A stretch of 64,000 nt of DNA, from assembly GCA_027489695.1 (NCBI GenBank), contig JAIXZK010000144.1, positions 553 to 64,552 of the forward strand, given 5' to 3'. Position 1 is the first letter of the stretch. Each line of letters begins with the position of its first letter. The stretch comes from Sphingomonadales bacterium. Its GTDB lineage: Bacteria > Pseudomonadota > Alphaproteobacteria > Sphingomonadales > Sphingomonadaceae. The translations under genes were made by a program, and so were the position numbers. The notes beneath the pieces are model-generated. The model saw only the letters and a program-made list of their open reading frames with translations. It was not told where the DNA came from and ran no database searches. Below are positions 1 through 64,000 of this stretch, one piece after another.

Positions 1-563
1 CAGCCAACACGTTTCAATGTGTCTATGAGCGTCGACCTTGGCACGCCAAAGTTCCGACAAACGCTTGCCTGGCTGGCACCTTGGTCCAGAGCTTTTGTGA
101 TGGCCTCGATCTTCTCGGCCGACAATGCCGGAGGACGCCCACCCCGACGCCCACGCTTCGCTGCTGCCGCGAGGCCGGCGTTGACCCGCTCGCGGATCAG
201 CGATCGTTCGAATTCTGCCAAAGCGCCAAAAACGGAGAACAACAGCTTGCCCTGCGCGGTGGTAGTATCCATTCCTTCGGTGATCGATCGGAACCCGACC
301 CCCCTGCCCTGCAGCTCGCTGATGGTCGCCAGCAAATGACTCAACGATCGACCGAGGCGGTCGAGCTTCCAGACCACGAGCGTGTCACCAGACTTCAGAA
401 ATGCGAGACAGTCCTTGAGCCCCGGCCGATCATCACGCGCGCCCGAGAGCTTGTCGCCATAAATATGTCGCGCATCGACGCCGGCATTTATCAACGCGTC
501 GCGCTGCAAATCCGCTGATTGACGTCCGCTGTCGGTCGAGATCCGTTCATAACCGACAAGCAT
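1..563 (-). CDS. Serine recombinase (resolvase/invertase family); last few C-terminal residues cut by window edge
   Basis: Absent from the ORF track because it runs off the window. Reverse-complement from ATG (561-563) reads MLVGYERISTDSGRQSADLQRDALINAGVD...SGDTLVVWKLDRLGRSLSHLL...FGALAEFERSLIRERV...GRRGGRPPALS...ASVCRNFGVPRSTL. This gives a catalytic-Ser resolvase domain plus a C-terminal HTH. Confidence 0.9.
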   Translation of the reverse strand, partial: MLVGYERISTDSGRQSADLQRDALINAGVDARHIYGDKLSGARDDRPGLKDCLAFLKSGDTLVVWKLDRLGRSLSHLLATISELQGRGVGFRSITEGMDTTTAQGKLLFSVFGALAEFERSLIRERVNAGLAAAAKRGRRGGRPPALSAEKIEAITKALDQGASQASVCRNFGVPRSTLIDTLKRVG

Positions 564-672
564 GTGCGAAATACCTTGTTCGAGGCGTTTCCGCGCATGT
601 AGGCATTCCGACGTGGTTTGTCGAACATTTTGCTCGAAGATCGCTCAGTCCATTCAAACAGTCCCCCGGCCC

Positions 673-698
673 TGTCGGAAAACTACTGTTTTCCGACA
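673..698. promoter_or_regulatory. res-like recombinase binding palindrome
   Basis: TGTCGGAAAAC-TACT-GTTTTCCGACA with perfect 11-bp arms. The outer TGTC/GACA and A-rich inner arms resemble gamma-delta/Tn3 res subsites. It lies 110 bp upstream of the recombinase start. Confidence 0.5.
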
Positions 699-843
699 TG
701 GACACCCTCAGCGGGATTGTGGTCTAGTATCGTTCTGTCAGGGATTCCGTCGGTCTAGGGGCTAAAGCTAGCGCTGGCAGGCTACTCATGGACAAGCGCA
801 CCTCTGCTGTGCCAATTCGGTTCAGCCAACTGGGGGAGCGTGC

Positions 844-1641
844 GTGGCCAAGCTTAGCGTCAAGGAAATCCAATCGCGTGCCCTTCTGATCCTCGAAGGT
901 GCCGTTGGCGGAATCCGCTGGGGCGAACTGTTGAAGAAAATCCACTCGGACGCTCCTGAAACGCCCCCAAACACCATTCACGGCGCCATCCAGACCCTGT
1001 TTGCGAACAGTAAAGATGTAATCAAAGTTGCGCGCGGCACCTATCAGCTAAAAAGATACTATGACGAACAGTCTACAAGTGGAACCGCGGCAGACACAGC
1101 CGCAGAAGAAACCGTAGTTGTCGTCGAAAGTCTCGCTTCGAAGCCGGTCAGCTTCGTTGAGGCTGACTTCTATGCCAGCTTCGCGCAATGGCTCTGCGAC
1201 GTTGAGGAAGCCGTAAATGAAGCGGTCCCGCTGGGCGGAAGCCTGCTGAAGGGCAAATGGGGCACGCCCGATGTGATTGGCGTTCGCAAGCCCCGGGCTG
1301 ACGACATGCTGAAGTTCGAGCCGCAGATTGTGTCGGCCGAGATCAAGATTGATCCGGGCCAACCTGTGGTAGCCTTTGGGCAGGCAGTGGCCTACCGCCT
1401 CTTCTCGCACAAAAGCTATATCGTCGTGCCGCGCACGACGTCCGAAGAGGACCTGAGCCGCTTGAAATCCCTGTGCAGCATCCATGGCGTAGGGCTGGTG
1501 ACATTCACCCTCGACAAGGCCGATCCCGATTATGGCGTCGTTGTCCTGCCAGCGCAGGCAGCGCCGGACATGTTCTATGCCAACCAGATGTTGAAGCGGC
1601 TTCTGGAGGCTGCCCCCAAAATCTTCCACAAACTGTTCTAG
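844..1641 (+). CDS. Hypothetical protein: winged-helix-like N-terminus plus PD-(D/E)xK nuclease-like C-terminal core
   Basis: GTG start 5 nt after GGGGGAG, and 12 nt upstream of mod, so probably operonic. The N-terminus reads KEIQSRALLILEG..IRWGELLKKI. The C-half has E..D..ExK spacing (VEADFY / GTPDVIGV / SAEIKID). I do not recognise a family name. Confidence 0.6.
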   Translation: MAKLSVKEIQSRALLILEGAVGGIRWGELLKKIHSDAPETPPNTIHGAIQTLFANSKDVIKVARGTYQLKRYYDEQSTSGTAADTAAEETVVVVESLASKPVSFVEADFYASFAQWLCDVEEAVNEAVPLGGSLLKGKWGTPDVIGVRKPRADDMLKFEPQIVSAEIKIDPGQPVVAFGQAVAYRLFSHKSYIVVPRTTSEEDLSRLKSLCSIHGVGLVTFTLDKADPDYGVVVLPAQAAPDMFYANQMLKRLLEAAPKIFHKLF

Positions 1642-1653
1642 GTCGGCAAAACA

Positions 1654-3465
1654 GTGGCTGACCAATTTGAACATCTGACCCGCGAGCAGCTTCTGAAGCT
1701 GGTGCGGCAACGTGAGCGCCAGAAAAAGCTCGGCCTCGTGTGGGAGCGCGATGCGATCGAGCGGGACAAGGCGCTGGACGATCGGTTCGTATCTCTCTCC
1801 CTTGTGCCCGATCTCTGCGATGGTGCCGCGCCATGGCCCAACATGGTCGTTGAAGGGGACAACTTCGACGCGTTGCGCTGGCTGCGAATGACTATGGCAG
1901 GCCAGTTTCGCTGCATTCTGATCGACCCGCCCTACAACACGGGCAACAAGGATTGGGTCTACAACGATCACTATGTCGACAAGGAAGATGCCTGGCGGCA
2001 TTCGACCTGGCTCGAGTTCCTTTATCAGCGGCTCATGATCGCACGGGACCTGCTTGCCCGTGACGGCGTGCTTATGGTGACAATCGACGACGACAACAGG
2101 GCTCGCTTGGACATGTTGTTGGAGGAGGCCCTGCCCGGCATGCGCGTTGGTAGCCTTGTTTGGCGGACGCGAGATACAACTGCCGCGAAGGGGAATAATC
2201 TGAGCGACGTGCATGAGCACATTCTGGTTTATGCGAACCCCGGCTTCCGGTTTGCTGGCTCCGAGAAGGGTCGGCATAAATACAAGAATCCGGACAACGA
2301 TCCGCGCGGGGATTGGAATACCGATCCTTTAACGTTGGCATTCAGCTCGACGGACAGAGCTAACCTGTTTTATCCGTTGCACAATCCTGCGACTGACATC
2401 TGGTATCCGTGCGATCACGATCGCGTTTGGGCATTTGCTTCCAAAAATCGTTTGAAGCCCGGCCAGAAAACTAGGTCCGCTCCGATGGAGGACCAGATCG
2501 CGGATGGCTTGATTGTCTGGCCGAAGGATGAGCGGATTGTAGTCTGGAATACATTGGCGGAGGTAGAAGCTGCTGTTGCCGCTGGCGATGTGCCGGTGAC
2601 TCCGAGGGACCAGAAGCCGCTGATCCGACCAAACGATGACCTGGCGCAGTGGGTGGGTCGGCAAGTGGGCTTCGGTCGCCCAGGCATCAAGAAATTCTGG
2701 ACGAACCTTCGAAGCCACGTTTCCCCGCTTAGTAGCTGGATCGCGCGGATCAACGAGGACGCCGATCCTGACCTGGAGCTCATCCGGACAGGTGCCGGTG
2801 GCGAGGGCACCAACGAGATTCAGCGGATCTTTGGATCGAAGGTGTTTCCCAACCCAAAGCCCCTTCAGCTGATCCGCGAGCTGGTTCGCCAAGCGACAGG
2901 CCCTGACGATCTGGTCCTCGATTTCTTCGCGGGCTCGGCCACTACAGCACACGCCGTGATGGAGCTGAATGCCGAAGACGGTGGCAGTCGGCGATTTGTT
3001 ATGGTCTCTTCGACAGAGGCGACTGATGATGATCCTCAGCGCAACGTGTGCCAGGACGTGACCGCAGCGCGCATCCGCCGCCTAAACGGCTTCACTGAAG
3101 GCTCCTATGCCGAGTTGAAAGCACCGTTCGTCTATCTCCGCACCCACGAGATTGCCTTTGAGGACATCGACTATGTGCTGCCGGTCGAAGAAGCGTGGCA
3201 CGCGCTTGAGGCTTCCCATGGACTGCCGCTGACACGATGGGAGCAGGGTGCGCGCTGGGCTGAGCACGCCGGTGACGGGGTTGTGCTGATCCTGGTCGAA
3301 CGGGTGAATGCTGAAGCGTTGGCTGCAATCGAACGCCATGCGGCAGCACGGGCCAATCTCTTCGCTTATGCCTTTGCGCCCGGCCAGCTCCGGACGGCAA
3401 TCGAGGGCCTCGATGTCGAGGTGCATGGGGTGCGCGAAGCCCTAGTACGCAGGTTCGTGCCATGA
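1654..3465 (+). CDS. mod: Type III-like DNA methyltransferase (Mod, beta-class N6A/N4C)
   Basis: DPPYNTG (motif IV) precedes FFAGSATTAHAV (motif I). It has a GTG start, and its stop overlaps the res start (ATGA). Confidence 0.88.
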   Translation: MADQFEHLTREQLLKLVRQRERQKKLGLVWERDAIERDKALDDRFVSLSLVPDLCDGAAPWPNMVVEGDNFDALRWLRMTMAGQFRCILIDPPYNTGNKDWVYNDHYVDKEDAWRHSTWLEFLYQRLMIARDLLARDGVLMVTIDDDNRARLDMLLEEALPGMRVGSLVWRTRDTTAAKGNNLSDVHEHILVYANPGFRFAGSEKGRHKYKNPDNDPRGDWNTDPLTLAFSSTDRANLFYPLHNPATDIWYPCDHDRVWAFASKNRLKPGQKTRSAPMEDQIADGLIVWPKDERIVVWNTLAEVEAAVAAGDVPVTPRDQKPLIRPNDDLAQWVGRQVGFGRPGIKKFWTNLRSHVSPLSSWIARINEDADPDLELIRTGAGGEGTNEIQRIFGSKVFPNPKPLQLIRELVRQATGPDDLVLDFFAGSATTAHAVMELNAEDGGSRRFVMVSSTEATDDDPQRNVCQDVTAARIRRLNGFTEGSYAELKAPFVYLRTHEIAFEDIDYVLPVEEAWHALEASHGLPLTRWEQGARWAEHAGDGVVLILVERVNAEALAAIERHAAARANLFAYAFAPGQLRTAIEGLDVEVHGVREALVRRFVP

Positions 3466-6002
3466 GCGACCGGCACAGTCTGGCGGCCTTTCAGGCCGAA
3501 GCTGTCGAAGCTATGGCAGCGACGGTCCGGCGGGTCGCGCGGGATGTTTCGTTCCGGCCGGCGGAAGCGCGAGCCATTTCGCTCCAATCCGGTACGCTGC
3601 TTCTTCAGGCGCCTACGGGTTCCGGCAAGACGCTGATGCTCGGCCGTGCGTTGGAGAGCGTCACCGGCGGGCTCCCGCAGCCGATGGTGTGGCTCTGGTT
3701 CGCCCCCTTCTCCGGCCTAGTCGCACAGACGCGGGACTCGCTTGCCGCACAGTGCCCCGGATTGCGACTGCGCGACCTGGCCGTGGATCGGGAGGCGGCA
3801 ACGACGCGCGACGGCGATGTCTTCTTGCAAACTTGGGCGTCCGTGGCGACCAAGGTGAAGGAAGCCCGGCGGATTCGGAGTGAGACCGAAAGCGCAAAGT
3901 CGCTCGACACGATGCTGGAGATCCTCCGCGCGGAAGGCTTCCGGGTTGGGGTGGTGATCGATGAGGCGCATATCGCCTTCCGGTCGACCACAGAGGCGAC
4001 GCAATTCTACCTCAACGTTCTGCAGCCCGACGTGACGCTGCTGGCAACGGCGACGCCGAATGATGATCGGTTGCGAGAGTTCGCCAAGTCGGCCGGCCTG
4101 TCTGTCGAGTGGCGTGTCGAGATCGCGAGGCGCGATGTTGTCGCTGCCGGGCTCAACAAGCGCGGGCTGATGCTCGGCATCGTGCGCTTCCCGCCTGAGG
4201 TTGAGAAGTTCCTCGATCTAGAAACGGCAGCTTTGACCGCCGGGTGGACCCAACACACCCGCATCGCCGACCGGCTGAAGGAGCGCGACATCGCTCTTAC
4301 GCCCCTGATGCTGGTGCAGGTTGAAGACCAGGAACAAGGCGGCGCCGATCCGGTCGATCGCGTGAAGGCAAAGCTGATTGAAATTGGCGTGCCGGAGAGC
4401 GCAATCGCAATTCACACCTCCGGTCAGCCGGATGCCAATTTCCATACCCTTGCTTATGACCCATCGCGGCAGGTGCTCGTTTTCAAAATGGCGGTGGCGA
4501 CGGGGTTCGATGCGCCACGCGCTTGGACGCTCGTCTCGGTCCGGCCCAATCGCGGCCGGGACTTCGGCATGCAGGTGGTCGGGCGCATCATGCGCGTGCA
4601 TGCCGCCGTGCGGCCTATCCATGGCCAGGATGCCTTGCTGGACCGGGGATATGTGTTCCTGTCCGATGCCGAAGTGCAGCAGGGCTTGGAAGCAGCTGCG
4701 CGGGAGGTCGATGCGGTGGAGCGGAGCATCCGCGGTGTCGCCGATGTGCTCGATGTGGTCGACTATGCCGTGTTGCCGCCGGCCCCCGCCGGTGTTGCCG
4801 AACCTGGTCCTCACATTCCGCAGGCCCCTAAAACGCCTGAGGATCGGCAGCTCCGTCTGAACCGCCTGATTGAGGCTGGCATCGTGCCCGAGGCTGTCCG
4901 CGCGATGGCCCCGGAGACACAGGATAGGACTATCGTTGCCGGCGAGTGGCGCCGCGTCGTGACAGAAACGCCGCTGTTCGGCGAGGCTTTGCCAAAGGAC
5001 GCCGTTGCCGGGGTGGCTCCGTCGCGCCCGGCTAGCGTTGGGCCAAGTTACAAGGCCTATCCCCTGCGGAAGGACCTAGGTGTTCCTGAGCGGTTGTTTG
5101 CTGAGCGCCCACCGGCGCCAGAGGCATACGACAGCGACGATTTCCTCCGTTCCGTGGCGCGAGGCTTCATCGATCGTGGCGAGCTGGTCCGCCTGGTCGC
5201 GCGGCGGCGGCAGTCGGCCGACCTATCCCTTCGCGATCTGTTCTTGGGCGACAGTGAAAAGCTGCAACTTCAGGTCCGGCTCTCGAACCGCCGGATTGCC
5301 GACGAAGCTCAGGGCGCCTTTGAGTTCAACGATTCCATCGATCCCCGTCTCTTGAAGCGCGCGCTGCTGCACGAGCTTCGGGCAAGCGCGTTGAAAGATG
5401 GCATCGAGTTCGAGGAAGCGGACCTGCGGCGGGCAGTCGATCTCGGTGCGCTCAGCAACCCCGATGCACTGGTGACCGCCGTGCGGGAGACAATGGCCCG
5501 CTTCCGCAAGGTCGTGCCTGCGGAGCCGATTCCTGATCCGCTAAGAGAAAGAGATGGGCTGCCGGAAGGAAGGCTTGCCGCGCACGGCGTTTTCACCAGC
5601 GACATGAACGGTCCGGAAGCCGCCTTCGCCGAGATGGTCGATCAGGACGATAGTGGTACGATCCTATGGTGGCTTCGGACACCGCACAACACGCCCTGGG
5701 CGGGGAAGCTCATCCTGCCCAACGGTCGCTCGTTCTTCCCGGACTTTGCTGTCGGGGTTCGCGGCCGATCAACGCCGCAGCAGGTGGCGTTGGTGGAGAT
5801 CAAGGATGACGGGAGCACTGGTCGATTGAACGCCGATGAGAACAATCTGAAGGCACAGGTGCAGCACATGGAGTATCGCGCGCCCTTCTGGGCCGCTAAG
5901 GGTCCGGGCGGCGAATTCGAGCGGCTTGAATGGAACCCGTCGCTTCGCCGCATTGTGGCGACCGATCGGTTTCAGGTGCAAACGATGGTTTTGGTCGGAT
6001 AA
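3462..6002 (+). CDS. res: Type III-like restriction subunit (Res): SF2 helicase plus C-terminal nuclease
   Basis: APTGSGKT (Walker A), VIDEAH (DEAH box) and ATATPN. The C-terminus has a PD-ExK-like FFPDFAV...VALVEIKDD. It is translationally coupled to mod. Confidence 0.85.
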   Translation: MSDRHSLAAFQAEAVEAMAATVRRVARDVSFRPAEARAISLQSGTLLLQAPTGSGKTLMLGRALESVTGGLPQPMVWLWFAPFSGLVAQTRDSLAAQCPGLRLRDLAVDREAATTRDGDVFLQTWASVATKVKEARRIRSETESAKSLDTMLEILRAEGFRVGVVIDEAHIAFRSTTEATQFYLNVLQPDVTLLATATPNDDRLREFAKSAGLSVEWRVEIARRDVVAAGLNKRGLMLGIVRFPPEVEKFLDLETAALTAGWTQHTRIADRLKERDIALTPLMLVQVEDQEQGGADPVDRVKAKLIEIGVPESAIAIHTSGQPDANFHTLAYDPSRQVLVFKMAVATGFDAPRAWTLVSVRPNRGRDFGMQVVGRIMRVHAAVRPIHGQDALLDRGYVFLSDAEVQQGLEAAAREVDAVERSIRGVADVLDVVDYAVLPPAPAGVAEPGPHIPQAPKTPEDRQLRLNRLIEAGIVPEAVRAMAPETQDRTIVAGEWRRVVTETPLFGEALPKDAVAGVAPSRPASVGPSYKAYPLRKDLGVPERLFAERPPAPEAYDSDDFLRSVARGFIDRGELVRLVARRRQSADLSLRDLFLGDSEKLQLQVRLSNRRIADEAQGAFEFNDSIDPRLLKRALLHELRASALKDGIEFEEADLRRAVDLGALSNPDALVTAVRETMARFRKVVPAEPIPDPLRERDGLPEGRLAAHGVFTSDMNGPEAAFAEMVDQDDSGTILWWLRTPHNTPWAGKLILPNGRSFFPDFAVGVRGRSTPQQVALVEIKDDGSTGRLNADENNLKAQVQHMEYRAPFWAAKGPGGEFERLEWNPSLRRIVATDRFQVQTMVLVG

Positions 6003-6054
6003 TGAATCTGATCGACTTGATTGAGCCCATAGGGCCTCAGGCAAGGCGCAGCTG

Positions 6055-6699
6055 ATGCCTGCACCTATGCACCCAAAGATATATCACATTGTTCACGTCG
6101 ACCGCCTGCCTGCGATCCTCGAAGAAGGCGCCCTTCTGTGTGATGCAACGATGATTGCCAGACCGGGCGCAGGAACCACGATTGGAATGGGCTCGATCAA
6201 AACGCGGCGCTTAACCTTGCCTGTCACGTGCCACCCTGGACTCAACGTCGGTGACTGCGTTCCGTTCTACTTTTGTTCTCGCTCTGTCATGCTTTATCTG
6301 CTACGCATGGGCAATCACGCCGAGCTGACTTACCGGGGTGGACAAGGACCCATCGTGCATCTGGAAGCCGATCTCCGCGAAGTGGTCGAATGGGCTAACG
6401 CCGGTGGTCGCCGTTGGGCATTTTCGCTGTCTAACGCGGGCGCCTACTACACACAATTTCGCTCGGATTTGGCTCAGTTGAATGAGATAAACTGGGTAGC
6501 CGTCGCCGCCACCGATTTTCGCCCTTCTGATATTAAAGAGGGCAAGCAGGCCGAATTTCTGGTGCACGAACGCTTTCCTTGGGGCCTTGTGCGCCGTATC
6601 GGCGTTCAGACGCCTGCAATGGCGCAGCGGGTATCAGATGCAATCCGTGGCGCCGCGCATCGACCGCCAGTGGAGATTCTGCCGGCATGGTACTATTGA
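6055..6699 (+). CDS. darT: DarT-like ssDNA ADP-ribosyltransferase toxin (DUF4433)
   Basis: KIYHIVHVDRLPAILEEGALLCD at the N-terminus and GKQAEFLVHERFPW near the C-terminus match my memory of DarT. A macrodomain gene follows 15 nt later. Confidence 0.82.
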   Translation: MPAPMHPKIYHIVHVDRLPAILEEGALLCDATMIARPGAGTTIGMGSIKTRRLTLPVTCHPGLNVGDCVPFYFCSRSVMLYLLRMGNHAELTYRGGQGPIVHLEADLREVVEWANAGGRRWAFSLSNAGAYYTQFRSDLAQLNEINWVAVAATDFRPSDIKEGKQAEFLVHERFPWGLVRRIGVQTPAMAQRVSDAIRGAAHRPPVEILPAWYY

Positions 6700-6713
6700 G
6701 GGAGGGAGCCGAG

Positions 6714-7742
6714 ATGATTGAATCACGCGAAGGCGACATCCTCAACGCTGATGTTGAAGCTCTCGTCAACACCGTCAACTGCGTAGGCATTATGGGCCGG
6801 GGTGTAGCGTTGCAGTTCAAGAACGCATTCCCGGATAACTTCGCCGCGTACGCTGCCGCATGCGATCGCGGCGAGGTCGTGCCCGGCCGCATGTTCGTGT
6901 ACGCCACTCGCCAGCTGACCAATCCGCGGTTCATCGTCAACTTTCCGACTAAGCGTCACTGGAAGGGCAAGAGCCGTATCGAGGATATCGAGGCCGGCTT
7001 AGTTGCGTTGAAGGCGGAGATTCAAAGGCGGGGAATTCAGTCGATCGCCATTCCTCCCCTTGGCTCTGGCCTCGGCGGCCTGAATTGGAGCGATGTGCGC
7101 CCTCGGATCGTGGCGGCTCTGCGCGACATCGAGGGGTTGACCGTCGAGCTGTTCGAGCCGCGCGGCGCTCCCGATGCGAGCGTTATGGCCCGCACGCGCG
7201 AAGTTCCTAAGATGACGGTCGGCCGCGCGGCGCTGGTCACTTTGATGCAGCGCTACCTGGGCGGCCTCATGGACCCGTTCGTGACGCTGCTCGAAGTCCA
7301 CAAGCTCATGTACTTCCTTCAGGAAGCTGGCGAGCCGCTGCGTCTCAAGTATCAGAAGGCTACTTACGGTCCTTACGCCGAAAACCTCCGCCATGTTCTC
7401 CATGCGGTCGAGGGGCACCTGATTACCGGCTATGCCGATGGGGGTGATGCGCCAGGTAAGGAGCTGGAGCTTGTGCCAGGAGCTGTGGATGACGCCGAGA
7501 CTTTCCTGGCCTCGTCCACCGACGCGAGAGCCCGCTTGGACCGCGTGGCGAAGCTGGTAGAAGGTTTCGAGACGCCCTTTGGGCTTGAACTGCTTGCGAC
7601 TGTTCATTGGGTTGCCCAACGCGAAGGCGCCGGCGATGGCTTGGTTGCCCGAGTACATGCTTGGGGGGAACGTAAGCGCCAGTTCTCTTCGGGACAAATC
7701 ATGCTCGCGCACAACACCCTGCTGCAGCAGGGCTGGCTTTAG
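6714..7742 (+). CDS. darG: DarG-like macrodomain antitoxin (ADP-ribosyl glycohydrolase)
   Basis: Start set at ATG 6714 (GAGGGAGGGAG upstream) instead of ORF-track 6579. Macrodomain signature GDILNADVEALVNTVNCVGIMGRGVALQFK. The C-terminal half (KLMYFLQ..YGPY) resembles DUF4065/Panacea-type domains. Confidence 0.82.
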   Translation: MIESREGDILNADVEALVNTVNCVGIMGRGVALQFKNAFPDNFAAYAAACDRGEVVPGRMFVYATRQLTNPRFIVNFPTKRHWKGKSRIEDIEAGLVALKAEIQRRGIQSIAIPPLGSGLGGLNWSDVRPRIVAALRDIEGLTVELFEPRGAPDASVMARTREVPKMTVGRAALVTLMQRYLGGLMDPFVTLLEVHKLMYFLQEAGEPLRLKYQKATYGPYAENLRHVLHAVEGHLITGYADGGDAPGKELELVPGAVDDAETFLASSTDARARLDRVAKLVEGFETPFGLELLATVHWVAQREGAGDGLVARVHAWGERKRQFSSGQIMLAHNTLLQQGWL

Positions 7743-7799
7743 CAGCCACTGTAGCAGTCGTCCCCGTTGCGGGTCACGACTGCCATGCACGTATCTACC

Positions 7800-8150
7800 C
7801 TACTGATCCTTGGACCAGTAGATTCTGCCCCGTCGAAGCCAGAAATGAGATTTGCAGTCCTTTTTCCTCCAAATTGACGGGAATAGGGTTGCAGTTCCGT
7901 CCTCATGCATTGTGACCTGCCAGCAGGGTCGCTCGTCTGGCAGCAAATTCATGTGCAATACCTTTCCGCATTTACACGGGCAGAGCATTGCAGCCTGTTC
8001 TTGAAATCCATCCTCCTCGACAATGTAGAGGGTCCGCCGACGCATTTTAGTCGGAAGGCGGTCGTGCACAATTTCGGTGCGGTGTGGTGGATCAAACCAG
8101 CCAACAACAGCCTTGGCCCACGACCTAATGATCTTTCCAATGGCTGTCAT
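7800..8150 (-). CDS. DUF6527-like small Cys-cluster (Zn-ribbon-like) protein, last gene of the Ubl operon
   Basis: 116 aa with CPCKCG...CW...DCKSHFW. Its start overlaps the E1 stop by 4 nt. Confidence 0.72.
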   Translation of the reverse strand: MTAIGKIIRSWAKAVVGWFDPPHRTEIVHDRLPTKMRRRTLYIVEEDGFQEQAAMLCPCKCGKVLHMNLLPDERPCWQVTMHEDGTATLFPSIWRKKDCKSHFWLRRGRIYWSKDQ

Positions 8151-9544
8151 GTGGAACGCTTATCGGCAAGTTCCATCATTCGAAGCAACGGACGGACATC
8201 CCCCATACCCACTGATCGACTGAAGATAGAGCAGATGCCTTCCTCGGGGTCGCAGATGATCTCCATGCTGGCGAGACTGAAGGTCACCGAAGCATAGCTA
8301 CCGTTTGTCTCTTCACGATATGGGTGAAGCCGAGCAAGGAACTCGTTTACAGCGAGCGAGGACCCCAACATGTTGACGCTTATCACAGCAGGTCGTCGGC
8401 CTTGGAAGCCCCGGATGTATCCGTCTTTCAGTTGCCGGTCGTGAGCCATTGGATCATTGCGGGCCAAACCAGCGGCAGCAACCTGAGTGATGCTGAACAG
8501 GTCGCGACTGACAAGGCTTGAGCGACCTGGGCGGATGTAATTGACCGTCCCGCAGACTTCCTTGATGTCACCATCGGAAGCGACAAGCCTGATGCCAATG
8601 TCGAAATATGGTATGTTGTAGAAAGTCGAGATGAGGTTGAGCAGAAAGCGGCCATCGACCGTATCCATACACCCGAACACCACATCGCATTGAGCCACTG
8701 CCCGGACCACATCCGGATGCCAAAGGTTCTGCTTGATCGCGATAAACTTAGTGCCAAGGCCGATGCGTTCCGCAGCATCAGCTGCTACTTCCACTTTGGA
8801 ACGCTTTTCGACAGCATCAGCCATGGTCGAATTAACGATGCGATTGACGTTGCGATCTTCCATCACGTCGTCGTCAACGCATACGATCTCACCGACGCCA
8901 AGGCGGATGAGTTGCTCGATTGTTGGCGCGCCAGTACCGGATGCGCCGATCACTGCAACTGACAAGCGCTGCAGCCGCTCGATCGTGCCTTCGTCGAATG
9001 CTTGGGCATGGGAAGCGACAAAGCTAGGCAATTCGAGTGAACCAGCGTTGGCGTACCAGAAGTGGAGATCGTCTCCTGCCACGCTGATGCAATCGATGGA
9101 GGTTAGGTCGCCGCCTCGCATCACCCTCCCAAACATTTGGCCGCTGGGAAGCATGACCACACTGCCATGAGATAGCTCACCCTCGACCCAGCCCTGGATC
9201 ATTGGCAGCAGCTGCGCGTCACTGCGATCATCGGTAGCTGAAAAAGCAGCGTATCCGTTAGGATGACTATGTACCTTGATGACCGCCAACCTCTCAGCTG
9301 CCGCCCGCTCAAGAATTGTGTCGATATAGTCGGGCGACCATGTGACGGACGTTGGTGTGCGCCTTACGCAATGTTCATAAGGGATTTCGTGGATCTCACG
9401 CACGGTTAACCTCTGCCGGCGATCCCCGTCTCGCATACCGCAAAGCAGGAACGCCACTGCTTCCAAGTCGTCTCCGGGAAAGAGATGACTTCGTAGATGG
9501 GCGTGCTGATCGCCCGTGAAAGCAAGGGTTACCGGGCAGGGCAT
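8147..9544 (-). CDS. JAB (JAMM) metallopeptidase fused to a ThiF/E1-like adenylyltransferase
   Basis: JAMM motif is intact: E in DDLEAVAF, then HSHPNGYAAFSATD (HxHx7Sx2D). E1 Rossmann region: VAVIGASGTGAPTIEQLIRLGVGEIVCVDDDVMEDRNVNR. Confidence 0.85.
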   Translation of the reverse strand: MPCPVTLAFTGDQHAHLRSHLFPGDDLEAVAFLLCGMRDGDRRQRLTVREIHEIPYEHCVRRTPTSVTWSPDYIDTILERAAAERLAVIKVHSHPNGYAAFSATDDRSDAQLLPMIQGWVEGELSHGSVVMLPSGQMFGRVMRGGDLTSIDCISVAGDDLHFWYANAGSLELPSFVASHAQAFDEGTIERLQRLSVAVIGASGTGAPTIEQLIRLGVGEIVCVDDDVMEDRNVNRIVNSTMADAVEKRSKVEVAADAAERIGLGTKFIAIKQNLWHPDVVRAVAQCDVVFGCMDTVDGRFLLNLISTFYNIPYFDIGIRLVASDGDIKEVCGTVNYIRPGRSSLVSRDLFSITQVAAAGLARNDPMAHDRQLKDGYIRGFQGRRPAVISVNMLGSSLAVNEFLARLHPYREETNGSYASVTFSLASMEIICDPEEGICSIFSRSVGMGDVRPLLRMMELADKRST

Positions 9545-9945
9545 TTTTCGAACTCTCGGGCGAACCAGTCTTCGATAAGGAAAATGTGCGTACCGATGCC
9601 GTCGTGGCCCGGCCTCCAGGGGTTGTGGCTAGTGCGGTGCCGTGACCAGCGCTGATACACCTTGCCGTCGATGACCTGCGGTGCGTCAGTCGCCCCTATC
9701 CGCAGCCCGTCCCGCCTAGAAAGCGCCGGCAGCACGTAAACCATGTCGAGCGCCGTGATCGGGTAGCCCGTTTCAAGCCGGATGGCGATGGTCACAGACG
9801 ACTCATTGTAGCCGTCATGTTGTGAGGGGAAGCCATGCACTAGCACCCACTGCGACCCGTCGCTCACAGTCTCCCAAGGAAGACCATAATCGTCAAGAAA
9901 CTGCTGATCATCCGCCGACAGGTCGAAATCACGACGCATCGTCAT
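9529..9945 (-). CDS. E2/UBC-like protein lacking a catalytic-position cysteine (Prok-E2_E-like)
   Basis: 138 aa, sitting between the Ubl and E1 genes and overlapping the E1 start by 16 nt. UBC-like landmarks are ETGYP and SHNPW. The only Cys lies in the C-terminal KCPAR tail. Confidence 0.62.
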   Translation of the reverse strand: MTMRRDFDLSADDQQFLDDYGLPWETVSDGSQWVLVHGFPSQHDGYNESSVTIAIRLETGYPITALDMVYVLPALSRRDGLRIGATDAPQVIDGKVYQRWSRHRTSHNPWRPGHDGIGTHIFLIEDWFAREFEKCPAR

Positions 9946-9948
9946 CGC

Positions 9949-10290
9949 TCAGCCCTCCGTCTGGTCGCGCGGCAGCGCCTTGAATTTTTCGACGCCCGGC
10001 TTACGCAGATCGACCTTCTCGTCGAGAGCGACCTTTTCAGGCTTCGCGCCGGCAGCCTTGATCCGCAGCGTATAATCCTCGGGGGGAACGAGGCCGGCCA
10101 AGACAAGGACCTCGCGTCCCGTAATCGTGGGCTTCTGGATGACATAGGGTTCACCATTCACCCGAATGCGGTAACCCCTCGCCAACGGGGGCCGCTCACC
10201 GCGCTTGGCGAATTCTTCAAGGTCGATGATCTCGTCGAGCACGGCTTCCTCGCCGGCGTCGACCGCTTCCTTATAGGCTTCTTCACTCAC
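9949..10290 (-). CDS. Ubiquitin-like (multiubiquitin-domain type) protein ending in a free Gly
   Basis: Start set at GTG 10290 (AAGGAG 7 nt upstream), not ORF-track 10524. It has an acidic helix, then a beta-grasp-like RGYRIRVNGEPYVIQKPTITGREVLVLAG. It ends ...RDQTEG-stop. Confidence 0.62.
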   Translation of the reverse strand: MSEEAYKEAVDAGEEAVLDEIIDLEEFAKRGERPPLARGYRIRVNGEPYVIQKPTITGREVLVLAGLVPPEDYTLRIKAAGAKPEKVALDEKVDLRKPGVEKFKALPRDQTEG

Positions 10291-10351
10291 TTCTCGGCTC
10301 CTTGCCCAGGCCCGGACCGCCCGGGTGATGAGAAGCCATATCGCATAGCGT

Positions 10352-10396
10352 GCTTGGTATATCAAGCAGATTCTTAGCACGCTTGACATACCAAGC
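10352..10396. promoter_or_regulatory. Twin 16-bp quasi-palindromic operators within divergent promoters
   Basis: GCTTGGTATATCAAGC (10352-10367) and GCTTGACATACCAAGC (10381-10396) are reverse complements of each other apart from one mismatch. One carries TTGACA on the + strand (XRE side) and the other TTGATA on the - strand (Ubl side). Confidence 0.5.
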
Positions 10397-10445
10397 GGTG
10401 TGGCGCTAAATGTCTCGAGATTCCAGTGGATTGAAGGAGTGTTCA

Positions 10446-10847
10446 ATGGCAACCGCAGACGACAAAGATGTCGGCGAGCCAACCACCGAGCCCAACTTGA
10501 CCTTGGGCCAGTACTTGGCATCAATACGCAAAGACCGACGGCTCAGTTTGCGGGCAGTCGAGGAAAGATCGGGGAAGCAGGTCTCCAACGCCTATCTTAG
10601 TCAAATCGAGAACAACCAGATTCAGCAACCTTCGCCGAATATCCTCAATGCATTAGCGGAAATCTATGAAATCAGTTTAGAAGGCCTGATGGAAAAGGCT
10701 GGCTTCATTCAAAAGTCTGGCCTTCGTGAGCAGAATGAGCGACATGGCCGAATTGCAACTTTTGCAGAGCACAACTTGACGCCAGAGGAAGAAGTTGAGC
10801 TGATGCAGTATCTAGAATTTATGCGTCATCGGAAGCGACCGCGTTGA
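10446..10847 (+). CDS. XRE-family HTH transcriptional regulator (CapH/ImmR-like)
   Basis: ATG 10446 follows AAGGAG. HTH region: TLGQYLASIRKDRRLSLRAVEERSGKQVSNAYLSQIENN. Its stop overlaps the next gene. Confidence 0.85.
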   Translation: MATADDKDVGEPTTEPNLTLGQYLASIRKDRRLSLRAVEERSGKQVSNAYLSQIENNQIQQPSPNILNALAEIYEISLEGLMEKAGFIQKSGLREQNERHGRIATFAEHNLTPEEEVELMQYLEFMRHRKRPR

Positions 10848-11764
10848 AACCTGACGATAGCAGCCTGTCGCTGCATGACATGGCAATCATTGAGAAGCGC
10901 GCAAGCCGGCTGCTAAGCGAAGCTGCTGCTTGGGATCGATTCCCTGTTCCTATCGACGACTTGCTGTCAGCAGCAAAGGTAAAAGTCGCGCCCCACAGCA
11001 TCTTCGATCCAGCGAGCATCCTGGCATATCTGAAAGGCAAAGCGGAAGGGGCGGCGGCAACAATCAAGTCGGCCATTTCCAAGGTGTGGGGCCTGTACGA
11101 CGCAGAGGAAAGCTTGATCCATATTGATCAAAGCGTGAATATTTCTCGGCAGACATTCCTCAAATTACATGAGGCAGGTCACCATGATATTCCAACTCAC
11201 AAGAAGTTGTTTCGCTTTTTCCAAGACTGCGAGCAAACGCTGGCCCCCGAGATAGCTGACCAGTTTGAGCGCGAAGCCAACAATTTTGCCCGGTTCGCCT
11301 TGTTCAAAGGCGACGTCTATCGGCAGCAAGCATCTGATTGCGCTTTTGAAATTAAAACTCCGATGAAGCTTGCCAAGAAGTTTGGTTCATCGGTTTATGC
11401 GTCGGTACGGGAGTTTGCTCGGACAAACCCGCGGGCGTGCGTTGTCTATGTGCTTGAGCCAGCTGAGTTCGTAGACGGCCATGGCTTTCGTGCGGCTGTC
11501 AGGCGCATTGAGGTGTCTCCCAAATACCGTAGCGAGTTTGGCGTGCCGAATGACGTGGCAATTACATCCGATCACCTGCTGGGGTCTATTGTGCCAATCG
11601 GCCGGAAAATGACCCGGCCCAGAACACTTACCGTGACCGATCTGAACGGCGAAACTCATGAATGCGTCGCGGAGGCTTTCGACACCACGTTCAACATTCT
11701 GATCCTTCTGTATCCTGTGAAGGCATTGGGCCGATCGATTCTTGTGTTGAGGCCCGGCAGCTGA
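10844..11764 (+). CDS. ImmA/IrrE-family Zn metallopeptidase with an extra C-terminal domain (CapP-like)
   Basis: HEXXH motif in FLKLHEAGHHDIP. TTG start overlapping the XRE stop. About 150 aa of uncharacterised C-terminal region. Confidence 0.82.
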   Translation: MKPDDSSLSLHDMAIIEKRASRLLSEAAAWDRFPVPIDDLLSAAKVKVAPHSIFDPASILAYLKGKAEGAAATIKSAISKVWGLYDAEESLIHIDQSVNISRQTFLKLHEAGHHDIPTHKKLFRFFQDCEQTLAPEIADQFEREANNFARFALFKGDVYRQQASDCAFEIKTPMKLAKKFGSSVYASVREFARTNPRACVVYVLEPAEFVDGHGFRAAVRRIEVSPKYRSEFGVPNDVAITSDHLLGSIVPIGRKMTRPRTLTVTDLNGETHECVAEAFDTTFNILILLYPVKALGRSILVLRPGS

Positions 11765-11866
11765 TCTGCTCGTGCTCTTCAGCGAACAGATTATTGGCCA
11801 CTGGTGTGGATAGGCTACAGCCCATCTTTTGGTATGACTTTAATCTCAGAGGCATCAGGAGACAAC

Positions 11867-12331
11867 GTGACGGACACACAGATCCAGCAACTGAAGCGTG
11901 CTCTGTTAGATGAATATGGCAGTTTTGCCGATCGACGCATTAAAAACATCGATCGTGGAGATCGTTTTATAGTCGATGGCAGGACGGACAGCGATATAGC
12001 GTCTGATGGCCAGGTCTATGGCTGGTTCTGCTCGATGTTCCTTGAAGTACGTTCGGTCGATCACGTCACACTACACCTAACGAACGTACCAACGAGTGAT
12101 GCTGTTGATGGTTGGCTGGCTGCGCATTCAGAAAGTGTCGGCCGAGGTCATCGCGTTGCAATTGGACGCGGTAGTGAAGAGATCCTCGCTGAGTTCGCCG
12201 CCCATGTGAACGCGATAACGGCCCCTGGGCGCCGCTACAGTGTCCCATCATACAAGTATGCAGTGCCAAGGGTCGTCGACGCCTTAGGCCGACTGGCGCG
12301 GGCACTAAGGCGGGGATGGCAGATTGAATGA
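11867..12331 (+). CDS. Hypothetical protein (154 aa)
   Basis: GTG 11867 lies 5 nt after AGGAG; the ORF track extends it to 11804. I recognise no motif. Confidence 0.45.
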   Translation: MTDTQIQQLKRALLDEYGSFADRRIKNIDRGDRFIVDGRTDSDIASDGQVYGWFCSMFLEVRSVDHVTLHLTNVPTSDAVDGWLAAHSESVGRGHRVAIGRGSEEILAEFAAHVNAITAPGRRYSVPSYKYAVPRVVDALGRLARALRRGWQIE

Positions 12332-12609
12332 CCCTGCGCTTCTGCGCCAACCGGCATCGGTCATGGATGAGATCAAGAAGCTGCACCGACCGCGTACGTA
12401 AGCGGATCGGTCGACGAGCATCTTGCACCCGTGATCAGACCGGGCGGAGACCACCGAGCCGCGGATCTCAAAAGATCCGTACGCTCTGAATCTCAATGGC
12501 GGGCCCTGATCGACACACTCTTTCTTCGACCGAGGTGCTGCGTCAAGGCTCCGCTTCTCAGTGCATTTTACCCCTTTTGTTCTCATGCCAAATGACTCAT
12601 AGAATCACC

Positions 12610-13080
12610 ATGCCGATCCGCCCAAGCCAGCGTTGGTTCTACCCGATCGACTGGCGCGAGCTGTCTCAGGTCATCCGCTTCGATCGCGCCGGCGGCCGCT
12701 GCGAGCACTGCCGACGACCGCACCGACAGCTGGTGATCGTCGGCCCCGGTGGCCTGTGGTGGGACGAGACTCGGCAAGGCTGGCGCGACCATCGGGGCCG
12801 GCGGTCGCGGGCGCTGCCCTCCCCTGCCCGGCTCGCCGTCCTGCAGCCGGCCTTGGCCGGCTTCGCCGCCCTGCCCCTGCCCTCGACCTATGTCGTCCTC
12901 GCTACCGCCCATCTCGACCAGGACCCCGGGAACAACGATGGCCACAACCTCGCCGCGCTGTGCCAGCGCTGCCACCTCGCCCATGACCGGGCGGCGCATC
13001 GCCGCCAGCGCTGGAAGACGCTGTTCTACCGCCGCGCCCTCGGAGACCTGTTCGCCGGCCGCTACCCCGAAGCGCGCTGA
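12610..13080 (+). CDS. HNH endonuclease-like protein
   Basis: CEHCRRPH ... HLDQDPGNNDGHNLAALCQRCHLAHD. ATG at 12610 is chosen within ORF 12496..13080. Confidence 0.72.
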   Translation: MPIRPSQRWFYPIDWRELSQVIRFDRAGGRCEHCRRPHRQLVIVGPGGLWWDETRQGWRDHRGRRSRALPSPARLAVLQPALAGFAALPLPSTYVVLATAHLDQDPGNNDGHNLAALCQRCHLAHDRAAHRRQRWKTLFYRRALGDLFAGRYPEAR

Positions 13081-13157
13081 GTTCGACGTCGATTCACTGT
13101 AGCGGCGCCACTGCCCATCCGTGCTAACGACACGTTCGTTCGGGGAGGGCCCGACCT

Positions 13158-13185
13158 GATCTCGCCGGCCGAGGCCGGCGAGATC
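13158..13185. terminator. 12-bp perfect hairpin between convergent genes
   Basis: GATCTCGCCGGC-cgag-GCCGGCGAGATC. There is no clear U-tract. Confidence 0.4.
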
Positions 13186-13204
13186 CACTTCCCCACCAAA
13201 CTCC

Positions 13205-13651
13205 CTACCCTCGCGCCTGGCGCAGCAGCCGCTTGCGCTCGTAGGTGTCGGCCTTGGCCCAGGCCTCCCGCGAAATCCCCGCCGGCGCCGGCGGCAAGGG
13301 CTCGGGCGGCTCATCGTCAGGCGGCGGTTCTTCCTCCTGCCCCCGCCCGTGCCCGGTGCCGAACATGCGGGCATGATTGCCGCGGTCGGTGGTCAACGGT
13401 CGATACGGCGTGCTGTCGCCGGTCGACCACATGAAGAACGCCGTGCCGTCGCACTGGTAGATGCGGCACGGCCCGCGCTGGTCGATCAAGCAAAAGCTGC
13501 GACCGCGCAGCATGATGATGGCATCGAGGTCGACCTTTTGCCACTGCCGGCACTTCGAGCACACCGCTGCCACCCGCACCTTCTGGTCGCGCATCTGCCC
13601 GACCGATTGCACATAGGTTGGCCAGATTCGCGTGACTCGGTTGTCGCCCAT
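13205..13651 (-). CDS. Hypothetical Cys-rich protein with a Pro/Glu-rich tail
   Basis: Internal ATG 13651 (MGDNRVTRIWPTYVQ...) is chosen. The upstream part of ORF 13205..13894 overlaps the ardC leader. Confidence 0.45.
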   Translation of the reverse strand: MGDNRVTRIWPTYVQSVGQMRDQKVRVAAVCSKCRQWQKVDLDAIIMLRGRSFCLIDQRGPCRIYQCDGTAFFMWSTGDSTPYRPLTTDRGNHARMFGTGHGRGQEEEPPPDDEPPEPLPPAPAGISREAWAKADTYERKRLLRQARG

Positions 13652-13868
13652 GGCCGGAACATAGACAGAACATCGAGGCTTGGGAAAGCGCCGGCAGTCG
13701 GTCGCGACGAAATTCCCCAAGTCGGGCAAGCGCCGCGAAACATCGGTTACAGGTCTCACACGTGCGCCTGAGGACCGGCAGTTGAGAGCGAGAGCGGGGC
13801 GGCTGTCGCCGTGACGGGTTTGAGGGTGAGGAGAGAGGCTCCGCGCCGGCCCGTCATGGAGACCTGCC

Positions 13869-14834
13869 ATGACCAAAGCTTCCTCCCCTGCCACCCGAGC
13901 AACCGCGTCGCGCGGCGACCTTTACGACGACATCACCAACCGCATCATCGCCGAGCTCGAGGCCGGCGCGCTGCCCTGGGTCCGGCCGTGGGCGTCGAGC
14001 GAGGTGGCGGCGCCGCTGGCGCTGCCGCGCAACGCCGCCACCGACCGCTGCTACAGCGGCATAAACATCCTGATCCTGTGGGGCGCGGTCGCGAACCGCG
14101 GTTTTGCCGGACAGTTCTGGCTGACGTTCCGGCAGGCCCTGTCGCTCGGCGGCAATGTCCGCAAGGGCGAGACCGGCACCACCGTCGTCTATGCCGATCG
14201 CTTCATCCCCGACGATGAGCGCAAGCGCAGCAGCCAGACCGGCGACGATCCCCGTGCCATCCCATTCCTGAAACGCTTCACGGTGTTCAACACCGACCAG
14301 TGCGAAGGCCTGCCGGGCAATCTCGCCACGACACCCCCTGCCCTGCCCGAAGGTCTGGTGCTGCCGCAGGTCGAGGCGCTGATCCGCGCATCGGGCGCCG
14401 ATGTCCGGCTCGGTGGCAACGAGGCCTATTACGCACCGGCCGCTGACTTCATCCAGGTGCCGCACCCGGATGCATTCCATGCGCCGATCGATTGGCACCG
14501 GACCGCGCTGCACGAGCTCGGCCATTGGTCGGGCGCTGCCTCGCGGCTCGGCCGAGACCTGTCGGGCGGCCATGGAACACAGGCCTATGCCCGCGAGGAG
14601 CTTGTTGCCGAGATGTGCGCCGCGTTCTGCTGTGCGGCATTGGGCATCGTGCCGACGGTGCGCCATGCCGATTACATCGGCAGCTGGCTCAAGGTGCTGC
14701 GCGAGGACAACCGCGCCATCGTCCGTGCCGCCTCGGCGGCGTCGAAGGCGGCGGATTTCCTGCTCGGGTTTCGGGCCGAACCGGAGGACGCACCCCCTCC
14801 CGATCCGTCGCAATACGAGGCAGCCCTGCTCTGA
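13869..14834 (+). CDS. ardC: ArdC-like antirestriction protein (ssDNA-binding N-domain plus zincin metallopeptidase)
   Basis: GALPWVRPW...YSGINILILW N-domain and HELGHWSG (HExxH) C-domain. Confidence 0.82.
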   Translation: MTKASSPATRATASRGDLYDDITNRIIAELEAGALPWVRPWASSEVAAPLALPRNAATDRCYSGINILILWGAVANRGFAGQFWLTFRQALSLGGNVRKGETGTTVVYADRFIPDDERKRSSQTGDDPRAIPFLKRFTVFNTDQCEGLPGNLATTPPALPEGLVLPQVEALIRASGADVRLGGNEAYYAPAADFIQVPHPDAFHAPIDWHRTALHELGHWSGAASRLGRDLSGGHGTQAYAREELVAEMCAAFCCAALGIVPTVRHADYIGSWLKVLREDNRAIVRAASAASKAADFLLGFRAEPEDAPPPDPSQYEAALL

Positions 14835-15005
14835 CCATGCGCGGCACCGCCGGCTTCGGCGGTGCCCCTTTGCCGGACCTTCTGCCTCCCCTGCCCCGCT
14901 CCGGCCCGTGGCGACGGAGGATGAGAGGAGGAGGAGGGCGGGAGGATCTGCGACGGGTTGGAGGTCGAGAGAGAGGCTCCCGGCCGCCCGTCACGGAGAA
15001 GTCCC

Positions 15006-17186
15006 ATGACGAAGAAGATCACCCTCAGCGCCTCGCGCGACATCCCGCTCGACAAGCTGGTGCTGGCGGCATCGAACGTGCGTCGGATCGAGTGCGGCGT
15101 GTCGATCGAGGAACTGGCCGAGGACATTGCCCGGCGCACGCTGTTGCAAAGCATCACCGTGCGCGCCGTCCGCGACGAAAATGGCCAGGAGACCGGCATG
15201 TTCGAGATCCCGGCCGGCGGCCGCCGGTTCCGGGCGCTCGAGCTGCTGGTCAAGCAGAAGCGCCTGGCGAAGAATGCGCCGGTGCCGTGCGTCATCCGCG
15301 AGGATGGCGTCGCCGAGGAGGACAGCCTCGCCGAGAATGTCCAGCGGGCGCCGCTGCACCCGCTCGACCAGTTCCGCGCGTTCCTTGCTCTTCGCGAGAA
15401 GGGCCAGTCCGAGGAGGAGATCGCTGCGGCGTTCTTCGTCGCGCCGGCCGTCGTCAAGCAGCGCCTCAAGCTGGCGAGCGTCAGCCCGAAGCTGCTTGAC
15501 GTCTATGCCGAGGATGGCCTGACTCTCGACCAGCTCATGGCGTTCACCGTCAACGGCGACCATGAGCGTCAGGCACAGGTGTTCGAGACCGTGAGCCGGT
15601 CGTACAGCCGGGAGCCGCACGCCATCCGGCGGATGCTGACCGAAGGCTCGATCCGGGCCACCGACAAAAGGGCACAGTTCATCGGTATCGACGCCTATGT
15701 CGAAGCCGGCGGTGTCGTGCTGCGCGACCTGTTCCAGGGAGACGAGGGTGGCTGGCTCGCCGATGTCGGGCTGGTCGAGCGGCTCGTTGCCGAAAAGCTC
15801 GACGCTGCCGCCGCCACGATCCGGGCCGAGGGCTGGAAGTGGCTCGAGGTCGCGGTCGAGTTTCCGTACGGCCACACCTGGAACCTGCGCGACATCGCCG
15901 GCGAGCCCGTCCCGCCGACCGAAGCCGAGGAAGCCGAGGCCGCCGCGCTTCGCGCCGAGTATGAGCGGCTCGAAGCGGAATATGCCGAGGTCGACGAACT
16001 GCCCGACGAGATCGATGCCCGGCTCGGCGAGATCGAGGCTGCGCTGGAGGCGTTCGACGATCGGCCGTTGGCGTTCGCCCCGGACGACGTCGCGATTGCC
16101 GGGGTGTTCATCAGCATCGGGCGGGGTGGCGAGTTGCTCGTCCAGCGCGGCTATGTGCGCCCCGAGGACGAGCGGCCCGTGGCGGAGCCGGCACAGGGTG
16201 GCGAGGACGGTGAGGACAACGGCAACGCCGGCAATGCTGGCACCGACACCGCCAACGGCGTCCAGACGCCGCGTAGCGGCCCTGTCGACCCTTCTGCCGG
16301 CCCCAGCACGGGCCACACGCCGGAGACCGAGCCCGACGAGGACGAGGGCCTCAAGCCCCTGCCCGACCGCCTGGTCAGCGAACTTACCGCGCATCGCACG
16401 CTGGCCTTGCGCGAAGCCGTTGGCAGCGACTTCGACGTGGCGTTCCTCACGGCCCTCCACGCGCTGTGCCTGAAGCTGTTCTTCACCTTTGCGCCGGACA
16501 GCTGCCTCGACCTCGACATCAAGAGCGTCGGGTTCAGCGTTCAGGCGCCGGGGCTCACCGACAGCAAGGTGGCACAGGCGGTAAGCGAACGGCACCAGCT
16601 GTGGAAGGCATCGCTGCCCAAGGACCCGGGCGCGCTGTGGGACCACCTTGCCGGGTTCGAGGCACATCTGGCGCAGATGCTGTTCGCGCATTGCGTGTCG
16701 CTGTCGGTCAATGCGGTGATCGAGCCGTACAACCGGCGACCCCGGGCGCTGGCGCACGCCGACCTCGTCGCGCAGATGGTCGATCTCGACATGGCAGCGG
16801 CCGGTTGGACGGCCACGGTCGACGGGTTCCTCGGCCGGGTGACCAAGGCGCGCATCGTCGGCGCAGTGCGCGAAGCTCGCGGCGAACGGGCGGCCGATGG
16901 CATCACCGGACTCAAGAAGGGCGAGATGGCCGAAAAGGCCGCCACCCTGCTCGCCGGTTCCAACTGGCTGCCCGAACCGCTGCGCACGCCGGGACGCGAA
17001 CTGCCGCCGGTGGTTGAAGCCGCCGACTGCGCCAGCGACGAGCCGGTCGAGGGCGCCGAGACGGCCGATGTCGGTGCGCAAGCGCCCGAGGGAGAAGGCA
17101 TCGATAACCCCGATGGCGACGCTGGCGACGACGAAGCAGCGACCTGCGACGAGCCCGACGCCAGCGTGGCGATCGCCGCCGAATAG
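15006..17186 (+). CDS. ParB/Srx N-terminal (nuclease-like) domain protein of conjugative elements
   Basis: LAASNVRRIE...FEIPAGGRRFRALELL (ParB GxxR box). Long acidic C-terminal region. ATG 15006 follows GGAGA. Confidence 0.8.
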   Translation: MTKKITLSASRDIPLDKLVLAASNVRRIECGVSIEELAEDIARRTLLQSITVRAVRDENGQETGMFEIPAGGRRFRALELLVKQKRLAKNAPVPCVIREDGVAEEDSLAENVQRAPLHPLDQFRAFLALREKGQSEEEIAAAFFVAPAVVKQRLKLASVSPKLLDVYAEDGLTLDQLMAFTVNGDHERQAQVFETVSRSYSREPHAIRRMLTEGSIRATDKRAQFIGIDAYVEAGGVVLRDLFQGDEGGWLADVGLVERLVAEKLDAAAATIRAEGWKWLEVAVEFPYGHTWNLRDIAGEPVPPTEAEEAEAAALRAEYERLEAEYAEVDELPDEIDARLGEIEAALEAFDDRPLAFAPDDVAIAGVFISIGRGGELLVQRGYVRPEDERPVAEPAQGGEDGEDNGNAGNAGTDTANGVQTPRSGPVDPSAGPSTGHTPETEPDEDEGLKPLPDRLVSELTAHRTLALREAVGSDFDVAFLTALHALCLKLFFTFAPDSCLDLDIKSVGFSVQAPGLTDSKVAQAVSERHQLWKASLPKDPGALWDHLAGFEAHLAQMLFAHCVSLSVNAVIEPYNRRPRALAHADLVAQMVDLDMAAAGWTATVDGFLGRVTKARIVGAVREARGERAADGITGLKKGEMAEKAATLLAGSNWLPEPLRTPGRELPPVVEAADCASDEPVEGAETADVGAQAPEGEGIDNPDGDAGDDEAATCDEPDASVAIAAE

Positions 17187-17206
17187 CATCTGCACGCATC
17201 GAACCT

Positions 17207-17236
17207 GGGCCCGCCGGCGACGGCGGGCCCTTTTTT
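17207..17236 (+). terminator. Rho-independent terminator
   Basis: GGGCCCGCCG-gcga-CGGCGGGCCC followed by TTTTTT. Confidence 0.85.
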
Positions 17237-17544
17237 CGTGTCCGGCGGTCAGAGCCCCCTGCCCTGCCCGGCCAGAGCCACGCGCGGAGGGCCTTCCGAG
17301 AGGGGGCGACGGGGAGCGCAGCCAAGGCTGGCTGGCAACGGTCGCCGCCCGGCTATTTTCCGCCGGCAGGCTGAGCCTGCCTTTGCATCGCGAAGCAAAA
17401 TAGCCGGCCGCTCCCGTCCTTCGCTCACGCTGCGGCCGCGCGGGGCTTCGCCCTCGGCGGTGCCTGCCACCCCTGCCCGCGCTCTTTGCGCGCCCGGGAA
17501 GGCCACGTGCCCCGCGTGGTCAACCGCCCAAGGGAGTGAAGGAC

Positions 17545-18474
17545 ATGACCACCGACCGCTTCGAAGACAGCCCCGCCGAATCGCCGACCGCATCCCTCCT
17601 CACCGAGCTGCAGCTGTTCGGCCACCGGCCATTCAGCGACGAGCCCGATCCAAGGCCCCTGCCCGACGAACCCCGTGTCCACGGCGCCATGGTCGACATC
17701 TTCGACGCGCTGGTGGCCACGCTGGTCGACACCCGCCTCGAGCCCGATCTCGACGACCTGCTCTGGGCCATGGTCAATCTGTTCCACCGCACCGTCGACC
17801 GGGTCGAGCGCGAGCTCGATGACAACGAACAGGCACAGCGGCACAGCCAGCGCGACCAGGACGGCTCCGAGGTCCTGTCCACCGAGCTCGAACGCCTCCT
17901 CGCCCAGGGCCTGACCCTGATCGAGCGCCGCAACGCCTATGAGTTCATGCGCGACCACGCCGCCGAACTGTTCGAGGTCCACACCGGCTCGCACTGGCAC
18001 CCGCGTTCGGGCTCGCTCGTAAACCGCAAGGCGCTGACCTCCGCCGTGATCGACAGCCGCGACTTCGTCGCCGCCCGGCGCCGCGCCGAAACCCAGGTGA
18101 TGATGCCGGCCGGCACACGCATCGGATTTACCGGTGGCTATGACAGCAACGATCATGCGGCGATCTGGGCGGTGCTCGACAAGGTCCATGCCAAGCATCC
18201 CGACATGGTCCTCCTCCACGGCGGATCACCCAAAGGCGCCGAGCGCATCGCTGCCTGCTGGGCCGACAAGCGCCGGGTCGCGCAGGTCGTGTTCAAGCCC
18301 GATTTCAACCGCCACAAGCAGGCGGCGCCGTTCAAGCGCAACGACCAGTTGCTCGAGGCACTGCCGATCGGGCTGATCGTGTTCCCTGGCACCGGCATCG
18401 TCGATAATCTCGCCGACAAGGCGAGGAAGCACGGGATTCCGCTGTTCGACTTCCGGAAAGGAGGTGGCGGCTGA
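17545..18474 (+). CDS. DUF2493 (SLOG-like) domain protein
   Basis: The C-terminal MVLLHGGSPKGAERIAACWA...FKRNDQLL resembles DUF2493 proteins of conjugative elements. ATG 17545 follows GGGAG. Confidence 0.7.
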   Translation: MTTDRFEDSPAESPTASLLTELQLFGHRPFSDEPDPRPLPDEPRVHGAMVDIFDALVATLVDTRLEPDLDDLLWAMVNLFHRTVDRVERELDDNEQAQRHSQRDQDGSEVLSTELERLLAQGLTLIERRNAYEFMRDHAAELFEVHTGSHWHPRSGSLVNRKALTSAVIDSRDFVAARRRAETQVMMPAGTRIGFTGGYDSNDHAAIWAVLDKVHAKHPDMVLLHGGSPKGAERIAACWADKRRVAQVVFKPDFNRHKQAAPFKRNDQLLEALPIGLIVFPGTGIVDNLADKARKHGIPLFDFRKGGGG

Positions 18475-18618
18475 GCACTGCTGTCGTTTACACGCTTTAG
18501 CCTTGGTCCAAACCTGGGCTAGCTTGCCATATGAACCCTTTTCGTGCTTTGCTGCGCACAAGTCGTTCAGTTGGGGGCTGCGGTGGCAAAAAGCGCGATA
18601 TCGAGACCTGAGGTCGAG

Positions 18619-19791
18619 ATGGTCGGTCAGTTGGCCGATGCCGGCGAACGGATGATCGAGCGGCTTCGCAAGAAGTCATTCCTACCAGAGCGCCGCAAGG
18701 GCCTCCACCTCCGATTCGGCATCGCCGAGATGGCGACCATGCTCGGCTGCTCGACGAACCGTATCCGCCAAGCCGAAGAAGACGGGCGTTTGCCGTCACC
18801 ATCGTTCGACGAAGGCGGCCGCCGACTCGGCTACGATGTCGCCGACATGTTGCGCATGCGCGAGCGGCTCGGCGTATCGCCCCGCCGTGCCGAAACCGAC
18901 GAGCCTGCGATCATCGCCGTTCAGAACTTCAAAGGCGGCGTCGGCAAGTCGACAGTCACTACCCACCTTGCCCACTACCTTGCGATCCAAGGTTATCGCG
19001 TGCTCGTTGTCGATTGTGACAGCCAGGCGACTACAACCACGCTGTTCGGCTTTAACCCCCACTTCGACGTCGAGCGCGAGCAGACGCTCTATCCTTACCT
19101 GTCGATCGACGCGACCCAGGCCGACCTGCTCTACGCTGTACAGCCGACACCTTGGCCCAATGTCGACCTGATTCCTTCATGCCTCGAGCTATTCGATGTC
19201 GAATACGAACTGGCCGCAGCAGCCAGCTCGGGACAAAGCGTTTTGGCGGCTCGCTTTCGCAAGTTGAAACAAGGACTTGCCGACCTTGCACGCAGTTATG
19301 ACGTCGTTATTCTCGACCCACCACCGGCGCTTGGTACGATTAGCCTTGCGGTCATGCAGGCCGCCAACGCGTTGCTGGTGCCGCTCGCAGCAACGACGCC
19401 TGACTTCTGCTCGACGGTTCAGTTCCTCAGCATGATGGACCAGGTTCTGGCGCAACTCGGACAAGCCGGCATCGATGTCGACTACCGGTTCGTGCGGCTT
19501 CTGTGCTCGCGGCACGATACCAGCAACCCGTCCGAATCCATGGTCATCCGTATCATGGAAGAAGCTTTCGGGCCCGCCCTGCTGCCGGTTGCTGTGCTCG
19601 ATTCTGCAGAAATCAGCCATGCTTCGCTGCGCATGATGACTGTGTTCGAACTCGACAAGCCAATCGGTACGGCGCGGACGCACAAGCGCTGCAAGCAGAA
19701 TCTCGAAGAAGCGCTCGGCCAAGTCGAGCAATTGATGCGCCGCGGGTGGCATCGTGCGGCGGTTGCCGAGGAGCTCGCCGATGTCGCGTAA
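18619..19791 (+). CDS. parA: ParA-family partition ATPase (RepA/ParA type with N-terminal HTH-like extension)
   Basis: Deviant Walker A in NFKGGVGKSTV, then VLVVDCDSQ. ATG 18619 follows GAGG. Confidence 0.9.
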   Translation: MVGQLADAGERMIERLRKKSFLPERRKGLHLRFGIAEMATMLGCSTNRIRQAEEDGRLPSPSFDEGGRRLGYDVADMLRMRERLGVSPRRAETDEPAIIAVQNFKGGVGKSTVTTHLAHYLAIQGYRVLVVDCDSQATTTTLFGFNPHFDVEREQTLYPYLSIDATQADLLYAVQPTPWPNVDLIPSCLELFDVEYELAAAASSGQSVLAARFRKLKQGLADLARSYDVVILDPPPALGTISLAVMQAANALLVPLAATTPDFCSTVQFLSMMDQVLAQLGQAGIDVDYRFVRLLCSRHDTSNPSESMVIRIMEEAFGPALLPVAVLDSAEISHASLRMMTVFELDKPIGTARTHKRCKQNLEEALGQVEQLMRRGWHRAAVAEELADVA

Positions 19792-20773
19792 ACAAGGCGA
19801 CTATCTCGCCGGACTGCTGGCCGATGACGACGAGGCCCCCTCCCCTGCCCGCGTTCGGCGGTCACCACTTCTCGAACGCGAATCGGCCCTGTCGCGAATG
19901 GCATCAGGCGAAGTCCGCCAGGTCACCGAATTGCGGCTAGACCCGGCGCGGTGCCGAATCTGGCCCGGCAATGGCCGTGCCTATGCCGAGCTTTCGGAAG
20001 CGCGGTGCCGAGACCTTATCGATAGCCTGGTCGCCGAAGGCGGCCAAAAAGTGCCCGCGGTGGTGCGCAGGCTGAAAGACGATCCGGAAGCCGAGTTCGA
20101 GGTATTGGCCGGCACCAGGCGCCATTGGTCGGTTAGCTGGCTCCGGGCGCACAGCTACCCCGATATGTTGTTCGTCGCGCAGGTCGTTGACCTCGACGAC
20201 GAGGCCGCATTCCGTCTCGCCGATATCGAAAACCGTGCCCGCGCCGATCTCTCAGATCTCGAGCGGGCCCGCAATTACCGTTGGGCGCTGGGCGCGCACT
20301 ATGGCGGCATCCAGAGCCGAATGGCGGAGCGATTGAAGCTATCGAAAGGCTGGTTGTCGAAGCTGCTGACGATGGCAACACTTCCCGACGAGATCGTCGC
20401 CGCATTTCCCGACCCAGCTGCTATCCCGGTTCGTGGCGGCTATGAGCTTGCCGTCAAAGCCACGGGGCCAGAAGCGGCGGCATTGGTTGCGGAGGCCAAG
20501 ACTATTGCCAGCGAGCAGCAAAAGGCGAGCAAGGCCGAATTGCCGCCGATCGACGGCCCGACAGTGCTTCGGCGCCTGCTGGCGGCCGGTCTGACGCGCG
20601 TGGGCAGTAAAGGTGAGGCCGTGCTGGTCAGTGCCGCCGATGGTCGCGCGGCGCTAACTTTGCAGGGCCGGCGCGGGCGGGTCCTGACACTGCGCATCGA
20701 CCTCGGCGCCGGGGTTGACCGGGCCGCGCTGGTCGAGGGCCTGATCGCTGCCATGGACGAAACACGCCCGTGA
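19781..20773 (+). CDS. parB: ParB-family partition protein
   Basis: The ParB N-domain reads LDPARCRIWPGNGR...VLAGTRRHW. Its start overlaps the parA stop by 11 nt. Confidence 0.85.
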   Translation: MSRKQGDYLAGLLADDDEAPSPARVRRSPLLERESALSRMASGEVRQVTELRLDPARCRIWPGNGRAYAELSEARCRDLIDSLVAEGGQKVPAVVRRLKDDPEAEFEVLAGTRRHWSVSWLRAHSYPDMLFVAQVVDLDDEAAFRLADIENRARADLSDLERARNYRWALGAHYGGIQSRMAERLKLSKGWLSKLLTMATLPDEIVAAFPDPAAIPVRGGYELAVKATGPEAAALVAEAKTIASEQQKASKAELPPIDGPTVLRRLLAAGLTRVGSKGEAVLVSAADGRAALTLQGRRGRVLTLRIDLGAGVDRAALVEGLIAAMDETRP

Positions 20774-21999
20774 GTTTCCCCGGGGAAACTTTGGGGGAAT
20801 CGACCTCGAGTTTCCCCGGGGAAACATCGCCGGTGAGCGGCAGCGACGGTCAGTTCGATCTGTTCCTGCCCTACCTCGCCGATCTATCTCTCCGCGACCA
20901 GCGGGAGACGATGGAGCGGCCATTTTTTAGCCTAGCCAAATCAAAGCGGATCAAGCCGATCGAATACAGGTCGCCGGACGCCAAGGTCTGGGTCCATGTC
21001 TCGGCCAACCCCCTCTATGGGATGGCGACGATCTGGGACGCCGACATCCTGATCTTTTTCGCAAGTGTCGTTAGCGACATGCGCCGACGCGGCATCAACG
21101 ACATCCCGCAGACATTGCACTTCATGCCGTATGACCTGCTGAAGGTCATCGGGCGGCAGACCACCGGCCGTGCCTACCAGTTGCTGACTCAATCACTCGA
21201 CCGCCTGCAATCGACGACAGTGAAGACCAATATCCGGGCTCCGAGCAACCGCCGCGAGGCGACGTTCAGTTGGATCGACAGCTGGGAACATCGCGTCGAT
21301 CCCAAGACGGAGCGGGCACGCGGCATGTCGGTGACGTTGGCCAAATGGTTCCACGACGGCCTTTTGATGGACGGTGGCGTCCTGGCGATCGACAGGGCCT
21401 ATTTTGATATATCAGGTGGCCGGGAACGCTGGCTTTACCGGGTCGCGCGCAAACATGCCGGCGGGGCAGGAGAGGGCGGCTTTGCGATCTCCTTTCCGAC
21501 CCTGTTCGAAAAGTCAGGCGCCGAAGGCCCCTACCGGCGCTTCAAGTTCGAGCTGATCGCGATTGCGCGCGCTGACCAGTTGCCGGGCTACGCCCTGTCG
21601 GTCGAAGAGGGAAAAGGTGAGCCGAGCTTGCGGATGCGTCGACGCGAGGAGAATGGCGTCCGAACCGTCAATGTTTCCCCGGGGAAACTCGAGGGCGCCG
21701 AGCGGCCGATTGCACCAGCACAAGCGCGCCCGACGGTGCCTGCTCCGTCTCCAGATCGTCCAGCGTTAGGGCGGCGTCCGCAAGGGCAATCTGAGCGCGG
21801 TGGCGAAGCGCTCCCGCTGGGCGAATTGCTGGCCGGTATCGGTGCGCGCTATCCGGGATGGGACCAGGACAACTTGCGCGCCGAGTTCGACGCCTGGATC
21901 GCGATGGACCCGAGCCGCATGCCGCATGACTACGCGCGCGCCTTTGAGGGGTTCGTGAAGCGATACCATGAGCGCAACCGCCACCAGCTGCGCGGCTAG
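20770..21999 (+). CDS. repA: Replication initiator protein A (RPA family)
   Basis: DLSLRDQRETMERPFFSLAKSKRIKPIEY...MATIWDADILIF is typical of RPA-type initiators. The start is uncertain: GTG 20770 or GTG 20833 downstream of the two palindromes. Confidence 0.82.
   Translation: MSFPGETLGESTSSFPGETSPVSGSDGQFDLFLPYLADLSLRDQRETMERPFFSLAKSKRIKPIEYRSPDAKVWVHVSANPLYGMATIWDADILIFFASVVSDMRRRGINDIPQTLHFMPYDLLKVIGRQTTGRAYQLLTQSLDRLQSTTVKTNIRAPSNRREATFSWIDSWEHRVDPKTERARGMSVTLAKWFHDGLLMDGGVLAIDRAYFDISGGRERWLYRVARKHAGGAGEGGFAISFPTLFEKSGAEGPYRRFKFELIAIARADQLPGYALSVEEGKGEPSLRMRRREENGVRTVNVSPGKLEGAERPIAPAQARPTVPAPSPDRPALGRRPQGQSERGGEALPLGELLAGIGARYPGWDQDNLRAEFDAWIAMDPSRMPHDYARAFEGFVKRYHERNRHQLRG
20774..20789. 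repeat. 16-bp perfect palindrome GTTTCCCCGGGGAAAC, copy 1 (candidate parS or RepA operator)
   Basis: Starts at the parB stop codon. It extends to an 18-bp palindrome at 20773-20790. Confidence 0.6.
20810..20825. repeat. 16-bp palindrome GTTTCCCCGGGGAAAC, copy 2
   Basis: Lies 36 bp after copy 1, with a CTCGA flank. Confidence 0.6.
21673..21688. repeat. 16-bp palindrome GTTTCCCCGGGGAAAC, copy 3 (inside repA)
   Basis: With its TCGAG flank it is the exact inverted 21-mer of copy 2 (CTCGAGTTTCCCCGGGGAAAC). Confidence 0.6.
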
Positions 22000-22010
22000 C
22001 GGCGGTCCGC

Positions 22011-22380
22011 GTTCCCGAAGTGTCGACTTCTCGGTCGATCACGGCCGAAGCGAGAATATTGTTCTCGCGACACGCAATGGGCGAATGGCCGCCAACCCAC
22101 GGAAAGATGACTCTATTTCAGCGCCTTGGCTGGCATTCGAAAATTGCTGCGGCGTCATCCACAGCTGACAGTCGACACTTCAGGAACAGGCAACGACACT
22201 CCGGGAACGACAAGGCGACACATCGGGAACGTCGGGACCGATACTCCGGGAACGATCCGTCGACACTTCAGGAACAGCGCCTGCGGATTCATTTTGCGAA
22301 TCTATCGACTTAGAGCTCTCGACCGCCGCCGTAACTCTATAACCTCTCTCATAAATATCTAACCCAATGCGATTATCATT
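22011..22380. other. Candidate oriV
   Basis: Contains an inverted iteron GTTCCCGAAGTGTCG (22011-22025), a DnaA-box-like TCATCCACA (22155-22163), the five iterons, and an AT-rich tract (about 22320-22380). Confidence 0.7.
22173..22275 (+). repeat. Five direct iterons, CGA(C/T)AC(T/A)(T/C)C(A/G)GGAAC
   Basis: Copies at 22173, 22194, 22216, 22239 and 22261, spaced 21-23 bp apart. Confidence 0.8.
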
Positions 22381-22406
22381 TGAGTTTGGATGAGAAGAGA
22401 GCGGCC

Positions 22407-22973
22407 GTGAAAACCGTGACCAAGCACCCGAGTGTTTCGTACGCCTCTGCAGGGCCAGATACACCTCTGCAGCGGCTTGGGCGGCTCTCGCCATGGATGG
22501 TGATGGCAGCCGTCTGGGCGATCCTCGCATCGGCGCTACCGGCCCCATTGGTCTTCTACAATCCATCGCCAAGCATGCCGATCGGCTATTACCTGCGAGC
22601 AGCAGCGCCACCGGCGAAGGGCCGCATCATCGCTTTCCGCGTGCCAGGCCCTGGGCGTGCCTATGCAACGGCGCACATCCCGTACGTCGTCCGCGGCGCG
22701 ATCATCAAACCAGTTATCGCGGCGGCCGGCGATCAAGTCTGCACGGGCGACCAGCTCAAAATCAACGGTCGCGTCGTGGCACCGATTGCCACGGCCGACA
22801 GGCAGGGCAGGGCGCTCCCGCAATGGCGGGACTGCCGGGTTCTGCGACGAGACGAGTATTTCGTGTTCTCGAACCGGATTCCGAACAGCTTCGACAGCCG
22901 CTATTATGGCCCTGTGGCGCAATCGGAGGTCATCGGCACCTTCCGACCACTATGGACCCGAACGGCGCTGTAG
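22407..22973 (+). CDS. traF: S26-family signal peptidase, TraF-like (pilin maturation)
   Basis: NPSPSMPIGYY (catalytic Ser) and SFDSRYYGPV. The start is uncertain: TTG 22380, GTG 22407 or ATG 22497. Confidence 0.72.
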   Translation: MKTVTKHPSVSYASAGPDTPLQRLGRLSPWMVMAAVWAILASALPAPLVFYNPSPSMPIGYYLRAAAPPAKGRIIAFRVPGPGRAYATAHIPYVVRGAIIKPVIAAAGDQVCTGDQLKINGRVVAPIATADRQGRALPQWRDCRVLRRDEYFVFSNRIPNSFDSRYYGPVAQSEVIGTFRPLWTRTAL

Positions 22974-22993
22974 CGCCCCCAGGAGGCCGCCAG

Positions 22994-23845
22994 ATGGACG
23001 CCTTGACCCTTGCTGCTCTGTGCAGCCTCATAATCCGCCACGATGCGGCGCCGACCGCGGTGCCGACCGGTACAAATTGCGTAGCCGTCCTCGCCAGTGC
23101 CGCAAGTAACGCGGCAGCTGCCAAGCGCCTGATAGCAGGGCCCATCGATCGTGAAGCCATTGCCCGCGTGGCTTGGGCCGAAGCGGCCAACCAAAGCGAC
23201 GCGGGTCTCGCTGCAGTCATCTACACGATCATCAACCGGCTAGGTTCCGGGCGCTTCGGTGCCAGCATCGACGCCGTGCTCAATGCGCCGCGGCAGTTCG
23301 AGCCAGTTTGGCGCGCCGGCGGCAACTGGCGAGCATTGCCAACCTTGTCTAGCATGGCGCGGCTGCGGATAGAGGCTATCATCGATGCAGCGCTGGCGGG
23401 GACGCTGCCGGACCGCACCGGCGGCGCGATGTATTTCCAGAACGCCGCGGTTGTCGCGCAGCGCGAACGCGCTGGACAGGTATCGCGCGGGCTGACCAAC
23501 TTCGGTGGCCAGCGGCCAATCGCGGTCATCGGTGACCACAGTTTCTATGCCGACAACCGCGCGGGGCAGGGGCCTCGGCGTCGAGCCTCCGACAGTAGCG
23601 TCACCGATGCCTGGATCGATGCGGGCGGGTCCATTTTCGCCGGCGGCTCGGTCGCGGCGTTCGACACGCCAGAACCCGGGCCGGAACCTGCCGAGAGCGC
23701 CAGCGCCGCTGCCCCGCTACACCCGACGCAAACCCCGGCACCGCCAGCGTCACCTGAGCCGGAAGAATCGCCTCGGATCGTCACAGCACCCGTCAGTGGC
23801 ATGTTCGTGCTGGCGAATGGCCAGACCAGTCCTGCCCCGCGATAG
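22994..23845 (+). CDS. Cell-wall hydrolase (SleB/Hydrolase_2-like) with a Pro-rich tail
   Basis: ATG 22994 lies 7 nt after AGGAGG. Motifs: RVAWAEAANQSDAGLAAVIYTIINR...QFEPVW. The N-terminal 167 codons of the track ORF overlap traF and are rejected. Confidence 0.78.
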   Translation: MDALTLAALCSLIIRHDAAPTAVPTGTNCVAVLASAASNAAAAKRLIAGPIDREAIARVAWAEAANQSDAGLAAVIYTIINRLGSGRFGASIDAVLNAPRQFEPVWRAGGNWRALPTLSSMARLRIEAIIDAALAGTLPDRTGGAMYFQNAAVVAQRERAGQVSRGLTNFGGQRPIAVIGDHSFYADNRAGQGPRRRASDSSVTDAWIDAGGSIFAGGSVAAFDTPEPGPEPAESASAAAPLHPTQTPAPPASPEPEESPRIVTAPVSGMFVLANGQTSPAPR

Positions 23846-24279
23846 CGCTGGCCTTCGAGGGCATCTTCCAATTCGCGTCCCAATAAGCGCCGGCAGGGGA
23901 GGGCAGGGGTTCCTCGCTGTCCTTGTCGGTCGCGGTTGCCAAGACGCCGATCGGGTTCAGCCGAGCACGTAGTCGCCTGATTGTTTGGCAATGGAGGGCC
24001 GTGGCGTGGCGTCACCTGCGTCGGCGCCCGCACCCATGCCGCCTTTCAATGGCCGATCTGGCAGGAGGACGGCTTCGCCTCGACCCCCTGGCCGCAACTC
24101 CGCGCCTGCAACTTTCTTCCCCTGGCGGCCTACGTCCGCCATTCCTCGCGCACCAAGAAACTTGCGTCCCGCCGTCCTCCGCGTTGCTGCGGGCCTACGG
24201 CTGCGGCGGTGGTCGCCTCCGGCCGACGATAGCCATCGAGGCGCAATGGAGCGGGCTCGATCGACACAGGAGACAGACA

Positions 24280-24579
24280 ATGGCCACCATCGGTACCTTT
24301 ACCAAGTCGGGCACGGACTTCGTCGGTTCGGTCAAGACGCTCACCCTCAACGTCAAGGCCAAGATCCAGGCGGCCGACAAGGACAGCGAGCGCGCGCCTG
24401 ACTATCGCATCTTCGCCGGACCGACCGAGTTCGGCGCGGCGTGGAAGAAGACCTCGAAGGCCGACCGCGACTATCTCTCGGTCAAGATCGACGATCCGAG
24501 CCTTCCTGCTCCGATCTTCGCCTCACTGGTCGAGGCCGACGACAGCGGCGACAGCTTCAACCTCATCTGGTCGCGCTAG
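24280..24579 (+). CDS. DUF736 domain protein
   Basis: MATIGTFTKSGTDFVGSVKTLTLNVKAKI...PDYRIF. ATG follows AGGAGA. Confidence 0.78.
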   Translation: MATIGTFTKSGTDFVGSVKTLTLNVKAKIQAADKDSERAPDYRIFAGPTEFGAAWKKTSKADRDYLSVKIDDPSLPAPIFASLVEADDSGDSFNLIWSR

Positions 24580-24756
24580 CGGCAAGGCGGCCGCGTCCCG
24601 GGTGACCGGGGCGCGGCACTGTCGGTGAGGCGGTCGGACGTAGTCTCCATGGCCAGGGCGCTCGAGGTGATGCTCGACGAACTATGGGGGAGGGTGCGTG
24701 GCCCGTAGCGAACGCAGTTGCAGTGTGATAAAGTATGCACGAACGAGGAGCGACTC

Positions 24757-25020
24757 ATGTCAACCGTCGAACGCATGACCATCACGATGCCCGCCGAGCT
24801 CGCTGCGGTCGTTCGGAAAACCGTCGAGGCCGGCGAATACGCGTCGACCAGCGAGGTTATACGGGAAGCGCTGCGCGAATGGCATCGCAGCCGAGACGAA
24901 GAATTGCGCGACCTGACAGCCCTACGCGCCGCCATCAAGGCGGGGTTCGACAGCGGGCAGGGGATCCCTGCGGAAGATGTCTTTGCCGAGTTGAAGGCGC
25001 GCTACGCACCGCAGGCGTGA
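24757..25020 (+). CDS. parD: ParD-family RHH antitoxin
   Basis: MTITMPAELAAVVRKTVEAGEYASTSEVIREALREW. GAGGAG upstream. Confidence 0.8.
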   Translation: MSTVERMTITMPAELAAVVRKTVEAGEYASTSEVIREALREWHRSRDEELRDLTALRAAIKAGFDSGQGIPAEDVFAELKARYAPQA

Positions 25021-25024
25021 CAGC

Positions 25025-25315
25025 ATGCGGACCGTCATTCTGCCAGCTGCGCGCGAAGACCTGATCGAGATCGGCGACTATATCGCGACCGACAATCGCG
25101 AACGGGCGGCCAGCTTCGTTGATGAGATCGTGGCGGTGATCGCCAGCATCGCCGAACGCCCGAAACGCTTTCCGGTACGCGATGATCTTCGACCGGGTCT
25201 GCGGGTTGCCAGGCATCGCAACTATCTGATCTTTTTTGCCGAGGTGGACGAAGAGATACAGGTGGGTCGCGTCCTTCATAGCGCCCGAAATCTGAAGCGC
25301 CTTTTCGAGAGCTAG
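25025..25315 (+). CDS. parE: ParE/RelE-family toxin
   Basis: 96 aa, LPAAREDLIEIGDYIA...YLIFF..EIQVGRVLHSARN, starting 4 nt after parD. Confidence 0.82.
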   Translation: MRTVILPAAREDLIEIGDYIATDNRERAASFVDEIVAVIASIAERPKRFPVRDDLRPGLRVARHRNYLIFFAEVDEEIQVGRVLHSARNLKRLFES

Positions 25316-25329
25316 CAATCGCGGACGAC

Positions 25330-25764
25330 TCAGCCTTGTTTGCCGGCGAGCGTTGCGGCCACCATCGCCTCGAAGTCGGGAAGTTCACCGACGGTCGAAG
25401 GCGCAGCCAGGGGCTGACGATCTACGGGCGACGAGCCGGTTGCTGAATCTTCCTTGCCGCCACCCAGATCATCGAGCAGCACCGGATCGAGAAAGCCGAG
25501 CTGGCTAAGGATGTCGCGGCGATCGCGGGCCCGCCAGACGTGATCGGCGACGATGGCGACCAAACGGCGCGCGAGCAGGTCATCGGGCGCATCGCGAAGT
25601 TCGGCGATCAGAGCACCGCCAAGGACGATGCGAGCACGGGTATGACGTCGACGCATGGTGGCGACGGCCAATGCTTCGAGCCGGGCCGCGCGCGCCCTGT
25701 CGACTTCCCCGGCGCGTTCGAGATCGGCAATCGGCGGCAAGCGAAATGGCGGTGGTTGGGACAT
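25330..25764 (-). CDS. traD: TraD-like conjugal transfer accessory protein
   Basis: RRRHTRARIVLGGALIAEL is reminiscent of Ti-type TraD. Internal ATG 25764 chosen. Divergent from the relaxase across oriT. Confidence 0.6.
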   Translation of the reverse strand: MSQPPPFRLPPIADLERAGEVDRARAARLEALAVATMRRRHTRARIVLGGALIAELRDAPDDLLARRLVAIVADHVWRARDRRDILSQLGFLDPVLLDDLGGGKEDSATGSSPVDRQPLAAPSTVGELPDFEAMVAATLAGKQG

Positions 25765-25880
25765 TGCCGGGCTCTCCCGATTTGTCGAAGGCGGTTGCGA
25801 TAAACGGAGCGATTCCAGTGCTTCGAGGATGTTGACGGGTAGCAGCAAAAGATTCAGGAATGGTAACAGCACCATGCAAT

Positions 25881-25908
25881 GGCGCACTTATACATCGCCC
25901 TGCGATGT
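25881..25908 (-). other. Candidate oriT nick region (MobQ type)
   Basis: The minus strand reads ACATCGC-agg-GCGATGT (inverted repeat) then A-TAAGTGCGCC. The RSF1010 nick core, as I recall it, is TAAGTGCGCCCT. Confidence 0.6.
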
Positions 25909-26027
25909 GCTGCGGCGGGGTGGCCCCCACACCCCGTCGACCCAGTCCCGGGGGACTGACCGAGCCAAGGGGCGAGCCCCTTAGCGATCCCGGCGTCTTG
26001 CGGCGCCGAAGGGCAGGGGAGTGTGGC

Positions 26028-27509
26028 GTGGCGCAGTACCGGTTGTCGGCACAGGTGGTGAAGCGGTCGGACGGCCGCAGCGCCGTTGCGGCTGCTGCTT
26101 ATCGTGCCGGCGAACGACTGATCGACCGTCGCCTCGAGATGGCCTTCGACTACACGCGGCGGGGCGGGGTCGAGCACAGCGAGATCATGCTGCCAGCGGG
26201 CGCGCCAGAGCGCTTTGCCGATCGTTCGACGTTGTGGAACGCCGTCGAAGCGGCCGAGCGCCGCAGCGACGCCCAGGTGGCGCGCGAGGTGCAGGTGTCG
26301 CTGCCGCACGAGCTCGACTTTGCGCAGCGCCAGGCGCTGCTGCGCGAGTTTGTCGAGACCAACTTCACAGCCAAGGGCATGATCGCCGATGTGGCAATGC
26401 ACACGCCCGACGCGCATGGCGACGATCGCAACTTTCACGCGCATATCCTGCTGACGACACGCGGGCTCGAGGGTGACGAGTTCGGCGCCAAGATCCGCGA
26501 CTGGAACAGCCGCGAGACGCTGCAGGAATGGCGAGCGTCATGGGCCGATATCCAGAACTGGCACCTGGCTCAGGCGCTTGGCGACGATGCGCCGACGGTC
26601 ACGCATCTAAGCCTTGCCGACCGCTTCATCGACCGCGAGGCGACGGTGCATCTGGGGCCAAAGGCCAGCGCCATCGAGCGCAAGGGCGAGCGCAGCGACC
26701 GCGGCGACATCAACCGGGCGGTGGCCGCCGACAATGACCGGCGGGCGTCGGCATCGCGCACAATTCGTGGGGCTGACGACGCGCGGACAGCGGCCGGCGA
26801 CCATGTTCCGACCAGCCCGCAAGGGCTCGCCGACGAGCTGAAGGCGTTGCAGGGCGACATGGTCAGGGTGCGGGCCACATGGCAGGCCGAGCGTGCGGCA
26901 ATAGCGATGCCGAAGGTCGTCAAGGCGAGCGAGGTAAGGTCGGAAATTCTGGGTCCGGCACTACGCGAACGCGCGGCAGCAATGCACCGGCTGAAGCGCA
27001 CCGAGGACCGGGTCGCAGCGATCGGCGCGAAGCGTACCAGCCTTTCCAGCTTCATTGCCAACCCGGCGCGGGCAGTATGGGCCAAGATCAAGGAAGTTCA
27101 TGCCCTCGATCGCGCCAAGGCCGAGCTGAAGCGGGCCCGACTCGGGGTCCAGGTGCGCGAACAATGGCTGCGATCGGCCGCCGGCCAAGCCTATGTTCTC
27201 GACAAAGTCGACCGGTCGCTGGCAGCGGCGCAGCCGGCACGGACCATGGCGCGCACCCTCGACCGCAAGATCGCGCGGCTCGACAAACGGATCGAGGTGG
27301 TCGGCAAGGTGCGGGTCAAGGCGGCAGTCGCGCACGAGCTTGGGGTAGCGGCGGTGGCGAGACCGGTCGCGCCGGCCAATCCGACTCAGCTGATCCGAGC
27401 TGTCGACAACCAGTTGATGCAGCTGCTCGGCGGTTTTGCGCCGGCACGGCGCCAGCAGGCCATGGAGGCAGTCGCGTCGCGCGACCGGGGCAGGGGGATG
27501 GGGCGGTAG
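26028..27509 (+). CDS. MobQ-family relaxase (MobA/MobL domain)
   Basis: GTG 26028 follows GGGGA. Motifs: SAVAAAAYRAGERL (catalytic Tyr region), HTPDAHGDDRNFHAHILLT (His triad), then a coiled-coil tail. Confidence 0.85.
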   Translation: MAQYRLSAQVVKRSDGRSAVAAAAYRAGERLIDRRLEMAFDYTRRGGVEHSEIMLPAGAPERFADRSTLWNAVEAAERRSDAQVAREVQVSLPHELDFAQRQALLREFVETNFTAKGMIADVAMHTPDAHGDDRNFHAHILLTTRGLEGDEFGAKIRDWNSRETLQEWRASWADIQNWHLAQALGDDAPTVTHLSLADRFIDREATVHLGPKASAIERKGERSDRGDINRAVAADNDRRASASRTIRGADDARTAAGDHVPTSPQGLADELKALQGDMVRVRATWQAERAAIAMPKVVKASEVRSEILGPALRERAAAMHRLKRTEDRVAAIGAKRTSLSSFIANPARAVWAKIKEVHALDRAKAELKRARLGVQVREQWLRSAAGQAYVLDKVDRSLAAAQPARTMARTLDRKIARLDKRIEVVGKVRVKAAVAHELGVAAVARPVAPANPTQLIRAVDNQLMQLLGGFAPARRQQAMEAVASRDRGRGMGR

Positions 27510-27653
27510 TCTCGCCGAACCGCCGGCAAATCAAGTTGATCGCCTCCAACTCAGGTCGTCGCAAATCGGACCGAAGCGGGCACAGAAGGGATTGCAGCAC
27601 GAATCCAAAGCGTTGATCCTGTGCGACCGCAAGCCGAAACAGGCAGGTCGGCA

Positions 27654-29588
27654 ATGGTCCGCAAGCGCAACACGTCCTTGATGCTGGCCGCCGGGGTCGC
27701 CCTGGCGGCGCTGGCGCTGTCCGCCGGAACCCAGAGCGTCGCGCACAGCATGGGGTATCCGCATGCATTCGGCGACGGCATCGCCGATCTTGGGCGCCAC
27801 CGAATCTATGCGCCGTGGTCGATCATCTCCTGGTCGCAAACCTGGGGGGAGCGTTATCCGAAAAGGTTCGCGTCGGCCGAGGCGCTGGCGTTCGGCAGCT
27901 TCGCGCTGCCGGCGTTGATGGCGATCGGTTTCTCCCGCAAACGCCAGCGGCGTTCAGCGAAGTTCGGCGAAGACGCCTGGGGCGACGAGGCCGACCTCGA
28001 CGCCGCCGGGCTGATCGATGCCAAGCAGCGACCGGTCGGTCGCGTCATCGGCAGCGCCGGCGGCAAGCGCCTGACCTATCGCGGCATCGAGCACAGCATT
28101 GTCATCGGTGCATCGCGATCGGGCAAGGGCGTCGGCCACGTCATCCCGACCGCTCTGAGCTGGCCCGACAGCCTGTTCGTCTACGACCGCAAGGGTGAAA
28201 TCTGGCACATCACCGCCGACCATCGCGGCAAGTTCAGCCACTGCTTTTACTTCGCGCCGACCGATCCGAACACGGCGCGCTGGAACCCGCTGTTCGAGGT
28301 GCGCAAGGGCCCGAGCGAGATCGCCGACATCCAGAATATCGTCAACATCCTAGTCGACCCCGAAGGCACCAAGGCCGGCAACCTCAGTTTCTGGGACCAG
28401 TCGGCCGCCCAGTTCTTCGTCGGCGTCATCCTCCACGTGCTCTACACCGCCGAGGATCGCGACAAGACGCTGGCGCATGTCCGGACGCTGCTCCTCGACA
28501 TCAAGCCGACGCTCGACGCGATGCTGTCGACCCGGCACCGCTGGCGGCCGGACCCTTCCCAGCCCGACGGGCTGGCTCGCGACGCGGCCGGCGAGCACAT
28601 CGCCGAGATCCATCCTGAAATCCGCCTTGGCGCAACGGCATTCGCCAACATGGAGGACCGGGTGCGTTCCGGGGTGCTGGCGACCGCACAGGCGGCGCTG
28701 GCGCTGTTCGCCGACCCGCAGGTGGCACAAGCCACCAGCTGGTCTGACTTCGCCATTGGCGACCTTGTCTGCTCGAAGAATCCGGTCAGCTTCTACCTGA
28801 CGACACCGCAGGCGCACGCCGACCGTCTGGCGTTCCTCGTCCGCGTCATGCTGCGCCAGTCAATCAACAGCCTCATGGAGAATATCGACCGCGACAGCCG
28901 CGGCCGCGCCAAGCGCCACCGCCTGCTGCTAATGCTCGACGAGTTTCCGAAACTCGGGGCGCTGCCGTTCCTCGAGAATGCCCTCGGCGAAATGGCCGGC
29001 TATGGCATCACCGCCCAGCTGTTCTGCCAGAGCTTCAGCGACGTCTTCGCCCGCTACGGTGTCCACAGCGCAATATTCGACAACATGCACATCACCGTGG
29101 CGTTCGCGACCAGCGAGCCGGGCTCGATCGAGCGGGTCATCAAGCGGGCAGGGCGGTCGCTCGAGTATCGCCCGAGCTACAGCGATCCCCGTACACTGCT
29201 CGACAAGGGCCATCGCAGCACATCGCTCGCCGAACAGGAACGGTTCATCCTCGCCGAACAGGACGTCCGGGGTCTGCCGGCGAACCGGCAGTTCGTGTTC
29301 GTCAACGGCGCCAAGCCGTTCGTCACCGACAAGATACGGCATTTCGAAGATCCGGTGTTTCGGAAGATGGCGGTGGATTTTCATCATGGCGAGCTGGCAG
29401 CGTTCGAACAGACGCCGGAGACACTCGACGTGCCCGGGCGTCCGCCTGTCGACTGGATCGGCGTTCGGGCCGTAGCAGGGCCAACGACGTCCAACGCGCC
29501 GACGGGTGTTGTAACATCTCAGGCCGAGACCGACCGATTTCTGTTTGCCGCAGCCGGTGACGATGACGACGGTGCAGGGGGGTCGTAA
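27654..29588 (+). CDS. traG: Type IV coupling protein TraG/VirD4
   Basis: N-terminal TM segments, Walker A GASRSGKGVG, and LLLMLDEF (Walker B). Confidence 0.9.
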   Translation: MVRKRNTSLMLAAGVALAALALSAGTQSVAHSMGYPHAFGDGIADLGRHRIYAPWSIISWSQTWGERYPKRFASAEALAFGSFALPALMAIGFSRKRQRRSAKFGEDAWGDEADLDAAGLIDAKQRPVGRVIGSAGGKRLTYRGIEHSIVIGASRSGKGVGHVIPTALSWPDSLFVYDRKGEIWHITADHRGKFSHCFYFAPTDPNTARWNPLFEVRKGPSEIADIQNIVNILVDPEGTKAGNLSFWDQSAAQFFVGVILHVLYTAEDRDKTLAHVRTLLLDIKPTLDAMLSTRHRWRPDPSQPDGLARDAAGEHIAEIHPEIRLGATAFANMEDRVRSGVLATAQAALALFADPQVAQATSWSDFAIGDLVCSKNPVSFYLTTPQAHADRLAFLVRVMLRQSINSLMENIDRDSRGRAKRHRLLLMLDEFPKLGALPFLENALGEMAGYGITAQLFCQSFSDVFARYGVHSAIFDNMHITVAFATSEPGSIERVIKRAGRSLEYRPSYSDPRTLLDKGHRSTSLAEQERFILAEQDVRGLPANRQFVFVNGAKPFVTDKIRHFEDPVFRKMAVDFHHGELAAFEQTPETLDVPGRPPVDWIGVRAVAGPTTSNAPTGVVTSQAETDRFLFAAAGDDDDGAGGS

Positions 29589-30544
29589 TGGAATCCAATC
29601 TCGTCTCGATCGACCGCAAGGCCACTGCGCTCCGCCAGGCGATGGGTCCGGTGATCGCCGAGGCGCTTGCCGACCAGCGGGTGGTCGAGGTTATGGTCAA
29701 TCCCGACGGCAAGATCTGGATTGATCGGATCGGGGAGGGGCGGTCGTTTACCGGCGAGCGCCTGGCGCCCGCCGATGCCGAGCGAATCTTGCGCCTCTTG
29801 GCCGATCATGCCGGCGAGGTCGTCACCCGCGATCGGCCGCGGGTCAGCGCGACGCTGCCGCAGACCGGCGAGCGCTTCCAGGGTGCGTTCATGCCGGTGG
29901 TAAGCGCGCCGACCTTTGCGATTCGCAAGCGCCCCGAGATCATCTTCGGGCTCGATAGCTATGTCGAGAACGGCAGCATGTCTGAGGCACAGGCCGAGGC
30001 GATCCGCGCCGCCGTCATCGCCCGCGAAAACCTGCTGATCGTTGGCGGCACAGGGTCGGGCAAAACGACGTTAGCCAACGCGGTCCTTGCGGAGCCGGCG
30101 TTCGCCAAGGACCGGGTGTTTCTTCTCGAGGATACCGCAGAGTTGCAATGCTCGGCGGCCGACAAGGTCGAGCTGCTGACCAAGCGCGGCGACCCGCCGG
30201 TGACGATGGCCGATCTCGTGCGCGACACCATGCGACTGCGGCCAGACCGCATCGTCATCGGCGAAGTCCGCGACGGCTCGGCGCTCGATATCCTAAAGGC
30301 CTGGAATACTGGACACCCGGGCGGCTTGGCGACGCTTCACGCCAACAGTGCGCGGGAGGGCCTGGCGCGGCTCGAGGATCTGATCGGCGAGGTGACCCAG
30401 CAGATTCCTAATCGAGCCATCGCGCAGGCTATTAGCCTGATCATCTTCATCGAGCGAACGGTTGCGGGAAGGCGAGTCGCGACGGTAGCGCGGATGCGCG
30501 GTCGGAAGGATGACAATTACGATCTTGACGAGCTGACGCACTGA
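29588..30544 (+). CDS. trbB: TrbB/VirB11-family secretion ATPase
   Basis: LIVGGTGSGKTTL, RPDRIVIGEVR and GHPG. Its start overlaps the traG stop. Confidence 0.9.
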   Translation: MESNLVSIDRKATALRQAMGPVIAEALADQRVVEVMVNPDGKIWIDRIGEGRSFTGERLAPADAERILRLLADHAGEVVTRDRPRVSATLPQTGERFQGAFMPVVSAPTFAIRKRPEIIFGLDSYVENGSMSEAQAEAIRAAVIARENLLIVGGTGSGKTTLANAVLAEPAFAKDRVFLLEDTAELQCSAADKVELLTKRGDPPVTMADLVRDTMRLRPDRIVIGEVRDGSALDILKAWNTGHPGGLATLHANSAREGLARLEDLIGEVTQQIPNRAIAQAISLIIFIERTVAGRRVATVARMRGRKDDNYDLDELTH

Positions 30545-30876
30545 ATTTGCTAAAGTTTAAGAACTGCCAACAGATAATCAGTGTCGCATTTGCGGAGTGT
30601 CACTGCTTACTTGGTAGAAATATGAACAGTCTCAACAGTGGCACAGTTGATAGCCTGTAAACAGCGATTCAACTCGCCGCATTTCGCGGTGCTGCGTCAA
30701 AGAAAATGCTGGATTTCTGACTCGACGAGCATAGCCTTGGTCATCCGGTGAGGCCGGATCAACGGCGCCCGGTGGCCGCAAAAGCCAAATGGATGAGTGT
30801 ATTACCCTGTTTCACGGGGAGTGTTGCTTATGCGTATGACACAAAATGTGTGTCGCCAGTCCACGAAGCGGCCGGT

Positions 30877-31056
30877 CTATTTCCGGGGCTTCGGCGACGC
30901 GGAATCGTTGGGCGCCGCCATGCCCAAAATGATCAGCGACCGGATTGCTTCCGAGCGCGACCAGATGCGGCGGTCGGCGCGCCAGGCATCGAGGGCGTCG
31001 ATGTCCGCAGGGCTCATCAAGAGCGTAACGCGCACGTCCTTTTTCTCCATGTTCAT
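30877..31056 (-). CDS. Small ribbon-helix-helix (CopG/Arc-like) protein, 59 aa, not in the ORF track
   Basis: My own reverse-complement translation: MNMEKKDVRVTLLMSPADIDALDAWRADRRIWSRSEAIRSLIILGMAAPNDSASPKPRK. It shows the beta-strand, helix, SRSEAIR, helix pattern. The RBS is weak. Confidence 0.58.
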   Translation of the reverse strand: MNMEKKDVRVTLLMSPADIDALDAWRADRRIWSRSEAIRSLIILGMAAPNDSASPKPRK

Positions 31057-31187
31057 CGAATGCCCGACACACGCTTGTGTCGCAAACTGCGTCGTATTAT
31101 AAACATTATAATGTTGAGGATATTTAGCACAGTTTCTTCAGACTGAAACAGCCCGGATCGACACGGTCCTTATCGAGGAGGAAGGCC

Positions 31188-31508
31188 ATGAGAATTGCTC
31201 GTCATACCTTGATCGTTCGCCTGACAGCGGCATCGCTGCTCTGTGCGCTGGCCTCGCCGGCGCTCGCCGCAGGCGCTGGCATGCCGTGGGAAGCGCCGCT
31301 GACCCAGATCGCCGACTCGTTGACCGGCCCGGTTGCCCGAGTTGCCGGCATTATCGCCATCGTGCTGACCGGCCTCGGCTTCGCGTTCTCGGACGGCGGC
31401 GGCACGCTGCGCCGGATGATGGGCATCGTCTTCGGTCTCGCCATCGCGTTCAGCGCCGCGACCTTCTTCCTGCCACTGTTCGGGTTTGCCGGCGGGGCGG
31501 GGTTCTGA
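31188..31508 (+). CDS. trbC: TrbC/VirB2 pilin
   Basis: Signal peptide plus two hydrophobic helices, ending GFAGGAGF. Confidence 0.85.
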   Translation: MRIARHTLIVRLTAASLLCALASPALAAGAGMPWEAPLTQIADSLTGPVARVAGIIAIVLTGLGFAFSDGGGTLRRMMGIVFGLAIAFSAATFFLPLFGFAGGAGF

Positions 31509-31510
31509 CC

Positions 31511-31780
31511 ATGGCCGACCGGCACGCCATCGACGGCTTCGAGGTGCCGTTTCACAACAGCCTCGCCGAGCCTATCCAGTTCGGCGGCGTGCCGCGGGTC
31601 TTTGCCATCGTGAACGGCGTCTTTGCCGCCGTGCTGACGCTGAGCCTTGGCGTGTGGTGGCTGGGGCTGCCGGTCGGCATCGGGCTGCATCTCGTCGCCT
31701 ATGCGCTGACCAAACGCGACCCATACTTCTTCGCGGTGCTCAACCGCCATCTTCGGCAAAAGCCGTATCTGGATGCCTGA
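31511..31780 (+). CDS. trbD: TrbD/VirB3
   Basis: 89 aa with FGGVPRVFAIVNG. ATG lies 3 nt after the trbC stop. Confidence 0.8.
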   Translation: MADRHAIDGFEVPFHNSLAEPIQFGGVPRVFAIVNGVFAAVLTLSLGVWWLGLPVGIGLHLVAYALTKRDPYFFAVLNRHLRQKPYLDA

Positions 31781-31783
31781 GCC

Positions 31784-34267
31784 ATGTTCAATCTCAGAGA
31801 GTATCGCGGCACCGCCGATCGCCTGATCGATCACCTGCCCTGGGCAGCGCTGATCGGGCCGGGTGTGGTGCTCAACAAGGACGGCGCGTTTCAGAAGACG
31901 CTGGCGTTCCGCGGGCCGGACCTTGCCAGCTCGACGCAGTCGAGCCTGATCTCGGCGCGGGCCCAGCTCAACAATGCCTTGCGGCGGCTTGGATCGCGCT
32001 GGTGTCTGCATGTCGAGGCGCGGCGGACGTCGGCGCTGGCCTATCCCGACAGCCGGTTCCCCGATCCGGTGTCGCAGCTGATCGACGAGGAGCGGCGCGC
32101 TGCGTTCGAGGCCGAGGGCTCGCACTATGAGAGCCGCTACTATCTGACCTTCACCTATCTGCCGCCCGAACAGAACATTGGCCGTGCAAGCGCGCTGGTG
32201 ATCGAGAACGCGCCGAGCGGGCAGGGGCCCGACGGCATGTACCGCATCGCCCTGCGCGACTTTCAGTCGGTGGTGCGCCAGGTCGGCGACATCCTCGCCG
32301 GCTTCATGCCCGAAATCCACGAGCTCAGCGATGACGAGACCCTGTCATATCTGCACGCCTGCATCTCGACGAAGCGCCACCTGGTCAGTTGCCCCGACGT
32401 GCCGGTCTATCTCGACTCGCTGCTGACCGACGACGATTTCCAGGCCGGGCTGTCGCCCAAGCTCGGCAACCAGTTCATCCGGACGATTTCTGTCCGCTCC
32501 TACCCGTCGACATCGACCCCGGGCATGCTCGATCGCCTCAACGCGCTGGGGCTGCCGTACCGGTGGGTGTGTCGATTCCTGCCGCTCGACAAGGAGGATG
32601 CCCGCGCTACCGTCGAGACAATCCGCAAGCGCTGGTTCGCCAAGCGGAAGGGCGTTGCGACGCTACTGAAAGAGGCGATCACCAAGGAGCCGTCGCCGCT
32701 CGAGGATTCGGATGCGGTCGCCAAGGCCCTCGATGCCGAGACCGCGATGATCGTGCTCGGAGGCGACAGCGCCGGCATGGGCTATTTCACGCCGACGATC
32801 ACCTTGATGGACGCCGATCCCGATCTGCTCGCAGCCCGGGTTCGCGAGGTCGAAGCCGCGATCAACCGCGCCGGCTTTGTCGCTCGCGTCGAGGACACCA
32901 ACGGCGTCGAGGCTTGGCTCGGCAGCCTGCCCGGTCATGCCTATGCCGATGTCCGGCGCCCGCTGGTCACCAGCCTCAACCTTTGCGACATGCTGCCGAT
33001 CAGCGCCAACTGGTCAGGGCCGACGTTCAACGCCCACCTGACCGATGAGGCGAGGAAGCGGGGTGGCACGGCCATCCAGCCACCGCTGCTCCACGCCCGC
33101 ACCGACGGCACAACACCGTTCAGGTTCGACCTCCACCAGGGCGATGTCGCGCACACGATGATCGTCGGCCCAACGGGGAGCGGCAAGTCGGTGCTGCTCA
33201 ACACCATCGCGCTGCAGTGGCTGCGCTACCCGCAAGCCCAGGTCTTCCTGTTCGACAAGGGCGCGTCGTCGCGCGCCGCCACCTTGCTCGCCGGTGGCAG
33301 CTTCCATTTCCTTGGCGGCGACCGCTCCGAGCTGGCGTTTCAGCCGCTCGCCGATCTCGACAGCGCCGAGGCGATGGCTTGGTCGCAGGAATGGCTGCTC
33401 GACATTGTTGCTGCCGAAGGCGTCACCGTCACGCCGCGGATTAAGGACGAGATCTGGACCGCACTGTGCAACCTGAAAGCCGGCCCGCGCGACCAGCGCA
33501 CGCTGACCCTGCTGGTCGCCACTATTCAGGACCAGGCGGTCAAGGGTGCGCTGCTGCCCTACACGCTCGCCGGCCCGCACGGCTATCTGCTCGATGCCGT
33601 CGAGGGCGTTGCCGAGCGGAGCCATTGGCAGACCTTCGAGATGGGCGCGCTCATGGAGAATAAGGCGGCGCTGGCGCCGGTCCTTACCTATCTGTTCCGC
33701 ACCCTCGAGCGCCGCTTCGACGGGCGGCCGACTTTGGTCATTCTCGACGAGGCCTGGCTGTTCCTCGACCATGGGAGCTTTGCCGCCCGCATCCGCGAAT
33801 GGTTGAAGACGCTCAGAAAACGCAACGTTGGCGTTGTCTTTGCCACCCAGAGTCTTGCCGACGTCATGTCGTCGACGATCGCGCCGGCGCTGATCGAAAG
33901 CTGCCCGACCCGGGTGTTCCTGCCCAATCCCGACGCGCAGACGCCGCAACTGGCGGCGCTCTACGACCAGTTCGGGCTCAACGAGCAGCAGGTCAGCATC
34001 ATCGCCCGCGGCAGCGCCAAGCGCGAATATTACTACCAGTCGCGTGCCGGCAACCGGCTGTTCGAGCTTGGCCTTGGCCCGGTGGCGCTTGCGGCGGTCG
34101 GCTCGGGTTCGCCGGCCGACCACCTGATGATGGACGAACTTCAGGCGCAGGACGGCGAAGATTTTCGGGCGCTGTTCTTTGCCGCCAAGGGGCTGCCCGA
34201 GGTCGCCGAGTTCCTGCGCCAGACCGGTGCGGGCACCGCTCCGGCCATGCAGGCGGCAGCCGCATGA
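31784..34267 (+). CDS. trbE: TrbE/VirB4 ATPase
   Basis: 827 aa. Walker A IVGPTGSGKSV and Walker B LVILDEAW. Confidence 0.95.
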   Translation: MFNLREYRGTADRLIDHLPWAALIGPGVVLNKDGAFQKTLAFRGPDLASSTQSSLISARAQLNNALRRLGSRWCLHVEARRTSALAYPDSRFPDPVSQLIDEERRAAFEAEGSHYESRYYLTFTYLPPEQNIGRASALVIENAPSGQGPDGMYRIALRDFQSVVRQVGDILAGFMPEIHELSDDETLSYLHACISTKRHLVSCPDVPVYLDSLLTDDDFQAGLSPKLGNQFIRTISVRSYPSTSTPGMLDRLNALGLPYRWVCRFLPLDKEDARATVETIRKRWFAKRKGVATLLKEAITKEPSPLEDSDAVAKALDAETAMIVLGGDSAGMGYFTPTITLMDADPDLLAARVREVEAAINRAGFVARVEDTNGVEAWLGSLPGHAYADVRRPLVTSLNLCDMLPISANWSGPTFNAHLTDEARKRGGTAIQPPLLHARTDGTTPFRFDLHQGDVAHTMIVGPTGSGKSVLLNTIALQWLRYPQAQVFLFDKGASSRAATLLAGGSFHFLGGDRSELAFQPLADLDSAEAMAWSQEWLLDIVAAEGVTVTPRIKDEIWTALCNLKAGPRDQRTLTLLVATIQDQAVKGALLPYTLAGPHGYLLDAVEGVAERSHWQTFEMGALMENKAALAPVLTYLFRTLERRFDGRPTLVILDEAWLFLDHGSFAARIREWLKTLRKRNVGVVFATQSLADVMSSTIAPALIESCPTRVFLPNPDAQTPQLAALYDQFGLNEQQVSIIARGSAKREYYYQSRAGNRLFELGLGPVALAAVGSGSPADHLMMDELQAQDGEDFRALFFAAKGLPEVAEFLRQTGAGTAPAMQAAAA

Positions 34268-34506
34268 TCGTCGCGCGCTTCCGGCAATGGGCGGCGGCAA
34301 GCCAGCGCCAGCAGCGCATTGCGCTTCTGGCCTGTGTGGCGCCGTTCTGGCTGGCGTTCGTCGCTGGCGCCCTGGCGCGCGTGCCGTTGCCACTGTTCAT
34401 CGGCGCCTTTGGCGTCGTGGCGATCGTCATCGCCTACCAGTTTCTCGGCCGGGACTTTCGGCGCGAGGAGCAACCCGAACCGTGGGAGACCTCGAATGAA
34501 CCGTAA
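34264..34506 (+). CDS. Small two-TM membrane protein (80 aa), unknown
   Basis: ATGA overlap with the trbE stop, and 11-nt overlap with trbJ. Sequence: IALLACVAPFWLAFVAGAL...LFIGAFGVVAIVIAY. Confidence 0.45.
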   Translation: MIVARFRQWAAASQRQQRIALLACVAPFWLAFVAGALARVPLPLFIGAFGVVAIVIAYQFLGRDFRREEQPEPWETSNEP

Positions 34507-35197
34507 GATCCATGCATCGGCGATCGCGCTGGCGATCGTCCTGGCCGCGCCACAGCCTGCTGCCGCGGCGCTGCCGGTCATCGACATCAAGGGTATCGCC
34601 CAGATGATCCAGCAAGTGAAGATCCAGAGCGACCAGCTGTTGCAGCTGAAGGCGCAGCTCTCGAGCCAATCCCAGATGCTCCAGCACCTAGGGACGGACA
34701 TCTCGCCGGAATTGGCGGGCATATTCAACGACGCCACTGCGGTCATGCAGAGCGCCAGCGGTATCGGCTACAATGCCAAGCTGCTGACCAGCCAGCTTAA
34801 CACTGTCTACCCGCAGAACTTCGCGGGCATGAACTATGCCCAGATCCTGGCGCAACAGAACGACTGGACCGCCCGTTCGCGCGACACGCGCCGCGAAGCG
34901 ATGGAAGCGCAGAACGCCATCTTCGCGAGCCAGACGACGACGCAATCGACGGTGTCGGGCGCCGTCGCGGCATCGCAGGGCGCTGCCGGGCAGACCGCAG
35001 CCATCCAGGCCACAAATCAGCTTCTTGCAGCGCTGTCGACGCAGCTGACAGGCCTCCAAACTCTGCTGATGACGCAGATGCGGGCAATGCAGACGATGGA
35101 AGCTGAGCGAGCCGGCATCCACGCGGCGTCCGTCAACCTGCAGCAGCAGGCGGCACAAACATCCACCCGCACCAACCAGGTTAATCGGCCATGGTAA
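34496..35197 (+). CDS. trbJ: TrbJ/VirB5-like
   Basis: Signal peptide, then LPVIDIKGIAQMIQQVKIQSDQLLQLKAQL. Confidence 0.85.
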   Translation: MNRKIHASAIALAIVLAAPQPAAAALPVIDIKGIAQMIQQVKIQSDQLLQLKAQLSSQSQMLQHLGTDISPELAGIFNDATAVMQSASGIGYNAKLLTSQLNTVYPQNFAGMNYAQILAQQNDWTARSRDTRREAMEAQNAIFASQTTTQSTVSGAVAASQGAAGQTAAIQATNQLLAALSTQLTGLQTLLMTQMRAMQTMEAERAGIHAASVNLQQQAAQTSTRTNQVNRPW

Positions 35198-35469
35198 CGA
35201 AGCCCGCCTATCGTCGATTGCCGGCGGCGGCTGCTCTTGCCGCTGCCATGGCTATGGCTTCGTGCAGTCCGCCGGCTCGCAGCACTTCTTACTTCGAGGC
35301 GCACCCCGAGGACGCCGCCAAGGTGGCGGCGAACTGCAAGGCCGGCGAAGCGCGAGGGGCCGAATGCGAATCCGCTGAAACAGCCATCACCAAAATGAAG
35401 TCCGTGCAGACGCAGGCCGACGCAACCCGGATGTCAAAGCGATCGGATCGCGTCGCCAGAAAATGGTGA
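35191..35469 (+). CDS. Small lipoprotein, TrbK-like entry-exclusion candidate
   Basis: Lipobox-like AMASC. It occupies the trbJ-trbL position of TrbK. Confidence 0.5.
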   Translation: MVTKPAYRRLPAAAALAAAMAMASCSPPARSTSYFEAHPEDAAKVAANCKAGEARGAECESAETAITKMKSVQTQADATRMSKRSDRVARKW

Positions 35470-35491
35470 GATACTAACGAGGACCCGTAAG

Positions 35492-36763
35492 ATGCCCGCC
35501 GATTACAACGTCATAGACCTGTTTTTGAAGGCATACCTCGACGCGATCGACAGCGGGTTCGGTCTCATCAACGGCGACGTCACCAGCGTCTTTGCCATTC
35601 TCATCGTGCTGTCGATCTCAGCGACGGCAATCTTCTGGATGCTCGACGAAAACCAGAACATCACCGCGGCATTGATCCGTAAGACGTTGCTGATCGGATT
35701 CTTCGCATGGCTGCTGGCCGATTGGCAGGGCCTAACCAAGACCATCGTACTCGGCTTTGCGCAGCTTGGATTGAAAGCCGGCGGGGCCGGCGCTGGAGTA
35801 GGGGTCGACACATTCCTGAGCTCGCCGTCAGACCTGATTTACATGGGCATGAAGCTCGTCACCGACATGACGATCCAGATCAAGGAACTGAGCGGGCCGG
35901 TAGCCTTCTTCGAGAACATCGGAATCATCCTGATGCTTGCGCTGGCGGCGGTCGGTGTCGTGCTTTCGTTCGTCATCCTCGCTGTCCAGGTCTTTGTGGT
36001 CATCATTGAGTTCCGGCTCGTCACCCTGGCGGCGTTCGTGCTGATCCCGTTCGGGATCGTCCGGCAAACAAGCTTCCTGTCCGAGCGAGCCTTGGGCTAC
36101 GTAGCCTCGTCTGGCCTGAAGGTGTTGACCATTGTCCTCATCGTGTCGGTGGGGTCGAAGACCTTCCAGACGCTGACCCTGTCGGCAACACCCTCGATCG
36201 AAAGCGCCATCTCGATCTTCATCGCCGCAGCTGTTCTCACGATGCTGTCACTTACCGTGCCTTCGATTGCCGCGGCACTGGTGACCGGTGGTCCTCAGCT
36301 TGGCGCAGGTGCGGCACTTGCGGGCACTGCCGGCATCGCCGCAGCCGCGGGCGGCGCCTATCTCGCGGGCCGCGCTGCGCTCGGCGCGCCGGCCGCCGTC
36401 GCGAATCGAGCGGCCGCAGCGCAGGCCGCCGCCGGGGCGGCAACTGGCCAGGCTTCGGGCGCGAGCCTCATGCAGCGCGCCGTCGCCGCCGGCGACACCT
36501 ATGCTTCCGAAATGCAGTCGGGCAGCGCCGCCACCAATGCCTGGCGTCCCGGCGGCGCGCGCTACGTCGCAGCCAACGCCGACAGCGGCCGAGGTGGCGG
36601 TGCGCAGAGCAGCGCGCCATCGCCAGCAACAACCGTTGCCCGCGCCCGTGCCCGCGCTGCCGGCATGACGCTGGTCGGTGGGGCCCAGACAGCCGGCGCG
36701 GCCGCGGCCCGCCAGCGCGGCCCCGGTCTCCACGCCGATTTGAAGGACGATGACGATGCCTGA
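35492..36763 (+). CDS. trbL: TrbL/VirB6
   Basis: Polytopic membrane protein with an Ala/Gly-rich tail, in the expected operon position. Confidence 0.85.
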   Translation: MPADYNVIDLFLKAYLDAIDSGFGLINGDVTSVFAILIVLSISATAIFWMLDENQNITAALIRKTLLIGFFAWLLADWQGLTKTIVLGFAQLGLKAGGAGAGVGVDTFLSSPSDLIYMGMKLVTDMTIQIKELSGPVAFFENIGIILMLALAAVGVVLSFVILAVQVFVVIIEFRLVTLAAFVLIPFGIVRQTSFLSERALGYVASSGLKVLTIVLIVSVGSKTFQTLTLSATPSIESAISIFIAAAVLTMLSLTVPSIAAALVTGGPQLGAGAALAGTAGIAAAAGGAYLAGRAALGAPAAVANRAAAAQAAAGAATGQASGASLMQRAVAAGDTYASEMQSGSAATNAWRPGGARYVAANADSGRGGGAQSSAPSPATTVARARARAAGMTLVGGAQTAGAAAARQRGPGLHADLKDDDDA

Positions 36764-36828
36764 CACTGGACCAATGCTTTGGCCACTTGCCACAGAAACT
36801 GTGTCTCGCCGCGAGGGAGAGAACCGCC

Positions 36829-37515
36829 ATGCTTAGCGCCTTCAAGCGCGGCCGCACCGACTATGGCAGCGTCGCGCCGGTGCTCAGCCCCTATGCCCGC
36901 GCCGCGCAGGACTGGGACGAGCGTATCGGCAGTTCGCGGGTGCAGGCGCGCAACTGGCGGCTAATGGCGTTCGGCGCGCTCGGCCTCGCCGCGCTATCGC
37001 TCGGTGGATTCATCTACACCGCCAACCAGACCCGGATCGCCACCTATGTCGTGCCGGTCAATGAACGCGGGCAGCCCGGCCGTATCGTCATGGCGGGCAA
37101 GGCCTATCAGCCAGCGACGTCGGAAATCGCCTATTTCCTGGCCGACTGGGTCAGCCTTGTGCGCTCGAAGAGCATCGACGGGGTCGTCATCCGGGCCAAC
37201 TGGCAGCGCGCCTACAATTTCATCACCGCGCAGGCCGAGCAGACCCTCAACACGTTCGCTCGCGACAACAATCCCTTCGCCCGGGTGGGTGAAGAAGCGC
37301 GGACGATCGAGGTCGTCACCGTGCTGCCGAGGTCGAACGACACCTATCAGGTTACTTGGCGCGAGACCGTCTACACCAACGGCGTGCCCGGCAAGCCCGA
37401 GACCTGGACGGGGCTGTTCACGATCAGGATTTCGCCGCCGCAGACCGAGCAGGCGCTGCGCGCCAACCCGCTCGGCATCTTCATCACCTCGTTCCAATGG
37501 AGCCGGGAGCTATGA
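36829..37515 (+). CDS. trbF: TrbF/VirB8-like
   Basis: ATG 36829 follows GAGGGAGA. Sequence: YARAAQDWDERIG...single TM... Confidence 0.85.
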   Translation: MLSAFKRGRTDYGSVAPVLSPYARAAQDWDERIGSSRVQARNWRLMAFGALGLAALSLGGFIYTANQTRIATYVVPVNERGQPGRIVMAGKAYQPATSEIAYFLADWVSLVRSKSIDGVVIRANWQRAYNFITAQAEQTLNTFARDNNPFARVGEEARTIEVVTVLPRSNDTYQVTWRETVYTNGVPGKPETWTGLFTIRISPPQTEQALRANPLGIFITSFQWSREL

Positions 37516-38516
37516 GCCAGAACCTGCATTTGCGCCTGACCGCATTCCGAGTCGCAGCGTCGATTGTGCCGACTTTCCTTAGCGCCACCGGGATCGCCCA
37601 AGCCCAGCAAAGCGCCGCAGGCGCCTTGCCGATCGCCAGCGCTACCGCGAGCGCGGCCGGCGGCGCCTATTCCGATCGACTACCGCCGCCGCGACGCCTG
37701 CTACCGATCGATCGCCCGGTTCCGGGTGGCCGGGCCGGCCGCGACACCTCGCTAGAGACCATCGGCCGCGCCAACAGCCTGTCGCGTCAGGCGCCGGCAC
37801 CGGCCGGGTTCATCAACTCGGCGATGTTCTACGACTATATGGCCGGTGCGATCTACGAGGTGCACGCCTCGCCGCGCTTCATCTCGACGATTGCGCTCAG
37901 GCCGGGCGAGAAGCTGATCTCGAAGGCCGCTGGTGACACGGTGCGCTGGGTGATGGGCGAGACCGTGCAGGGTACCGGTACGAGCGCGCAAACCCTCGTG
38001 TTCGTCAAGCCGATCAAGGGCGACTTGCGCACCAACATCGTGCTGACCACCGACCAGCGGACCTACATGCTCGAGGCGATCAGCCACAACAGCGATGCCT
38101 ACACCAGCATCGTCACCTGGAACTATCCGCGCGACCAGCTCGCCGATGCACAGGCGGCGGCAGCTACGGTGGCGAGTCGCGAAGCGCAGACCGTCGCCAC
38201 CAACATCCCGATCGATGCGCTCAACTTCCGCTACGACATCCGCAGCCGTGGCCATCAGAACGGCAAGCCGGCCTGGATGCCCGAGCGCGTGTTCGATGAC
38301 GGCAGCAAGACCTACATCCAGTTTCCGCCGACGCTGGTAACGACGGAGGCGCCGCCGCTGTTCGTGGTCGGTGAGAAGGGCAGGGCCGAACTCGTCAACT
38401 ACCGGGTGCAAGGCAACTACTATGTCGTCGACCGGCTGATCCAGGTCGCCGAGCTTCGCCTCGGCGAGCGCCAGCAGCAGATAGTTCGCATCACCCGCGA
38501 AAGCCGGGGAGGCTGA
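37512..38516 (+). CDS. trbG: TrbG/VirB9-like
   Basis: ATGA overlap with trbF, a signal peptide, and the expected operon position. Confidence 0.85.
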   Translation: MSQNLHLRLTAFRVAASIVPTFLSATGIAQAQQSAAGALPIASATASAAGGAYSDRLPPPRRLLPIDRPVPGGRAGRDTSLETIGRANSLSRQAPAPAGFINSAMFYDYMAGAIYEVHASPRFISTIALRPGEKLISKAAGDTVRWVMGETVQGTGTSAQTLVFVKPIKGDLRTNIVLTTDQRTYMLEAISHNSDAYTSIVTWNYPRDQLADAQAAAATVASREAQTVATNIPIDALNFRYDIRSRGHQNGKPAWMPERVFDDGSKTYIQFPPTLVTTEAPPLFVVGEKGRAELVNYRVQGNYYVVDRLIQVAELRLGERQQQIVRITRESRGG

Positions 38517-38518
38517 CG

Positions 38519-39772
38519 ATGGCGAGCAGTGCTGCAGAAGCCGAATGGTCGCCGGCGCCGAAAACGCCCGCGGCCTCGATCCTGACCACCGAGCGCGCCC
38601 CGGTGACGCGCTACAAGCGTCCGGTCATCCTCGCGATCGTTGCCGCCCTTGCCGGGGTCCTTGCGATCGGCTTCATCGTCGCCTTCGCGCTGAAGCGGCC
38701 CGATGAGGTGAAAACTCGCGATCCCGGCGCCATCCAGATGGCCAAGCCCGACCTGAACGCGCTGCCGACCGGCTATAGCGATCCGCGTGTCCAGCGCCCG
38801 GATCTTGGCGGCCCGGGCACCGCGGCGATGCCGCCCGAAAGCGCGGACGCGCAACTCGCCGGCGGCCCCGCTGCTACTGCCGGCCCGGCCGGAGGCTCGC
38901 CCCCTGCAAATGCCGCGGCGACCGCGGCGTTGCAGCGCCGCGAGGCGGCGCGTGACGCGGCATTGCGACAGGATCTGGCGGCGCGCGCGGCGCCCGTGTT
39001 CGCGACCCAGGCGGGAGGGCAGGGGCCGCAGGCCGGCGATACACAGCTCGCGGTCGACAGTGCGGCACCGCCACCGGCGGCGGCAGGGGTCACTCCCGTC
39101 TCCACAGAAGCCGACCCGAACGGCCAGTCGACCAAGCAGGATTTCATCGCGCGCGTAGGAATCGGCTCGGACTATCTCGGCAACCGCCTGCTGCCGCCGA
39201 TCTCGCCCTATGAGGTCAAGGCCGGCACTATCATCCCGGCAGCACTGGTCACCGCGCTCAACTCCGACCTGCCCGGCGCCGTCGTCGCCAGCGTCACCGA
39301 AGCGGTCTATGACCATGTCACCGGCCGGACCCTGCTGATCCCGCAAGGCGCACGGCTGTTCGGCCGCTACGACAGCCGCATCAGCTACGGCCAGAACCGC
39401 GCCCTCGTCGTCTGGGAGCGGCTGATCTATCCCGATGGCCGCTCGATCAACCTTTCCGGGATGCCCGGCACCGACGCTACCGGCGCCGCCGGCCTCAGTG
39501 ACCGCGTCGACAACCACATCGGCAGCCTGGTCGGCGGCGTGCTGCTGTCGACGGCGATCTCGATCGGCGCGGCGGTCGCCGACGATGCTGCCAACAACAA
39601 TAACAACAACCTCGTGCTGCAGGGCGGGGCAGGGGCAGTGTCGCAGGAAGCGTCGCGGACCGGCCAGCAGATCATCCGCCGCAAGCTCGACCGGCAGCCG
39701 ACCCTGAAGGTCCGGCCGGGCTACCGACTTCGCGTCCTCGTAAACAAGGACATTGTCTTGGCGCCCTATTGA
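38519..39772 (+). CDS. trbI: TrbI/VirB10-like
   Basis: TM segment, Pro/Ala-rich linker, then a conserved C-terminal beta-domain. Confidence 0.85.
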   Translation: MASSAAEAEWSPAPKTPAASILTTERAPVTRYKRPVILAIVAALAGVLAIGFIVAFALKRPDEVKTRDPGAIQMAKPDLNALPTGYSDPRVQRPDLGGPGTAAMPPESADAQLAGGPAATAGPAGGSPPANAAATAALQRREAARDAALRQDLAARAAPVFATQAGGQGPQAGDTQLAVDSAAPPPAAAGVTPVSTEADPNGQSTKQDFIARVGIGSDYLGNRLLPPISPYEVKAGTIIPAALVTALNSDLPGAVVASVTEAVYDHVTGRTLLIPQGARLFGRYDSRISYGQNRALVVWERLIYPDGRSINLSGMPGTDATGAAGLSDRVDNHIGSLVGGVLLSTAISIGAAVADDAANNNNNNLVLQGGAGAVSQEASRTGQQIIRRKLDRQPTLKVRPGYRLRVLVNKDIVLAPY

Positions 39773-39820
39773 GCATTCGATCCCACCCGCCTGGTTCTTT
39801 GAGTCGCGAGGGAGGGGTCG

Positions 39821-40150
39821 ATGTCGGGAAGAACGGTCAGAATGGCTCTGAGCATGCCTGGAAGTCTTCACAAGGAAATGAAGGAACGCGCCGCGCGGAT
39901 AAGTGCCGGTAGCAGCGTTCGAACGTCGCTCTGCGACTGCTACGAGGCCGCGGTACTCGACTTGGTCAAGCGGCTCGAGGCCGGCGAGACCATCGTCTTT
40001 GCCTCGAATCCACATGGCGTCGCCCGCCATATCTCGCTGCGCTTCCTGCCCGAGATCGCCGACCGGATCGACAGCTACGCCCACCATGCCTATCGCTCGA
40101 GCTTCGTCTCGACGTCGGCGCGGCACTATCTCGAGAAAGGCCAGACATGA
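39821..40150 (+). CDS. Hypothetical protein, possibly a tandem ribbon-helix-helix
   Basis: Two strand-helix-turn-helix units: VRMALSMPGSLHKEMKERA..GSSVRTSL and RHISLRFLPEIADRIDSYA..RSSFVSTSARHYL. Confidence 0.45.
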   Translation: MSGRTVRMALSMPGSLHKEMKERAARISAGSSVRTSLCDCYEAAVLDLVKRLEAGETIVFASNPHGVARHISLRFLPEIADRIDSYAHHAYRSSFVSTSARHYLEKGQT

Positions 40151-40449
40151 CCGACAGCACGCCTGGTAATGCGCTCAGCCTGCCGAAAATCGGCGCCGGC
40201 GATCGTCGCAAGTTGCAGCTGGCGATCGACGCCAAGCTGGCAGCCGAGCTCGAGGCCTACGCCCGCGCTTATGAAGAAGCATATGGCGAGCGCGCCGAGG
40301 TCGAGGCGCTGATTCCGCATATGCTGGCCAGGTTCATCGCCGGCGACCGGCACTTCCGCAAATGGAAGACCGGTCGGGCGAAGAATGCCGACGCGCAACC
40401 GCGCGGCGGCAATAGCAACTCAGGCAAGGAGGACGCAGTGACCGTCTAA
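40147..40449 (+). CDS. DUF2274-like protein
   Basis: KLQLAIDAKLAAELEAYARAY. Its position after trbI matches other trb-type elements. Confidence 0.6.
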   Translation: MTDSTPGNALSLPKIGAGDRRKLQLAIDAKLAAELEAYARAYEEAYGERAEVEALIPHMLARFIAGDRHFRKWKTGRAKNADAQPRGGNSNSGKEDAVTV

Positions 40450-40455
40450 AGGAAA

Positions 40456-40480
40456 AGCCCGGCGCGAGGCCGGGCTCTTT
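40456..40480 (+). terminator. Rho-independent terminator ending the trb operon
   Basis: AGCCCGGC-gcgag-GCCGGGCT followed by CTTT. Confidence 0.75.
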
Positions 40481-40782
40481 GATCGGTGATATGGCCTCGC
40501 CGGCAAGCGAGGACAGGGTCCGAAGCAGTTCCTTCCATATAGCCGATTTCAGGTACCGGTTCAACCATGCGCAGCTCGCGCCACGGCGGGATTCTACCCG
40601 GTCACGGTCTCCATATCTGGAGGACGGCTGTGGGCGTATGTTCGATTGGCGAGGCTGTTGCAGGCATTGGGAGCCGGTGCGGCCGCAGGAGCGGCGCGCC
40701 GGTGCGGCGTGGCAGTCGTGAAGCCGGAAGTTTCGAGGCGGGGTTCTGGCGGCGGCCGCAAGAGGGCGAGTTTGCGCGGGCG

Positions 40783-41409
40783 ATGGCGGGAGCCAGGGCG
40801 CTCGAGAGAGAGACGCGCGGGCCCGGGCGACCGCAAGGCGCCATCGGTCCGGTGGCGCTCGAGCTGCTCGCGCAGCTCTATCGCCTGGGCCAGCGCTTCA
40901 AGGGGCGGATCGAGCCGTCTCTCGACTTCCTGATGCGAGCCATCAAGCGTTCGCGCAGCGCGGTGGTGCGGGCGCTGAAGCAGCTGCGGGATGCCGGTTT
41001 CATCGAATGGGCGCGGCGGTTCGAGCCGGTCGACCGCGAGGGTCCCGGGCCACGTTATCGGCAGATATCGAATGCCTATCGGTTGCGCCTCCCGACAGTG
41101 ATCCGGCGCCTGCTCGGCAGGCGGGCCGAGCCCGCTCCGCTGCCCGACGATGTCGCGCAGCACGTTGCCGAGCGCCATGCGGAAAGCGAGCGCATGCTTG
41201 CCGGCCTGTCACCACGGGCGTTTGCACACGCTGTCGCGGACGGGCCGCTGGCCAAGAGCCTGGCGGCGCTCGGAGAAGCCATCGCGGCGCGCGATGAGCG
41301 CGAGTTGTCCGCGCGGTCTGAACCGCGACATCGATTGATTCAATGTGCATCCAGCAACAGGTTGGCTGACGGAGCCAACCCGTCGGCCCGAAAAGGAGGC
41401 CCGTCATGA
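40783..41409 (+). CDS. Winged-helix DNA-binding protein
   Basis: RSRSAVVRALKQLRDAGFIEW. The start is uncertain, since the ORF is open from 40567. Confidence 0.5.
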   Translation: MAGARALERETRGPGRPQGAIGPVALELLAQLYRLGQRFKGRIEPSLDFLMRAIKRSRSAVVRALKQLRDAGFIEWARRFEPVDREGPGPRYRQISNAYRLRLPTVIRRLLGRRAEPAPLPDDVAQHVAERHAESERMLAGLSPRAFAHAVADGPLAKSLAALGEAIAARDERELSARSEPRHRLIQCASSNRLADGANPSARKGGPS

Positions 41410-42347
41410 CCAGTATCGAGATCGCGGCGCTGAAAGCCCGCCACGACTTGAGCGCCATCATCGGCCGCGACGTGCGGCTGAAGCGTTCGAGCCATGAGCT
41501 CGTCGGCCTGTGTCCTTTCCATGAGGAGAAGACACCGAGCTTCCGCGTCAACGACACCAAGGGGCTGTTCCACTGCTTTGGCTGCGGTGCCAGCGGCGAC
41601 ATCATCGACTATGTCCGCTGGCGGCACGGCCTCGAGTTCGTCGATGCCCTGCATTGGCTTGAAGGCGGCGTCACCGCTACCGCCGATGCCCCGGCACGCG
41701 AACGTCGGCGGCAGGACGAGGATCTGGCGCGGGTCGAGGCCATCGCGGAGGCCCAGGCCCAGTGGGCGGCCGCTAGGTCGATCAAGGGCACGCCGGCCGA
41801 GCTTTATCTGCGCTCGCGTGGCATCGTCGAACCGTCACCACCGTCGATCCGGTTCGGCCGCGTGCCACTTTGGCGTGCTCCGAACGGCGCCCCAGGACCG
41901 CGATTGCCGGCACTGATCGCCGCTTGCGAAGACGTCTCCGGCACTGTCGTGGGCGTCCAGCGCATCTTCCTCACCAAGGATGGCAACAAGGCGGCGATGA
42001 AGAACCCCAAGCTTAGCCTTGGCCAGGTGCGCGGGTGCGCATTGCGGCTTGGGCCGGTCGCACCAGAGGTCATGCTTTGCGAAGGGCCCGAGGACGGTCT
42101 GACACTGCGCCAGCGGTTCACGGGCGCCAGCGTCTGGGTATCGCTCGGGACCGGCAACCTGCCTTTTGTCGAGCTGCCAGACGCCGTCGAGTCCGTCATC
42201 ATTGCCGCCGACAACAATCTGGCTGGCTATGCCGCCGCCGAAGCTGCTGGCCATGCCTTTGCCGAACAGGGCAGGGGGGTTGCCGTTGTATTCCCCGATC
42301 CGGCCTACAAAGACTGGAACGACGAGCTGATGGGCAAACGCATCTGA
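41406..42347 (+). CDS. DNA primase (CHC2 zinc finger plus Toprim)
   Basis: CPFHEEKTPSFRVNDTKGLFHCFGCGASGD, and Toprim motifs LCEGPEDGL / AADNN. Confidence 0.85.
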   Translation: MTSIEIAALKARHDLSAIIGRDVRLKRSSHELVGLCPFHEEKTPSFRVNDTKGLFHCFGCGASGDIIDYVRWRHGLEFVDALHWLEGGVTATADAPARERRRQDEDLARVEAIAEAQAQWAAARSIKGTPAELYLRSRGIVEPSPPSIRFGRVPLWRAPNGAPGPRLPALIAACEDVSGTVVGVQRIFLTKDGNKAAMKNPKLSLGQVRGCALRLGPVAPEVMLCEGPEDGLTLRQRFTGASVWVSLGTGNLPFVELPDAVESVIIAADNNLAGYAAAEAAGHAFAEQGRGVAVVFPDPAYKDWNDELMGKRI

Positions 42348-42384
42348 AGACGGCTGTTCGCCATGCTGGCGACCTTGACCGAAA

Positions 42385-42996
42385 TCAGGTCGGGCGGGAC
42401 ATCAGCTCGGTGCGACGCCTCACCAACGCCGGCGTCCACCCCTGGCCGGTCCACGCGGCAATCCAGTTGAGGGCGTCCACGATGGCGTCGCGGCCGACGA
42501 CGGTCGCCCCGAAGGCATCGGCTTCGAGCTCTCGGGCCGGCCGGCGCAGCCACACCAGTCCGGCAGCAATTGCCAGGTAGAGCGCAGCGACATCGCCAGC
42601 AGCGGCTCGTGAAACCGCGGACCCCGACGGCGTGATCATGAGGAACAGGACACCGACAACGACAGCGAGCCCAATGGCAGCGTGGCCACGCGAGACATGG
42701 CCATATTCATGGGCGACGATAGCCGACACCACGGCTTTGGGGGCCGTCTCGAGCCGCCGGTCGACGAAGAGTAGATTGAGCCAGATCAGCGCCCCGAAAC
42801 GCGGTAGTCGGGACGGCGGCCGGACGACGATCGCTCGCGGCCAGAGCAGGCCCGGCCAGCGGCTTTGATGGTGTCGCATGGCATCGAGCAGTGCTGCATC
42901 GACGACCGATGACAATTCTTTCGACAGGGCGGCGCTCCTTATCTCGGGTGCCGAAGCCATCGTGAACATGCCGGTTTGCTGACCGACGCCTGTCAC
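42385..42996 (-). CDS. M48-like membrane Zn metallopeptidase
   Basis: HEYGH with a downstream ELEAD, plus hydrophobic segments. Confidence 0.62.
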   Translation of the reverse strand: MTGVGQQTGMFTMASAPEIRSAALSKELSSVVDAALLDAMRHHQSRWPGLLWPRAIVVRPPSRLPRFGALIWLNLLFVDRRLETAPKAVVSAIVAHEYGHVSRGHAAIGLAVVVGVLFLMITPSGSAVSRAAAGDVAALYLAIAAGLVWLRRPARELEADAFGATVVGRDAIVDALNWIAAWTGQGWTPALVRRRTELMSRPT

Positions 42997-43061
42997 AGCT
43001 TCGAATGCAGGACTTTCCTCACAGTAGCACGAAATCTACTCTGGGTGGCAGGAGAGCGCCG

Positions 43062-43724
43062 ATGTGCAATTTGTATTCGATGACGAAGGGCCAGCAGGCC
43101 ATTCGTGACCTCGCGGGCACGATGCGCGACCTGACCGGTAATCTTCCGCAGCTGCCCGGCATCTTCCCCGACTATGCCGCGCCGATCGTGCGGACGAGCA
43201 GCGATGGCATTCGCGAGCTGGCGATGGCGCGCTGGGGCATGCCGAGCCCGGTCTTCGCGCTACAGGGCAAGAAAGTCGACAAAGGCGTCACCAACGTCCG
43301 CAACACGAGCAGTCCGCACTGGCGGCGTTGGCTGACGCCGGCATCACGTTGCCTGGTGCCGTTCACTTCGTTCAGCGAGCCGGGCGTAAACGACGAGGGC
43401 AAATCGGAACCGGTGTGGTTCGCCTTCGATGAGGAGCGCCCGTTGGCATTCTTTGCTGGCATCCACACCAACTGGACCTGTACCCGCAAGCTCGCCGAAG
43501 GCGAGATCAACTGCGACCTGTTTGCCTTCCTCACCACGGATCCCAATGCCGAAGTCGGTGCTCTGCACCCCAAGGCCATGCCGGTAATCCTGACCGAGCC
43601 GGCCGAGTGTGAGCTGTGGCTCACAGCAACTTGGCCAGAGGCAGCGGTGCTGCAACGGCCTCTGCCGGATGGCGCGCTCAACGTTGTCGCGCGCGGCCAA
43701 AAGAGCGACGGCGAGCGTCCATAG
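43062..43724 (+). CDS. SOS-response-associated peptidase (SRAP/YedK family)
   Basis: MCNLYS N-terminus (Cys2). ATG follows GGAGAG. Confidence 0.85.
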   Translation: MCNLYSMTKGQQAIRDLAGTMRDLTGNLPQLPGIFPDYAAPIVRTSSDGIRELAMARWGMPSPVFALQGKKVDKGVTNVRNTSSPHWRRWLTPASRCLVPFTSFSEPGVNDEGKSEPVWFAFDEERPLAFFAGIHTNWTCTRKLAEGEINCDLFAFLTTDPNAEVGALHPKAMPVILTEPAECELWLTATWPEAAVLQRPLPDGALNVVARGQKSDGERP

Positions 43725-43761
43725 CTAGCAATGTGCATGTCGGCGTGTTGACTCGTCGTTC

Positions 43762-44004
43762 GTGGTCTGTTCTCATTGTAAGATGACCAGTCACCAGCAA
43801 TCTCGCCTTGCCGACCACCTCGATGCCGCCCTGGCAGCAATGCCAGCGGCTACGGCTGCCCGGCTCACTAATCCCGATCAGGCTCAACGTCGAAGTGCGA
43901 TCGCGATCATGGCCCAAACCTTGGCAGCGCGGCTCGAAGGCGATGACGTTCATTCCTCAGGCCCCGAAGCCACCGCTTTGCCGCGTCTGCCGATCGAACT
44001 GTAA
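43762..44004 (+). CDS. Hypothetical protein (80 aa)
   Basis: Open reading frame only. Confidence 0.25.
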   Translation: MVCSHCKMTSHQQSRLADHLDAALAAMPAATAARLTNPDQAQRRSAIAIMAQTLAARLEGDDVHSSGPEATALPRLPIEL

Positions 44005-44073
44005 TGATGGCACCTTGCCAGCAACCTTGCTCTACGGTAGATGGCGAGCAGACACAGCTAACCCGTTGATATT

Positions 44074-44101
44074 ATTTAACATAAGATATATTATCAAGAT
44101 T
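44074..44101. other. dif-like XerC/XerD recombination site (11-6-11)
   Basis: The reverse complement AATCTTGATAA-TATATC-TTATGTTAAAT compares with E. coli dif GGTGCGCATAA-TGTATA-TTATGTTAAAT. The XerD arm matches 11/11. The XerC arm shares the inner ATAA. Confidence 0.6.
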
Positions 44102-44124
44102 GAACGTTGGTATCTTCGGATCAC

Positions 44125-44565
44125 CTAGCGCTGGGCAAAGGCTGACATTTTGCCAGCGCCAAACGCTACGACAGTGTATCTGTCGGGTGCGCGCCCGGGA
44201 ACTTCCATTCCGAGCGAGCCGGCCGGCATACCCGGAACCGCCAAGCCTGTTACGCCTGCCGGCCGCTTGGCGAGTACGCGCTTCATATCGGCGATCGGCA
44301 CGTGACCTTCGAAGGCGACTCCGTCGATGAGGGCGGTGTGGCACGACGCAAGGGCGGGATGCATACCGAGGCGCTTGTGAAGGCTGGCTCGGTTTGCATC
44401 GTCGATGATCTTGACGGCCTGACCAAATGCCTTGGCGACCTGTGCTGCCCAGGCTTCGCAGCAGCCACAGCCGGGATCGCGATGCATGACGATATCGCCT
44501 GCCGCTAGTACGGGCGCGGCCACAAGGGCAAGGGCCAGTGCCAGCAAGTATTTACGCATGAACAA
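44125..44565 (-). CDS. DUF411 (CopG-type) periplasmic metal-binding protein
   Basis: Signal peptide, then PGCGCCEAW. Confidence 0.8.
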   Translation of the reverse strand: MFMRKYLLALALALVAAPVLAAGDIVMHRDPGCGCCEAWAAQVAKAFGQAVKIIDDANRASLHKRLGMHPALASCHTALIDGVAFEGHVPIADMKRVLAKRPAGVTGLAVPGMPAGSLGMEVPGRAPDRYTVVAFGAGKMSAFAQR

Positions 44566-44592
44566 TAGCCTTTCTTCTGAATTGGGACATCA

Positions 44593-45321
44593 TCACGCGA
44601 CGGTGCGACGGCGGAAAAGCCCCCGTTTGATCGGCCATCGTATGACCAGAAGCACAGTCCCCGCCAGCCCCAGCACGAGACCACCTACAGCGAATGCCAG
44701 CAACCACCAGGTGTTGAAGTTGTCGCGCTCGGTCCAGTCCATGATATGCAGGCCCCAGAAAAAGTCGAACAGCCGCCAATTTGCGGTCCGCACCGCAGCG
44801 ATCTGCCCGGTGTCGGCAGCGATGAAGACGCTGGTGTTGTCGGGGTCGGCAAAGGCAACACGCCAGGCCGGTAACGGGCCCCGATATTCGGGGCTGGCGG
44901 ATGTGACCTTGCTCGTCATCGGCGCCGCAACCTTGGCACCGATCCAGGCCTTTTCGGCGATCGATGCCGCCAAACGGGCATCGACGGGCGGTAGCGGCGC
45001 GCCTGTCGTCGCATCGAACATCAGGATGCGATTGCCGCGCGTGACTTCGGCCACCGCCCGGCCGTACAACATGCGCAGTGTCACCCGGTCAGCACCGCTC
45101 CCGTCGAGATAGGTGGAGGGATCGGCGAAAGCGATCCCGGCGGGAAGCGCCTCGATGCGCTTGCGGTCGACAAGATGATCGCCATGGATTTCGTCGATTG
45201 GCCAGAAACTCATCAGCGCGCCGCTGGCAAACCAGATCAACAGTTGGGCGCCGATGATCAGCGCCAACCATTTGTGCAGCCTGCTGGCGCCGAGGTGAAG
45301 GCGGTGGCGTCGTGAACTCAT
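44593..45321 (-). CDS. PepSY-associated TM / PepSY-domain membrane protein
   Basis: LHKWLALIIGAQLLIWFASG N-terminus and a TM segment at each end. Confidence 0.55.
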   Translation of the reverse strand: MSSRRHRLHLGASRLHKWLALIIGAQLLIWFASGALMSFWPIDEIHGDHLVDRKRIEALPAGIAFADPSTYLDGSGADRVTLRMLYGRAVAEVTRGNRILMFDATTGAPLPPVDARLAASIAEKAWIGAKVAAPMTSKVTSASPEYRGPLPAWRVAFADPDNTSVFIAADTGQIAAVRTANWRLFDFFWGLHIMDWTERDNFNTWWLLAFAVGGLVLGLAGTVLLVIRWPIKRGLFRRRTVA

Positions 45322-45330
45322 GGTCCCGTC

Positions 45331-46380
45331 CTAAAACCAGAACCGGATGCCGGCAACGAAACTGGTTCCGCTGGTTCGATCACCGGCGTCACGGGCAAAG
45401 CGCGCCGTCTCGCCGACTTTGCCGGCCCATTCGACACCGATATAGGGCGCAAATTCGCGGGCGATTTCGTAGCGCAGCCGCAGGCCTAGCTCGATATCGG
45501 TGAGGCCCGCACCCACGCCGATCTCGGGGATCGACTTCGCGGAGGCTTCGATCTCGGCGCGCGGCTGAAGGATCAACCGTTGCGTGATGCGCTGGTCGTA
45601 AAAGCCCTCAATGCGACCGCGCAACTCGCCCTTGTTCGACAGGAACAGCGCGCCGGCAGCCTTGAACCAATAGGGTGCCAGCCCTTCGATTCCGACTGTC
45701 GCATAGGTCCGCTGCGGTTCTGGCCGGATGTCGTGGCGCACCCCTGCCTGCAGGTTCCACCATGGACCGATGGCACGTGAATAGAGCGCCTGGACCTCGG
45801 CCTTTTCAAGCGGCCCGCGCACATCGCCCTCGCCTTCGGTCTTCACGACAAAACGGTTGATGTCGCCGCCGAACCAGCCTTCGCCTTCCCAGCGATAACC
45901 GTCGGTGCCGGCACGGGCCTGATATTCGGCGAGGTTGAACAGGATCATCGAGCCGGTGAAGCCGCCATGCTCGCGGCGTAGTGCTGCTCGCGAAGGGGCG
46001 ACGGCAGCCGCGCCCCAAACGGCATCGGCGGCATGATCGGTCGGCGGCGCCGGGGCGGGGGCGTTGCCGATGGTATCACCGGTCGGCGGCAGTGCCATAT
46101 TGTGGCCGGCGTGCGGGTCGGCGGCCGGTTGGGCAGCACCCATATCATGCCCCGCGTGGCGGTCGCTGGCTGGCTTGGCCGCACCCATGTCGCGGCCGGC
46201 GTCCTGGTCGGGCGCTGCGGGCATCGAGTGCCCGGCATGTGGGTCGGCGGTGGCGGGGACTGTCGCCATCGGCATAGTGTGACCCGCGTGCGGGTCGGCC
46301 GCCGGCGCAGCGGTCTGCGCCAAGGCGCCGCCCGGAACGAGCGCCAGCGCGACAAGCGCCCCGATAGTGGCGCGGATCAT
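45331..46380 (-). CDS. copB: Copper resistance protein B (outer membrane)
   Basis: Repeated DPHAGH / DRHAGHDM motifs, then a beta-barrel ending IRFWF. Confidence 0.85.
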   Translation of the reverse strand: MIRATIGALVALALVPGGALAQTAAPAADPHAGHTMPMATVPATADPHAGHSMPAAPDQDAGRDMGAAKPASDRHAGHDMGAAQPAADPHAGHNMALPPTGDTIGNAPAPAPPTDHAADAVWGAAAVAPSRAALRREHGGFTGSMILFNLAEYQARAGTDGYRWEGEGWFGGDINRFVVKTEGEGDVRGPLEKAEVQALYSRAIGPWWNLQAGVRHDIRPEPQRTYATVGIEGLAPYWFKAAGALFLSNKGELRGRIEGFYDQRITQRLILQPRAEIEASAKSIPEIGVGAGLTDIELGLRLRYEIAREFAPYIGVEWAGKVGETARFARDAGDRTSGTSFVAGIRFWF

Positions 46381-48134
46381 GCCGCATCCTCGTCATGGCG
46401 CACCGTGACAACGCGGAACATGCCGGCGTGCATGTGGAGCATCATGTGGCAATGAAACGCCCAGTCGCCGAGCGCATCGGCAGTGAGATCGAACGACACC
46501 TTGCCGCCCGGCAGGACGTTGACCGTGTGCTTGACCGGCCGGTTGCCCTTCTCACCCATCACCACCTCGAAGAAGTGGCCATGGAGATGGATCGGGTGGG
46601 GCATCATCGTGTCATTGATCAGATTGACCCGAACGCGCTCGTTATGGCGGAAAGCCAGAGGCTCGGCACCTTCGCTGAACTTCACGCCATCGAACGACCA
46701 CATGTAGCGTTCCATGTTGGCGGTCAGATGGATGTCGATCTCGCGCGACGGGTCGCGCTTGTCGGGATTGGCGTCGAGCGAGCGAAGCTGGCTGTAAGTC
46801 AGCACGCGGTGTGGTTCGTTTTCGAGACCGGTCGGGCGCTCGGCGGTGCGGTCCATCGGCATCGAGGATAGCATAGCCACCCCCGGCCCCATCTTGACCT
46901 GAGGCGCCACCGACGGGTCGAGCATCTTCATCGACCCCATGTCGTGGCTCATGCCCGGCATCGCGCCGTGATCCATGCCTGGCATGTTGCTATGGTCCAT
47001 CCCGGCCATGGCACCGCCGCTCATGTCCATGTCGCCCATGCCCATGTCCTTCATGGTGAGCAACGGGCGCTTTCGCAGCGGCGGCACATAGGCAACCATT
47101 CCCATCCGCGGCGCCAGGGTGGCGCGCACCAGTCCTGACCGGTCGATGCCTTCGGCGATGAAGCCATAGGCCTTGTCCTCGGTTGGGTGGACGACGACGT
47201 CATAGGTTTCGGCGACGCCGATCTGGAACTCGTCGGTCTCCACCGGCTGCACATTGTTGCCGTCTGCCGCGACGACGGTCATCGCCAAGCCCGGGATACG
47301 CACGTTAAAGTTGGTCATCGCCGACGCGTTGATGATGCGCAGCCGGACCTTTTCACCCGGCGCGAACAGCCCTGTCCAGTTCTCCGCCGGCCCATGGCCA
47401 TTGACGAGATAGGTGTAAATCGCGCCGGTCGCATCGGAAATGTCGGTCGGGTCCATCCGCATCGCGCCCCACATCCGGCGGTCGGCGGCCGACTGGTCCT
47501 TGCCGGCAATCAGTCCGACGAGCGTCTGCTTCTGGAAATTGAAGTTGCCGCCGTTCTGCTTCAGCCGCGTGTATATCTTGTGCGGGTGCATGAAGCTCCA
47601 GTCGCTGAGCACCAGCACATGCTCGCGGTCCGATTGCACCCGGTCGGCCCCCGTCGGATCGATTACGATCGAACCGAAATGCCCCATCGCTTCCTGCAGG
47701 CCCGAATGGCTGTGATACCAATAGGTGCCGGCCTGGCGGATCGGGAATTCATAAACGAAGGTTTCGCCAGGCTTGATGCCGGGAAAGCTGATCCCCGGAA
47801 CGCCGTCATATTGAAACGGCAGCAACAGCCCGTGCCAATGGATCGACGTGTCCTCGGACAGCGTGTTGGTCACCGACAGGCGGACGTTCTGGCCTTCCTT
47901 CAGCCTGATCAGCGGCCCGGGCACGGTGCCGTTGATGGCAATGGCATGGCCCGACCGGCCGCCGACACTGTGCATTGCGTGGCCGATGCTGAGCTTGATG
48001 TCTTCGCCGGACAAAACATCGCTGCCGCTCGCAAGGCCGCCAGTGCCACTGCGCGCCCAACCCGGCACAGCCATCGCACCTGTGACTAACGAGGCGGCCC
48101 GCAGAAAGCCGCGGCGAGAGGTCGGTAGGATCAT
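46377..48134 (-). CDS. copA: Multicopper oxidase CopA
   Basis: Tat signal SRRGFLR (ATG 48134), IHWHG, HCHMMLHMHAGM, and a Met-rich MGMGDMDMSGGAMAGMDHSNMPGMDHGAMPGM. Confidence 0.9.
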   Translation of the reverse strand: MILPTSRRGFLRAASLVTGAMAVPGWARSGTGGLASGSDVLSGEDIKLSIGHAMHSVGGRSGHAIAINGTVPGPLIRLKEGQNVRLSVTNTLSEDTSIHWHGLLLPFQYDGVPGISFPGIKPGETFVYEFPIRQAGTYWYHSHSGLQEAMGHFGSIVIDPTGADRVQSDREHVLVLSDWSFMHPHKIYTRLKQNGGNFNFQKQTLVGLIAGKDQSAADRRMWGAMRMDPTDISDATGAIYTYLVNGHGPAENWTGLFAPGEKVRLRIINASAMTNFNVRIPGLAMTVVAADGNNVQPVETDEFQIGVAETYDVVVHPTEDKAYGFIAEGIDRSGLVRATLAPRMGMVAYVPPLRKRPLLTMKDMGMGDMDMSGGAMAGMDHSNMPGMDHGAMPGMSHDMGSMKMLDPSVAPQVKMGPGVAMLSSMPMDRTAERPTGLENEPHRVLTYSQLRSLDANPDKRDPSREIDIHLTANMERYMWSFDGVKFSEGAEPLAFRHNERVRVNLINDTMMPHPIHLHGHFFEVVMGEKGNRPVKHTVNVLPGGKVSFDLTADALGDWAFHCHMMLHMHAGMFRVVTVRHDEDAA

Positions 48135-48239
48135 ATCTGTCCCTGGAAATTCAGCAAAGCACAGCAAGGCTCGCATTGAGATACGCACGGTTTTGAATCG
48201 CCCCTCAAGGTAAGCCTGCGGCATTATCGCTTTAGAGGT

Positions 48240-48809
48240 CTAACCGCTCAGCGCCTTGCGGGCGCGATAGATCCGGACTTCGACAGCCTTCTCGCTAATC
48301 CCGAGTACCGAGGCAGCTTCCGCCTGCGAAAGACCGTCCACCGCGGTCAGGATGAGAGGCTCTTTGAGGTTCGCCGGAAGCGACGCAATCGCCTTGGTCA
48401 CGCGCGCCAGCGCGCGGGCATCATCGATCGCTGCCTCGCCCGTAACCGTCGTGTCGACAATCTCGCTTGCCGCGTCCAACGGTAGCGCAAACCGAAACAG
48501 GCGCCGGACGGCTCGCCGACGCCCCCAATCGCGGCACTTGTTCAGGGCGATGCGGCTGATCCAATAGCGAAACGGCCGGCTGCCGTCATAGCGTCCGATC
48601 GATGCAAAGGCCGCGACAAACGTCTCTTGCACAACATCGAGGGCCTCATCAGCGTCGCCAACATGGCTGCGAACAAGACGGAACACCGGCTCGCGGTAGC
48701 GCTGCATCAACTCGCCATACGCCGCCTGGCGACCGGTCAGCGCCAGCGCGGCGAGCTCGGCATCGGTGCAGCCGGTGAGCGGCATCGTCGGAGCACTCTG
48801 GCCAGTCAC
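48240..48809 (-). CDS. ECF (sigma-70 family) sigma factor
   Basis: Region 2 VVQETFVAAF and region 4 LSQAEAASVLGISEKAVEVRIYRARKAL. Confidence 0.85.
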   Translation of the reverse strand: MTGQSAPTMPLTGCTDAELAALALTGRQAAYGELMQRYREPVFRLVRSHVGDADEALDVVQETFVAAFASIGRYDGSRPFRYWISRIALNKCRDWGRRRAVRRLFRFALPLDAASEIVDTTVTGEAAIDDARALARVTKAIASLPANLKEPLILTAVDGLSQAEAASVLGISEKAVEVRIYRARKALSG

Positions 48810-49246
48810 TCCGTCGGGGCTGTCAGCGCCTTGACCGCCGCCTCGTCGAACTTTCGCGCCTGATCGGGCCGTAAGACACCGCGCAATCGAAACACATGCT
48901 GGAGCGTCTCCTTCTGGAGCTCGCCCATCACCTCGTGGGAACGGTCAACCGCTGTCTGCACCCCCGGGCCATAGCCATGTTCCGCCGTGATCGCTTCAGC
49001 CAGGCGCGCGTTGTCGGATCGCATTTGCTGCTCGAGGGCGCGCTTCCTGACCGCAAACTGCTGTTCGAGCCCCTCTATCTGCGCCCGTTGCGCGGCATCG
49101 AGTTCGAGCTTGTCGTGGAGAATGGCGTGAAGCTCGGTTTCAGGTGGGGAAAGCCGCGTAACCAGCGCGCGGCCGACAAACACGCCGCCGAGCGCTGCGA
49201 CGAACGCTACCAGCGCGACAATCGCGAACCGCCGGAAATTGTTCAT
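48806..49246 (-). CDS. Periplasmic heavy-metal sensor (Spy/CpxP-like, LTxxQ repeats)
   Basis: TM anchor, then LELDAAQRAQI and LRPDQARKF. Confidence 0.62.
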   Translation of the reverse strand: MNNFRRFAIVALVAFVAALGGVFVGRALVTRLSPPETELHAILHDKLELDAAQRAQIEGLEQQFAVRKRALEQQMRSDNARLAEAITAEHGYGPGVQTAVDRSHEVMGELQKETLQHVFRLRGVLRPDQARKFDEAAVKALTAPTE

Positions 49247-49521
49247 CCGATATTCGCCAGCAGTGTCGAGGGCGCAAGGTTGGCCCCGGCTGCAAATGGC
49301 GAGGTCTGCGCTGCCTCGGCCGAACCGCCGGGCAGTATCGCCGCGCCAATACCAATTCCCATTGCGAGAACCGCGGCAAGACTGAGCGCCGGTCCGGTGG
49401 TCAATGCCGATGCGCTGCGCTCAGCAACGATTTGCATCATCACTTCGCCTTCAAGCGACGCCAACCTTGTTGGCACCGGCAGGGTGCGTAGCTGCTGCAA
49501 CGCCCGGTCAAGGTCGTCCAT
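49243..49521 (-). CDS. Putative anti-sigma factor / membrane protein
   Basis: First gene of the ECF operon, with a single TM. ATG 49521 chosen. Confidence 0.42.
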   Translation of the reverse strand: MDDLDRALQQLRTLPVPTRLASLEGEVMMQIVAERSASALTTGPALSLAAVLAMGIGIGAAILPGGSAEAAQTSPFAAGANLAPSTLLANIG

Positions 49522-49643
49522 AAAAGGTTCCTTCTCAAATCCAGTAGACACTACGCACGCCCCGCGCTCACCCCTCAACAAGATTCCTTGAGGGGCACGG
49601 TGACGGCCTGCGTATATCTCCCCAGTCCATCAAGGAGCCATCA

Positions 49644-50033
49644 ATGACCTTCAACTTTCGCGCCGTTCTCGTTGCTGCCATGATTGCTGCGCTCGGCACC
49701 GGCACCGCTGCACTTGCACACACCAAGCTCGTATCATCGACTCCGGCCGCCAATGCCACCGTCGACAAGCCCGGCAAGATCGTCCTGGTTTTCAACGAAA
49801 AGCTGATGGCCAAGTTTGCCGGCGCCGAACTGACAATGACCGGCATGCCCGGCATGGCCGACCATCAGCCGATGAAGATGACCGGCTTCACAACGGCGCT
49901 GGGTGCCGATGGCAAGACGCTGACGCTGCTGATGAAGCGCGCGCTTCCCAGCGGCAGCTATGAGCTCAAATGGTTTGCCGCTGGCGCCGATGCCCATCGC
50001 ATGGAAGGCAGCTTTCCGTTCACCGTGAAATAG
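49644..50033 (+). CDS. copC: CopC periplasmic copper-binding protein
   Basis: The signal peptide ends ALA-H, so His is the mature N-terminus. Met-rich loop TMTGMPGMADHQPMKM. Confidence 0.85.
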   Translation: MTFNFRAVLVAAMIAALGTGTAALAHTKLVSSTPAANATVDKPGKIVLVFNEKLMAKFAGAELTMTGMPGMADHQPMKMTGFTTALGADGKTLTLLMKRALPSGSYELKWFAAGADAHRMEGSFPFTVK

Positions 50034-50034
50034 C

Positions 50035-50937
50035 ATGCTCGCGATCGCCATCAGGTTTGCGCTCTATGCCAATCTGATGGTGCTGTTCGGGTGGCCGCTG
50101 TTTGCGTTGTACGGGAGCCGTGGCAAAGCCAGCGGACCATCACCAAGCGAGTTGCTTTCGCTGACGCTGGTCGCGGCGTTGCTATCGGTTGCTGGCATGC
50201 TTGCAATGACCGCAGCGATTTCCGGGGTCGCGATCATGGAGGTCGATCGCCCCTCGATCGCGGCGATGGTGTTCGAAACTCCGATGGGATTGGCGTGGCA
50301 GGTTCGAATGCTGGCGCTTGCAGCCATCGCAGCGCTGGCTCTCGCGCGCAATCCTGTCGCCCGGGTTGCAATGGTGATCTTTGCCGGCGCGGCATTGGGG
50401 TCGCTGGCCTGGACCGGCCACGGTGCGGCCGGGGAGGCGACGACGGGCTGGGTTCAGCTTGTCGCTGACATTGTCCACCTGCTTGCCGCAGGTGCCTGGG
50501 TAGGCGCGCTGGTAGCATTGGGCTTGATGGTAGCGCGCGATGCGTCGCGCCTGACATCGGCTGACTTCATCTCGATGCACCATGCACTCGATGGCTTCTC
50601 GAAAGCCGGGACCGTTTTCGTCGCGCTGCTGATCATAACCGGCTCCATCAACACATGGATTCTTGTCGGTCCAGCGGGGATCGGCCTGGTTGGCAGCGAT
50701 CCGTACGTCCAGTTGCTGGCGATCAAGCTGGCGCTGTTCGTGGCCATGCTCTGGCTGGCGGCAATGAACCGCTTCCGCCTCACCCCGGCGCTGTTGCGCG
50801 ATCTGGACGCTGGCGCTGTGCCGTCAGGAGCCCTCCGTGCGCTGCACCGGTCGATCGCTATCGAAGCCGGATTTGCTGCTTCGGTACTGGCAATCGTTGC
50901 CTGGCTAGGAACGCTGGTGCCGCCAGCATCGTTATAG
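50035..50937 (+). CDS. copD: CopD inner-membrane copper resistance protein
   Basis: Polytopic, immediately after copC. Confidence 0.85.
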   Translation: MLAIAIRFALYANLMVLFGWPLFALYGSRGKASGPSPSELLSLTLVAALLSVAGMLAMTAAISGVAIMEVDRPSIAAMVFETPMGLAWQVRMLALAAIAALALARNPVARVAMVIFAGAALGSLAWTGHGAAGEATTGWVQLVADIVHLLAAGAWVGALVALGLMVARDASRLTSADFISMHHALDGFSKAGTVFVALLIITGSINTWILVGPAGIGLVGSDPYVQLLAIKLALFVAMLWLAAMNRFRLTPALLRDLDAGAVPSGALRALHRSIAIEAGFAASVLAIVAWLGTLVPPASL

Positions 50938-51022
50938 GCTGTGTGCCTGACCTGTTTTGTTCTGAGGGCTGATCGTGCGCTTTGCGTATCACCCACTAGC
51001 AGACACACGGAAAGGTGTTCCA

Positions 51023-51517
51023 ATGCACAAATATATTACGCTCGCAGCATTTTTGCTCGTCGCAGCCCCAATCGCCGCGCAAACGTCGCCGCCGCCTGTT
51101 GATCATAGCAAGATGCAGGGCATGAACCACGATGCGATGGCCAAACCGGGTGCATCGACGCCCGCCATGGACCACAGCAAGATGCAGACGATGGACCATG
51201 GCAAGATGGAAGGCATGGACCATTCCAAGATGGGCGGAATGGGCGAGATGATGAAGAATACGTCTGCCAACCCCTACGCCGAGGTCGGCATGGCGATGCA
51301 CCACAAGATGATGGTCGTCGGCGCCGACGCGTCGGAAACCTGGATCCGCCAGATGATCGAGCATCATCGCGGTGCGATTGCGATGTCGAAGATCGCCGTC
51401 ACCCAAGCTGCCGACAAGGAAGTTAGCTCGATGGCGCAGAAGGTCGTCACGATGCAGCAGAAGGAAGTCGCAAGCCTCCAGTCGTGGCTGAAGCGAAACG
51501 GCAAGAAGGCGCAGTAA
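51023..51517 (+). CDS. DUF305 protein with a His/Met-rich N-terminal repeat
   Basis: Signal peptide, four repeats of (M)DHSKM, then WIRQMIEHHRGAI. Confidence 0.75.
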   Translation: MHKYITLAAFLLVAAPIAAQTSPPPVDHSKMQGMNHDAMAKPGASTPAMDHSKMQTMDHGKMEGMDHSKMGGMGEMMKNTSANPYAEVGMAMHHKMMVVGADASETWIRQMIEHHRGAIAMSKIAVTQAADKEVSSMAQKVVTMQQKEVASLQSWLKRNGKKAQ

Positions 51518-51618
51518 TGGCCATGGCACATCGGGCTCGTGCACACGGGTCCGATGCCGCCAAAGCTGACTGCTTGAGGGCAGCGACACTTGGAGGAACG
51601 GCGAAAGTAACGGGCGGC

Positions 51619-52014
51619 TTACCCGGCGCTCCCGGCGAGTTCCTCGATGATCGGACAGTCCGGACGATTGTCGCCGCTGCACGTCGCAACAAGGTGCTCG
51701 AGCGAACGCCGCATCGTATGCAACGCCCTTTCGCGCTCCCGCAGGTCGGCGATCCTGGCCGTCGCCAAAGCTTTGACGTCGGCGCTCGCCCGCGTCTGGT
51801 CGCTCCAGAGCGCCAGAAGCTCGCCAATCTCGTCGATCGGAAAGCCAAGGTCACGGGCCCTGGCGATGAACCGCAATCGATGCACGTCATTGGTCGAATA
51901 ATCCCGGTACTGCGAATCCCTTCGCAGCGCCTTCGGTGTCAGCCCGATCTTTTCATAATGGCGCACCATCCGCGGGCTGAGACCTGCCGCGGCCGCTGCC
52001 TCACCGATGTTCAT
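51619..52014 (-). CDS. cueR: MerR-family Cu(I)-responsive regulator (CueR/HmrR)
   Basis: MNIGEAAAAAGLSPRMVRHYEKIGL and a C-terminal CSGDNRPDC. Confidence 0.85.
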   Translation of the reverse strand: MNIGEAAAAAGLSPRMVRHYEKIGLTPKALRRDSQYRDYSTNDVHRLRFIARARDLGFPIDEIGELLALWSDQTRASADVKALATARIADLRERERALHTMRRSLEHLVATCSGDNRPDCPIIEELAGSAG

Positions 52015-52024
52015 GAGATACCTC

Positions 52025-52055
52025 TTGACCTTGACACGATGTCAACCCCGACATT
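52025..52055 (+). promoter_or_regulatory. MerR-type promoter with 19-bp spacer and internal dyad
   Basis: TTGACC, then 19 nt, then GACATT. The spacer contains TTGACA-cga-TGTCAA (52031-52045). Confidence 0.5.
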
Positions 52056-52089
52056 GCGCCGCGACGCTTGATTTACAAGGACGCAGGCC

Positions 52090-54468
52090 ATGGCCGATCC
52101 CCAGCACACGCACTCCAGCGAATTCGATAGGAAGGCCCATGCTTGCTGCGGCGGCGGCAAGGGAAGTGCTCCCGGCGCAACCGTGAAGGACCCGGTCTGC
52201 GGCATGTCCATCGATCCGCATACCGCTGCGCATCGCGCCGACCACGACGGCCATCCCTATTATTTCTGCTCCGCCGGCTGCCGGACGAAGTTCATCGCCG
52301 ACCCGGCGAAATATCTGACGCCCGCCGAATTGCAGTCGCACGAGCCAGTGCCCGAGGGCACGATCTACACCTGCCCGATGCACCCGGAGATCCGCCAGGT
52401 CGGACCTGGCGCCTGCCCCCTCTGCGGGATGGCACTCGAGCCGGCAGTGATGACCGCAGACACGCCGCCAAATCCTGAGCTTGCCGATTTCACGCGCCGC
52501 TTCTGGATCGGTCTGGCGCTGACGATCCCGGTGTTCATCCTCGAGATGGGCGGCCATGTTTTCGACATCGGCCATCTCATCGCGCCGCAGATTTCGAACT
52601 GGATCCAGTTGGTCCTCGCGACACCCGTGGTCCTGTGGGCGGGGTGGCCATTCTTCGAACGCGGGTGGCAATCCATCGTCAACCGCAGCCTCAACATGTT
52701 CACACTGGTTGCCATGGGAACGGGCGTCGCCTGGGCCTATAGTGTCGTGGCGACCGTTGCGCCCGACGTGTTCCCGCCAGCGTTCCGCCGTATGGACGGC
52801 GCGGTCGCGGTCTATTTCGAGGCCGCAGCGATCATCGTGGTTCTGGTCCTTCTCGGGCAGTTGCTGGAGCTGCGGGCCCGCGAGGCGACCGGCGGTGCCA
52901 TTCGCGCCCTCCTCGATCTAGCGCCCAAGACCGCCCGGCGATTGAAGCCCGACAGCAGCGATGAAGAGGTATCGCTCGGTCTGGTCGTCGCCGGCGACGT
53001 TTTGCGCGTTCGCCCCGGAGAAGCCGTGCCTGTCGACGGCACGGTCACTGACGGACGTTCGACGATCGATGAATCGATGGTCACTGGCGAATCCATGCCT
53101 GTAACCAAAGCGACCGGCGACACCGTCATCGCCGGCACCATCAACCAGACCGGCGCGATCGCCATGCGTGCCGACAAGGTCGGCAGCGACACCATGCTGG
53201 CGCGGATCGTCCAGATGGTCGCCGATGCCCAGCGCAGCCGTGCCCCCATCCAGCGACTTGCTGATCAGGTGGCCGGGTGGTTCGTGCCGGCCGTCATTGT
53301 TGTCGCCGTGCTGGCCTTCATCGTCTGGGCAAGCTTTGGCCCTGAACCGCGTTTCACCTTCGGCTTCGTTGCCGCCGTCACTGTTCTGATCATTGCTTGT
53401 CCTTGTGCGCTCGGGCTCGCCACGCCGATGTCGATCATGGTCGGTGTTGGCCGGGGTGCGGCAGCCGGCGTTCTGGTCAAGAATGCCGAGTCGCTCGAGC
53501 GCATGGAGAAGGTCGATACGCTGCTGGTCGACAAAACCGGCACGCTGACCGAAGGCAAACCCAAGGTCGTCGCCATCGAGCCCTTCAGCGGCATCACCGA
53601 AGCGGAGCTGCTGCGCTTTGCTGCCGCCGTTGAGCGTCCGAGCCAGCACCCGCTCGCCGCAGCCATCGTCTCCGAAGCCGCCGCCCGGTCGATCGCTGTG
53701 GAAACCGCGACCGAGTTCGATGCCCCCACCGGCAAGGGTGTTATCGGCTTAGTCGATGGCCGACGTGTCGCCATTGGCAATCCTGGCTATTTGTCCGAGC
53801 TCGGCGTCGATACCGCCGCGCTGGCCGAAGCCGCAGACCGTCATCGCCGCGAAGGCGCGACCGCCATCCTTGTCGCCGTCGACGGCAAGGCCGCCGGCGT
53901 GATCGCCATCGCCGATCCGGTGAAACAGTCCACGCCCAGTGCCCTGGCAGCGCTAAAAGCCGAAGGCATCCGAGTTATCATGGTCACCGGCGATAATCGT
54001 GTCACCGCCGAAGCCGTGGCGCGGCGCCTTGGGCTCGATGAGGTCGAGGCCGACGTCCTCCCCGATGCCAAGAGCGCGGTGGTTGCCAGGCTCAAGGCCG
54101 AAGGCCGCGTCGTCGCCATGGCCGGCGATGGCGTCAACGACGCCCCTGCCCTCGCCGCCGCCGATGTCGGAATTGCCATGGGCACCGGCACCGATGTCGC
54201 GATCGAAAGCGCTGGCGTGACCCTGGTCAAGGGGGACCTCAACGGCATCGTTCGAGCGCGCCGCCTCAGCCACGCAACCATGCGCAACATCCGCCAGAAT
54301 CTATTCCTTGCCTTCGTCTATAACGCCATCGGCGTTCCGGTCGCTGCCGGCGTCCTCTATCCGTCGTTCGGCCTGTTGCTCTCGCCGGCGATCGCTGCCG
54401 CGGCCATGGCGCTGTCGTCGATATCGGTCGTCGGCAACGCGCTGCGCCTCAGAAGCGCCGAGCTGTGA
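52090..54468 (+). CDS. Copper-translocating P1B-type ATPase
   Basis: N-terminal YHS/TRASH-like CGMSID...YYFCSAGC, then YTCPMHPE...CPLCGM, CPC, DKTGTLT and [10 protein letters not shown]. Confidence 0.95.
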
Positions 54469-54947
54469 AAGCGATGGTCGACCATCCCGCGTTCAACATC
54501 GCGACCTTCGCGCTGTTGCTCAGCATGCCGTGGGAGTTCGGCCAGATGTGGCTTTACGCCGGTGCTTCGGAAATGTCGCATCTCCGCGGCATCCAGATCT
54601 GCATGGCGGCAACGCTTGGCGACGCGGTCATCATGCTGATCGCTTTTGGGGTGGTCGCGGCAGTGGCCCGATCGCAAAACTGGGTTCTCGCACCGAAGAC
54701 GTCGCAAGTGGGGGTTTTTGTTCTCATTGGTCTGGCTATCACTACTGGGGTCGAAATCGTCGCGACGCGGTCCGACGGCGCCTTTAGCTGGCGCTACGCG
54801 CCGCCGATGCCGGTTACGCCCTTGCTCGGCATCGGGCTCGCACCACTGCTGATGTGGCTGGTCGTACCGCTTCTGGTCCTCTGGTTCGTTCGCCGCCAGA
54901 TCGGATCTGCAAGCGTCACCGCAGATTGGAGAGCCAACAACGGATGA
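54465..54947 (+). CDS. Hypothetical polytopic membrane protein
   Basis: Four hydrophobic segments. ATGA-type overlap with the ATPase stop. Confidence 0.45.
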
Positions 54948-55067
54948 CCTCAAAATTTTGAAGCGTTGCACGTCTGCCAACTTGGCCGGCGCCCAAACGA
55001 CGATGCGCCACCCCCTCGCGGCAGGGGCGGCGTTACGGAACGTGGTGCCGCGACAAGGAGTATCGAG

Positions 55068-55433
55068 ATGCACATTGTTACGAAACGGACGCTCGCCGCC
55101 GCACTGATCATGCTGGCGTTGCCCGTCGGGTTACCGGCTGCAGCAACGGCCGCCGGTATCGGTCACACCTTCATCATGCGTGGATCGGTTGTTGACGTTA
55201 CAGACGGCAAACCGACGATCTGCGTCGGCAAAGCCGATGGCGCGAAGGTCGGACAAACGCTCGAGGTCATTCGTATGACGAGTTTGCCTGGCACACGAGG
55301 ATACTCCGGCTTCCGGCGCGAAAACATCGGGCAGATCCGCATTACCGCAATCGTCGACGACCATTTTGCAACGGCTGCTGTCGTCAAAGGTGACGTCGAA
55401 AAGCATGACATCGTCGAGCTTCGCAAAAACTAG
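55068..55433 (+). CDS. Hypothetical secreted protein
   Basis: AAGGAG RBS and a signal peptide. Confidence 0.4.
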   Translation: MHIVTKRTLAAALIMLALPVGLPAAATAAGIGHTFIMRGSVVDVTDGKPTICVGKADGAKVGQTLEVIRMTSLPGTRGYSGFRRENIGQIRITAIVDDHFATAAVVKGDVEKHDIVELRKN

Positions 55434-55557
55434 GCCTGCTCGTCGATTGTCACAGTTCGCGCCGCCTCGGTTCAGCGCCGAGGCGGCGCGAATGCCGGGC
55501 CAACTTCTGCCTCGCGCCTCGTTCAAGCCGGCGCGATCAAAGTCAGGAATTCATAAG

Positions 55558-55932
55558 ATGACCGACCATCCTCAAAGCAGGGCTGAACTGCAAAACCAGC
55601 AACTGCGCCTGTCGATATGGGATGATGAAGGCGGCGCCGGACGATGCGGTCCGCAGGAAAGTACGGCACATCCTGTCGAAAACCGGCTTATCCCTGACCT
55701 CACAAATACCGAACTGGTGCAACTTCGCGTGCGTGTGATCGCCCTCGAAAATCTGGTGACAGCATTACTATCAGGCGCTCCGGCCAGCCAGCATGCGCTC
55801 GTCCGCGCCATGGCAACCCAGATTTCGCCCCGCGCTGGCATGACGCCGCATCCGCTGACCATCCAGGCCGCTTTGCATATGAACGAGATGGTTGATCGGG
55901 CAATTCACTACCAGTCGTCGGCGGCGGGATGA
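55558..55932 (+). CDS. Hypothetical protein (WDDEGG motif)
   Basis: ORF with an internal ATG, LRLSIWDDEGGAG. Confidence 0.35.
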   Translation: MTDHPQSRAELQNQQLRLSIWDDEGGAGRCGPQESTAHPVENRLIPDLTNTELVQLRVRVIALENLVTALLSGAPASQHALVRAMATQISPRAGMTPHPLTIQAALHMNEMVDRAIHYQSSAAG

Positions 55933-56120
55933 GAGCGCTCGCAACATGCTGCCAGCTCGACCGGACGAGCCCCAACTGACAATGTACGCCATCGTAACCT
56001 TTCGCCTGCTGTGCACGAATGGCGTCTTGCACGGTGCAAGCCGCTGTTGCGCTGACCTGCGGCGATGCGGCGGTTTGCGCAGACGTGGAAGGCCAGCGGA
56101 ATTCTGTTATTGAGGTGTCG

Positions 56121-56474
56121 ATGGTTCCGACCCGACTTGTTCGAACACTGCTGCTGCTGATCGCACTCGCGTTCGGTATCGGATCGACCACGTCGGCAAT
56201 CGCTTGTGCTGCAATGGCAGAGCCTCCTGCAATGGCCACGATGCCGGTCGATCATTGCGGGGCGGACGGCGGCGACAGTCGTCACGATGTCGGGAAAGCC
56301 GCTCCCTGTGCGCTTGCCTGCCCCACGGGGTGTCTGATGACCACGCCGATTGCTGTCGGTACAGACGAGCCTCAGTTCGGCACACCGTTCGACACCGCAC
56401 ACAATTCTCCCCGCCTCGCCGGCGTCGTGTTCGGTCCCGAGCCGCCACGACCGCGAGCGCCGGCCGCCACCTGA
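56121..56474 (+). CDS. Hypothetical secreted Cys/His protein
   Basis: Signal/TM segment, then DHCGADGGDSRHD..CALACPTGC. Confidence 0.42.
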   Translation: MVPTRLVRTLLLLIALAFGIGSTTSAIACAAMAEPPAMATMPVDHCGADGGDSRHDVGKAAPCALACPTGCLMTTPIAVGTDEPQFGTPFDTAHNSPRLAGVVFGPEPPRPRAPAAT

Positions 56475-56503
56475 ACATTCCAATCGATTTATCGGAGACG
56501 ATT

Positions 56504-56653
56504 ATGAAGAAGCTCATTTTGACCGTCGTAGCTTTCCTGGCCACCAGCACGGCTGCTTATGCAGCAGAGCCCGGGGCCGTCGCCAAGGCCGCCGCAGCAT
56601 GCTGCGACGCCGTCGCGGCTTGCTGTGCCGAAGCGATGGACTGCTGCGACTAA
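56504..56653 (+). CDS. 49-aa secreted peptide with (CC-x5)2-CC
   Basis: GGAGA RBS. Sequence: MKKLILTVVAFLATSTAAYA / AEPGAVAKAAAACCDAVAACCAEAMDCCD. A terminator follows. Confidence 0.5.
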   Translation: MKKLILTVVAFLATSTAAYAAEPGAVAKAAAACCDAVAACCAEAMDCCD

Positions 56654-56674
56654 GGCATCAGACCAAGTGAAGGG

Positions 56675-56706
56675 AGGCGCCGGACCGCAAGGTTCGGCGC
56701 CTTTTT
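56675..56706 (+). terminator. Rho-independent terminator
   Basis: AGGCGCCG...CGGCGCCT followed by TTTTT. Confidence 0.8.
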
Positions 56707-56816
56707 CATGTGAAAACACAATGCTGACGGATCGTCTTCCGGACGCCGGCATGAAACGCCTACGTTAAAACAAACTTCCCATTGTCGGATCTTTCCAGCG
56801 GCTACCGACCGAGACG

Positions 56817-57584
56817 TCACCGTCCGCGTTTTGCTGCAGTCCGGTGAGGCAAAACCATCACGAGCAAAACGATCATCGCGCCAAGCACAAGGGACGCGAG
56901 CGGCCGGCTGAGCGCCAGCCCGCCATGATCGAGCGGCTTGTCGAGGAAATCACCCACCGCCGCGCCCAATGGCCTCGTCAGGATGAAGGCGGCCCAGAAC
57001 AGCGCCACACGGCTGATGCTTGTCGCGTAATAGGCGGCTGCCAGGCCCGCCAGCAATGCCGCAAAAATGGCGGCAGCGCCGAGATAGCCAAGACCGCGCG
57101 TGTCCGCGAGCCAGTCACCGAGTGCGGTTCCCAGCGTCTGTGAGAGAGTGATGGTGATCCAGTAGAAGCGTTCGGCGCCCGGCTCGTGCACCGCTTCAAC
57201 CGAGATCGAGCCGAGCGCGCGATGCCAGGCGAACAGCGAGAGCAGTACCAGCGCCAGAAGCAGTGCCGAGCCGCCAGCATAGCCGATGCCGAGCGAGCGC
57301 GTGGCAAAATCAGCCATGGTTGTGCCGGCTGTGGTGGAGGCGATGATTGTCGCCCAGTAAAGCCAGGGCCGATAACGGGTGGAGGCGATCTGCCAGGTCG
57401 CCAGCAGTATAAGCGCCGCAAGAAAGATGGCGCTGCTGGCGAGATAGCCCAGATTGAGCGTCATGCTGAAGGTGTCGCCGGCGGTTTCGCCAAGCGTGGT
57501 CGCGAGGATCTTGATGACCCAGAAACCAATGGTAACTGCGGGCACCTTGCTGGCGGCGCTGTGGCTTGGGTGCATTGTGGTCAT
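56817..57584 (-). CDS. Membrane protein with a fourfold internal repeat (COG4705-like)
   Basis: ATG 57584. The repeats are TLGETAGDTF, TTAGTTMADFA, TLGTALGDWLA and PLGAAVGDFLD. The long N-terminal extension in the track is rejected. Confidence 0.6.
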   Translation of the reverse strand: MTTMHPSHSAASKVPAVTIGFWVIKILATTLGETAGDTFSMTLNLGYLASSAIFLAALILLATWQIASTRYRPWLYWATIIASTTAGTTMADFATRSLGIGYAGGSALLLALVLLSLFAWHRALGSISVEAVHEPGAERFYWITITLSQTLGTALGDWLADTRGLGYLGAAAIFAALLAGLAAAYYATSISRVALFWAAFILTRPLGAAVGDFLDKPLDHGGLALSRPLASLVLGAMIVLLVMVLPHRTAAKRGR

Positions 57585-57719
57585 GCGATGCCCTTTCGGC
57601 AGCGACGGTCTCAAGGCTGTGGGCGCATCCGGGGCATCGGCAAAGCCGAAACGCCCAACATTGGGATCTTGTATAGTGGCCCCAAGCTGACCCCAATGAG
57701 TGGCGGTTATGCGGGTGCC

Positions 57720-58715
57720 ATGAATGATCGGCTGATCCGTGCCTGCCTTATCGTTGCGACCCTTATCCTTGCGGGCTGCGGTGCGGAAAAACCTGCGCCG
57801 CCAAAGCCGCCGTCGCAGGCCGAAGCCGTCGTCCACGAAACCGATCTGCTGCGGCTGACACTGACACCCGAGGCACAAAAGCGGCTCGGCATTCGCACCG
57901 TTACCGTGGCCGACGGCACCTCGGCGCGAATCCGTGAGGTGGGCGCGGAACTGGTCGTGCCAGGTCTTGGTCCAGCGGGCGTACCAACCGGTTCCACCAG
58001 CAACATCGCCCAGATTGCTGCCGCGCAGACTGCAGCCGATGGCGAAGTTGCTCGAACCACAGCGCAACTGCGGCTTGCCACCATCGCCCGCGACCGGGCA
58101 GCGGCACTGGTGCGCGAGGAAGCGGGTAGCGTTCGGGCGCGCGATGAGGCCGAGGCGGCACTCGCAGCGGCACGCGCCGCAATGGACGTGGCTCGCGAGC
58201 AGCGGCGCCAGTTGGGGCCTGCGGTGGCATCCATGGCCGCTCAACCTCTCCTTTGGGTGCGCGTGCCGGTCTTCGGCTCGGACGTACGAGCCATCGACCG
58301 TGCTCGACCCGCAATGATCCGGCCCCTGGGCGACGCTGCGGCCACGCCTCAATCTGCCCGCCCGGTATCGGCCCCGCCTTCGGCTAACGCTGTCGCCGGT
58401 ACCGTCGATCTCTTCTATGCACTCGACAATCGCGCCCGCACCTGGCGCGTCGGCCAGCGTGTGGCCGTCGCGCTGCCGATGGGCGGCGCGATGCAAGGCC
58501 TGGCGGTTCCAACCGCAGCGATCGTTCGCGACATCAACGGCGGCGAGTGGGTTTACCGGAAGACCGCCCCTGACAGCTATCTACGTCAGCGGATCGAGGT
58601 CGCGAGCGTCAGCGGCGATACCGCCTTACTCGCGCGTGGGCTCGAACGCGGCGCCGAGATCGTCACCGATGGGGCCGCCGAACTGTTCGGCACCGAGTTC
58701 GGGACGCCGCATTGA
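57720..58715 (+). CDS. RND efflux periplasmic adaptor (lipoprotein)
   Basis: Lipobox LILAGC, a coiled-coil Ala-rich hairpin, and coupling to the RND pump. Confidence 0.72.
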
Positions 58716-61700
58716 TGCTGGCATGGTTGGTGCGGACGGCGCTTGCCCAGCGCGTATTGGTGCTTGCGATGGCGGTGCTGCTGGTCGTGCTGGGCCTGCG
58801 CGCGTCGGGTAATGTGCCGCTCGACGTGTTTCCCGAGTTCGCACCGCCGATCGTCGAAGTCCAGACCGAGGCGCCCGGCCTGTCGACCGAGGAGGTCGAA
58901 AGCCTGATCACCGTGCCGATCGAGGTGGCGGTAGGCGGCGTGCCCGATCTCACGACAGTGCGTTCCAAATCGGTGCTCGGGCTCTCGTCGGTCACAATCC
59001 TTTTCAAGCGCGGCACCGATGTCATCCGGGCGCGGCAGTTGGTGCAGGAGCGGGTGACGCAGCTGCAGGCGCGGTTGCCGACGGCGGCGCGCCCGCCGGT
59101 GATGCTGCCGCCGCTGTCGTCGACAAGCCGTGCGATGAAGATCGGCGTGTCGTCGCAGAAGCTCGACCAGATGCAGCTCTCCGAGCTGGCGCGCTGGACA
59201 ATCAGGCCGCGGCTGATGGCGGTGCCCGGCGTCGCCAATGTGGCGATCTGGGGACTGCGTGATCGGCAGTTGCAGGTGCTCGTCGACCCTGACCGGCTGC
59301 GCGCCGCCGGCGTGACGCTCGCCGAAGTGCGGGCCGCCGTGGGTGATGCGGTGCTGGTTGGCGGTGGCGGCTTCGTCGACACGCCGAACCAGCGCTTCGC
59401 CGTGCGGCAGGACAGTGCCATCCAGTCCGCCGCCGATCTGTCGCAAGCCATCGTCAAGCAAAGCGGCGAGGCGCCGATCCGCATTGCCGATGTCGCGCGC
59501 GTCGTCGACGGTTTTGCCGCCCCCATTGGAAATGCCATCATCGACGATGGCCCGGGCCTGATGCTGATTGTCGAAAAGCAGCCGACCGGCAATACGCTGC
59601 AACTCACCCGCGATGTCGAAAAGGCCATCGCCGAATTGAAGCCTGGTTTGAAGGATGTGAAGATCGACACCACGATCTTCCGCCCGGCGACGTTCATCGA
59701 ACGCTCGATCGATAATCTTTCACAGGCCCTCATGATCGGCTGCCTGCTGGTAGCGGTGGTCCTGTTCGTCTTCACCCGCGACTGGCGCCAGGCCGTCATC
59801 AGCCTCACAGCCATTCCCCTCTCATTGCTCGGTGCCGGGCTGGTGCTGCTGTGGAGCGGCATGACCATCAATACGATGGTCATCGCCGGGCTGGTGATTG
59901 CGCTCGGCGAAGTTGTCGATGATGCAATCATCGACGTCGAGAATATCGCCCGCCGGTTGCGGCTCAACCGCGAGGCCCGAAGTCCGCTGTCGGCATTCGA
60001 TGTCGTGCTGGCGGCATCGCTCGAAGTCCGCACCGCGGTGGTGTTCGCCTCGATGATCGTCATGCTGGTTTTCCTGCCGATCTTCTGGCTCGGCGGCGTC
60101 GCCGGCACCTTCTTTCAGCCGCTTGCCATCGCCTATGTGCTGGCGATTGCCGCCTCGCTGCTGGTGGCGCTGGTGGTCACCCCGGCGCTGTGCCTGATCA
60201 TGTTGCCGGGTGCGCCGCTGAAGGCGGAGGGCGATACCAGGCTCGTTGCCGGATTGAAGCGCCGCTACGCCAGCGTGCTGCCCAAGTTGGTGGCGCGGCC
60301 GGGCCTGGCCATGGCGATCATCGCCGGCGGGCTGCTCATCGCCGGGGTCGGCTACGCCTCTTTCAAGGACCAGTTCCTGCCCGATTTCCGGGAGACAGAT
60401 TTTCTGATGCACTTCGTCGAAAAGCCTGGCACCTCTATTGAAGCGATGGACCGCATCACCATCCGGGCGTCGAAGGAACTGCGCGCCATTCCCGGGGTAC
60501 GAAACTTCGGTGCCCACATCGGCCGCGCAGAGGCTGCCGACGAGGTTGTCGGTCCGAACTTCACCGAGTTATGGATCAGTCTCGACGAGAACGTCGATTA
60601 TGATGCCAGTGTCGCCCGCATCAAGGCGGTGATCGATGGCTATCCCGGTCTCTACCGTGACGTGCTGACCTACCTTCGCGAACGCATCAAGGAAGTACTG
60701 ACCGGGGCCGGAGCGACGGTCGTCGTGCGCATCTTCGGTCCCGATCAGGTCGAGTTGCGTGCAGCAGCCGATCGCGTGCGCGCCAAGGTTGCAGACATTC
60801 CCGGCGTTGCCGACCTCAAGGTCGAACAGCAAGTGCTTGTGCCGCAGATCGAGATCCACCCGCGCGCCGCCGATCTGGCCACCTTCGGGCTGACGGCGGG
60901 CGAGGTCCGGCGCCAAGCCCAGACGCTGGTGGCGGGGCAGAAGCTCGGCGAAATCTACCGCGACCAGAAGTCCTTCGATGTGGCGCTGTGGGGCGAGCCG
61001 GCAGTGCGCGGTGACATTCAGGCGCTGCGCGATCTGATGATCCTGTCGCCTGCCGGTGCGCCCGTTCGTCTACGCGATGTCGCCGATGTGCGGATCGTGC
61101 CGGCGCCGAACGAGGTTAAGCGCGAGAATGGCCAACGCCGTATCGATGTGACGCTGAATGTTGCCGGCGCCGATCTTGGCGGGGTGGCGCGTGCCGTTGA
61201 GGCGGCGGTCGCCGATGTGCCCTTCGCTGCCGGCTATCACCCCAAGGTGCTCGGCGAATATGCAGCGCTCAAGGAATCGCGCCAGCAACTCTGGACCACC
61301 GGCCTGCTGTGCCTGATCGGCATCCTGCTGCTGGTCTGGACGGTGTTCCGCTCGCTGGCGATCACTGCGCTGGTCGGCGTCAGTCTGCCCTTCGCGCTGG
61401 TCGGTGGCGTCATCGCCGTGGCGCTGACCGGCGGCGTGCTGTCATTGGGGTCGCTGGTCGGCTTTGTCACTGTTATCGGCATCTCGGCACGCAACGGCAT
61501 CATGCTGCTGTCGCACTATGACCATCTCCGCCGGGTCGAGGGCGAAGCGTTCGGCGACGCGCTGGTATTGCGCGGTGCCAGCGAACGCCTGGTGCCAATC
61601 CTGATGACGGCGCTGTGTGCGGGACTTGCCCTGCTGCCGCTGGTCATTGCCGGCAATGCGCCGGGGCACGAAATCGAACATCCGATGGCGATCGTCATCC

Positions 61701-61813
61701 TCGGCGGGCTAGTGTCGTCCACGCTGCTCAACCTGCTGCTGATGCCGGCGCTTTATCGCCGTTTCGGTGGTGCGGCAGCGGCAGCAGCAATGCCCGACGC
61801 GGTGCCTGCATGA
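58712..61813 (+). CDS. CusA/CzcA-family heavy-metal RND pump
   Basis: 1033 aa with 12-TM architecture, N-terminus [21 protein letters not shown]. Confidence 0.93.
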
Positions 61814-63186
61814 GACGGGTCGCCATTCTTATCCCGCTGGCGCTCTCGGCCTGCATGACGCCGCCTGCGCCGCCGCCGACCTTGGCACCGGCAAGCGCGA
61901 CCGGCGCATTCGTCGGCGTCCCGTCCGCATCAATCGCGCCGGTGCCTGACGATTGGTGGCAGCTCTATGACGACCCTGTCCTCGACAAGCTCGTCACCGC
62001 TAGTCTCGCCGCCAACGCTGATCTGCGCGTCGCCTATGCCAACCTCGATGGCGCGCGCGCCGCGCTCGCCCAGGCGCGGGCCGCCCGCCTGCCGCAGACC
62101 AACGTCGAATCGAGCCTCGGCGTCGACAACCCCGCCAACCAGCCAAGCGCCTCGTCGCTGGTGCCGACCACCGACTATGACATCGCGCTGGCCGCAAGTT
62201 GGGACGTCGACCTCTTTGGCCGGCTGCGCTCGGCGGCTCTCGCTGCCGGCGCCGATGCCGATGCCCAGGCTGCCGCGCTGGACGGGCTGAGGGTGGCTGT
62301 CGTCGCCGACACGGTGCAGGCCTATGTCGATCTCTGCGGTGCCGAGGTGACAAAGCAGGTCGCGGCCGAGCAGGTGCGCCTGCTCGAACGATCGGCGGCG
62401 CTTGTGAACGAACAGTTCCGCGCCGGCGAGGTTTCGCCGCTGGAGGTCTCGCAGGCGGCAACACTCGTCGAAGCGTCGCGCGCAGCCCTCCCGCCGCTCG
62501 ACGCAGCGGCAGCAAATGCGCGCTATCGTCTGGCAACGCTGCAAGGCCGCCCACCGGCCGAAGCGCGCGCCATGGCGGTAACGTGCCATGGCCTGCCCGT
62601 GATGCGCGCCACGGCAGCTGTGGGCGATGGACAAGCCTTATTGCTTCGCCGCCCGGATATTCGCGAGGCTGAACGGCGTCTCGCTGCGGCCAGCGCGCGG
62701 ATCGGTGTTGCGCGCGCCGACCTCTATCCCCGGGTCAATCTGGGCGGTGCCATCGGCCTGCTCTCGGGGGGCTTCGTCGCCACCGCCTCGCCCTTCATCA
62801 GTTGGAGCTTCCCCAACCAGGCGCCGGCCCGTGCGAGACTGGCGCAAGCCCGGGCCACCGAACAGGCCGCCCTGGCGGGATGGGACGTGGCCGTGCTTCG
62901 GGCCCTGCGCGAGGTCGAGACTGCACTTGCCGCGTACGATGCCGAAAAGCGCCGCAACATCAGCCTCGGCGCCGCGCGTGAACAGGCCGCGCTTGCTGCG
63001 CGCCGCGCGGCGGCGCGAGTCAGACTGGGTGATGCCGCCTATCTGCTTGTGGTTGATGCCGAGCGCACGCGTGCCCAAGCTGCGCTGGCCGAGGCTCAGT
63101 CCGACCTTGCCGTCGCTCAGGCTGAAGTGACGTTGTTCCGTGCGCTGGGTGGTGGCTGGCGAAGCGATGCCACGCCGTTAGAATGA
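61810..63186 (+). CDS. Outer-membrane efflux lipoprotein (NodT/OMF family)
   Basis: Lipobox LALSAC, two OEP repeats, and ATGA overlap with the pump. Confidence 0.85.
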
Positions 63187-63190
63187 CGCC

Positions 63191-63865
63191 ATGCGCATCC
63201 TGATCATCGAGGACGATACCGAAACACTCGGCTTCATCGCGCGCGGCCTGTCCGAGTTGGGTCATCAGACCGTCACCAGCGGCGATGGCCGCGACGGGCT
63301 GTTTCAAGCGACCGAGGGCGGCTTCGATGCGTTGATCGTCGACAGGATGCTGCCTGGTCTCGACGGCCTGGCGCTGGTGCGGGCGCTGCGCGCTGCTGGC
63401 GACACAACACCGGCCCTTATGCTCACCGCCATCGGCGGTATCGCCGACCGGGTAGAAGGACTGGAGGGCGGTGCCGACGACTACCTCGTCAAGCCGTTCG
63501 CCTTTTCCGAACTGGCGGCGCGCGTGCAGGTGTTGGGGCGCAGGCAAGCGGCGCCGGCGGAGCCGTCGCGCCTCGGCGCCGGCGACATCGTTATCGATCT
63601 GCACCGCCGCAGCGTCACCCGCGCCGGCCAACGCGTGATCCTCCAACCGCGCGAGTTCGCCCTGCTCGCCGAACTGGTCCGCAACGCCGGGCGGGTGATG
63701 ACCCGAACCATGCTGCTCGAACGTGTCTGGGACTTCGATTTCGACCCCAGGACCAATATCGTCGAAACCCATCTCAGCCGGCTGCGGTCCAAGCTCAACG
63801 CCGGCTTCGATGTCGATGCCATCGAGACGGTCAGGGGTGCGGGCTACATGATCCGCAGCAGTTGA
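63191..63865 (+). CDS. OmpR-family response regulator (heavy-metal type)
   Basis: MRILIIEDD...LIVDRMLPGLDG...ETVRGAGYMI. Confidence 0.9.
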   Translation: MRILIIEDDTETLGFIARGLSELGHQTVTSGDGRDGLFQATEGGFDALIVDRMLPGLDGLALVRALRAAGDTTPALMLTAIGGIADRVEGLEGGADDYLVKPFAFSELAARVQVLGRRQAAPAEPSRLGAGDIVIDLHRRSVTRAGQRVILQPREFALLAELVRNAGRVMTRTMLLERVWDFDFDPRTNIVETHLSRLRSKLNAGFDVDAIETVRGAGYMIRSS

Positions 63866-64000
63866 TGCGCGGATTTTCGCTCAGGCGCTGGTCGCGGACG
63901 ACGTTCGGGCTGGTCACCATCGTCGGCCTCGTGCTTGCCCTGACGACGCTGGCCATCGGCATTATTGCCTTCGAAGCGACGCACGAAGCGCTGGAACAGC
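63865..64000 (+). CDS. Sensor histidine kinase, N-terminal fragment (runs off the window)
   Basis: ATG overlaps the regulator's TGA, and a TM segment follows. Confidence 0.6.
   Translation, partial: MRGFSLRRWSRTTFGLVTIVGLVLALTTLAIGIIAFEATHEALEQ

Follow-up and report, generated by a model that had tools for sequence, protein, structure and literature searches.

Probable KOPS pointing from oriV towards a predicted chromosome-type dif on a conjugative plasmid of a Sphingomonadales-type host

FtsK of E. coli, V. cholerae and P. aeruginosa binds the octamer GGGCAGGG as its KOPS word (PMC3384302), and dif2/KOPS have been described for Vibrio cholerae chromosome 2 (PMC2533119). Polar GGGCAGGG was reported by Young et al. 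in 2006 on the chromosome and plasmids of Rhizobium leguminosarum 3841, with one copy per 7-25 kb on the chromosome (PMC1557990), and KOPS/dif on large secondary replicons were reported in 2025-2026 (10.1101/2024.04.05.588136, PMC13342612, 10.64898/2026.09.14.751567). Among these, Fournes et al. (10.1101/2024.04.05.588136; NAR 2025) studied enterobacterial megaplasmids, e.g. R27, and described a bias of KOPS as well as XerCD sites that depend on FtsK; in Enterobacteriaceae, KOPS are biased, not enriched, and an active XerCD site is present on all replicons >250 kb (10.1101/2024.04.05.588136). On large extrachromosomal replicons, KOPS polarity inverts at dif (PMC13342612). In Azospirillum secondary replicons, GGGCAGGG was chosen as the KOPS word, and the origin can show a sharper switch than the terminus (10.64898/2026.09.14.751567). 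The smallest replicons are often devoid of dif and KOPS (PMC13342612; 10.64898/2026.09.14.751567), and plasmids of 30-100 kb are mostly without Xer sites according to the summary given in 10.64898/2026.09.14.751567.

The window analysed here, a stretch of 64,000 nucleotides, belongs to a conjugative low-copy plasmid that measures at least 75.4 kb (~75 kb) and comes from a Sphingomonadales-type (Sphingomonas-type) host; the contig sequence covered reaches 9.9 kb past the window end, to 73.9 kb (Table 1). The initial annotation had suggested a chromid-like replicon, which finds no support in the gene set: the replicon encodes a relaxase and a coupling protein along with a full VirB-type T4SS, and carries a defence island as well as metal-resistance cargo, the latter extending along the contig to at least 73.9 kb, with no core or essential genes seen among the annotated genes of the replicon. 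The RepA of the window shares 55-79% identity with the RepA of 80 mostly sphingomonad replicons, a family that shares a TGATTCAA(T) element 0-500 bp after repA, and the serine recombinase region has a match (L214) that is 99.97% identical. The arrangement resembles the E. coli KOPS/FtsK gamma/XerCD-dif system in its 8-mer consensus GGGNAGGG, with the same degenerate position, in its leading-strand 5'→3' polarity from ori to dif with inversion at a 28-bp dif, and in an identical XerD arm, TTATGTTAAAT. However, the KOPS lie here on a conjugative plasmid and there on the chromosome, and the XerC arm is of the Sphingomonadales type (..TGATAA, as opposed to ..GCATAA in E. coli).

Table 1. Predicted features of the window, with KOPS and dif labelled according to the preferred reading.
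Feature	Position	Strand	Details
Serine recombinase, resolvase family (PF00239)	1..563	-	starts at 563; window start truncates 3' end
Left-arm KOPS	302..19850	-	14 GGGCAGGG and 3 of GGGGAGGG or GGGTAGGG
Left-arm GGGCAGGG	302, 2129, 12822, 12869, 12875, 14336, 14341, 14889, 16357, 17257, 17262, 17471, 17657, 19843	-	8-mer starts
Left-arm GGGGAGGG or GGGTAGGG	12817, 13203, 19838
Defence island, KOPS-poor	844..10524	.	three systems (next three rows)
Type III methylase and Res	1654-6002		defence island
DarT/DarG	6055-7742		defence island
Multi_ubiq/E2/E1-JAB ubiquitin-like defence operon	8147-10524	-	defence island
GGGCAGGG, only wrong-polarity copy	9534..9541	+	in Multi_ubiq/E2/E1-JAB operon, accessory island
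parA	18619-19791	+	PF10609 ParA
parB	19781-20773	+	PF18090 SoPB_HTH
repA, replication initiator, RPA family	20770..21999	+	PF10134
oriV	22010..22390	+	iterons, GGATTCAT element, AT-rich stretch
Inverted iteron, single	22010-22025		in oriV
Five direct 15-nt iterons CGAYACWYCRGGAAC	22173, 22194, 22216, 22239, 22261		in oriV; spacing 21-23 bp
GGATTCAT element	22285		in oriV; then AT-rich DNA to about 22390
Right-arm KOPS	22805..42276	+	12 GGGCAGGG and three GGGGAGGG
Right-arm GGGCAGGG	22805, 23564, 23901, 24955, 26011, 27488, 29146, 32219, 38378, 39017, 39627, 42269	+	8-mer starts
Right-arm GGGGAGGG	23896, 24687, 29732
GGGAAGGG, single	28553		opposes right-arm polarity
Conjugation backbone	26028..42347	+	MobA/MobL relaxase, coupling protein, VirB11, VirB2-B10/Trb genes, primase
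dif (predicted)	44074..44101	-	XerC arm to XerD arm: AATCTTGATAA TATATC TTATGTTAAAT
Metal-resistance cargo, KOPS-poor	44125..64000	.	cop genes, P-type ATPase, RND/czc pumps
GGGCAGGG, isolated	54144..54151	-	inside cargo P-type ATPase gene

Exact copies of GGGCAGGG number 28 in the window, against 3.72 +/- 1.85 expected from dinucleotide shuffles (shuffle maximum 10) and 2.7-3.6 from Markov models of order 1-4, a word statistic proposed with the initial annotation. The octamer ranks first among all 8-mers both by observed/expected (8x) and for a minus-to-plus strand switch. It lies on the minus strand in 14 of the 15 copies left of the origin and on the plus strand in all 12 from the origin to 42.3 kb, which bears out the strand polarity first noticed by eye; the copy list drawn up at that stage gives the same pattern, missed 12869(-) and 24955(+), and has 9-mer starts that precede the 8-mer starts by one. 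The best strand switch falls after 19843, and the gap of 19,851-22,804 holds repA and the five iterons, so that the flip is indeed located at the iteron origin. Two copies had been regarded as exceptions: that at 9534 does break the polarity, whereas that at 54144(-), like the one copy found outside the window (minus strand, window-equivalent position 67501), is not an exception if the replicon is circular, since both then point back towards dif. On the assumption of a circle and with 67501 included, ori-to-dif polarity holds for 28/29 copies (binomial p about 6e-8); it holds for 34/37 copies of the GGGNAGGG family overall, and the one variant copy already recorded as opposing the polarity, at 28553, is GGGAAGGG. 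Left-arm copies are antisense to plus-strand genes, in codon frames 1 and 2 only, and in intergenic DNA; right-arm copies within genes lie on the sense strand and use every one of the three codon frames, and others are intergenic. Given that the called genes flanking the switch lie on the plus strand to its left and right, that three frames are used over both arms and that some copies are intergenic, the pattern is a DNA-level signal, and coding bias had rightly been discounted as its cause.

We propose that GGGCAGGG and the wider GGGNAGGG family are probably KOPS, pointing on this plasmid from oriV to a chromosome-type dif. On both arms they read 5'→3' away from parAB-repA-oriV and towards a single dif, which scores 41 bits and is the sole site above 12 bits in the 74 kb scanned. 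Published chromosomal dif sites (PMC3025954 supplement) agree with it in Zymomonas, Sphingopyxis, S. wittichii and Erythrobacter, and it is, at the sequence level, a putative dif of the Sphingomonadales chromosomal type. The spacer TATATC is also found at a chromosomal locus and is not replicon-specific. Beyond dif, 31 kb contain two GGGCAGGG copies, a background density, because the DNA there is metal-resistance cargo. The proposition that the octamer stops at dif is thus correct as to the drop in density, but the drop reflects the cargo and two copies remain beyond; convergence at dif in this replicon is therefore mainly one-armed, and the route of left-arm KOPS to dif would presuppose a circular replicon.

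The same pattern is found in other replicons. Across the 80 replicons with a related RepA, each of the four GGGNAGGG variants is polar and flips at repA, with leading:lagging counts, taken outside parA-parB-repA, of 292:19 for GGGCAGGG, 218:15 for GGGGAGGG, 83:13 for GGGAAGGG and 32:2 for GGGTAGGG; these four polar variants are exactly the degenerate KOPS consensus, and GGGCAGGG behaves accordingly. It could be argued that replication-associated mutational bias, together with amelioration to the oligonucleotide usage of the host, passively stacks G-rich words on the leading strand, where they would serve no purpose for the plasmid. As amelioration predicts, the motif is dense in the older backbone and falls to background in the presumably recent cargo, and words that rearrange its letters (55 further permutations) are already 69% leading, so part of the skew is not specific to GGGCAGGG but common to G-rich words generally. 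However, none of these permutations matches GGGCAGGG in frequency, the latter being 94% leading and the commonest of the 56; it occurs 311 times across the 80 replicons as opposed to 84 expected, is 4-8x over-represented under Markov models, and stands against an arm GC skew of only 0.017, the window itself having no clean skew profile. Between the closest relatives, the shared DNA is parAB-repA-ori only and KOPS positions differ with the same polarity, which indicates that copies arise through turnover at non-homologous positions. Moreover, the repA of the window has a synonymous GGA codon where half of the family carries a wrongly oriented copy (conserved HAGGAGE codons). We consider a passive by-product unlikely.

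The initial annotation had also offered a Chi-like signal. The word would then be a recombination hotspot recognised by a host AddAB/RecBCD-type nuclease, oriented so as to protect DNA from originward degradation after fork breakage. Chi would share leading-strand polarity and over-representation with KOPS, and the crowding of copies around the origin would fit with shielding of the replicon core. Nevertheless, the skew of 94-97% here is far above the ~75% of E. coli Chi, the degeneracy of four polar variants defines KOPS and is not expected of a Chi site, the inversion of polarity exactly at dif sites would be without reason, and GGGCAGGG is identical to an experimentally defined KOPS (PMC3384302). 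This alternative is decidedly unlikely.

Convergence on this dif type is seen elsewhere, which corroborates the KOPS reading. In 69 high-GC metagenomic contigs, the GGGNAGGG counts on its two flanks are 75:0 and 3:55; in four sphingomonad plasmids (102-127 kb), they are 16:1 and 2:15. The plasmid pNP2-R2 (97.7 kb) has a single dif-like site, which falls within the 3 kb zone, opposite repA, where KOPS converge. A plasmid-specific signal independent of FtsK might be envisaged, for instance sites for a plasmid-encoded DNA-binding protein (candidates being the coupling protein, the primase and a 726-aa ParB_N protein) or G-quadruplex tracts for conjugative transfer or lagging-strand priming. KOPS density does peak adjoining parAB/oriV, doublets such as GGGCAGGGCAGGGG make three G-runs, and coupling proteins are FtsK-like ATPases. 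Against this, a transfer-strand signal would stay on one strand without a flip at oriV. Convergence of these words on dif is seen, moreover, in contigs that are chromosomal and carry housekeeping genes (L132), and likewise in plasmids whose replicons are unrelated and whose transfer systems are MOBF/MPF_F; in addition, GGGCAGGG has no extended conserved flank. Such a signal is very improbable.

The KOPS/FtsK/XerCD reading is consequently well supported, the role of host FtsK being proposed by analogy. Like R. leguminosarum 3841, the plasmid has an alphaproteobacterial host and the same over-represented word, whose strand bias predicts the plasmid origin; that study, however, did not settle on a function or map a dif, whereas on the present plasmid a dif can be placed and GGGCAGGG is several times denser than there. 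As on R27-type megaplasmids, KOPS converge on a chromosome-like Xer site, but on a replicon of ~75 kb that is strongly KOPS-enriched and also carries a serine resolvase. The replicons of PMC13342612 and of Azospirillum share the architecture, alphaproteobacterial hosts included, yet are large and lineage-associated, in contrast to a self-transmissible plasmid with mobile cargo. V. cholerae chromosome 2 is likewise plasmid-derived, with GGGCAGGG-type KOPS, its own dif variant and FtsK/XerCD handling that may have its counterpart here, but it is essential and ~1 Mb, whereas no essential genes were seen among those annotated here and the spacer is not replicon-specific. The idea that an ori/KOPS/dif plasmid would be unusual finds no support, in view of the 2006 report (PMC1557990), the secondary-replicon studies and the same dif type in dozens of sphingomonad plasmids of PLSDB.

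If FtsK of E. coli, V. cholerae and P. aeruginosa is taken as a guide, a septal hexamer of host FtsK would load on the plasmid at cell division, be oriented by KOPS and pump DNA up to dif-bound XerCD; it would then activate XerD, so that plasmid dimers are resolved and the closing septum is cleared of plasmid. On a 75.4 kb circle, left-arm copies at 12.8-19.8 kb would send FtsK to dif by the longer route, and dimer resolution may be dif-independent, since the plasmid encodes a serine resolvase. It can be hypothesised that the KOPS-poor defence (0.8-12 kb) and metal (44-74 kb) islands are recent cargo, not yet adapted; with the metal island removed, dif would lie almost exactly opposite oriV. 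The KOPS/dif layout itself is known, and what is notable here is the small replicon together with a density of ~1 KOPS per kb over the 12.8-42.3 kb backbone, which, with the six overlapping doublets (five of them in the left arm), may make orientation reliable even where, as on a small replicon, distances are short.

The word GGGCAGGG ranks first in the window both for over-representation and for strand switching. Its 28 exact matches in the 64 kb compare with 3.72 +/- 1.85 (maximum 10) in dinucleotide-preserving shuffles, and the Markov-model test that the initial annotation had called for, run as an unbiased fourth-order scan, gave an observed/expected ratio of 8.0x, rank 1 among all 8-mers. 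It is also rank 1 of all 8-mers for a minus-to-plus switch, the best switch point being after 19,843, and the switch gap holds repA and the iterons, in agreement with the flip at the origin that had been claimed from reading alone. The octamers listed at that stage were correct within the one-base offset of 9-mer starts, apart from two missed copies at 12,869 (minus) and 24,955 (plus). When all variants of the degenerate consensus GGGNAGGG are counted, 36 copies are present vs 8.9 expected (28 C, 6 G, 1 A and 1 T), consistent with the degenerate fourth position of the 8-bp G-rich KOPS consensus. If the replicon is circular, 28 of 29 copies of GGGCAGGG in the window and its contig extension are oriented from ori to dif. 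Two copies had been taken as exceptions: the plus-strand one in the defence island is the only true one, and the minus-strand copy at 54,144, together with that at 67,501, would point back to dif on the ~75 kb circle that we infer.

Features of the replicon in window coordinates, with copies of the polar word
Feature	Position	Strand	Remark
Serine recombinase, resolvase family (PF00239), 206 aa, N-terminus MLVGYERISTDSG...	<1-563	minus	runs left past window start
Type III restriction-modification (methylase, Res helicase)	1,654-6,002		
DarT/DarG	6,055-7,742		
Multi_ubiq / Prok-E2_E / JAB-ThiF(E1) operon	8,147-10,524	minus	multi-ubiquitin/E2/E1-JAB; HTH regulator nearby
ArdC (anti-restriction), 726-aa ParB_N protein, YAcAr-domain protein	13,869-18,474		
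parA, parB	18,619-20,773		
repA, RPA family (PF10134)	20,770-21,999		
Origin	22,010-22,390		
Inverted iteron copy	22,010-22,025		
Five 15-nt iterons CGAYACWYCRGGAAC	22,173; 22,194; 22,216; 22,239; 22,261		spacing 21-23 bp
GGATTCAT, then inverted GAATC	22,285-22,302		window variant of TGATTCAA(T)
S26 peptidase, lytic transglycosylase, ParDE	~22.5-25.8 kb		
MobA relaxase, coupling protein, VirB11, VirB2-B10, primase	~26.0-42.3 kb		
M48 peptidase, SRAP	~42.4-43.7 kb		
dif: AATCTTGATAA TATATC TTATGTTAAAT	44,074-44,101	minus	11-bp XerC arm, 6-bp spacer, 11-bp XerD arm
Copper and cation resistance genes (metal island)	44.1 to at least 73.9 kb		
Left-arm GGGCAGGG, 14 copies	302-19,850	minus	exact search
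Wrong-polarity GGGCAGGG	9,534	plus	in defence island
Right-arm GGGCAGGG, 12 copies	22,805-42,276	plus	exact search
Isolated GGGCAGGG	54,144	minus	exact search
Further GGGCAGGG beyond window	67,501 (window-equivalent)	minus	contig extension
KOPS doublets	12,817-12,882; 14,336-14,348; 17,257-17,269; 19,838-19,850; 23,896-23,908		

The distribution of the word follows the architecture of the replicon. The backbone (12.8-42.3 kb) carries 32 GGGNAGGG, one per 0.9 kb; the metal island and the defence island (1,654-10,524), the latter also of lower GC and with few KOPS, are at background density. We take KOPS-rich DNA to mark the long-resident backbone and KOPS-free DNA to mark recently acquired cargo. 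Six overlapping doublets (e.g. GGGCAGGGCAGGGG, GGGGAGGGCAGGG, GGGCAGGGGCAGGG), all of correct polarity, may be stronger FtsK loading sites; in published assays, three KOPS copies were required for an effect (PMC3384302). The last of the 12 plus-strand copies of the right arm stands 1.8 kb short of dif, and the far side has only 2 minus copies in 30 kb of cargo. Near the origin the window reaches 27 KOPS per 21 kb (1.27 per kb), the highest density of the 80-member RepA family, whose median is 15. An inverse scaling of KOPS density with replicon size was not supported, near-origin values being 0.4-1.1 per kb in contigs of 0.2-3.7 Mb, against a family median of 0.7.

The point at which the polarity inverts has the organisation of an iteron-type theta origin with an RPA-family RepA, the initiator lying beside helically spaced direct repeats with an AT-rich stretch 3' of them. 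Initiators of sphingomonad plasmids and second chromosomes share 55-79% identity with this RepA. In the RepA family the motif TGATTCAA(T) lies almost always on one strand (74:4), and ~62 of its 79 occurrences fall no more than 500 bp 3' of the repA stop codon; this clustering marks it as a conserved element of the origin, perhaps one resembling a DnaA box. The ArdC, ParB_N and YAcAr genes beside parAB are transcribed towards oriV, head-on to the leftward fork if replication is bidirectional.

Several explanations of the pattern that do not involve recognition of the word have to be weighed. A coding-strand artefact was rejected, as the initial annotation had argued it should be: the genes called on either side of the switch are all plus-strand, yet the word is antisense to those on the left and in the sense strand of those on the right, and it occurs in all three codon frames across both arms, with 8 of the window copies intergenic. 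A repeat element or REP was likewise rejected, there being no extended conserved flank, just a weak G at +9. The cumulative GC skew of the window shows no more than a shallow minimum near 19-25 kb, a weak profile which argues that base skew is not the driver of the pattern; the strong polarity outward from the origin on both arms thus goes beyond base skew, as in KOPS. The same question was addressed at the level of the family with a RepA scan of 185,579 species genomes, which yielded 80 loci, each taken with as much as 10 kb on either side. The polarity flips at repA across these loci, with 280 minus and 70 plus copies left of the repA stop codon and 199 plus and 11 minus copies right of it. 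Inheritance of positions, rather than selection, is partly true within ParA, ParB and RepA: the RepA peptide HAGGAGE, written ..GGG GCA GGG GAG.. in 40 of 80 loci, creates GGGCAGGG on the plus strand within repA, before the iterons, and so encodes 40 of the left-hand plus-strand copies, and recurrent ParA and ParB codons hold some others. In the window (21,450-21,470, RepA residues ~231-237) the last glycine of this peptide is encoded by the synonymous GGA and there is no GGGCAGGG. Since conserved peptides encode the word, these three genes were left out of the flank count, and the polarity persists in the remaining 1.14 Mb, with leading:lagging counts of 292:19 for GGGCAGGG, 218:15 for GGGGAGGG, 83:13 for GGGAAGGG and 32:2 for GGGTAGGG. 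In these flanks, whose GC skew is 0.017, GGGCAGGG was found 311 times vs 84 expected. A passive compositional skew would account for the ~69% leading bias of G-rich words, which is the value obtained for the other 55 same-letter permutations, but it leaves over both the enrichment of this one word, which no permutation equals in frequency, and its 94% skew; we therefore consider it unlikely. The two closest relatives have only parAB-repA-ori in common with the window, at ~74% nucleotide identity, and their KOPS lie at different positions with the same polarity, a sign that the sites turn over under selection and are not simply inherited.

At the other end of the polarity, the dif-like site noticed at 44.07 kb proved to be a dif of the Sphingomonadales type, scoring 41 bits in a position-weight scan, with 0/100 shuffles matching it. 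It has the 28-bp structure of the chromosomal dif of the clade, reported as GTCTGATAA TATATA TTATGTTAAAT in Zymomonas mobilis, ATTTGATAA TATATA TTATGTTAAAT in Sphingopyxis alaskensis, GTCCGATAA TATATA TTATGTTAAAT in Sphingomonas wittichii and GAATGATAA TATATA TTATGTAAAAT in Erythrobacter litoralis, with a related site in Novosphingobium aromaticivorans (Kono et al, 2011, PMC3025954). The XerC arm shares the ..TGATAA typical of this clade, the XerD arm is exact and one spacer base differs. The site is intergenic, between the SRAP gene and a DUF411 gene, and lies on the terminus side of the replicon, where KOPS would converge; it is single, as the scan found no second dif-like site above 12 bits in 73.9 kb. 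The metal island as a Xer-integrated element between two dif sites was rejected on the same ground, no second site above 12 bits being present in these 74 kb. The oriV-dif distance is 21.9 kb, and dif would be almost opposite oriV once the ~30 kb metal island is discounted, which suggests a recent insertion of cargo beside dif. A 3 kb metagenomic contig (L165) carries a SRAP gene (562-1,197), 75% identical to that of the window, beside a TATATC-spacer dif (2,963-2,985), corresponding to 43,005-44,101 in the window; the SRAP-dif neighbourhood thus recurs in a related element. On pCFD-1-2, a cop / P-type ATPase copper-resistance cluster lies ~10 kb from dif, and the window likewise has such a cluster beside its dif.

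Outside the replicon described here, KOPS clearly converge on this type of dif. Among the contigs recovered by a metagenome scan with the pattern TGATAATATATNTTATGTWAAAT, 69 have a GC content of 55% or more, and in these 130 of 133 GGGNAGGG point towards the site (75:0 on the XerC side, 55:3 on the XerD side). One of them, L132, carries MetRS, TatD, MazG, HflX and NtrY and is therefore chromosomal. A blast search of PLSDB with a 30-nt dif consensus located this type of dif between genes on dozens of sphingomonad plasmids (100-400 kb) and on chromids of ~1 Mb. In four such plasmids (102-127 kb), 31 of 34 GGGNAGGG converge on dif. The complete 97.7 kb plasmid pNP2-R2 changes KOPS polarity near repA and again at 19.8-22.8 kb, and its sole dif-like site, at 21,536, lies inside this second interval. 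In a 51.8 kb relative with many Tn3 elements and resolvases, KOPS are found beside the origin only and there is no dif. A conjugation signal, or one read by a plasmid protein, would be expected neither to flip at oriV nor to recur at chromosomal dif or on plasmids with unrelated transfer systems, and is very hard to credit. With regard to variants, those near the chromosomal-type dif are A 63, C 27, G 26 and T 14, the commonest being GGGAAGGG, and GGGCAGGG is dominant in RepA-family replicons and in the window especially; this difference may stem from the taxon mix or from AT-richer terminus regions. The dif of four sphingomonad plasmids (L210-L213, at 20,001 or 12,512) has conserved arms and variable spacers (TATATC, TATTTC, CAAAGA, TAATTG), unlike most chromosomes, where the spacer is TATATA. 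TATATC as a mark specific to plasmid dif was rejected, since L132 has it near its five chromosomal genes.

The degenerate consensus, the extreme polarity, the inversion at the origin, the clade-typical dif and the convergence seen elsewhere together fit the FtsK/KOPS/XerCD-dif system known from E. coli, V. cholerae and P. aeruginosa (PMC3384302; PMC2533119), which we consider the probable explanation of the pattern. In that system, septal FtsK loads as directed by KOPS and translocates to XerCD-dif, where its activation of XerD resolves dimers. The gamma domain of FtsK is conserved across orthologues (PMC3384302), and it can be surmised that sphingomonad FtsK reads GGGNAGGG and that the dif of this plasmid is FtsK-dependent. 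A tblastn search with the E. coli FtsK gamma domain gave no match in the 2.5 Mb of loci examined. The Chi-like signal offered as an alternative by the initial annotation would have the same leading-strand polarity as KOPS, but it leaves the N-degeneracy, the 94-97% skew and the inversion at dif unexplained, and we regard it as highly improbable. Within an FtsK/KOPS/XerCD-dif system, dif may not be the only resolution system of the plasmid, since the latter encodes a serine resolvase. This recombinase, of which a 99.97% identical copy with the gene complete is present on a Logan contig of a different run (SRR29398965), may serve the plasmid as its multimer resolvase or belong to the defence island next to it.

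The window corresponds, in reverse complement, to the greater part of contig JAIXTD010000216.1 (75,378 bp, assembly GCA_027484345.1), from which it was extended to 73.9 kb in total. Gene calls with Pfam matches describe a backbone (par, rep, T4SS, relaxase) that bears a defence island together with metal-resistance cargo; the called genes include no recognised housekeeping gene, and GC content varies between 53% and 70% over the length of the window. The core or essential genes and the host-like composition throughout that characterise a chromid are thus not found, and the replicon is a conjugative plasmid, not the chromid-like element first suggested. PLSDB holds no close relative of the whole plasmid, just repA at ~75% and short T4SS matches.

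The view that an ori/KOPS/dif architecture would be unusual on a plasmid does not survive the published record. On alpha-proteobacterial chromosomes, GGGCAGGG was reported in 2006 to be over-represented with a bias to the leading strand, and to be polar on plasmids too (Young et al, 2006, PMC1557990); enterobacterial megaplasmids have KOPS bias and FtsK-dependent Xer sites without KOPS enrichment (Fournes et al, 10.1101/2024.04.05.588136); KOPS polarity inverts at dif on large extrachromosomal replicons in a 2026 survey (PMC13342612); and an Azospirillum preprint (10.64898/2026.09.14.751567) uses GGGCAGGG as the KOPS word, which is present on secondary replicons and often absent from the smallest. 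The architecture is therefore known. What is specific here is its presence on a self-transmissible plasmid of only ~75 kb, a near-origin KOPS density at the top of an 80-member family, and the flip at repA throughout the RPA replicon family of Sphingomonadales. We put forward tentatively, as one possibility that may well prove wrong, that in Sphingomonadales FtsK/KOPS/XerCD-dif would serve routinely to maintain self-transmissible plasmids with backbones as small as ~45 kb, not just megaplasmids and chromids, with selection holding KOPS several-fold denser than on chromosomes (~1 per kb, often as overlapping doublets) so as to orient FtsK over a few kb. If this were true, the size rule of Enterobacteriaceae, in which mid-size plasmids use resolvases of their own and have neither Xer sites nor an enrichment of KOPS, would be broken, and conjugative plasmids would need re-tuning to the FtsK and dif of each host clade. 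A full chromosome-style ori/KOPS/dif layout is in any case possible on a 75 kb conjugative plasmid, and in sphingomonad replicons that are otherwise uncharacterised KOPS polarity alone can locate both the origin and the site of dimer resolution. If the dif of this plasmid depends on FtsK, division-coupled plasmids extend to smaller sizes than those found in Enterobacteriaceae, and a constraint on host range would be suggested, because the KOPS and dif of the plasmid must match the FtsK and XerCD of the recipient.

Follow-up and report, generated by a model that had tools for sequence, protein, structure and literature searches.

The enzymes of the bacterial ubiquitination-like (Bub) systems were characterised structurally and biochemically between 2024 and 2026 (Ye, Gong, Chambers and Corbett; bioRxiv 10.1101/2024.11.21.623953; Ye et al., 2026). 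The domain set of a Type I Bub operon comprises a ubiquitin-like protein (Ubl), an E2, a JAB-E1 fusion and a DUF6527 protein (bioRxiv 10.1101/2024.11.21.623953), and structures are available for the BubAB-BubCD-BubE system of Citrobacter sp. RHBSTW-00271 (PDB 9EA4, 9EA5, 9EA8, 9EAE, and 9EAV). In the Bub papers, DUF6527 was described as BubE, the Bub serine protease, a Ser-His peptidase that removes BubA conjugates and whose activity in vitro was very weak, with incubations of 48 h. All of the Type I Bub operons were said there to encode a BubA-BubB fusion cleaved by the JAB domain, and this domain was suggested to act “primarily or solely” in the cleavage of BubAB.

The window analyzed here, a stretch of 64,000 nucleotides from a Sphingomonadales bacterium, carries an operon that is a further member of this known system and not a new one. 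Judging from its sequence, this is very probably an intact operon of Type I Bub (formerly 6E.1/DUF6527), equipped with CapH and CapP and belonging to a defence cluster that is carried by an alphaproteobacterial plasmid-like element of repABC type. A preliminary description of this DNA had recognised a Ubl/E2/JAB-E1/DUF6527 conjugation operon, a reading borne out by Pfam and by homology to PDB entries. The same description had treated the operon as distinct from Bub (“Bub has Ser proteases”, “different architectures”), had called it “poorly described” and had left the role of DUF6527 open. These statements had to be corrected: DUF6527 is itself the Bub serine protease, published as the Ser-His, C4-zinc protease BubE and tested on BubA conjugates; the domain set is that of Type I Bub; and the proteins of the window are directly homologous in sequence to BubCD, BubB, and BubA of Citrobacter, for which crystal structures exist. 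As a discovery, the operon carries little weight, since the Bub family is already named and both its crystal structures and its chemistry have been worked out.

Organisation of the operon and catalytic residues of its proteins

Four tightly coupled open reading frames were found on the minus strand at positions 7800-10290. These are bubA (9949-10290, 113 aa; Pfam Multi_ubiq, 7e-17), bubB (9529-9945, 138 aa; Prok-E2_E, 2e-39), bubCD (8147-9544, 465 aa; ThiF, 2e-25, and Prok-JAB, 9e-10) and bubE (7800-8150, 116 aa; DUF6527, PF20137, 8e-23). A gap of 3 nt (9946-9948) lies between bubA and bubB, and overlaps of 16 nt (9529-9544) and 4 nt (8147-8150) join bubB to bubCD and bubCD to bubE. The gene coordinates, gap and overlaps agreed with those given in the preliminary description, and its motifs HSHPNGYAAFSATD (JAMM), IGASGTG...DDDVMEDRNVNR (ThiF/E1) and CPCKCG..CW..DCKSHFW (Cys-cluster protein) were all found. 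The five families that it had proposed to search for (Multi_ubiq, Prok-E2_E, Prok-JAB, ThiF, and DUF6527) were all matched in Pfam, and the matches of the four proteins far exceeded chance. No PADLOC (2023) or NCBIfam match was obtained for BubA, BubB, or BubE; both libraries are without models for these three proteins, so this absence is uninformative, and the operon is assigned to Bub from Pfam, homology to PDB entries and published work. With BubCD, PADLOC returned only weak generic E1-E2 matches and NCBIfam only sub-threshold ThiF/MoeB ones. For the comparison of loci, 80 were fetched, the best-matching of 428 species genomes holding a relative, and bubE lay directly downstream of bubCD in 79 of these 80.

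BubCD aligned over its full length (residues 7-462, 37% identity, 2e-87) with the crystal structure of Citrobacter BubCD (PDB 9ea4_A). Its JAMM residues are E28, H92, H94, and D105, and R235 is the adenylation residue of its E1; the crossover loop (350-383) contains Tyr376 and no Cys. The catalytic residues of BubCD were conserved across the 80 best-matching loci, and among phage genomes only ThiF-like genes were matched. BubB is an E2-like protein of the UBC fold; its catalytic residues are Ser101, His103, and Asp67, and its active site lacks Cys. It matched Citrobacter BubB (PDB 9eae_C) at 3e-27, with the stretch YQRWSRH identical, and its Ser and His were invariant in all 80 of the best-matching loci. 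BubA, which starts with a GTG at 10290 preceded by an AAGGAG Shine-Dalgarno sequence at 10298-10303, has a single Multi_ubiq beta-grasp domain behind an acidic N-terminal tail of some 39 aa and ends in ...DQTEG followed by TGA. It aligned with residues 155-229 of Citrobacter BubA (PDB 9ea8_B, 2.6e-9) up to the terminal Gly; the segment matched is beta-grasp 3, which ends on the same Gly. The ...DQTEG end was conserved across the related loci (the best 80 of 428 species genomes).

BubE begins with an amphipathic helix and has a C4 zinc site (C57, C59, C61, and C99) and a dyad of Ser92 and His102; the residue numbers are the same as those published for Citrobacter BubE. C57, C59, S92, C99, and H102 were invariant in 47 BubE homologues, and C61 nearly so. 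The AlphaFold2 model, moderately confident (pLDDT 78), showed a helix at 2-18 and eight strands. No match of BubE was found in a sequence search of the PDB, and the Foldseek search of the PDB with this model gave no fold relative, in agreement with the report of the Bub authors. A tblastn search against phage genomes gave no match either, despite a weak PHROG match. The four kinds of protein that make up Type I Bub were all found: a Multi_ubiq Ubl with a C-terminal Gly, a JAB-E1 fusion, an E2 with Ser/His/Asp and a DUF6527 protein with C4 and Ser-His. The proteins of the window have every catalytic residue published for Bub.

By homology to the Citrobacter system, we infer the following catalytic steps in this organism. 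A BubCD dimer, with R235 in its ATP site, would adenylate Gly113 of BubA, and Tyr376 of the Cys-free crossover loop would receive the Ubl as a tyrosine oxyester. With the help of His103 and Asp67, Ser101 of BubB would then take over the Ubl in a serine oxyester, and BubB would hand it to target lysines. BubE, with its C4 zinc and its Ser92-His102 dyad, would strip the conjugates.

The Type I Bub operon of Citrobacter shares with the window its four domains and their gene order, the kinds of catalytic residue (JAMM E/HxH/D, adenylation Arg, crossover-loop Tyr, E2 Ser/His/Asp, BubE C4 and Ser/His) and a location on a mobile element. [quoted passage not shown] Type II Bub (6E.2; BubA-BubBD-BubE of E. 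coli ZDHYS365) likewise has a separate Multi_ubiq Ubl gene and BubE, and uses the oxyester chemistry via E1 Tyr and E2 Ser that is proposed for the window. Nevertheless, in Type II the E2 is fused to the E1 (BubBD), usually without JAB, and Lys and His accompany the E2 Ser, whereas in the window JAB is fused to the E1 and the E2 is a free protein, with His and Asp accompanying its Ser.

Two other affiliations of the operon were weighed. The Bil systems (BilABCD, Type I/II) also hold Ubl, E2, JAB, and E1 in one operon within defence islands and conjugate to lysines, a likeness that would extend to the predicted conjugation here. The operon could thus be a variant Bil, or an accessory module of Type II CBASS (Cap2/Cap3), working with cysteine thioesters; it has the same general parts, and the ThiF region gave weak PADLOC “E1-E2” (Cap2-type) matches, the best at 3e-9. 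These matches, however, cover the adenylation core only. Bil works through Cys thioesters with a large IAD-AAD-CYS E1, encodes JAB in a gene of its own and lacks DUF6527, and the window differs in each respect: Ser occupies the E2 catalytic position, the E1 crossover loop is without Cys, a single adenylation domain is fused to JAB, and DUF6527, absent from Bil and CBASS, is present. Moreover, no CD-NTase or effector was found by Pfam and PADLOC among the neighbours in the window. This affiliation is extremely improbable, and membership of Bil or CBASS Cap2/Cap3 was ruled out by the active-site residues and the architecture, as the preliminary description had already held.

The other candidate was a sulfur-carrier or cofactor-biosynthesis module of ThiS/MoaD-ThiF/MoeB type in which JAB serves as the maturase, as in CysO/Mec+ or SAMP-like systems, and which would carry out no protein conjugation. 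It would account for the matches of the E1 domain to ThiF/MoeB-type models in Pfam and NCBIfam and for the RefSeq name of the relatives, “ThiF family adenylyltransferase”, but the NCBIfam matches were all far under their cut-offs (for instance, 73 bits where the cut-off is 275). Further evidence against such a module comes from a dedicated E2 whose Ser/His site is conserved, a crossover loop without Cys, the lack of a rhodanese domain and a Ubl whose Multi_ubiq domain is homologous to BubA, and the homologous Citrobacter proteins conjugate to lysines (bioRxiv 10.1101/2024.11.21.623953). The sulfur-carrier neighbours in other genomes that the preliminary description had named as evidence against conjugation were not seen: in the flanks of the 21 closest loci, the most recurrent families included no thi or moa genes and were of defence and mobility. 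The E2, the sub-cut-off NCBIfam matches and these neighbours effectively refute the sulfur-carrier reading, which retains a negligible probability.

Separate bubA and bubB genes and the JAMM domain

The one described feature of Type I Bub that was absent from the window is the BubAB fusion. In the window, the last codon of bubA is that of the reactive Gly (Gly113); an in-frame TGA comes next, and bubB is provided with an ATG and a Shine-Dalgarno sequence of its own. Across the junction, ...ACG GAG GGC TGA GCG ATG, the two reading frames are in phase, and the final Thr-Glu-Gly codons of bubA form the Shine-Dalgarno sequence of bubB, GGAGGG (9953-9958, minus strand). The fusion was likewise absent from 65 of the 79 relatives that could be scored among the best 80 of 428 species genomes; in 55 of these 65 split loci, the stop followed directly after the Gly, as in the window. 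GGAG or GAGG was present at the end of bubA in 56 of 66 split operons (the 65 fetched loci and the window) compared with 6 of 14 fused loci. In the 80 fetched loci (the best of 428 species genomes), the split four-gene form prevails over the BubAB fusion. Since the window and 65 of 79 relatives are split, the fusion cannot define the family and marks a subtype.

The proximity of the two frames, with the TGA of bubA in frame with bubB and one codon before its ATG, together with the description of the fusion as universal in the Bub paper, could suggest that a nonsense mutation of recent date, or an error in sequencing, interrupts a bubAB fusion gene, with a decaying operon or read-through of the TGA as the consequence. 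This origin is scarcely credible, and the comparative data refuted it. The 65 split loci of the 79 span 45-74% BubCD identity, use TAA, TGA, and TAG as stops and have spacers in all three frames, and all of the top 120 E2 homologue clusters consist of stand-alone E2s of 131-139 aa. In the RefSeq annotation of relatives, bubA and bubB are separate genes. In the window itself, the Shine-Dalgarno sequence and ATG of bubB are in place, and the catalytic residues are all intact.

Because BubA is made separately in the split operon and already ends in Gly, the JAMM of BubCD cannot be needed for cleavage of a pro-Ubl. The JAMM E/HxH/D site was nevertheless intact in 65 of 66 split loci, and its conservation implies a role beyond the maturation of the Ubl. 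Most likely, as read from the sequence, the JAMM domain of BubCD acts here as a second deconjugating or proofreading peptidase. Such a second role is in conflict with the published suggestion on BubAB cleavage mentioned above.

The chances appear evenly balanced that a large, mainly alphaproteobacterial subtype of Type I Bub exists, in which the Ubl is translated in its mature form, with the stop right behind the reactive Gly, the codons for Thr-Glu-Gly also serve bubB as its ribosome-binding site and the JAMM is strictly conserved. If so, the JAMM would have an essential job besides pro-Ubl cleavage and could be a second deconjugase or a hydrolase that proofreads mis-charged or auto-conjugated BubA, and the split subtype would be a natural system to separate the roles of the two Bub peptidases. 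Some value attaches to the operon, both as a reagent and for the correction it provides, given that the split form dominates in the fetched loci and that processing of a pro-protein leaves the JAMM unexplained.

The CapH/CapP switch, genomic setting and probable role

Divergently from bubA, a gene for a CapH-like HTH repressor was found on the plus strand at 10410-10847 (145 aa; Pfam HTH_3, 1e-9; PADLOC capH, 2e-4), followed by one for a CapP-like zinc metallopeptidase at 10844-11764 (306 aa; HEAGH motif; PADLOC capP, 3e-13), whose start overlaps the stop of capH by 4 nt. An HTH repressor and an HExxH metallopeptidase encoded divergently from the operon are what the sequence of a CapH/CapP pair should provide, and they correspond to the XRE/ImmA-type switch noticed in the preliminary description. 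The control region shared by bubA and capH (10291-10409) contains two 16-bp palindromes as candidate operators, the inverted repeats GCTTGGTATATCAAGC (10352-10367) and GCTTGACATACCAAGC (10381-10396). The palindrome occurred twice in the window, against 0.09 matches expected, and at least 12 related loci have GCTTG-N6-CAAGC in the corresponding place. Among the 80 best-matching of 428 species genomes, capH lay divergently upstream in about 40 loci, and capH and capP occurred together at a fixed distance in 39. According to the Bub paper, CapH and CapP accompany 31% of Bub operons.

The immune operons with CapH/CapP, among them CBASS (Lau et al., 2022, cited by the Bub papers), have the same divergent HTH repressor and zinc metallopeptidase directly upstream and likewise carry palindromes in the shared intergenic region, where those of the window are candidate operators; unlike in the CBASS operons under this control, the cargo here is Bub. 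By analogy, CapH would repress the divergent promoter via the two palindromes, and DNA damage would activate CapP, which would remove CapH.

Immediately downstream of the operon, DarT (2e-63) and DarG (3e-133) were matched. A methylase and a ResIII helicase are also near, and the window contains a Type III restriction-modification (R-M) system. The defence-island setting claimed earlier for the operon, with DarT, DarG, the methylase and the helicase adjoining it, was thus confirmed. The operon is carried on a repABC/ArdC/ParB plasmid-like element, for which a megablast search of the window gave no close plasmid relative. Related operons were found on 91 PLSDB plasmids, 53 of them conjugative. 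In the flanks of the 21 closest loci, the most recurrent families were AbiEii, R-M, integrases and T4SS genes, and relatives also adjoin AbiV and AbiJ.

From this setting, we infer a role that is probably anti-phage or in DNA-damage stress. The Bub papers note that anti-phage function and a target, a phage tail protein, have been demonstrated for Bil, not for Bub. In E. coli, their authors detected no protection against phage by any Bub operon (bioRxiv 10.1101/2024.11.21.623953), and the position was unchanged in 2026; because no Bub operon has been shown to protect against phage, the label of defence system is taken from context only. With its position beside DarTG and Type III R-M, under CapH/CapP and on a plasmid-like element, this copy is a reasonable candidate for learning the cellular effect and the targets of Bub.

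The same Bub biochemistry could also serve a purpose other than phage defence, either a response to DNA damage or general stress or a function for the plasmid, a reading that we regard as tentative although far from negligible. Besides the E. coli results, it is favoured by regulators that sense DNA damage and not phage as such, and by the plasmid-like element and the frequency of relatives on conjugative plasmids. Against it stand the embedding of the operon among bona fide defence genes (DarTG, Type III R-M), the AbiEii, AbiV, AbiJ, and R-M genes beside its relatives, the control of CBASS and other immune operons by the same regulators and the antiviral activity of the related Bil system. 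Examples of a function for the plasmid would be competition with other mobile elements or the control of host processes after transfer.

Identity and predicted chemistry of the operon

The four minus-strand ORFs were found as in the preliminary description: bubE (7800-8150, 116 aa; Pfam DUF6527, 8e-23), bubCD (8147-9544, 465 aa; Prok-JAB, 9e-10, and ThiF, 2e-25), bubB (9529-9945, 138 aa; Prok-E2_E, 2e-39) and bubA (9949-10290, 113 aa; Multi_ubiq, 7e-17). The overlaps of 16 and 4 nt, the 3-nt gap, the sequence motifs and the defence-gene context agreed as well, which confirmed the observation as a whole, and the length of BubA matched a GTG start at 10290, which an AAGGAG precedes by seven nucleotides. 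These profile matches indicated that the ORFs are genuine genes rather than chance ORFs.

A full-text literature search for DUF6527 turned up two preprints from the Corbett laboratory (one of them Ye, Gong, Chambers & Corbett, bioRxiv 10.1101/2024.11.21.623953), in which the "6E/DUF6527" operons were renamed Bub (bacterial ubiquitination-like). Matches to the crystallised Citrobacter proteins (BubCD, 2e-87 over residues 7-462; BubB, 3e-27; beta-grasp 3 of BubA, 2.6e-9, with the alignment reaching the terminal Gly) showed direct homology. Hence, the parts list proposed earlier (Ubl, E2, JAB-E1 and DUF6527) was right, but the novelty claimed for the system and the open role given to DUF6527 did not stand. 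The serine protease that had been cited as setting Bub apart, together with a different architecture, is DUF6527 itself.

In the published mechanism, the homodimeric E1 BubCD adenylates the C-terminal Gly of BubA, and the Ubl is held as an oxyester, not a thioester, on a crossover-loop Tyr and then on an E2 Ser before reaching its final acceptors, lysines; the conjugates are removed by BubE, a zinc-dependent Ser-His peptidase without known fold relatives. When the published catalytic residues were mapped onto the window proteins, BubCD retained the JAMM residues E28, H92, H94 and D105, R235 for adenylation and Y376 in a crossover loop (350-383) without Cys. BubB retained D67, S101 and H103, with a YQRWSRH motif identical to that of Citrobacter, and BubE retained C57, C59, C61, C99, S92 and H102 with the Citrobacter numbering. 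A one-genome-per-species scan detected relatives in 428 genomes, and the best 80 loci (45-74% BubCD identity) were fetched. Since the mechanism residues were conserved in the window and in these loci, except for BubB Asp67, we infer that the same chemistry applies here: BubCD would adenylate the terminal Gly of BubA, the Ubl would pass as an oxyester from the crossover-loop Tyr to the BubB Ser and end on lysines, and BubE would strip the conjugates. An Asp adjacent to the catalytic Ser of the E2 was reported to be shared by all Type I BubAB proteins. At this position, residue 67 of BubB (9745-9747), the window and each of the 14 loci with a fused BubAB had Asp. Of the 66 split operons (the window and 65 fetched loci), 16 had Asn, one Gln and one His.

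The AlphaFold2 model of BubE (pLDDT 78) comprised an N-terminal helix and eight strands and found no match at E<=1e-3 in a PDB fold search, in agreement with the published description. BubE weakly matched a phage family of unknown function (phrog_15183, 3e-5), and tblastn against 50,697 phage records gave no match. The gene seems liable to be overlooked or shortened by gene callers: the protein collection returned BubB and BubCD of the window but not its exact BubE sequence, and on a Methylocystis rosea plasmid (L081, 5608-5787) RefSeq annotates DUF6527 only as a 59-aa fragment.

Separate bubA and bubB genes and the JAMM domain

The sole real difference from published Type I Bub, for which the Bub authors describe a BubA-BubB fusion in every operon, was the splitting of bubA and bubB. 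The junction reads Q-T-E-G-TGA-GCG-ATG, where the TGA comes right after the Gly and shares the reading frame of bubB; its T-E-G codons supply a GGAGGG Shine-Dalgarno sequence. A lesion in a bubAB gene was ruled out as the origin of this TGA, because the best 120 of 801 E2 homologue clusters were all stand-alone proteins of 131-139 aa and 65 of the 80 fetched loci carried a separate bubA (14 were true fusions and one was cut by a contig end). The stop followed the Gly directly in 55 of these 65, using all three stop codons and spacers in all three frames, while the other 10 had a short tail beyond it. A terminal-codon GGAG/GAGG motif was present in 56 of the 66 split operons versus 6 of the 14 fused ones. 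RefSeq likewise annotates separate multiubiquitin and E2 genes on the M. rosea plasmid, and a 362-aa fused protein on an Enterobacter roggenkampii IncHI2A plasmid. In a neighbour-joining tree of BubCD the alphaproteobacterial clade of the window was entirely split, and in the more distant half both forms were interspersed, so the change occurred repeatedly. The operon is a member of the split-BubA/BubB subtype of Type I Bub, a subtype that is common yet under-described. One fused BubAB, in a Planctomycetota MAG (L078, ~9350-9990), had two tandem near-identical beta-grasp repeats before the E2 domain, each ending in LPLDQTEGE, and was likened to a poly-Ubl precursor.

According to a suggestion of the Bub authors, the JAB domain may serve "primarily or solely" to cleave BubAB. 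This cleavage is unneeded where BubA is made separately; nevertheless, the JAMM E, HxH and D were intact in 65 of the 66 split loci, as in 14 of 14 fused ones. Such conservation argues for a further selected function in the split subtype, for which deconjugation or proofreading would be the simplest candidates. Only on this point does the finding extend the literature, and the main value of the locus lies in it and in being a possible subject for the functional experiment that Bub still lacks.

Putative CapH/CapP regulation

The switch of XRE/ImmA type described upstream was borne out by PADLOC, which matched the divergent HTH protein (10410-10847) to capH (2e-4) and the 306-aa HEAGH metallopeptidase (10844-11764) to capP (3e-13). 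Both genes were upstream in about 39 of the 80 loci, and the majority of the 37 nearest relatives had them there. The bubA-capH intergenic region contained two 16-bp palindromes (10352-10396; chance expectation 0.09), and GCTTG-N6-CAAGC occupied the equivalent position in at least 12 relatives with CapH/CapP, the pairs being kept in both split and fused operons. These palindromes are likely CapH operators, and the operon is predicted to be under CapH/CapP control. In fetched loci L001, L006, L010, L055, L068, L074 and others, the paired copies lay ~800-860 nt upstream of bubCD.

Several close relatives carried a 234-aa minus-strand ORF right beyond capP (L003, 6948-7649; L004, 3695-4396; L009, 6945-7646; L012, 6942-7643), absent from the window. 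There, capP is followed by a plus-strand 175-aa ORF (11804-12331) without matches in Pfam, PADLOC, NCBIfam, PHROGs or, by tblastn, the 80 loci; it is either a cargo gene of unknown type or no gene.

Genomic setting and biological role

A complete DarTG pair (DarT, 6055-6699, 2e-63; the macrodomain antitoxin DarG, ~6714-7742, 3e-133; plus strand) converges on bubE across a 57-bp spacer. It is adjoined by an N6/N4 DNA methylase (1654-3465) and a ResIII/DEAD helicase-type protein (3462-6002), both on the plus strand with a 4-nt overlap, which look like a Type III restriction-modification pair. On the other side lie a 194-aa plus-strand HNH endonuclease (12496-13080; phage HNH family phrog_1571, 2e-24; without a Pfam match at the applied threshold) and a plasmid backbone (13869-21999) with ArdC (ArdcN and zincin), a 742-aa ParB-N protein and a RepA(ParA)/RepB/RepC module. 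No tRNA gene was found in the window, and megablast against PLSDB returned distant plasmid relatives only. Together, these results place the operon, by gene content, in a cluster of defence genes carried by a plasmid-like element of the alphaproteobacterial repABC type.

In 79 of the 80 loci, bubE directly followed bubCD. DarTG adjoined the operon in none of them, so the flanks vary as in defence islands. A scan of 114 flanking proteins from the 21 closest loci gave AbiEii, Type I, IIG and IV restriction, integrases, resolvases, T4SS coupling proteins and relaxases as the families that recurred most, with no thi or moa genes among these; this, and NCBIfam ThiF/MoeB matches to BubCD far below cut-offs, led us to reject a sulfur-carrier pathway. 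A non-defence role is a less likely but substantial alternative: no Bub operon protected E. coli against phage in the hands of the Bub authors, so the label "defence system" rests on the defence-gene context, which speaks against such a role. Similar flanks (AbiV, AbiJ, AbiEii/Ei and a methyltransferase) surround Bub on the M. rosea plasmid, and BubCD relatives were detected on 91 PLSDB plasmids, 53 of them conjugative.

Follow-up and report, generated by a model that had tools for sequence, protein, structure and literature searches.

The 28-bp sequence lying between the conjugative backbone and the metal-resistance island of this DNA raises the question of what a Xer recombination site would be doing at such a boundary. 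An earlier note on the 64,000-nucleotide stretch analysed here (the window) had described it as a dif-like XerC/XerD site at the backbone/island junction and had offered three readings: a dimer-resolution site on which polar GGGCAGGG words converge, a cer/psi-like plasmid site, or one end of a Xer-mobilised island. The arms, the uniqueness and the conservation of the site all support the core of this description. Among the three readings we favour the first, based on the word polarity in the window, in the complete plasmid pCADAB1 and in the flanks of megaplasmid sites. The site is likely to be the dif of a conjugative sphingomonad plasmid, at which dimers would be resolved by the host XerC/XerD and FtsK would be directed by GGGCAGGG. 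The positions of the features discussed below are collected in Table 1.

Table 1. Features of the window and of related loci. Positions are those of the window unless a locus label is given.
Feature	Position	Strand	Remarks
28-bp dif-type Xer recombination site	44074..44101	-	Sequence, family alignment, published dif predictions
XerC arm AATCTTGATAA	44101-44091	-	
Centre TATATC	44090-44085	-	
XerD arm TTATGTTAAAT	44084-44074	-	
16-bp extension CTAACCCGTTGATATT	44058..44073		Adjoins XerD arm on outer side; carried by window and by L099-L103, L105, L106, L108, L109
Small conserved ORF (74-80 aa) after SRAP gene	43762..44004	+	Last segment homologous to related backbones
Metal-resistance island	44125..64000, on to at least 73.8 kb (contig coordinates)		XerC side of site
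parA	18544-19791	+	
parB, SopB_HTH domain	19754-20773	+	
repA, RPA family PF10134	20770-21999	+	
Serine resolvase gene	1..563	-	Runs past left window end
Left replichore	302..19850	-	14 GGGCAGGG on -, 1 on +; directed away from parAB-repA
Right replichore of backbone	22805..42276	+	12 GGGCAGGG on +, 0 on -; all toward site
GGGCAGGG count	1-20.5 kb		1 on +, 14 on -
GGGCAGGG count	22-44.07 kb		12 on +, 0 on -
GGGCAGGG count, island	44.1-73.9 kb		0 on +, 2 on -
GGGnAGGG doublets	12817-12829, 12869-12882, 14336-14348, 17257-17269, 19838-19850, 23896-23908		
ISNCY-annotated elements	L099 ~6050-7560; L101 ~6050-7560; L104 ~20045 onwards; L108, L109 right of sites		

Read on the minus strand, the site is AATCTTGATAA-TATATC-TTATGTTAAAT, with two 11-bp arms and a centre of exactly 6 bp making up the 28 bp; the top strand reads ATTTAACATAA (44074-44084), GATATA (44085-44090) and TTATCAAGATT (44091-44101). 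When checked on the reverse complement, the XerD arm is identical to that of E. coli dif at 11 of 11 positions, and the 6-bp spacer and the inner ATAA of the XerC arm are both in place, all as described earlier. The site forms an AT-rich patch within 64% GC DNA. The short AT-rich gap of the earlier description corresponds to 400 bp between convergent genes, with the SRAP gene and a small conserved ORF on the left and a DUF411 gene on the right, the stop of which, at 44125, is 23 bp from the site.

Chance falls far short of explaining a site of this kind. With up to one mismatch allowed, the window would be expected to hold 0.09 copies of the XerD arm and holds one; with up to three allowed, 0.04 copies of the ATAA-N6-XerD arm pattern would be expected, and the single copy present is free of mismatches. 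The search for further or partner copies that the earlier note had proposed was carried over the window and the next 9.9 kb of the 75,378-bp freshwater MAG contig (GCA_027484345.1, JAIXTD010000216.1). Neither ATAA-N6-TTAT cores nor either arm at up to two mismatches revealed a second Xer site in 73.9 kb of this 75.4-kb contig; the scan ran from 0.3 kb after the start of the contig to 1.2 kb before its end, and single-copy status refers to this part. Two other places were noted. A XerC-arm-like word at 49575-49585 is weak, belongs to a GC-rich palindrome and is not a Xer site. The trb genes are preceded by an AT-rich stretch (31092-31119) with an ATAA-N6-TAAT core, TCGTATTATAA-ACATTA-TAATGTTGAGG; both of its arms match poorly and it is probably a promoter region rather than a Xer site.

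Measured against E. coli, the XerC arm looks weak; it is not degenerate, however, since published dif predictions identify it as an arm of the Sphingomonadales type. Chromosomal dif predictions for this order were taken from Carnoy & Roten (2009) and Kono et al. (2011). The predicted sites are AGGATTGATAA-TAATCA-TTATGTAAATA in Novosphingobium aromaticivorans (PMC2731167) and, read in register from the supplement of PMC3025954, ..GTCTGATAA-TATATA-TTATGTTAAAT in Zymomonas mobilis and ..GAATGATAA-TATATA-TTATGTAAAAT in Erythrobacter litoralis. The inner end of the XerC arm in these sites is (T)TGATAA, compared with CGCATAA in E. coli, and AATCTTGATAA fits this type through its inner TTGATAA. The site in the window further resembles the predicted chromosomal sites in its XerD arm, TTATGT(T/A)AAAT in the predictions and identical to ours in Z. 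mobilis, and in the AT-only type of centre, TATATA/TAATCA being set beside TATATC here. It differs from them in its location on a plasmid, in the outer bases of the XerC arm and in one central base. Both arms thus match the host-lineage binding consensus given by the published Sphingomonadales predictions and 12 further sphingomonad-type sites. With regard to the host dif, for which the earlier note had sought a comparison, the predictions published for the order show no clear difference from the site, which is compatible with them. In the source runs themselves, a 48-bp query for a chromosomal-type dif matched plasmid-type sites only.

The PLSDB query that returned the sphingomonad plasmids described below also returned an E. 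coli IncF plasmid site, GGTGCGCATAA-TCTATC-TTATGTTAAAT, one of the dif-like sites of IncF plasmids, of which rfsF of F is an example. Like the site in the window, it is plasmid-borne, 28 bp long and has the identical XerD arm together with a XerC arm of the host type, which in this case is that of E. coli. Plasmid sites therefore track the host lineage. Roseobacter plasmids of about 69 kb were also found to carry a site with the same XerD arm and another XerC arm, ATTTAACATAA-GATAGA-TTAAGAGGATT, as in Phaeobacter piscinae pP13_f (69 kb; L117, about 3001-3030), and 42 Phaeobacter records in PLSDB match the query. Sites of the dif type may be common on mid-sized alphaproteobacterial plasmids.

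In the comparison of 44055-44125 with PLSDB by blastn, sphingomonad plasmids aligned over about 45-50 bp, and seven of these were read: S. yanoikuyae pF2, Sphingomonas ERG5 pCADAB1, Novosphingobium ES2-1 p3, Croceicoccus p2, Novosphingobium THN1 pTHN (1.16 Mb), a Sphingomonas paeninsulae replicon (850 kb) and a Polymorphobacter replicon (842 kb). These plasmids and megaplasmids, 125 kb to 1.16 Mb in size, have unrelated backbones (MOBF/F-type). Metagenome contigs were scanned for the pattern as well, which yielded five further examples on GC-rich contigs; none of the eight sites found by that scan has the flanks of the window. In the family alignment, with at least 12 independent replicons, the XerD arm never changes, the 6-bp centre and the flanks vary, and the XerC arm is nnnnTTGATAA with a single exception, CCGATAA. 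No conservation was found beyond the XerC arm among 10-13 family members. In the four MOBF plasmids pF2, pCADAB1, ES2-1 p3 and Croceicoccus p2 the site occupies a fixed backbone position, after ssb, and variable cargo is found on the XerC side.

On the outer side of the XerD arm the family has a conserved feature of its own. The 16-bp extension, with the consensus cTaA..caTTGaTatt, is common to ten sites of the plasmid type whose backbones are unrelated. The sites of L112 and L113, the arms of which do not differ from those of the window, are without it; one of the two is on a 716-kb contig. Within the extension, TTGATA repeats the inner XerC arm in inverted orientation and also fits a -35-like hexamer. 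We considered whether the extension could be part of a second, overlapping Xer site and rejected this, as the would-be XerD arm matches by eye at 5 of 11 positions.

Insertion elements provide a separate line of evidence. Transposase genes annotated as ISNCY, with similar ends, lie 6-9 bp from the XerC arm in three PLSDB replicons, and in two metagenome contigs an ISNCY-like end sequence of the same kind abuts the XerC arm. The IS1202 family, which was earlier filed under ISNCY, inserts about 5 bp from the XerC arms of dif and pdif sites (PMC10132070; bioRxiv 2022.12.17.520857). We take the elements at the sphingomonad sites as independent biological evidence that these are real Xer sites. Elements resembling the IS1202 family at five sphingomonad sites would also carry dif-targeting beyond Acinetobacter.

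The earlier note had remarked on polar words in the backbone, and the orientation of GGGCAGGG bears this out: the words are directed from the parAB-repA region at about 21 kb toward the site. GGGCAGGG, a KOPS variant inferred for Azospirillum in published work, shows the strongest skew of all octamers in each of the two backbone arms, and its general form GGGnAGGG occurs 36 times in the window compared with 8.9 expected. If the origin is placed near 21 kb and dif at 44.09 kb, the orientation fits for 28 of the 29 words (binomial p = 1e-7). It is at parA-parB-repA, about 21 kb, that the polarity reverses, and the reversal is not attributable to gene orientation because the genes on either side of it, including those at 14.9-20 kb, are on the plus strand. 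The best interval for the right-hand switch is 42.3-54.1 kb, which contains the site; the interval is no finer than this, the island being nearly free of the words. GGGnAGGG often occurs as overlapping doublets such as GGGCAGGGCAGGG (Table 1), and its density of about 0.8 per kb in the 32-kb backbone is far above that of the cargo regions.

The same arrangement is observed in other replicons. In pCADAB1 (complete, 138 kb), which has a single site at 38.5 kb, 19 of 20 GGGCAGGG words diverge at repA/parA (73.5-75.3 kb) and converge on the site. Within the 20-kb flanks of the site they also converge in pTHN (3+|3-), in the Polymorphobacter plasmid (5+|3-) and, with one exception, in the S. paeninsulae plasmid. 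If the replicon studied here is about 75 kb in size, its site is not opposite the origin, the two arms being about 23 and 52 kb; pCADAB1 is as asymmetric (36.5 and 101.8 kb), with a cargo-rich arm that is poor in GGGCAGGG. Published work has established that dif need not coincide with the terminus.

These observations also bear on whether the site could be a relic without function or a chance AT-rich spacer between convergent genes. Sigma-70-like hexamers do match the region of the site on both strands, and this is compatible with such a spacer. Against it, the 15 specified bases are exact in 64% GC DNA, where 0.04 occurrences would be expected even at three mismatches; the XerD arm does not vary within the family whereas centre and flanks do; and the polarity of the words converges on the site in several replicons. 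No terminator-like structure was found at the site and its folding is no better than that of shuffled sequence, which rules out a terminator or structural element as well. We regard a relic or chance origin as highly improbable.

The replicon to which the site belongs has the character of a plasmid. To the left of the site are the genes for a resolvase, a methylase/helicase pair, DarT/DarG, a ubiquitin-like conjugation operon and a large ParB-like protein, together with parA, parB and repA (RPA) and the genes for a MobA/MobL relaxase, TraG and TrbB to TrbI, a primase, an M48 peptidase and the SRAP peptidase. The parA-parB-repA segment is inferred to be the origin region since the polarity of GGGCAGGG diverges there. 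The closest relatives of individual genes are from sphingomonads (Polymorphobacter, strain AAP81b and Sandarakinorhabdus). When 42.0-46.5 kb was compared with PLSDB by megablast, a weak copB match was all that emerged, so that there is no close plasmid on record. In pDE3 and pDS4, the primase relatives in PLSDB, the context differs and the corresponding position is without a site. In about 1.2 Mb from 80 loci retrieved with the primase (mostly chromosomal dnaG), used as negative-control DNA, no ATAA-N6-XerD site was present apart from one in L019, which is an AT-rich chance match. The serine resolvase that the earlier note had mentioned is encoded at the left window end and is possibly a second, perhaps redundant, multimer-resolution system. 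The 73.9 kb contain no gene for a tyrosine recombinase, and any activity of the site must therefore come from the host XerCD.

Several of the left-hand genes are of interest in themselves. DarT (an ssDNA thymidine ADP-ribosyltransferase) and the macro-domain protein DarG form a toxin-antitoxin/defence pair at 6055-7742. An E1(ThiF)-JAB fusion, a multiubiquitin protein and a prokaryotic E2 (Prok-E2_E) are encoded in one operon at 8147-10524, which has the appearance of a ubiquitin-like conjugation system of the defence type. The segment 1654-6002 encodes an N6/N4 DNA methylase and, after it, a ResIII/DEAD helicase, and probably represents restriction-modification of a type III-like kind or a related defence module; its low GC content (57-58%) and few KOPS suggest that it is cargo. 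At 14958-17195 a 742-aa ORF with a ParB_N domain on the plus strand lies opposite a 734-aa ORF on the minus strand without a Pfam match; domain support exists for the plus-strand ORF only, and mirrored ORFs are typical of high-GC DNA.

The gonococcal genetic island sits at dif, and there is thus a precedent for a type IV secretion element beside such a site. A contig of chromosomal origin, in which a conjugative element had integrated beside the dif of the chromosome in the manner of that island, is nevertheless extremely unlikely here. Housekeeping genes of a chromosome were not observed on the contig, which has parA, parB and repA (RPA). Furthermore, the GGGCAGGG words diverge at repA and those in the left 20 kb point away from the site, an arrangement incompatible with the terminus region of a chromosome.

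A second type of plasmid site, represented by cer and psi, depends on about 180 bp of accessory sequence and on PepA/ArgR/ArcA-like proteins and acts independently of FtsK. Such sites, like the one studied here, are found on plasmids and use the host XerCD, and the short conserved 16-bp extension beside the core might be thought to correspond to an accessory element. The extension is just 16 bp long, however, and is on the XerD side, whereas the accessory sequences of cer and psi flank the XerC arm. On that side no sequence of about 180 bp is shared, the flanks of the family members being unrelated to one another. The centre here is 6 bp (6-8 bp in cer/psi sites), the strong polarity of GGGCAGGG from the origin to the site fits control by FtsK, and the accessory-dependent sites of Enterobacteriaceae belong to small multicopy plasmids. 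The 6-bp centre and the lack of conservation in the XerC-side flank led us to set aside this second reading of the earlier note, which we judge very unlikely. The site is probably a plasmid dif of the chromosome type, guided by FtsK.

The junction at which the site lies is well defined. Related backbones (L091 and L093) are homologous as far as the stop codon of the small ORF at 44004, which leaves about 70 bp to the site; on the right, copper and other metal-resistance genes extend from 44125 to at least 73.8 kb, in agreement with the boundary described in the earlier note. The island encodes DUF411, PepSY_TM, CopB, CopA, ECF sigma/anti-sigma, CopCD, a P-type ATPase, RND/OEP proteins and a two-component system. 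The SRAP gene is common to L091, L093 and L094, and the small ORF to L091 and L093. In none of these three more distant backbone relatives does a site follow the SRAP module within the 10-20 kb available, and the site is therefore not a universal feature of this module. In the Logan assemblies X1 (6.7-kb contig), X3 (826 bp) and X8 (151 bp) the junction is spanned without difference; as these come from three independent runs in three studies, it is not an artefact of MAG assembly. Unrelated metagenomes also retain the junction with the site: beside the identical X8, three further assemblies (X4, X5 and X7) have it at about 90-95% identity, with the arms intact and the centres changed. The site is thus retained at the junction in related elements, and the lack of conservation there that the earlier note had named as counting against it is not observed.

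The position of the island directly against the site bears on the third reading, taken here to mean that an island of at least 30 kb entered the dif of the plasmid by the action of XerCD in the manner of IMEX or dif modules. The present site would then be a hybrid, its XerC arm having arrived with the island and its XerD arm being that of the plasmid, and this reading is compatible with a function in dimer resolution. The backbone homology that stops about 70 bp to the left and the island that begins 23 bp to the right are as this reading would have them, and the XerC side is variable and cargo-bearing in the MOBF plasmids also. In run X2 the depth of the island is about 10 through 64 kb, and the island is joined to two left sides with depths of 5.4 and 4.0, the second of which reads ..CGCATTAACCCATTGATATT-ATTAAACATAA-GATACA-TTATCAAGATT. 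The two contexts agree fully from 44090 to the right; on the left they have differences at 44089 and 44077 and, beyond about 44059, share no related sequence, which places the breakpoint at the boundary of the centre and the XerC arm. In X4, X6 and the 145-kb X9 contig the XerC arm and a DUF411 homologue follow unrelated DNA without a XerD arm. In X6, moreover, a related backbone with the XerD arm, the centre and TTATCAA runs into different DNA. These patterns, although seen in short contigs, are what recombination within the core would be expected to leave.

The X2 contigs also show a 44-bp gap at 49508-49551. As the depth is unchanged on either side, this break is a coverage gap and not a branch. 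It adjoins a GC-rich palindrome, CCCCTCAAGGAATCTTGTTGAGGGG (49565-49595), in the divergent cop promoter region, which may be the operator of a regulator.

Other observations argue against an island mobilised by Xer recombination. Neither a second dif-like site nor a degenerate one is present in the 73.9 kb, which include 29.8 kb of the island, the far end of which is outside the readable contig. No integrase or Xer-activating factor was identified. The XerC arm is of the ordinary lineage type, without a signature of foreign origin, and old divergence around a conserved AT-rich 28-mer could also give such breakpoints in the short Logan contigs. With one site in 73.9 kb, the two-ended module of the earlier note is not borne out, and we consider it rather unlikely that the island entered in this way. 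Nevertheless, public metagenome assemblies, in which backbone and island are joined to other partners and the break falls inside the 28 bp, suggest that the site has acted as a recombination seam for cargo too.

In the mechanism that we propose for a dif of this plasmid, the chromosomally encoded XerC and XerD of the host would bind the two 11-bp arms. When sister copies of the plasmid had recombined into a dimer, the septum translocase FtsK, taking its direction from the polar GGGCAGGG words that lead away from the origin region at parAB-repA, would bring the two dif copies together and activate XerD, and recombination across the 6-bp centre would restore the monomers. The site would also mark the end of the conserved backbone, with cargo having accumulated on its XerC side. 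The site may in addition serve to exchange or capture cargo, a plausible role but one to which we give limited credence. More speculatively, and with considerable doubt on our part, the 16-bp extension and the 28-bp core may together form a distinct dif cassette of sphingomonad plasmids, which would resolve dimers and at the same time serve as a docking and exchange point for large cargo blocks between replicons via the host XerCD, the block here being the metal-resistance island of at least 30 kb; the extension would then be an accessory element not described before, for example the site for a factor that licenses recombination between replicons.

Plasmid and chromid dif sites at a KOPS inversion are already established, and in this respect the site is well supported and fairly ordinary. 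A conjugative plasmid of about 75 kb with a dense chromosome-like layout is mildly unusual. If the proposed interpretation is correct, dimer resolution by XerCD/dif under the guidance of dense KOPS extends beyond megaplasmids and chromids to a mid-sized self-transmissible plasmid, in an order known for its degradative and metal-resistance plasmids; our literature search found no paper that combines dif, XerC and Sphingomonas. The origin, the dif site and the backbone/cargo boundary would provide landmarks for the annotation of such plasmids, and dif could represent a seam for the exchange of resistance islands between replicons in freshwater and wastewater communities.

Comparison with known Xer systems places the site among those of large secondary replicons. 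The pdif sites of Acinetobacter resemble it in being plasmid Xer sites with breaks in identity inside the site and with targeting by the IS1202 family beside the XerC arm; pdif modules, however, are flanked by oppositely oriented pairs and occur many times per plasmid, in contrast to the one site in 73.9 kb here. IMEX such as the CTX phage and the gonococcal genetic island share the placement of cargo directly against dif and the breakpoints within the core, but have dif at one end and, as a direct repeat, a second and often degenerate site at the other; no such second site was found within 29.8 kb of the island. Close counterparts are the FtsK-dependent dif/xrs sites of R27 and other enterobacterial megaplasmids, the secondary replicons of Azospirillum, pSymA/pSymB and Vibrio Chr2. 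The replicon studied here differs from these in appearing much smaller (a contig of 75 kb and a backbone of about 32 kb; in a survey of enterobacteria, plasmids of 30-100 kb were usually without xrs), in being a self-transmissible Trb/MOBQ plasmid and in having the 16-bp extension on the XerD side, which is unreported in those studies. As R27 has a self-encoded recombinase (a Y-recombinase) beside its xrs, so a serine resolvase accompanies the site here. Like the present site, the FtsK-dependent sites are 28 bp long with a 6-bp centre, are free of accessory sequence on the XerC side and are present once per replicon at the inversion of KOPS (GGGnAGGG; GGGCAGGG here); they rely on the chromosomal XerCD, as the present one probably does.
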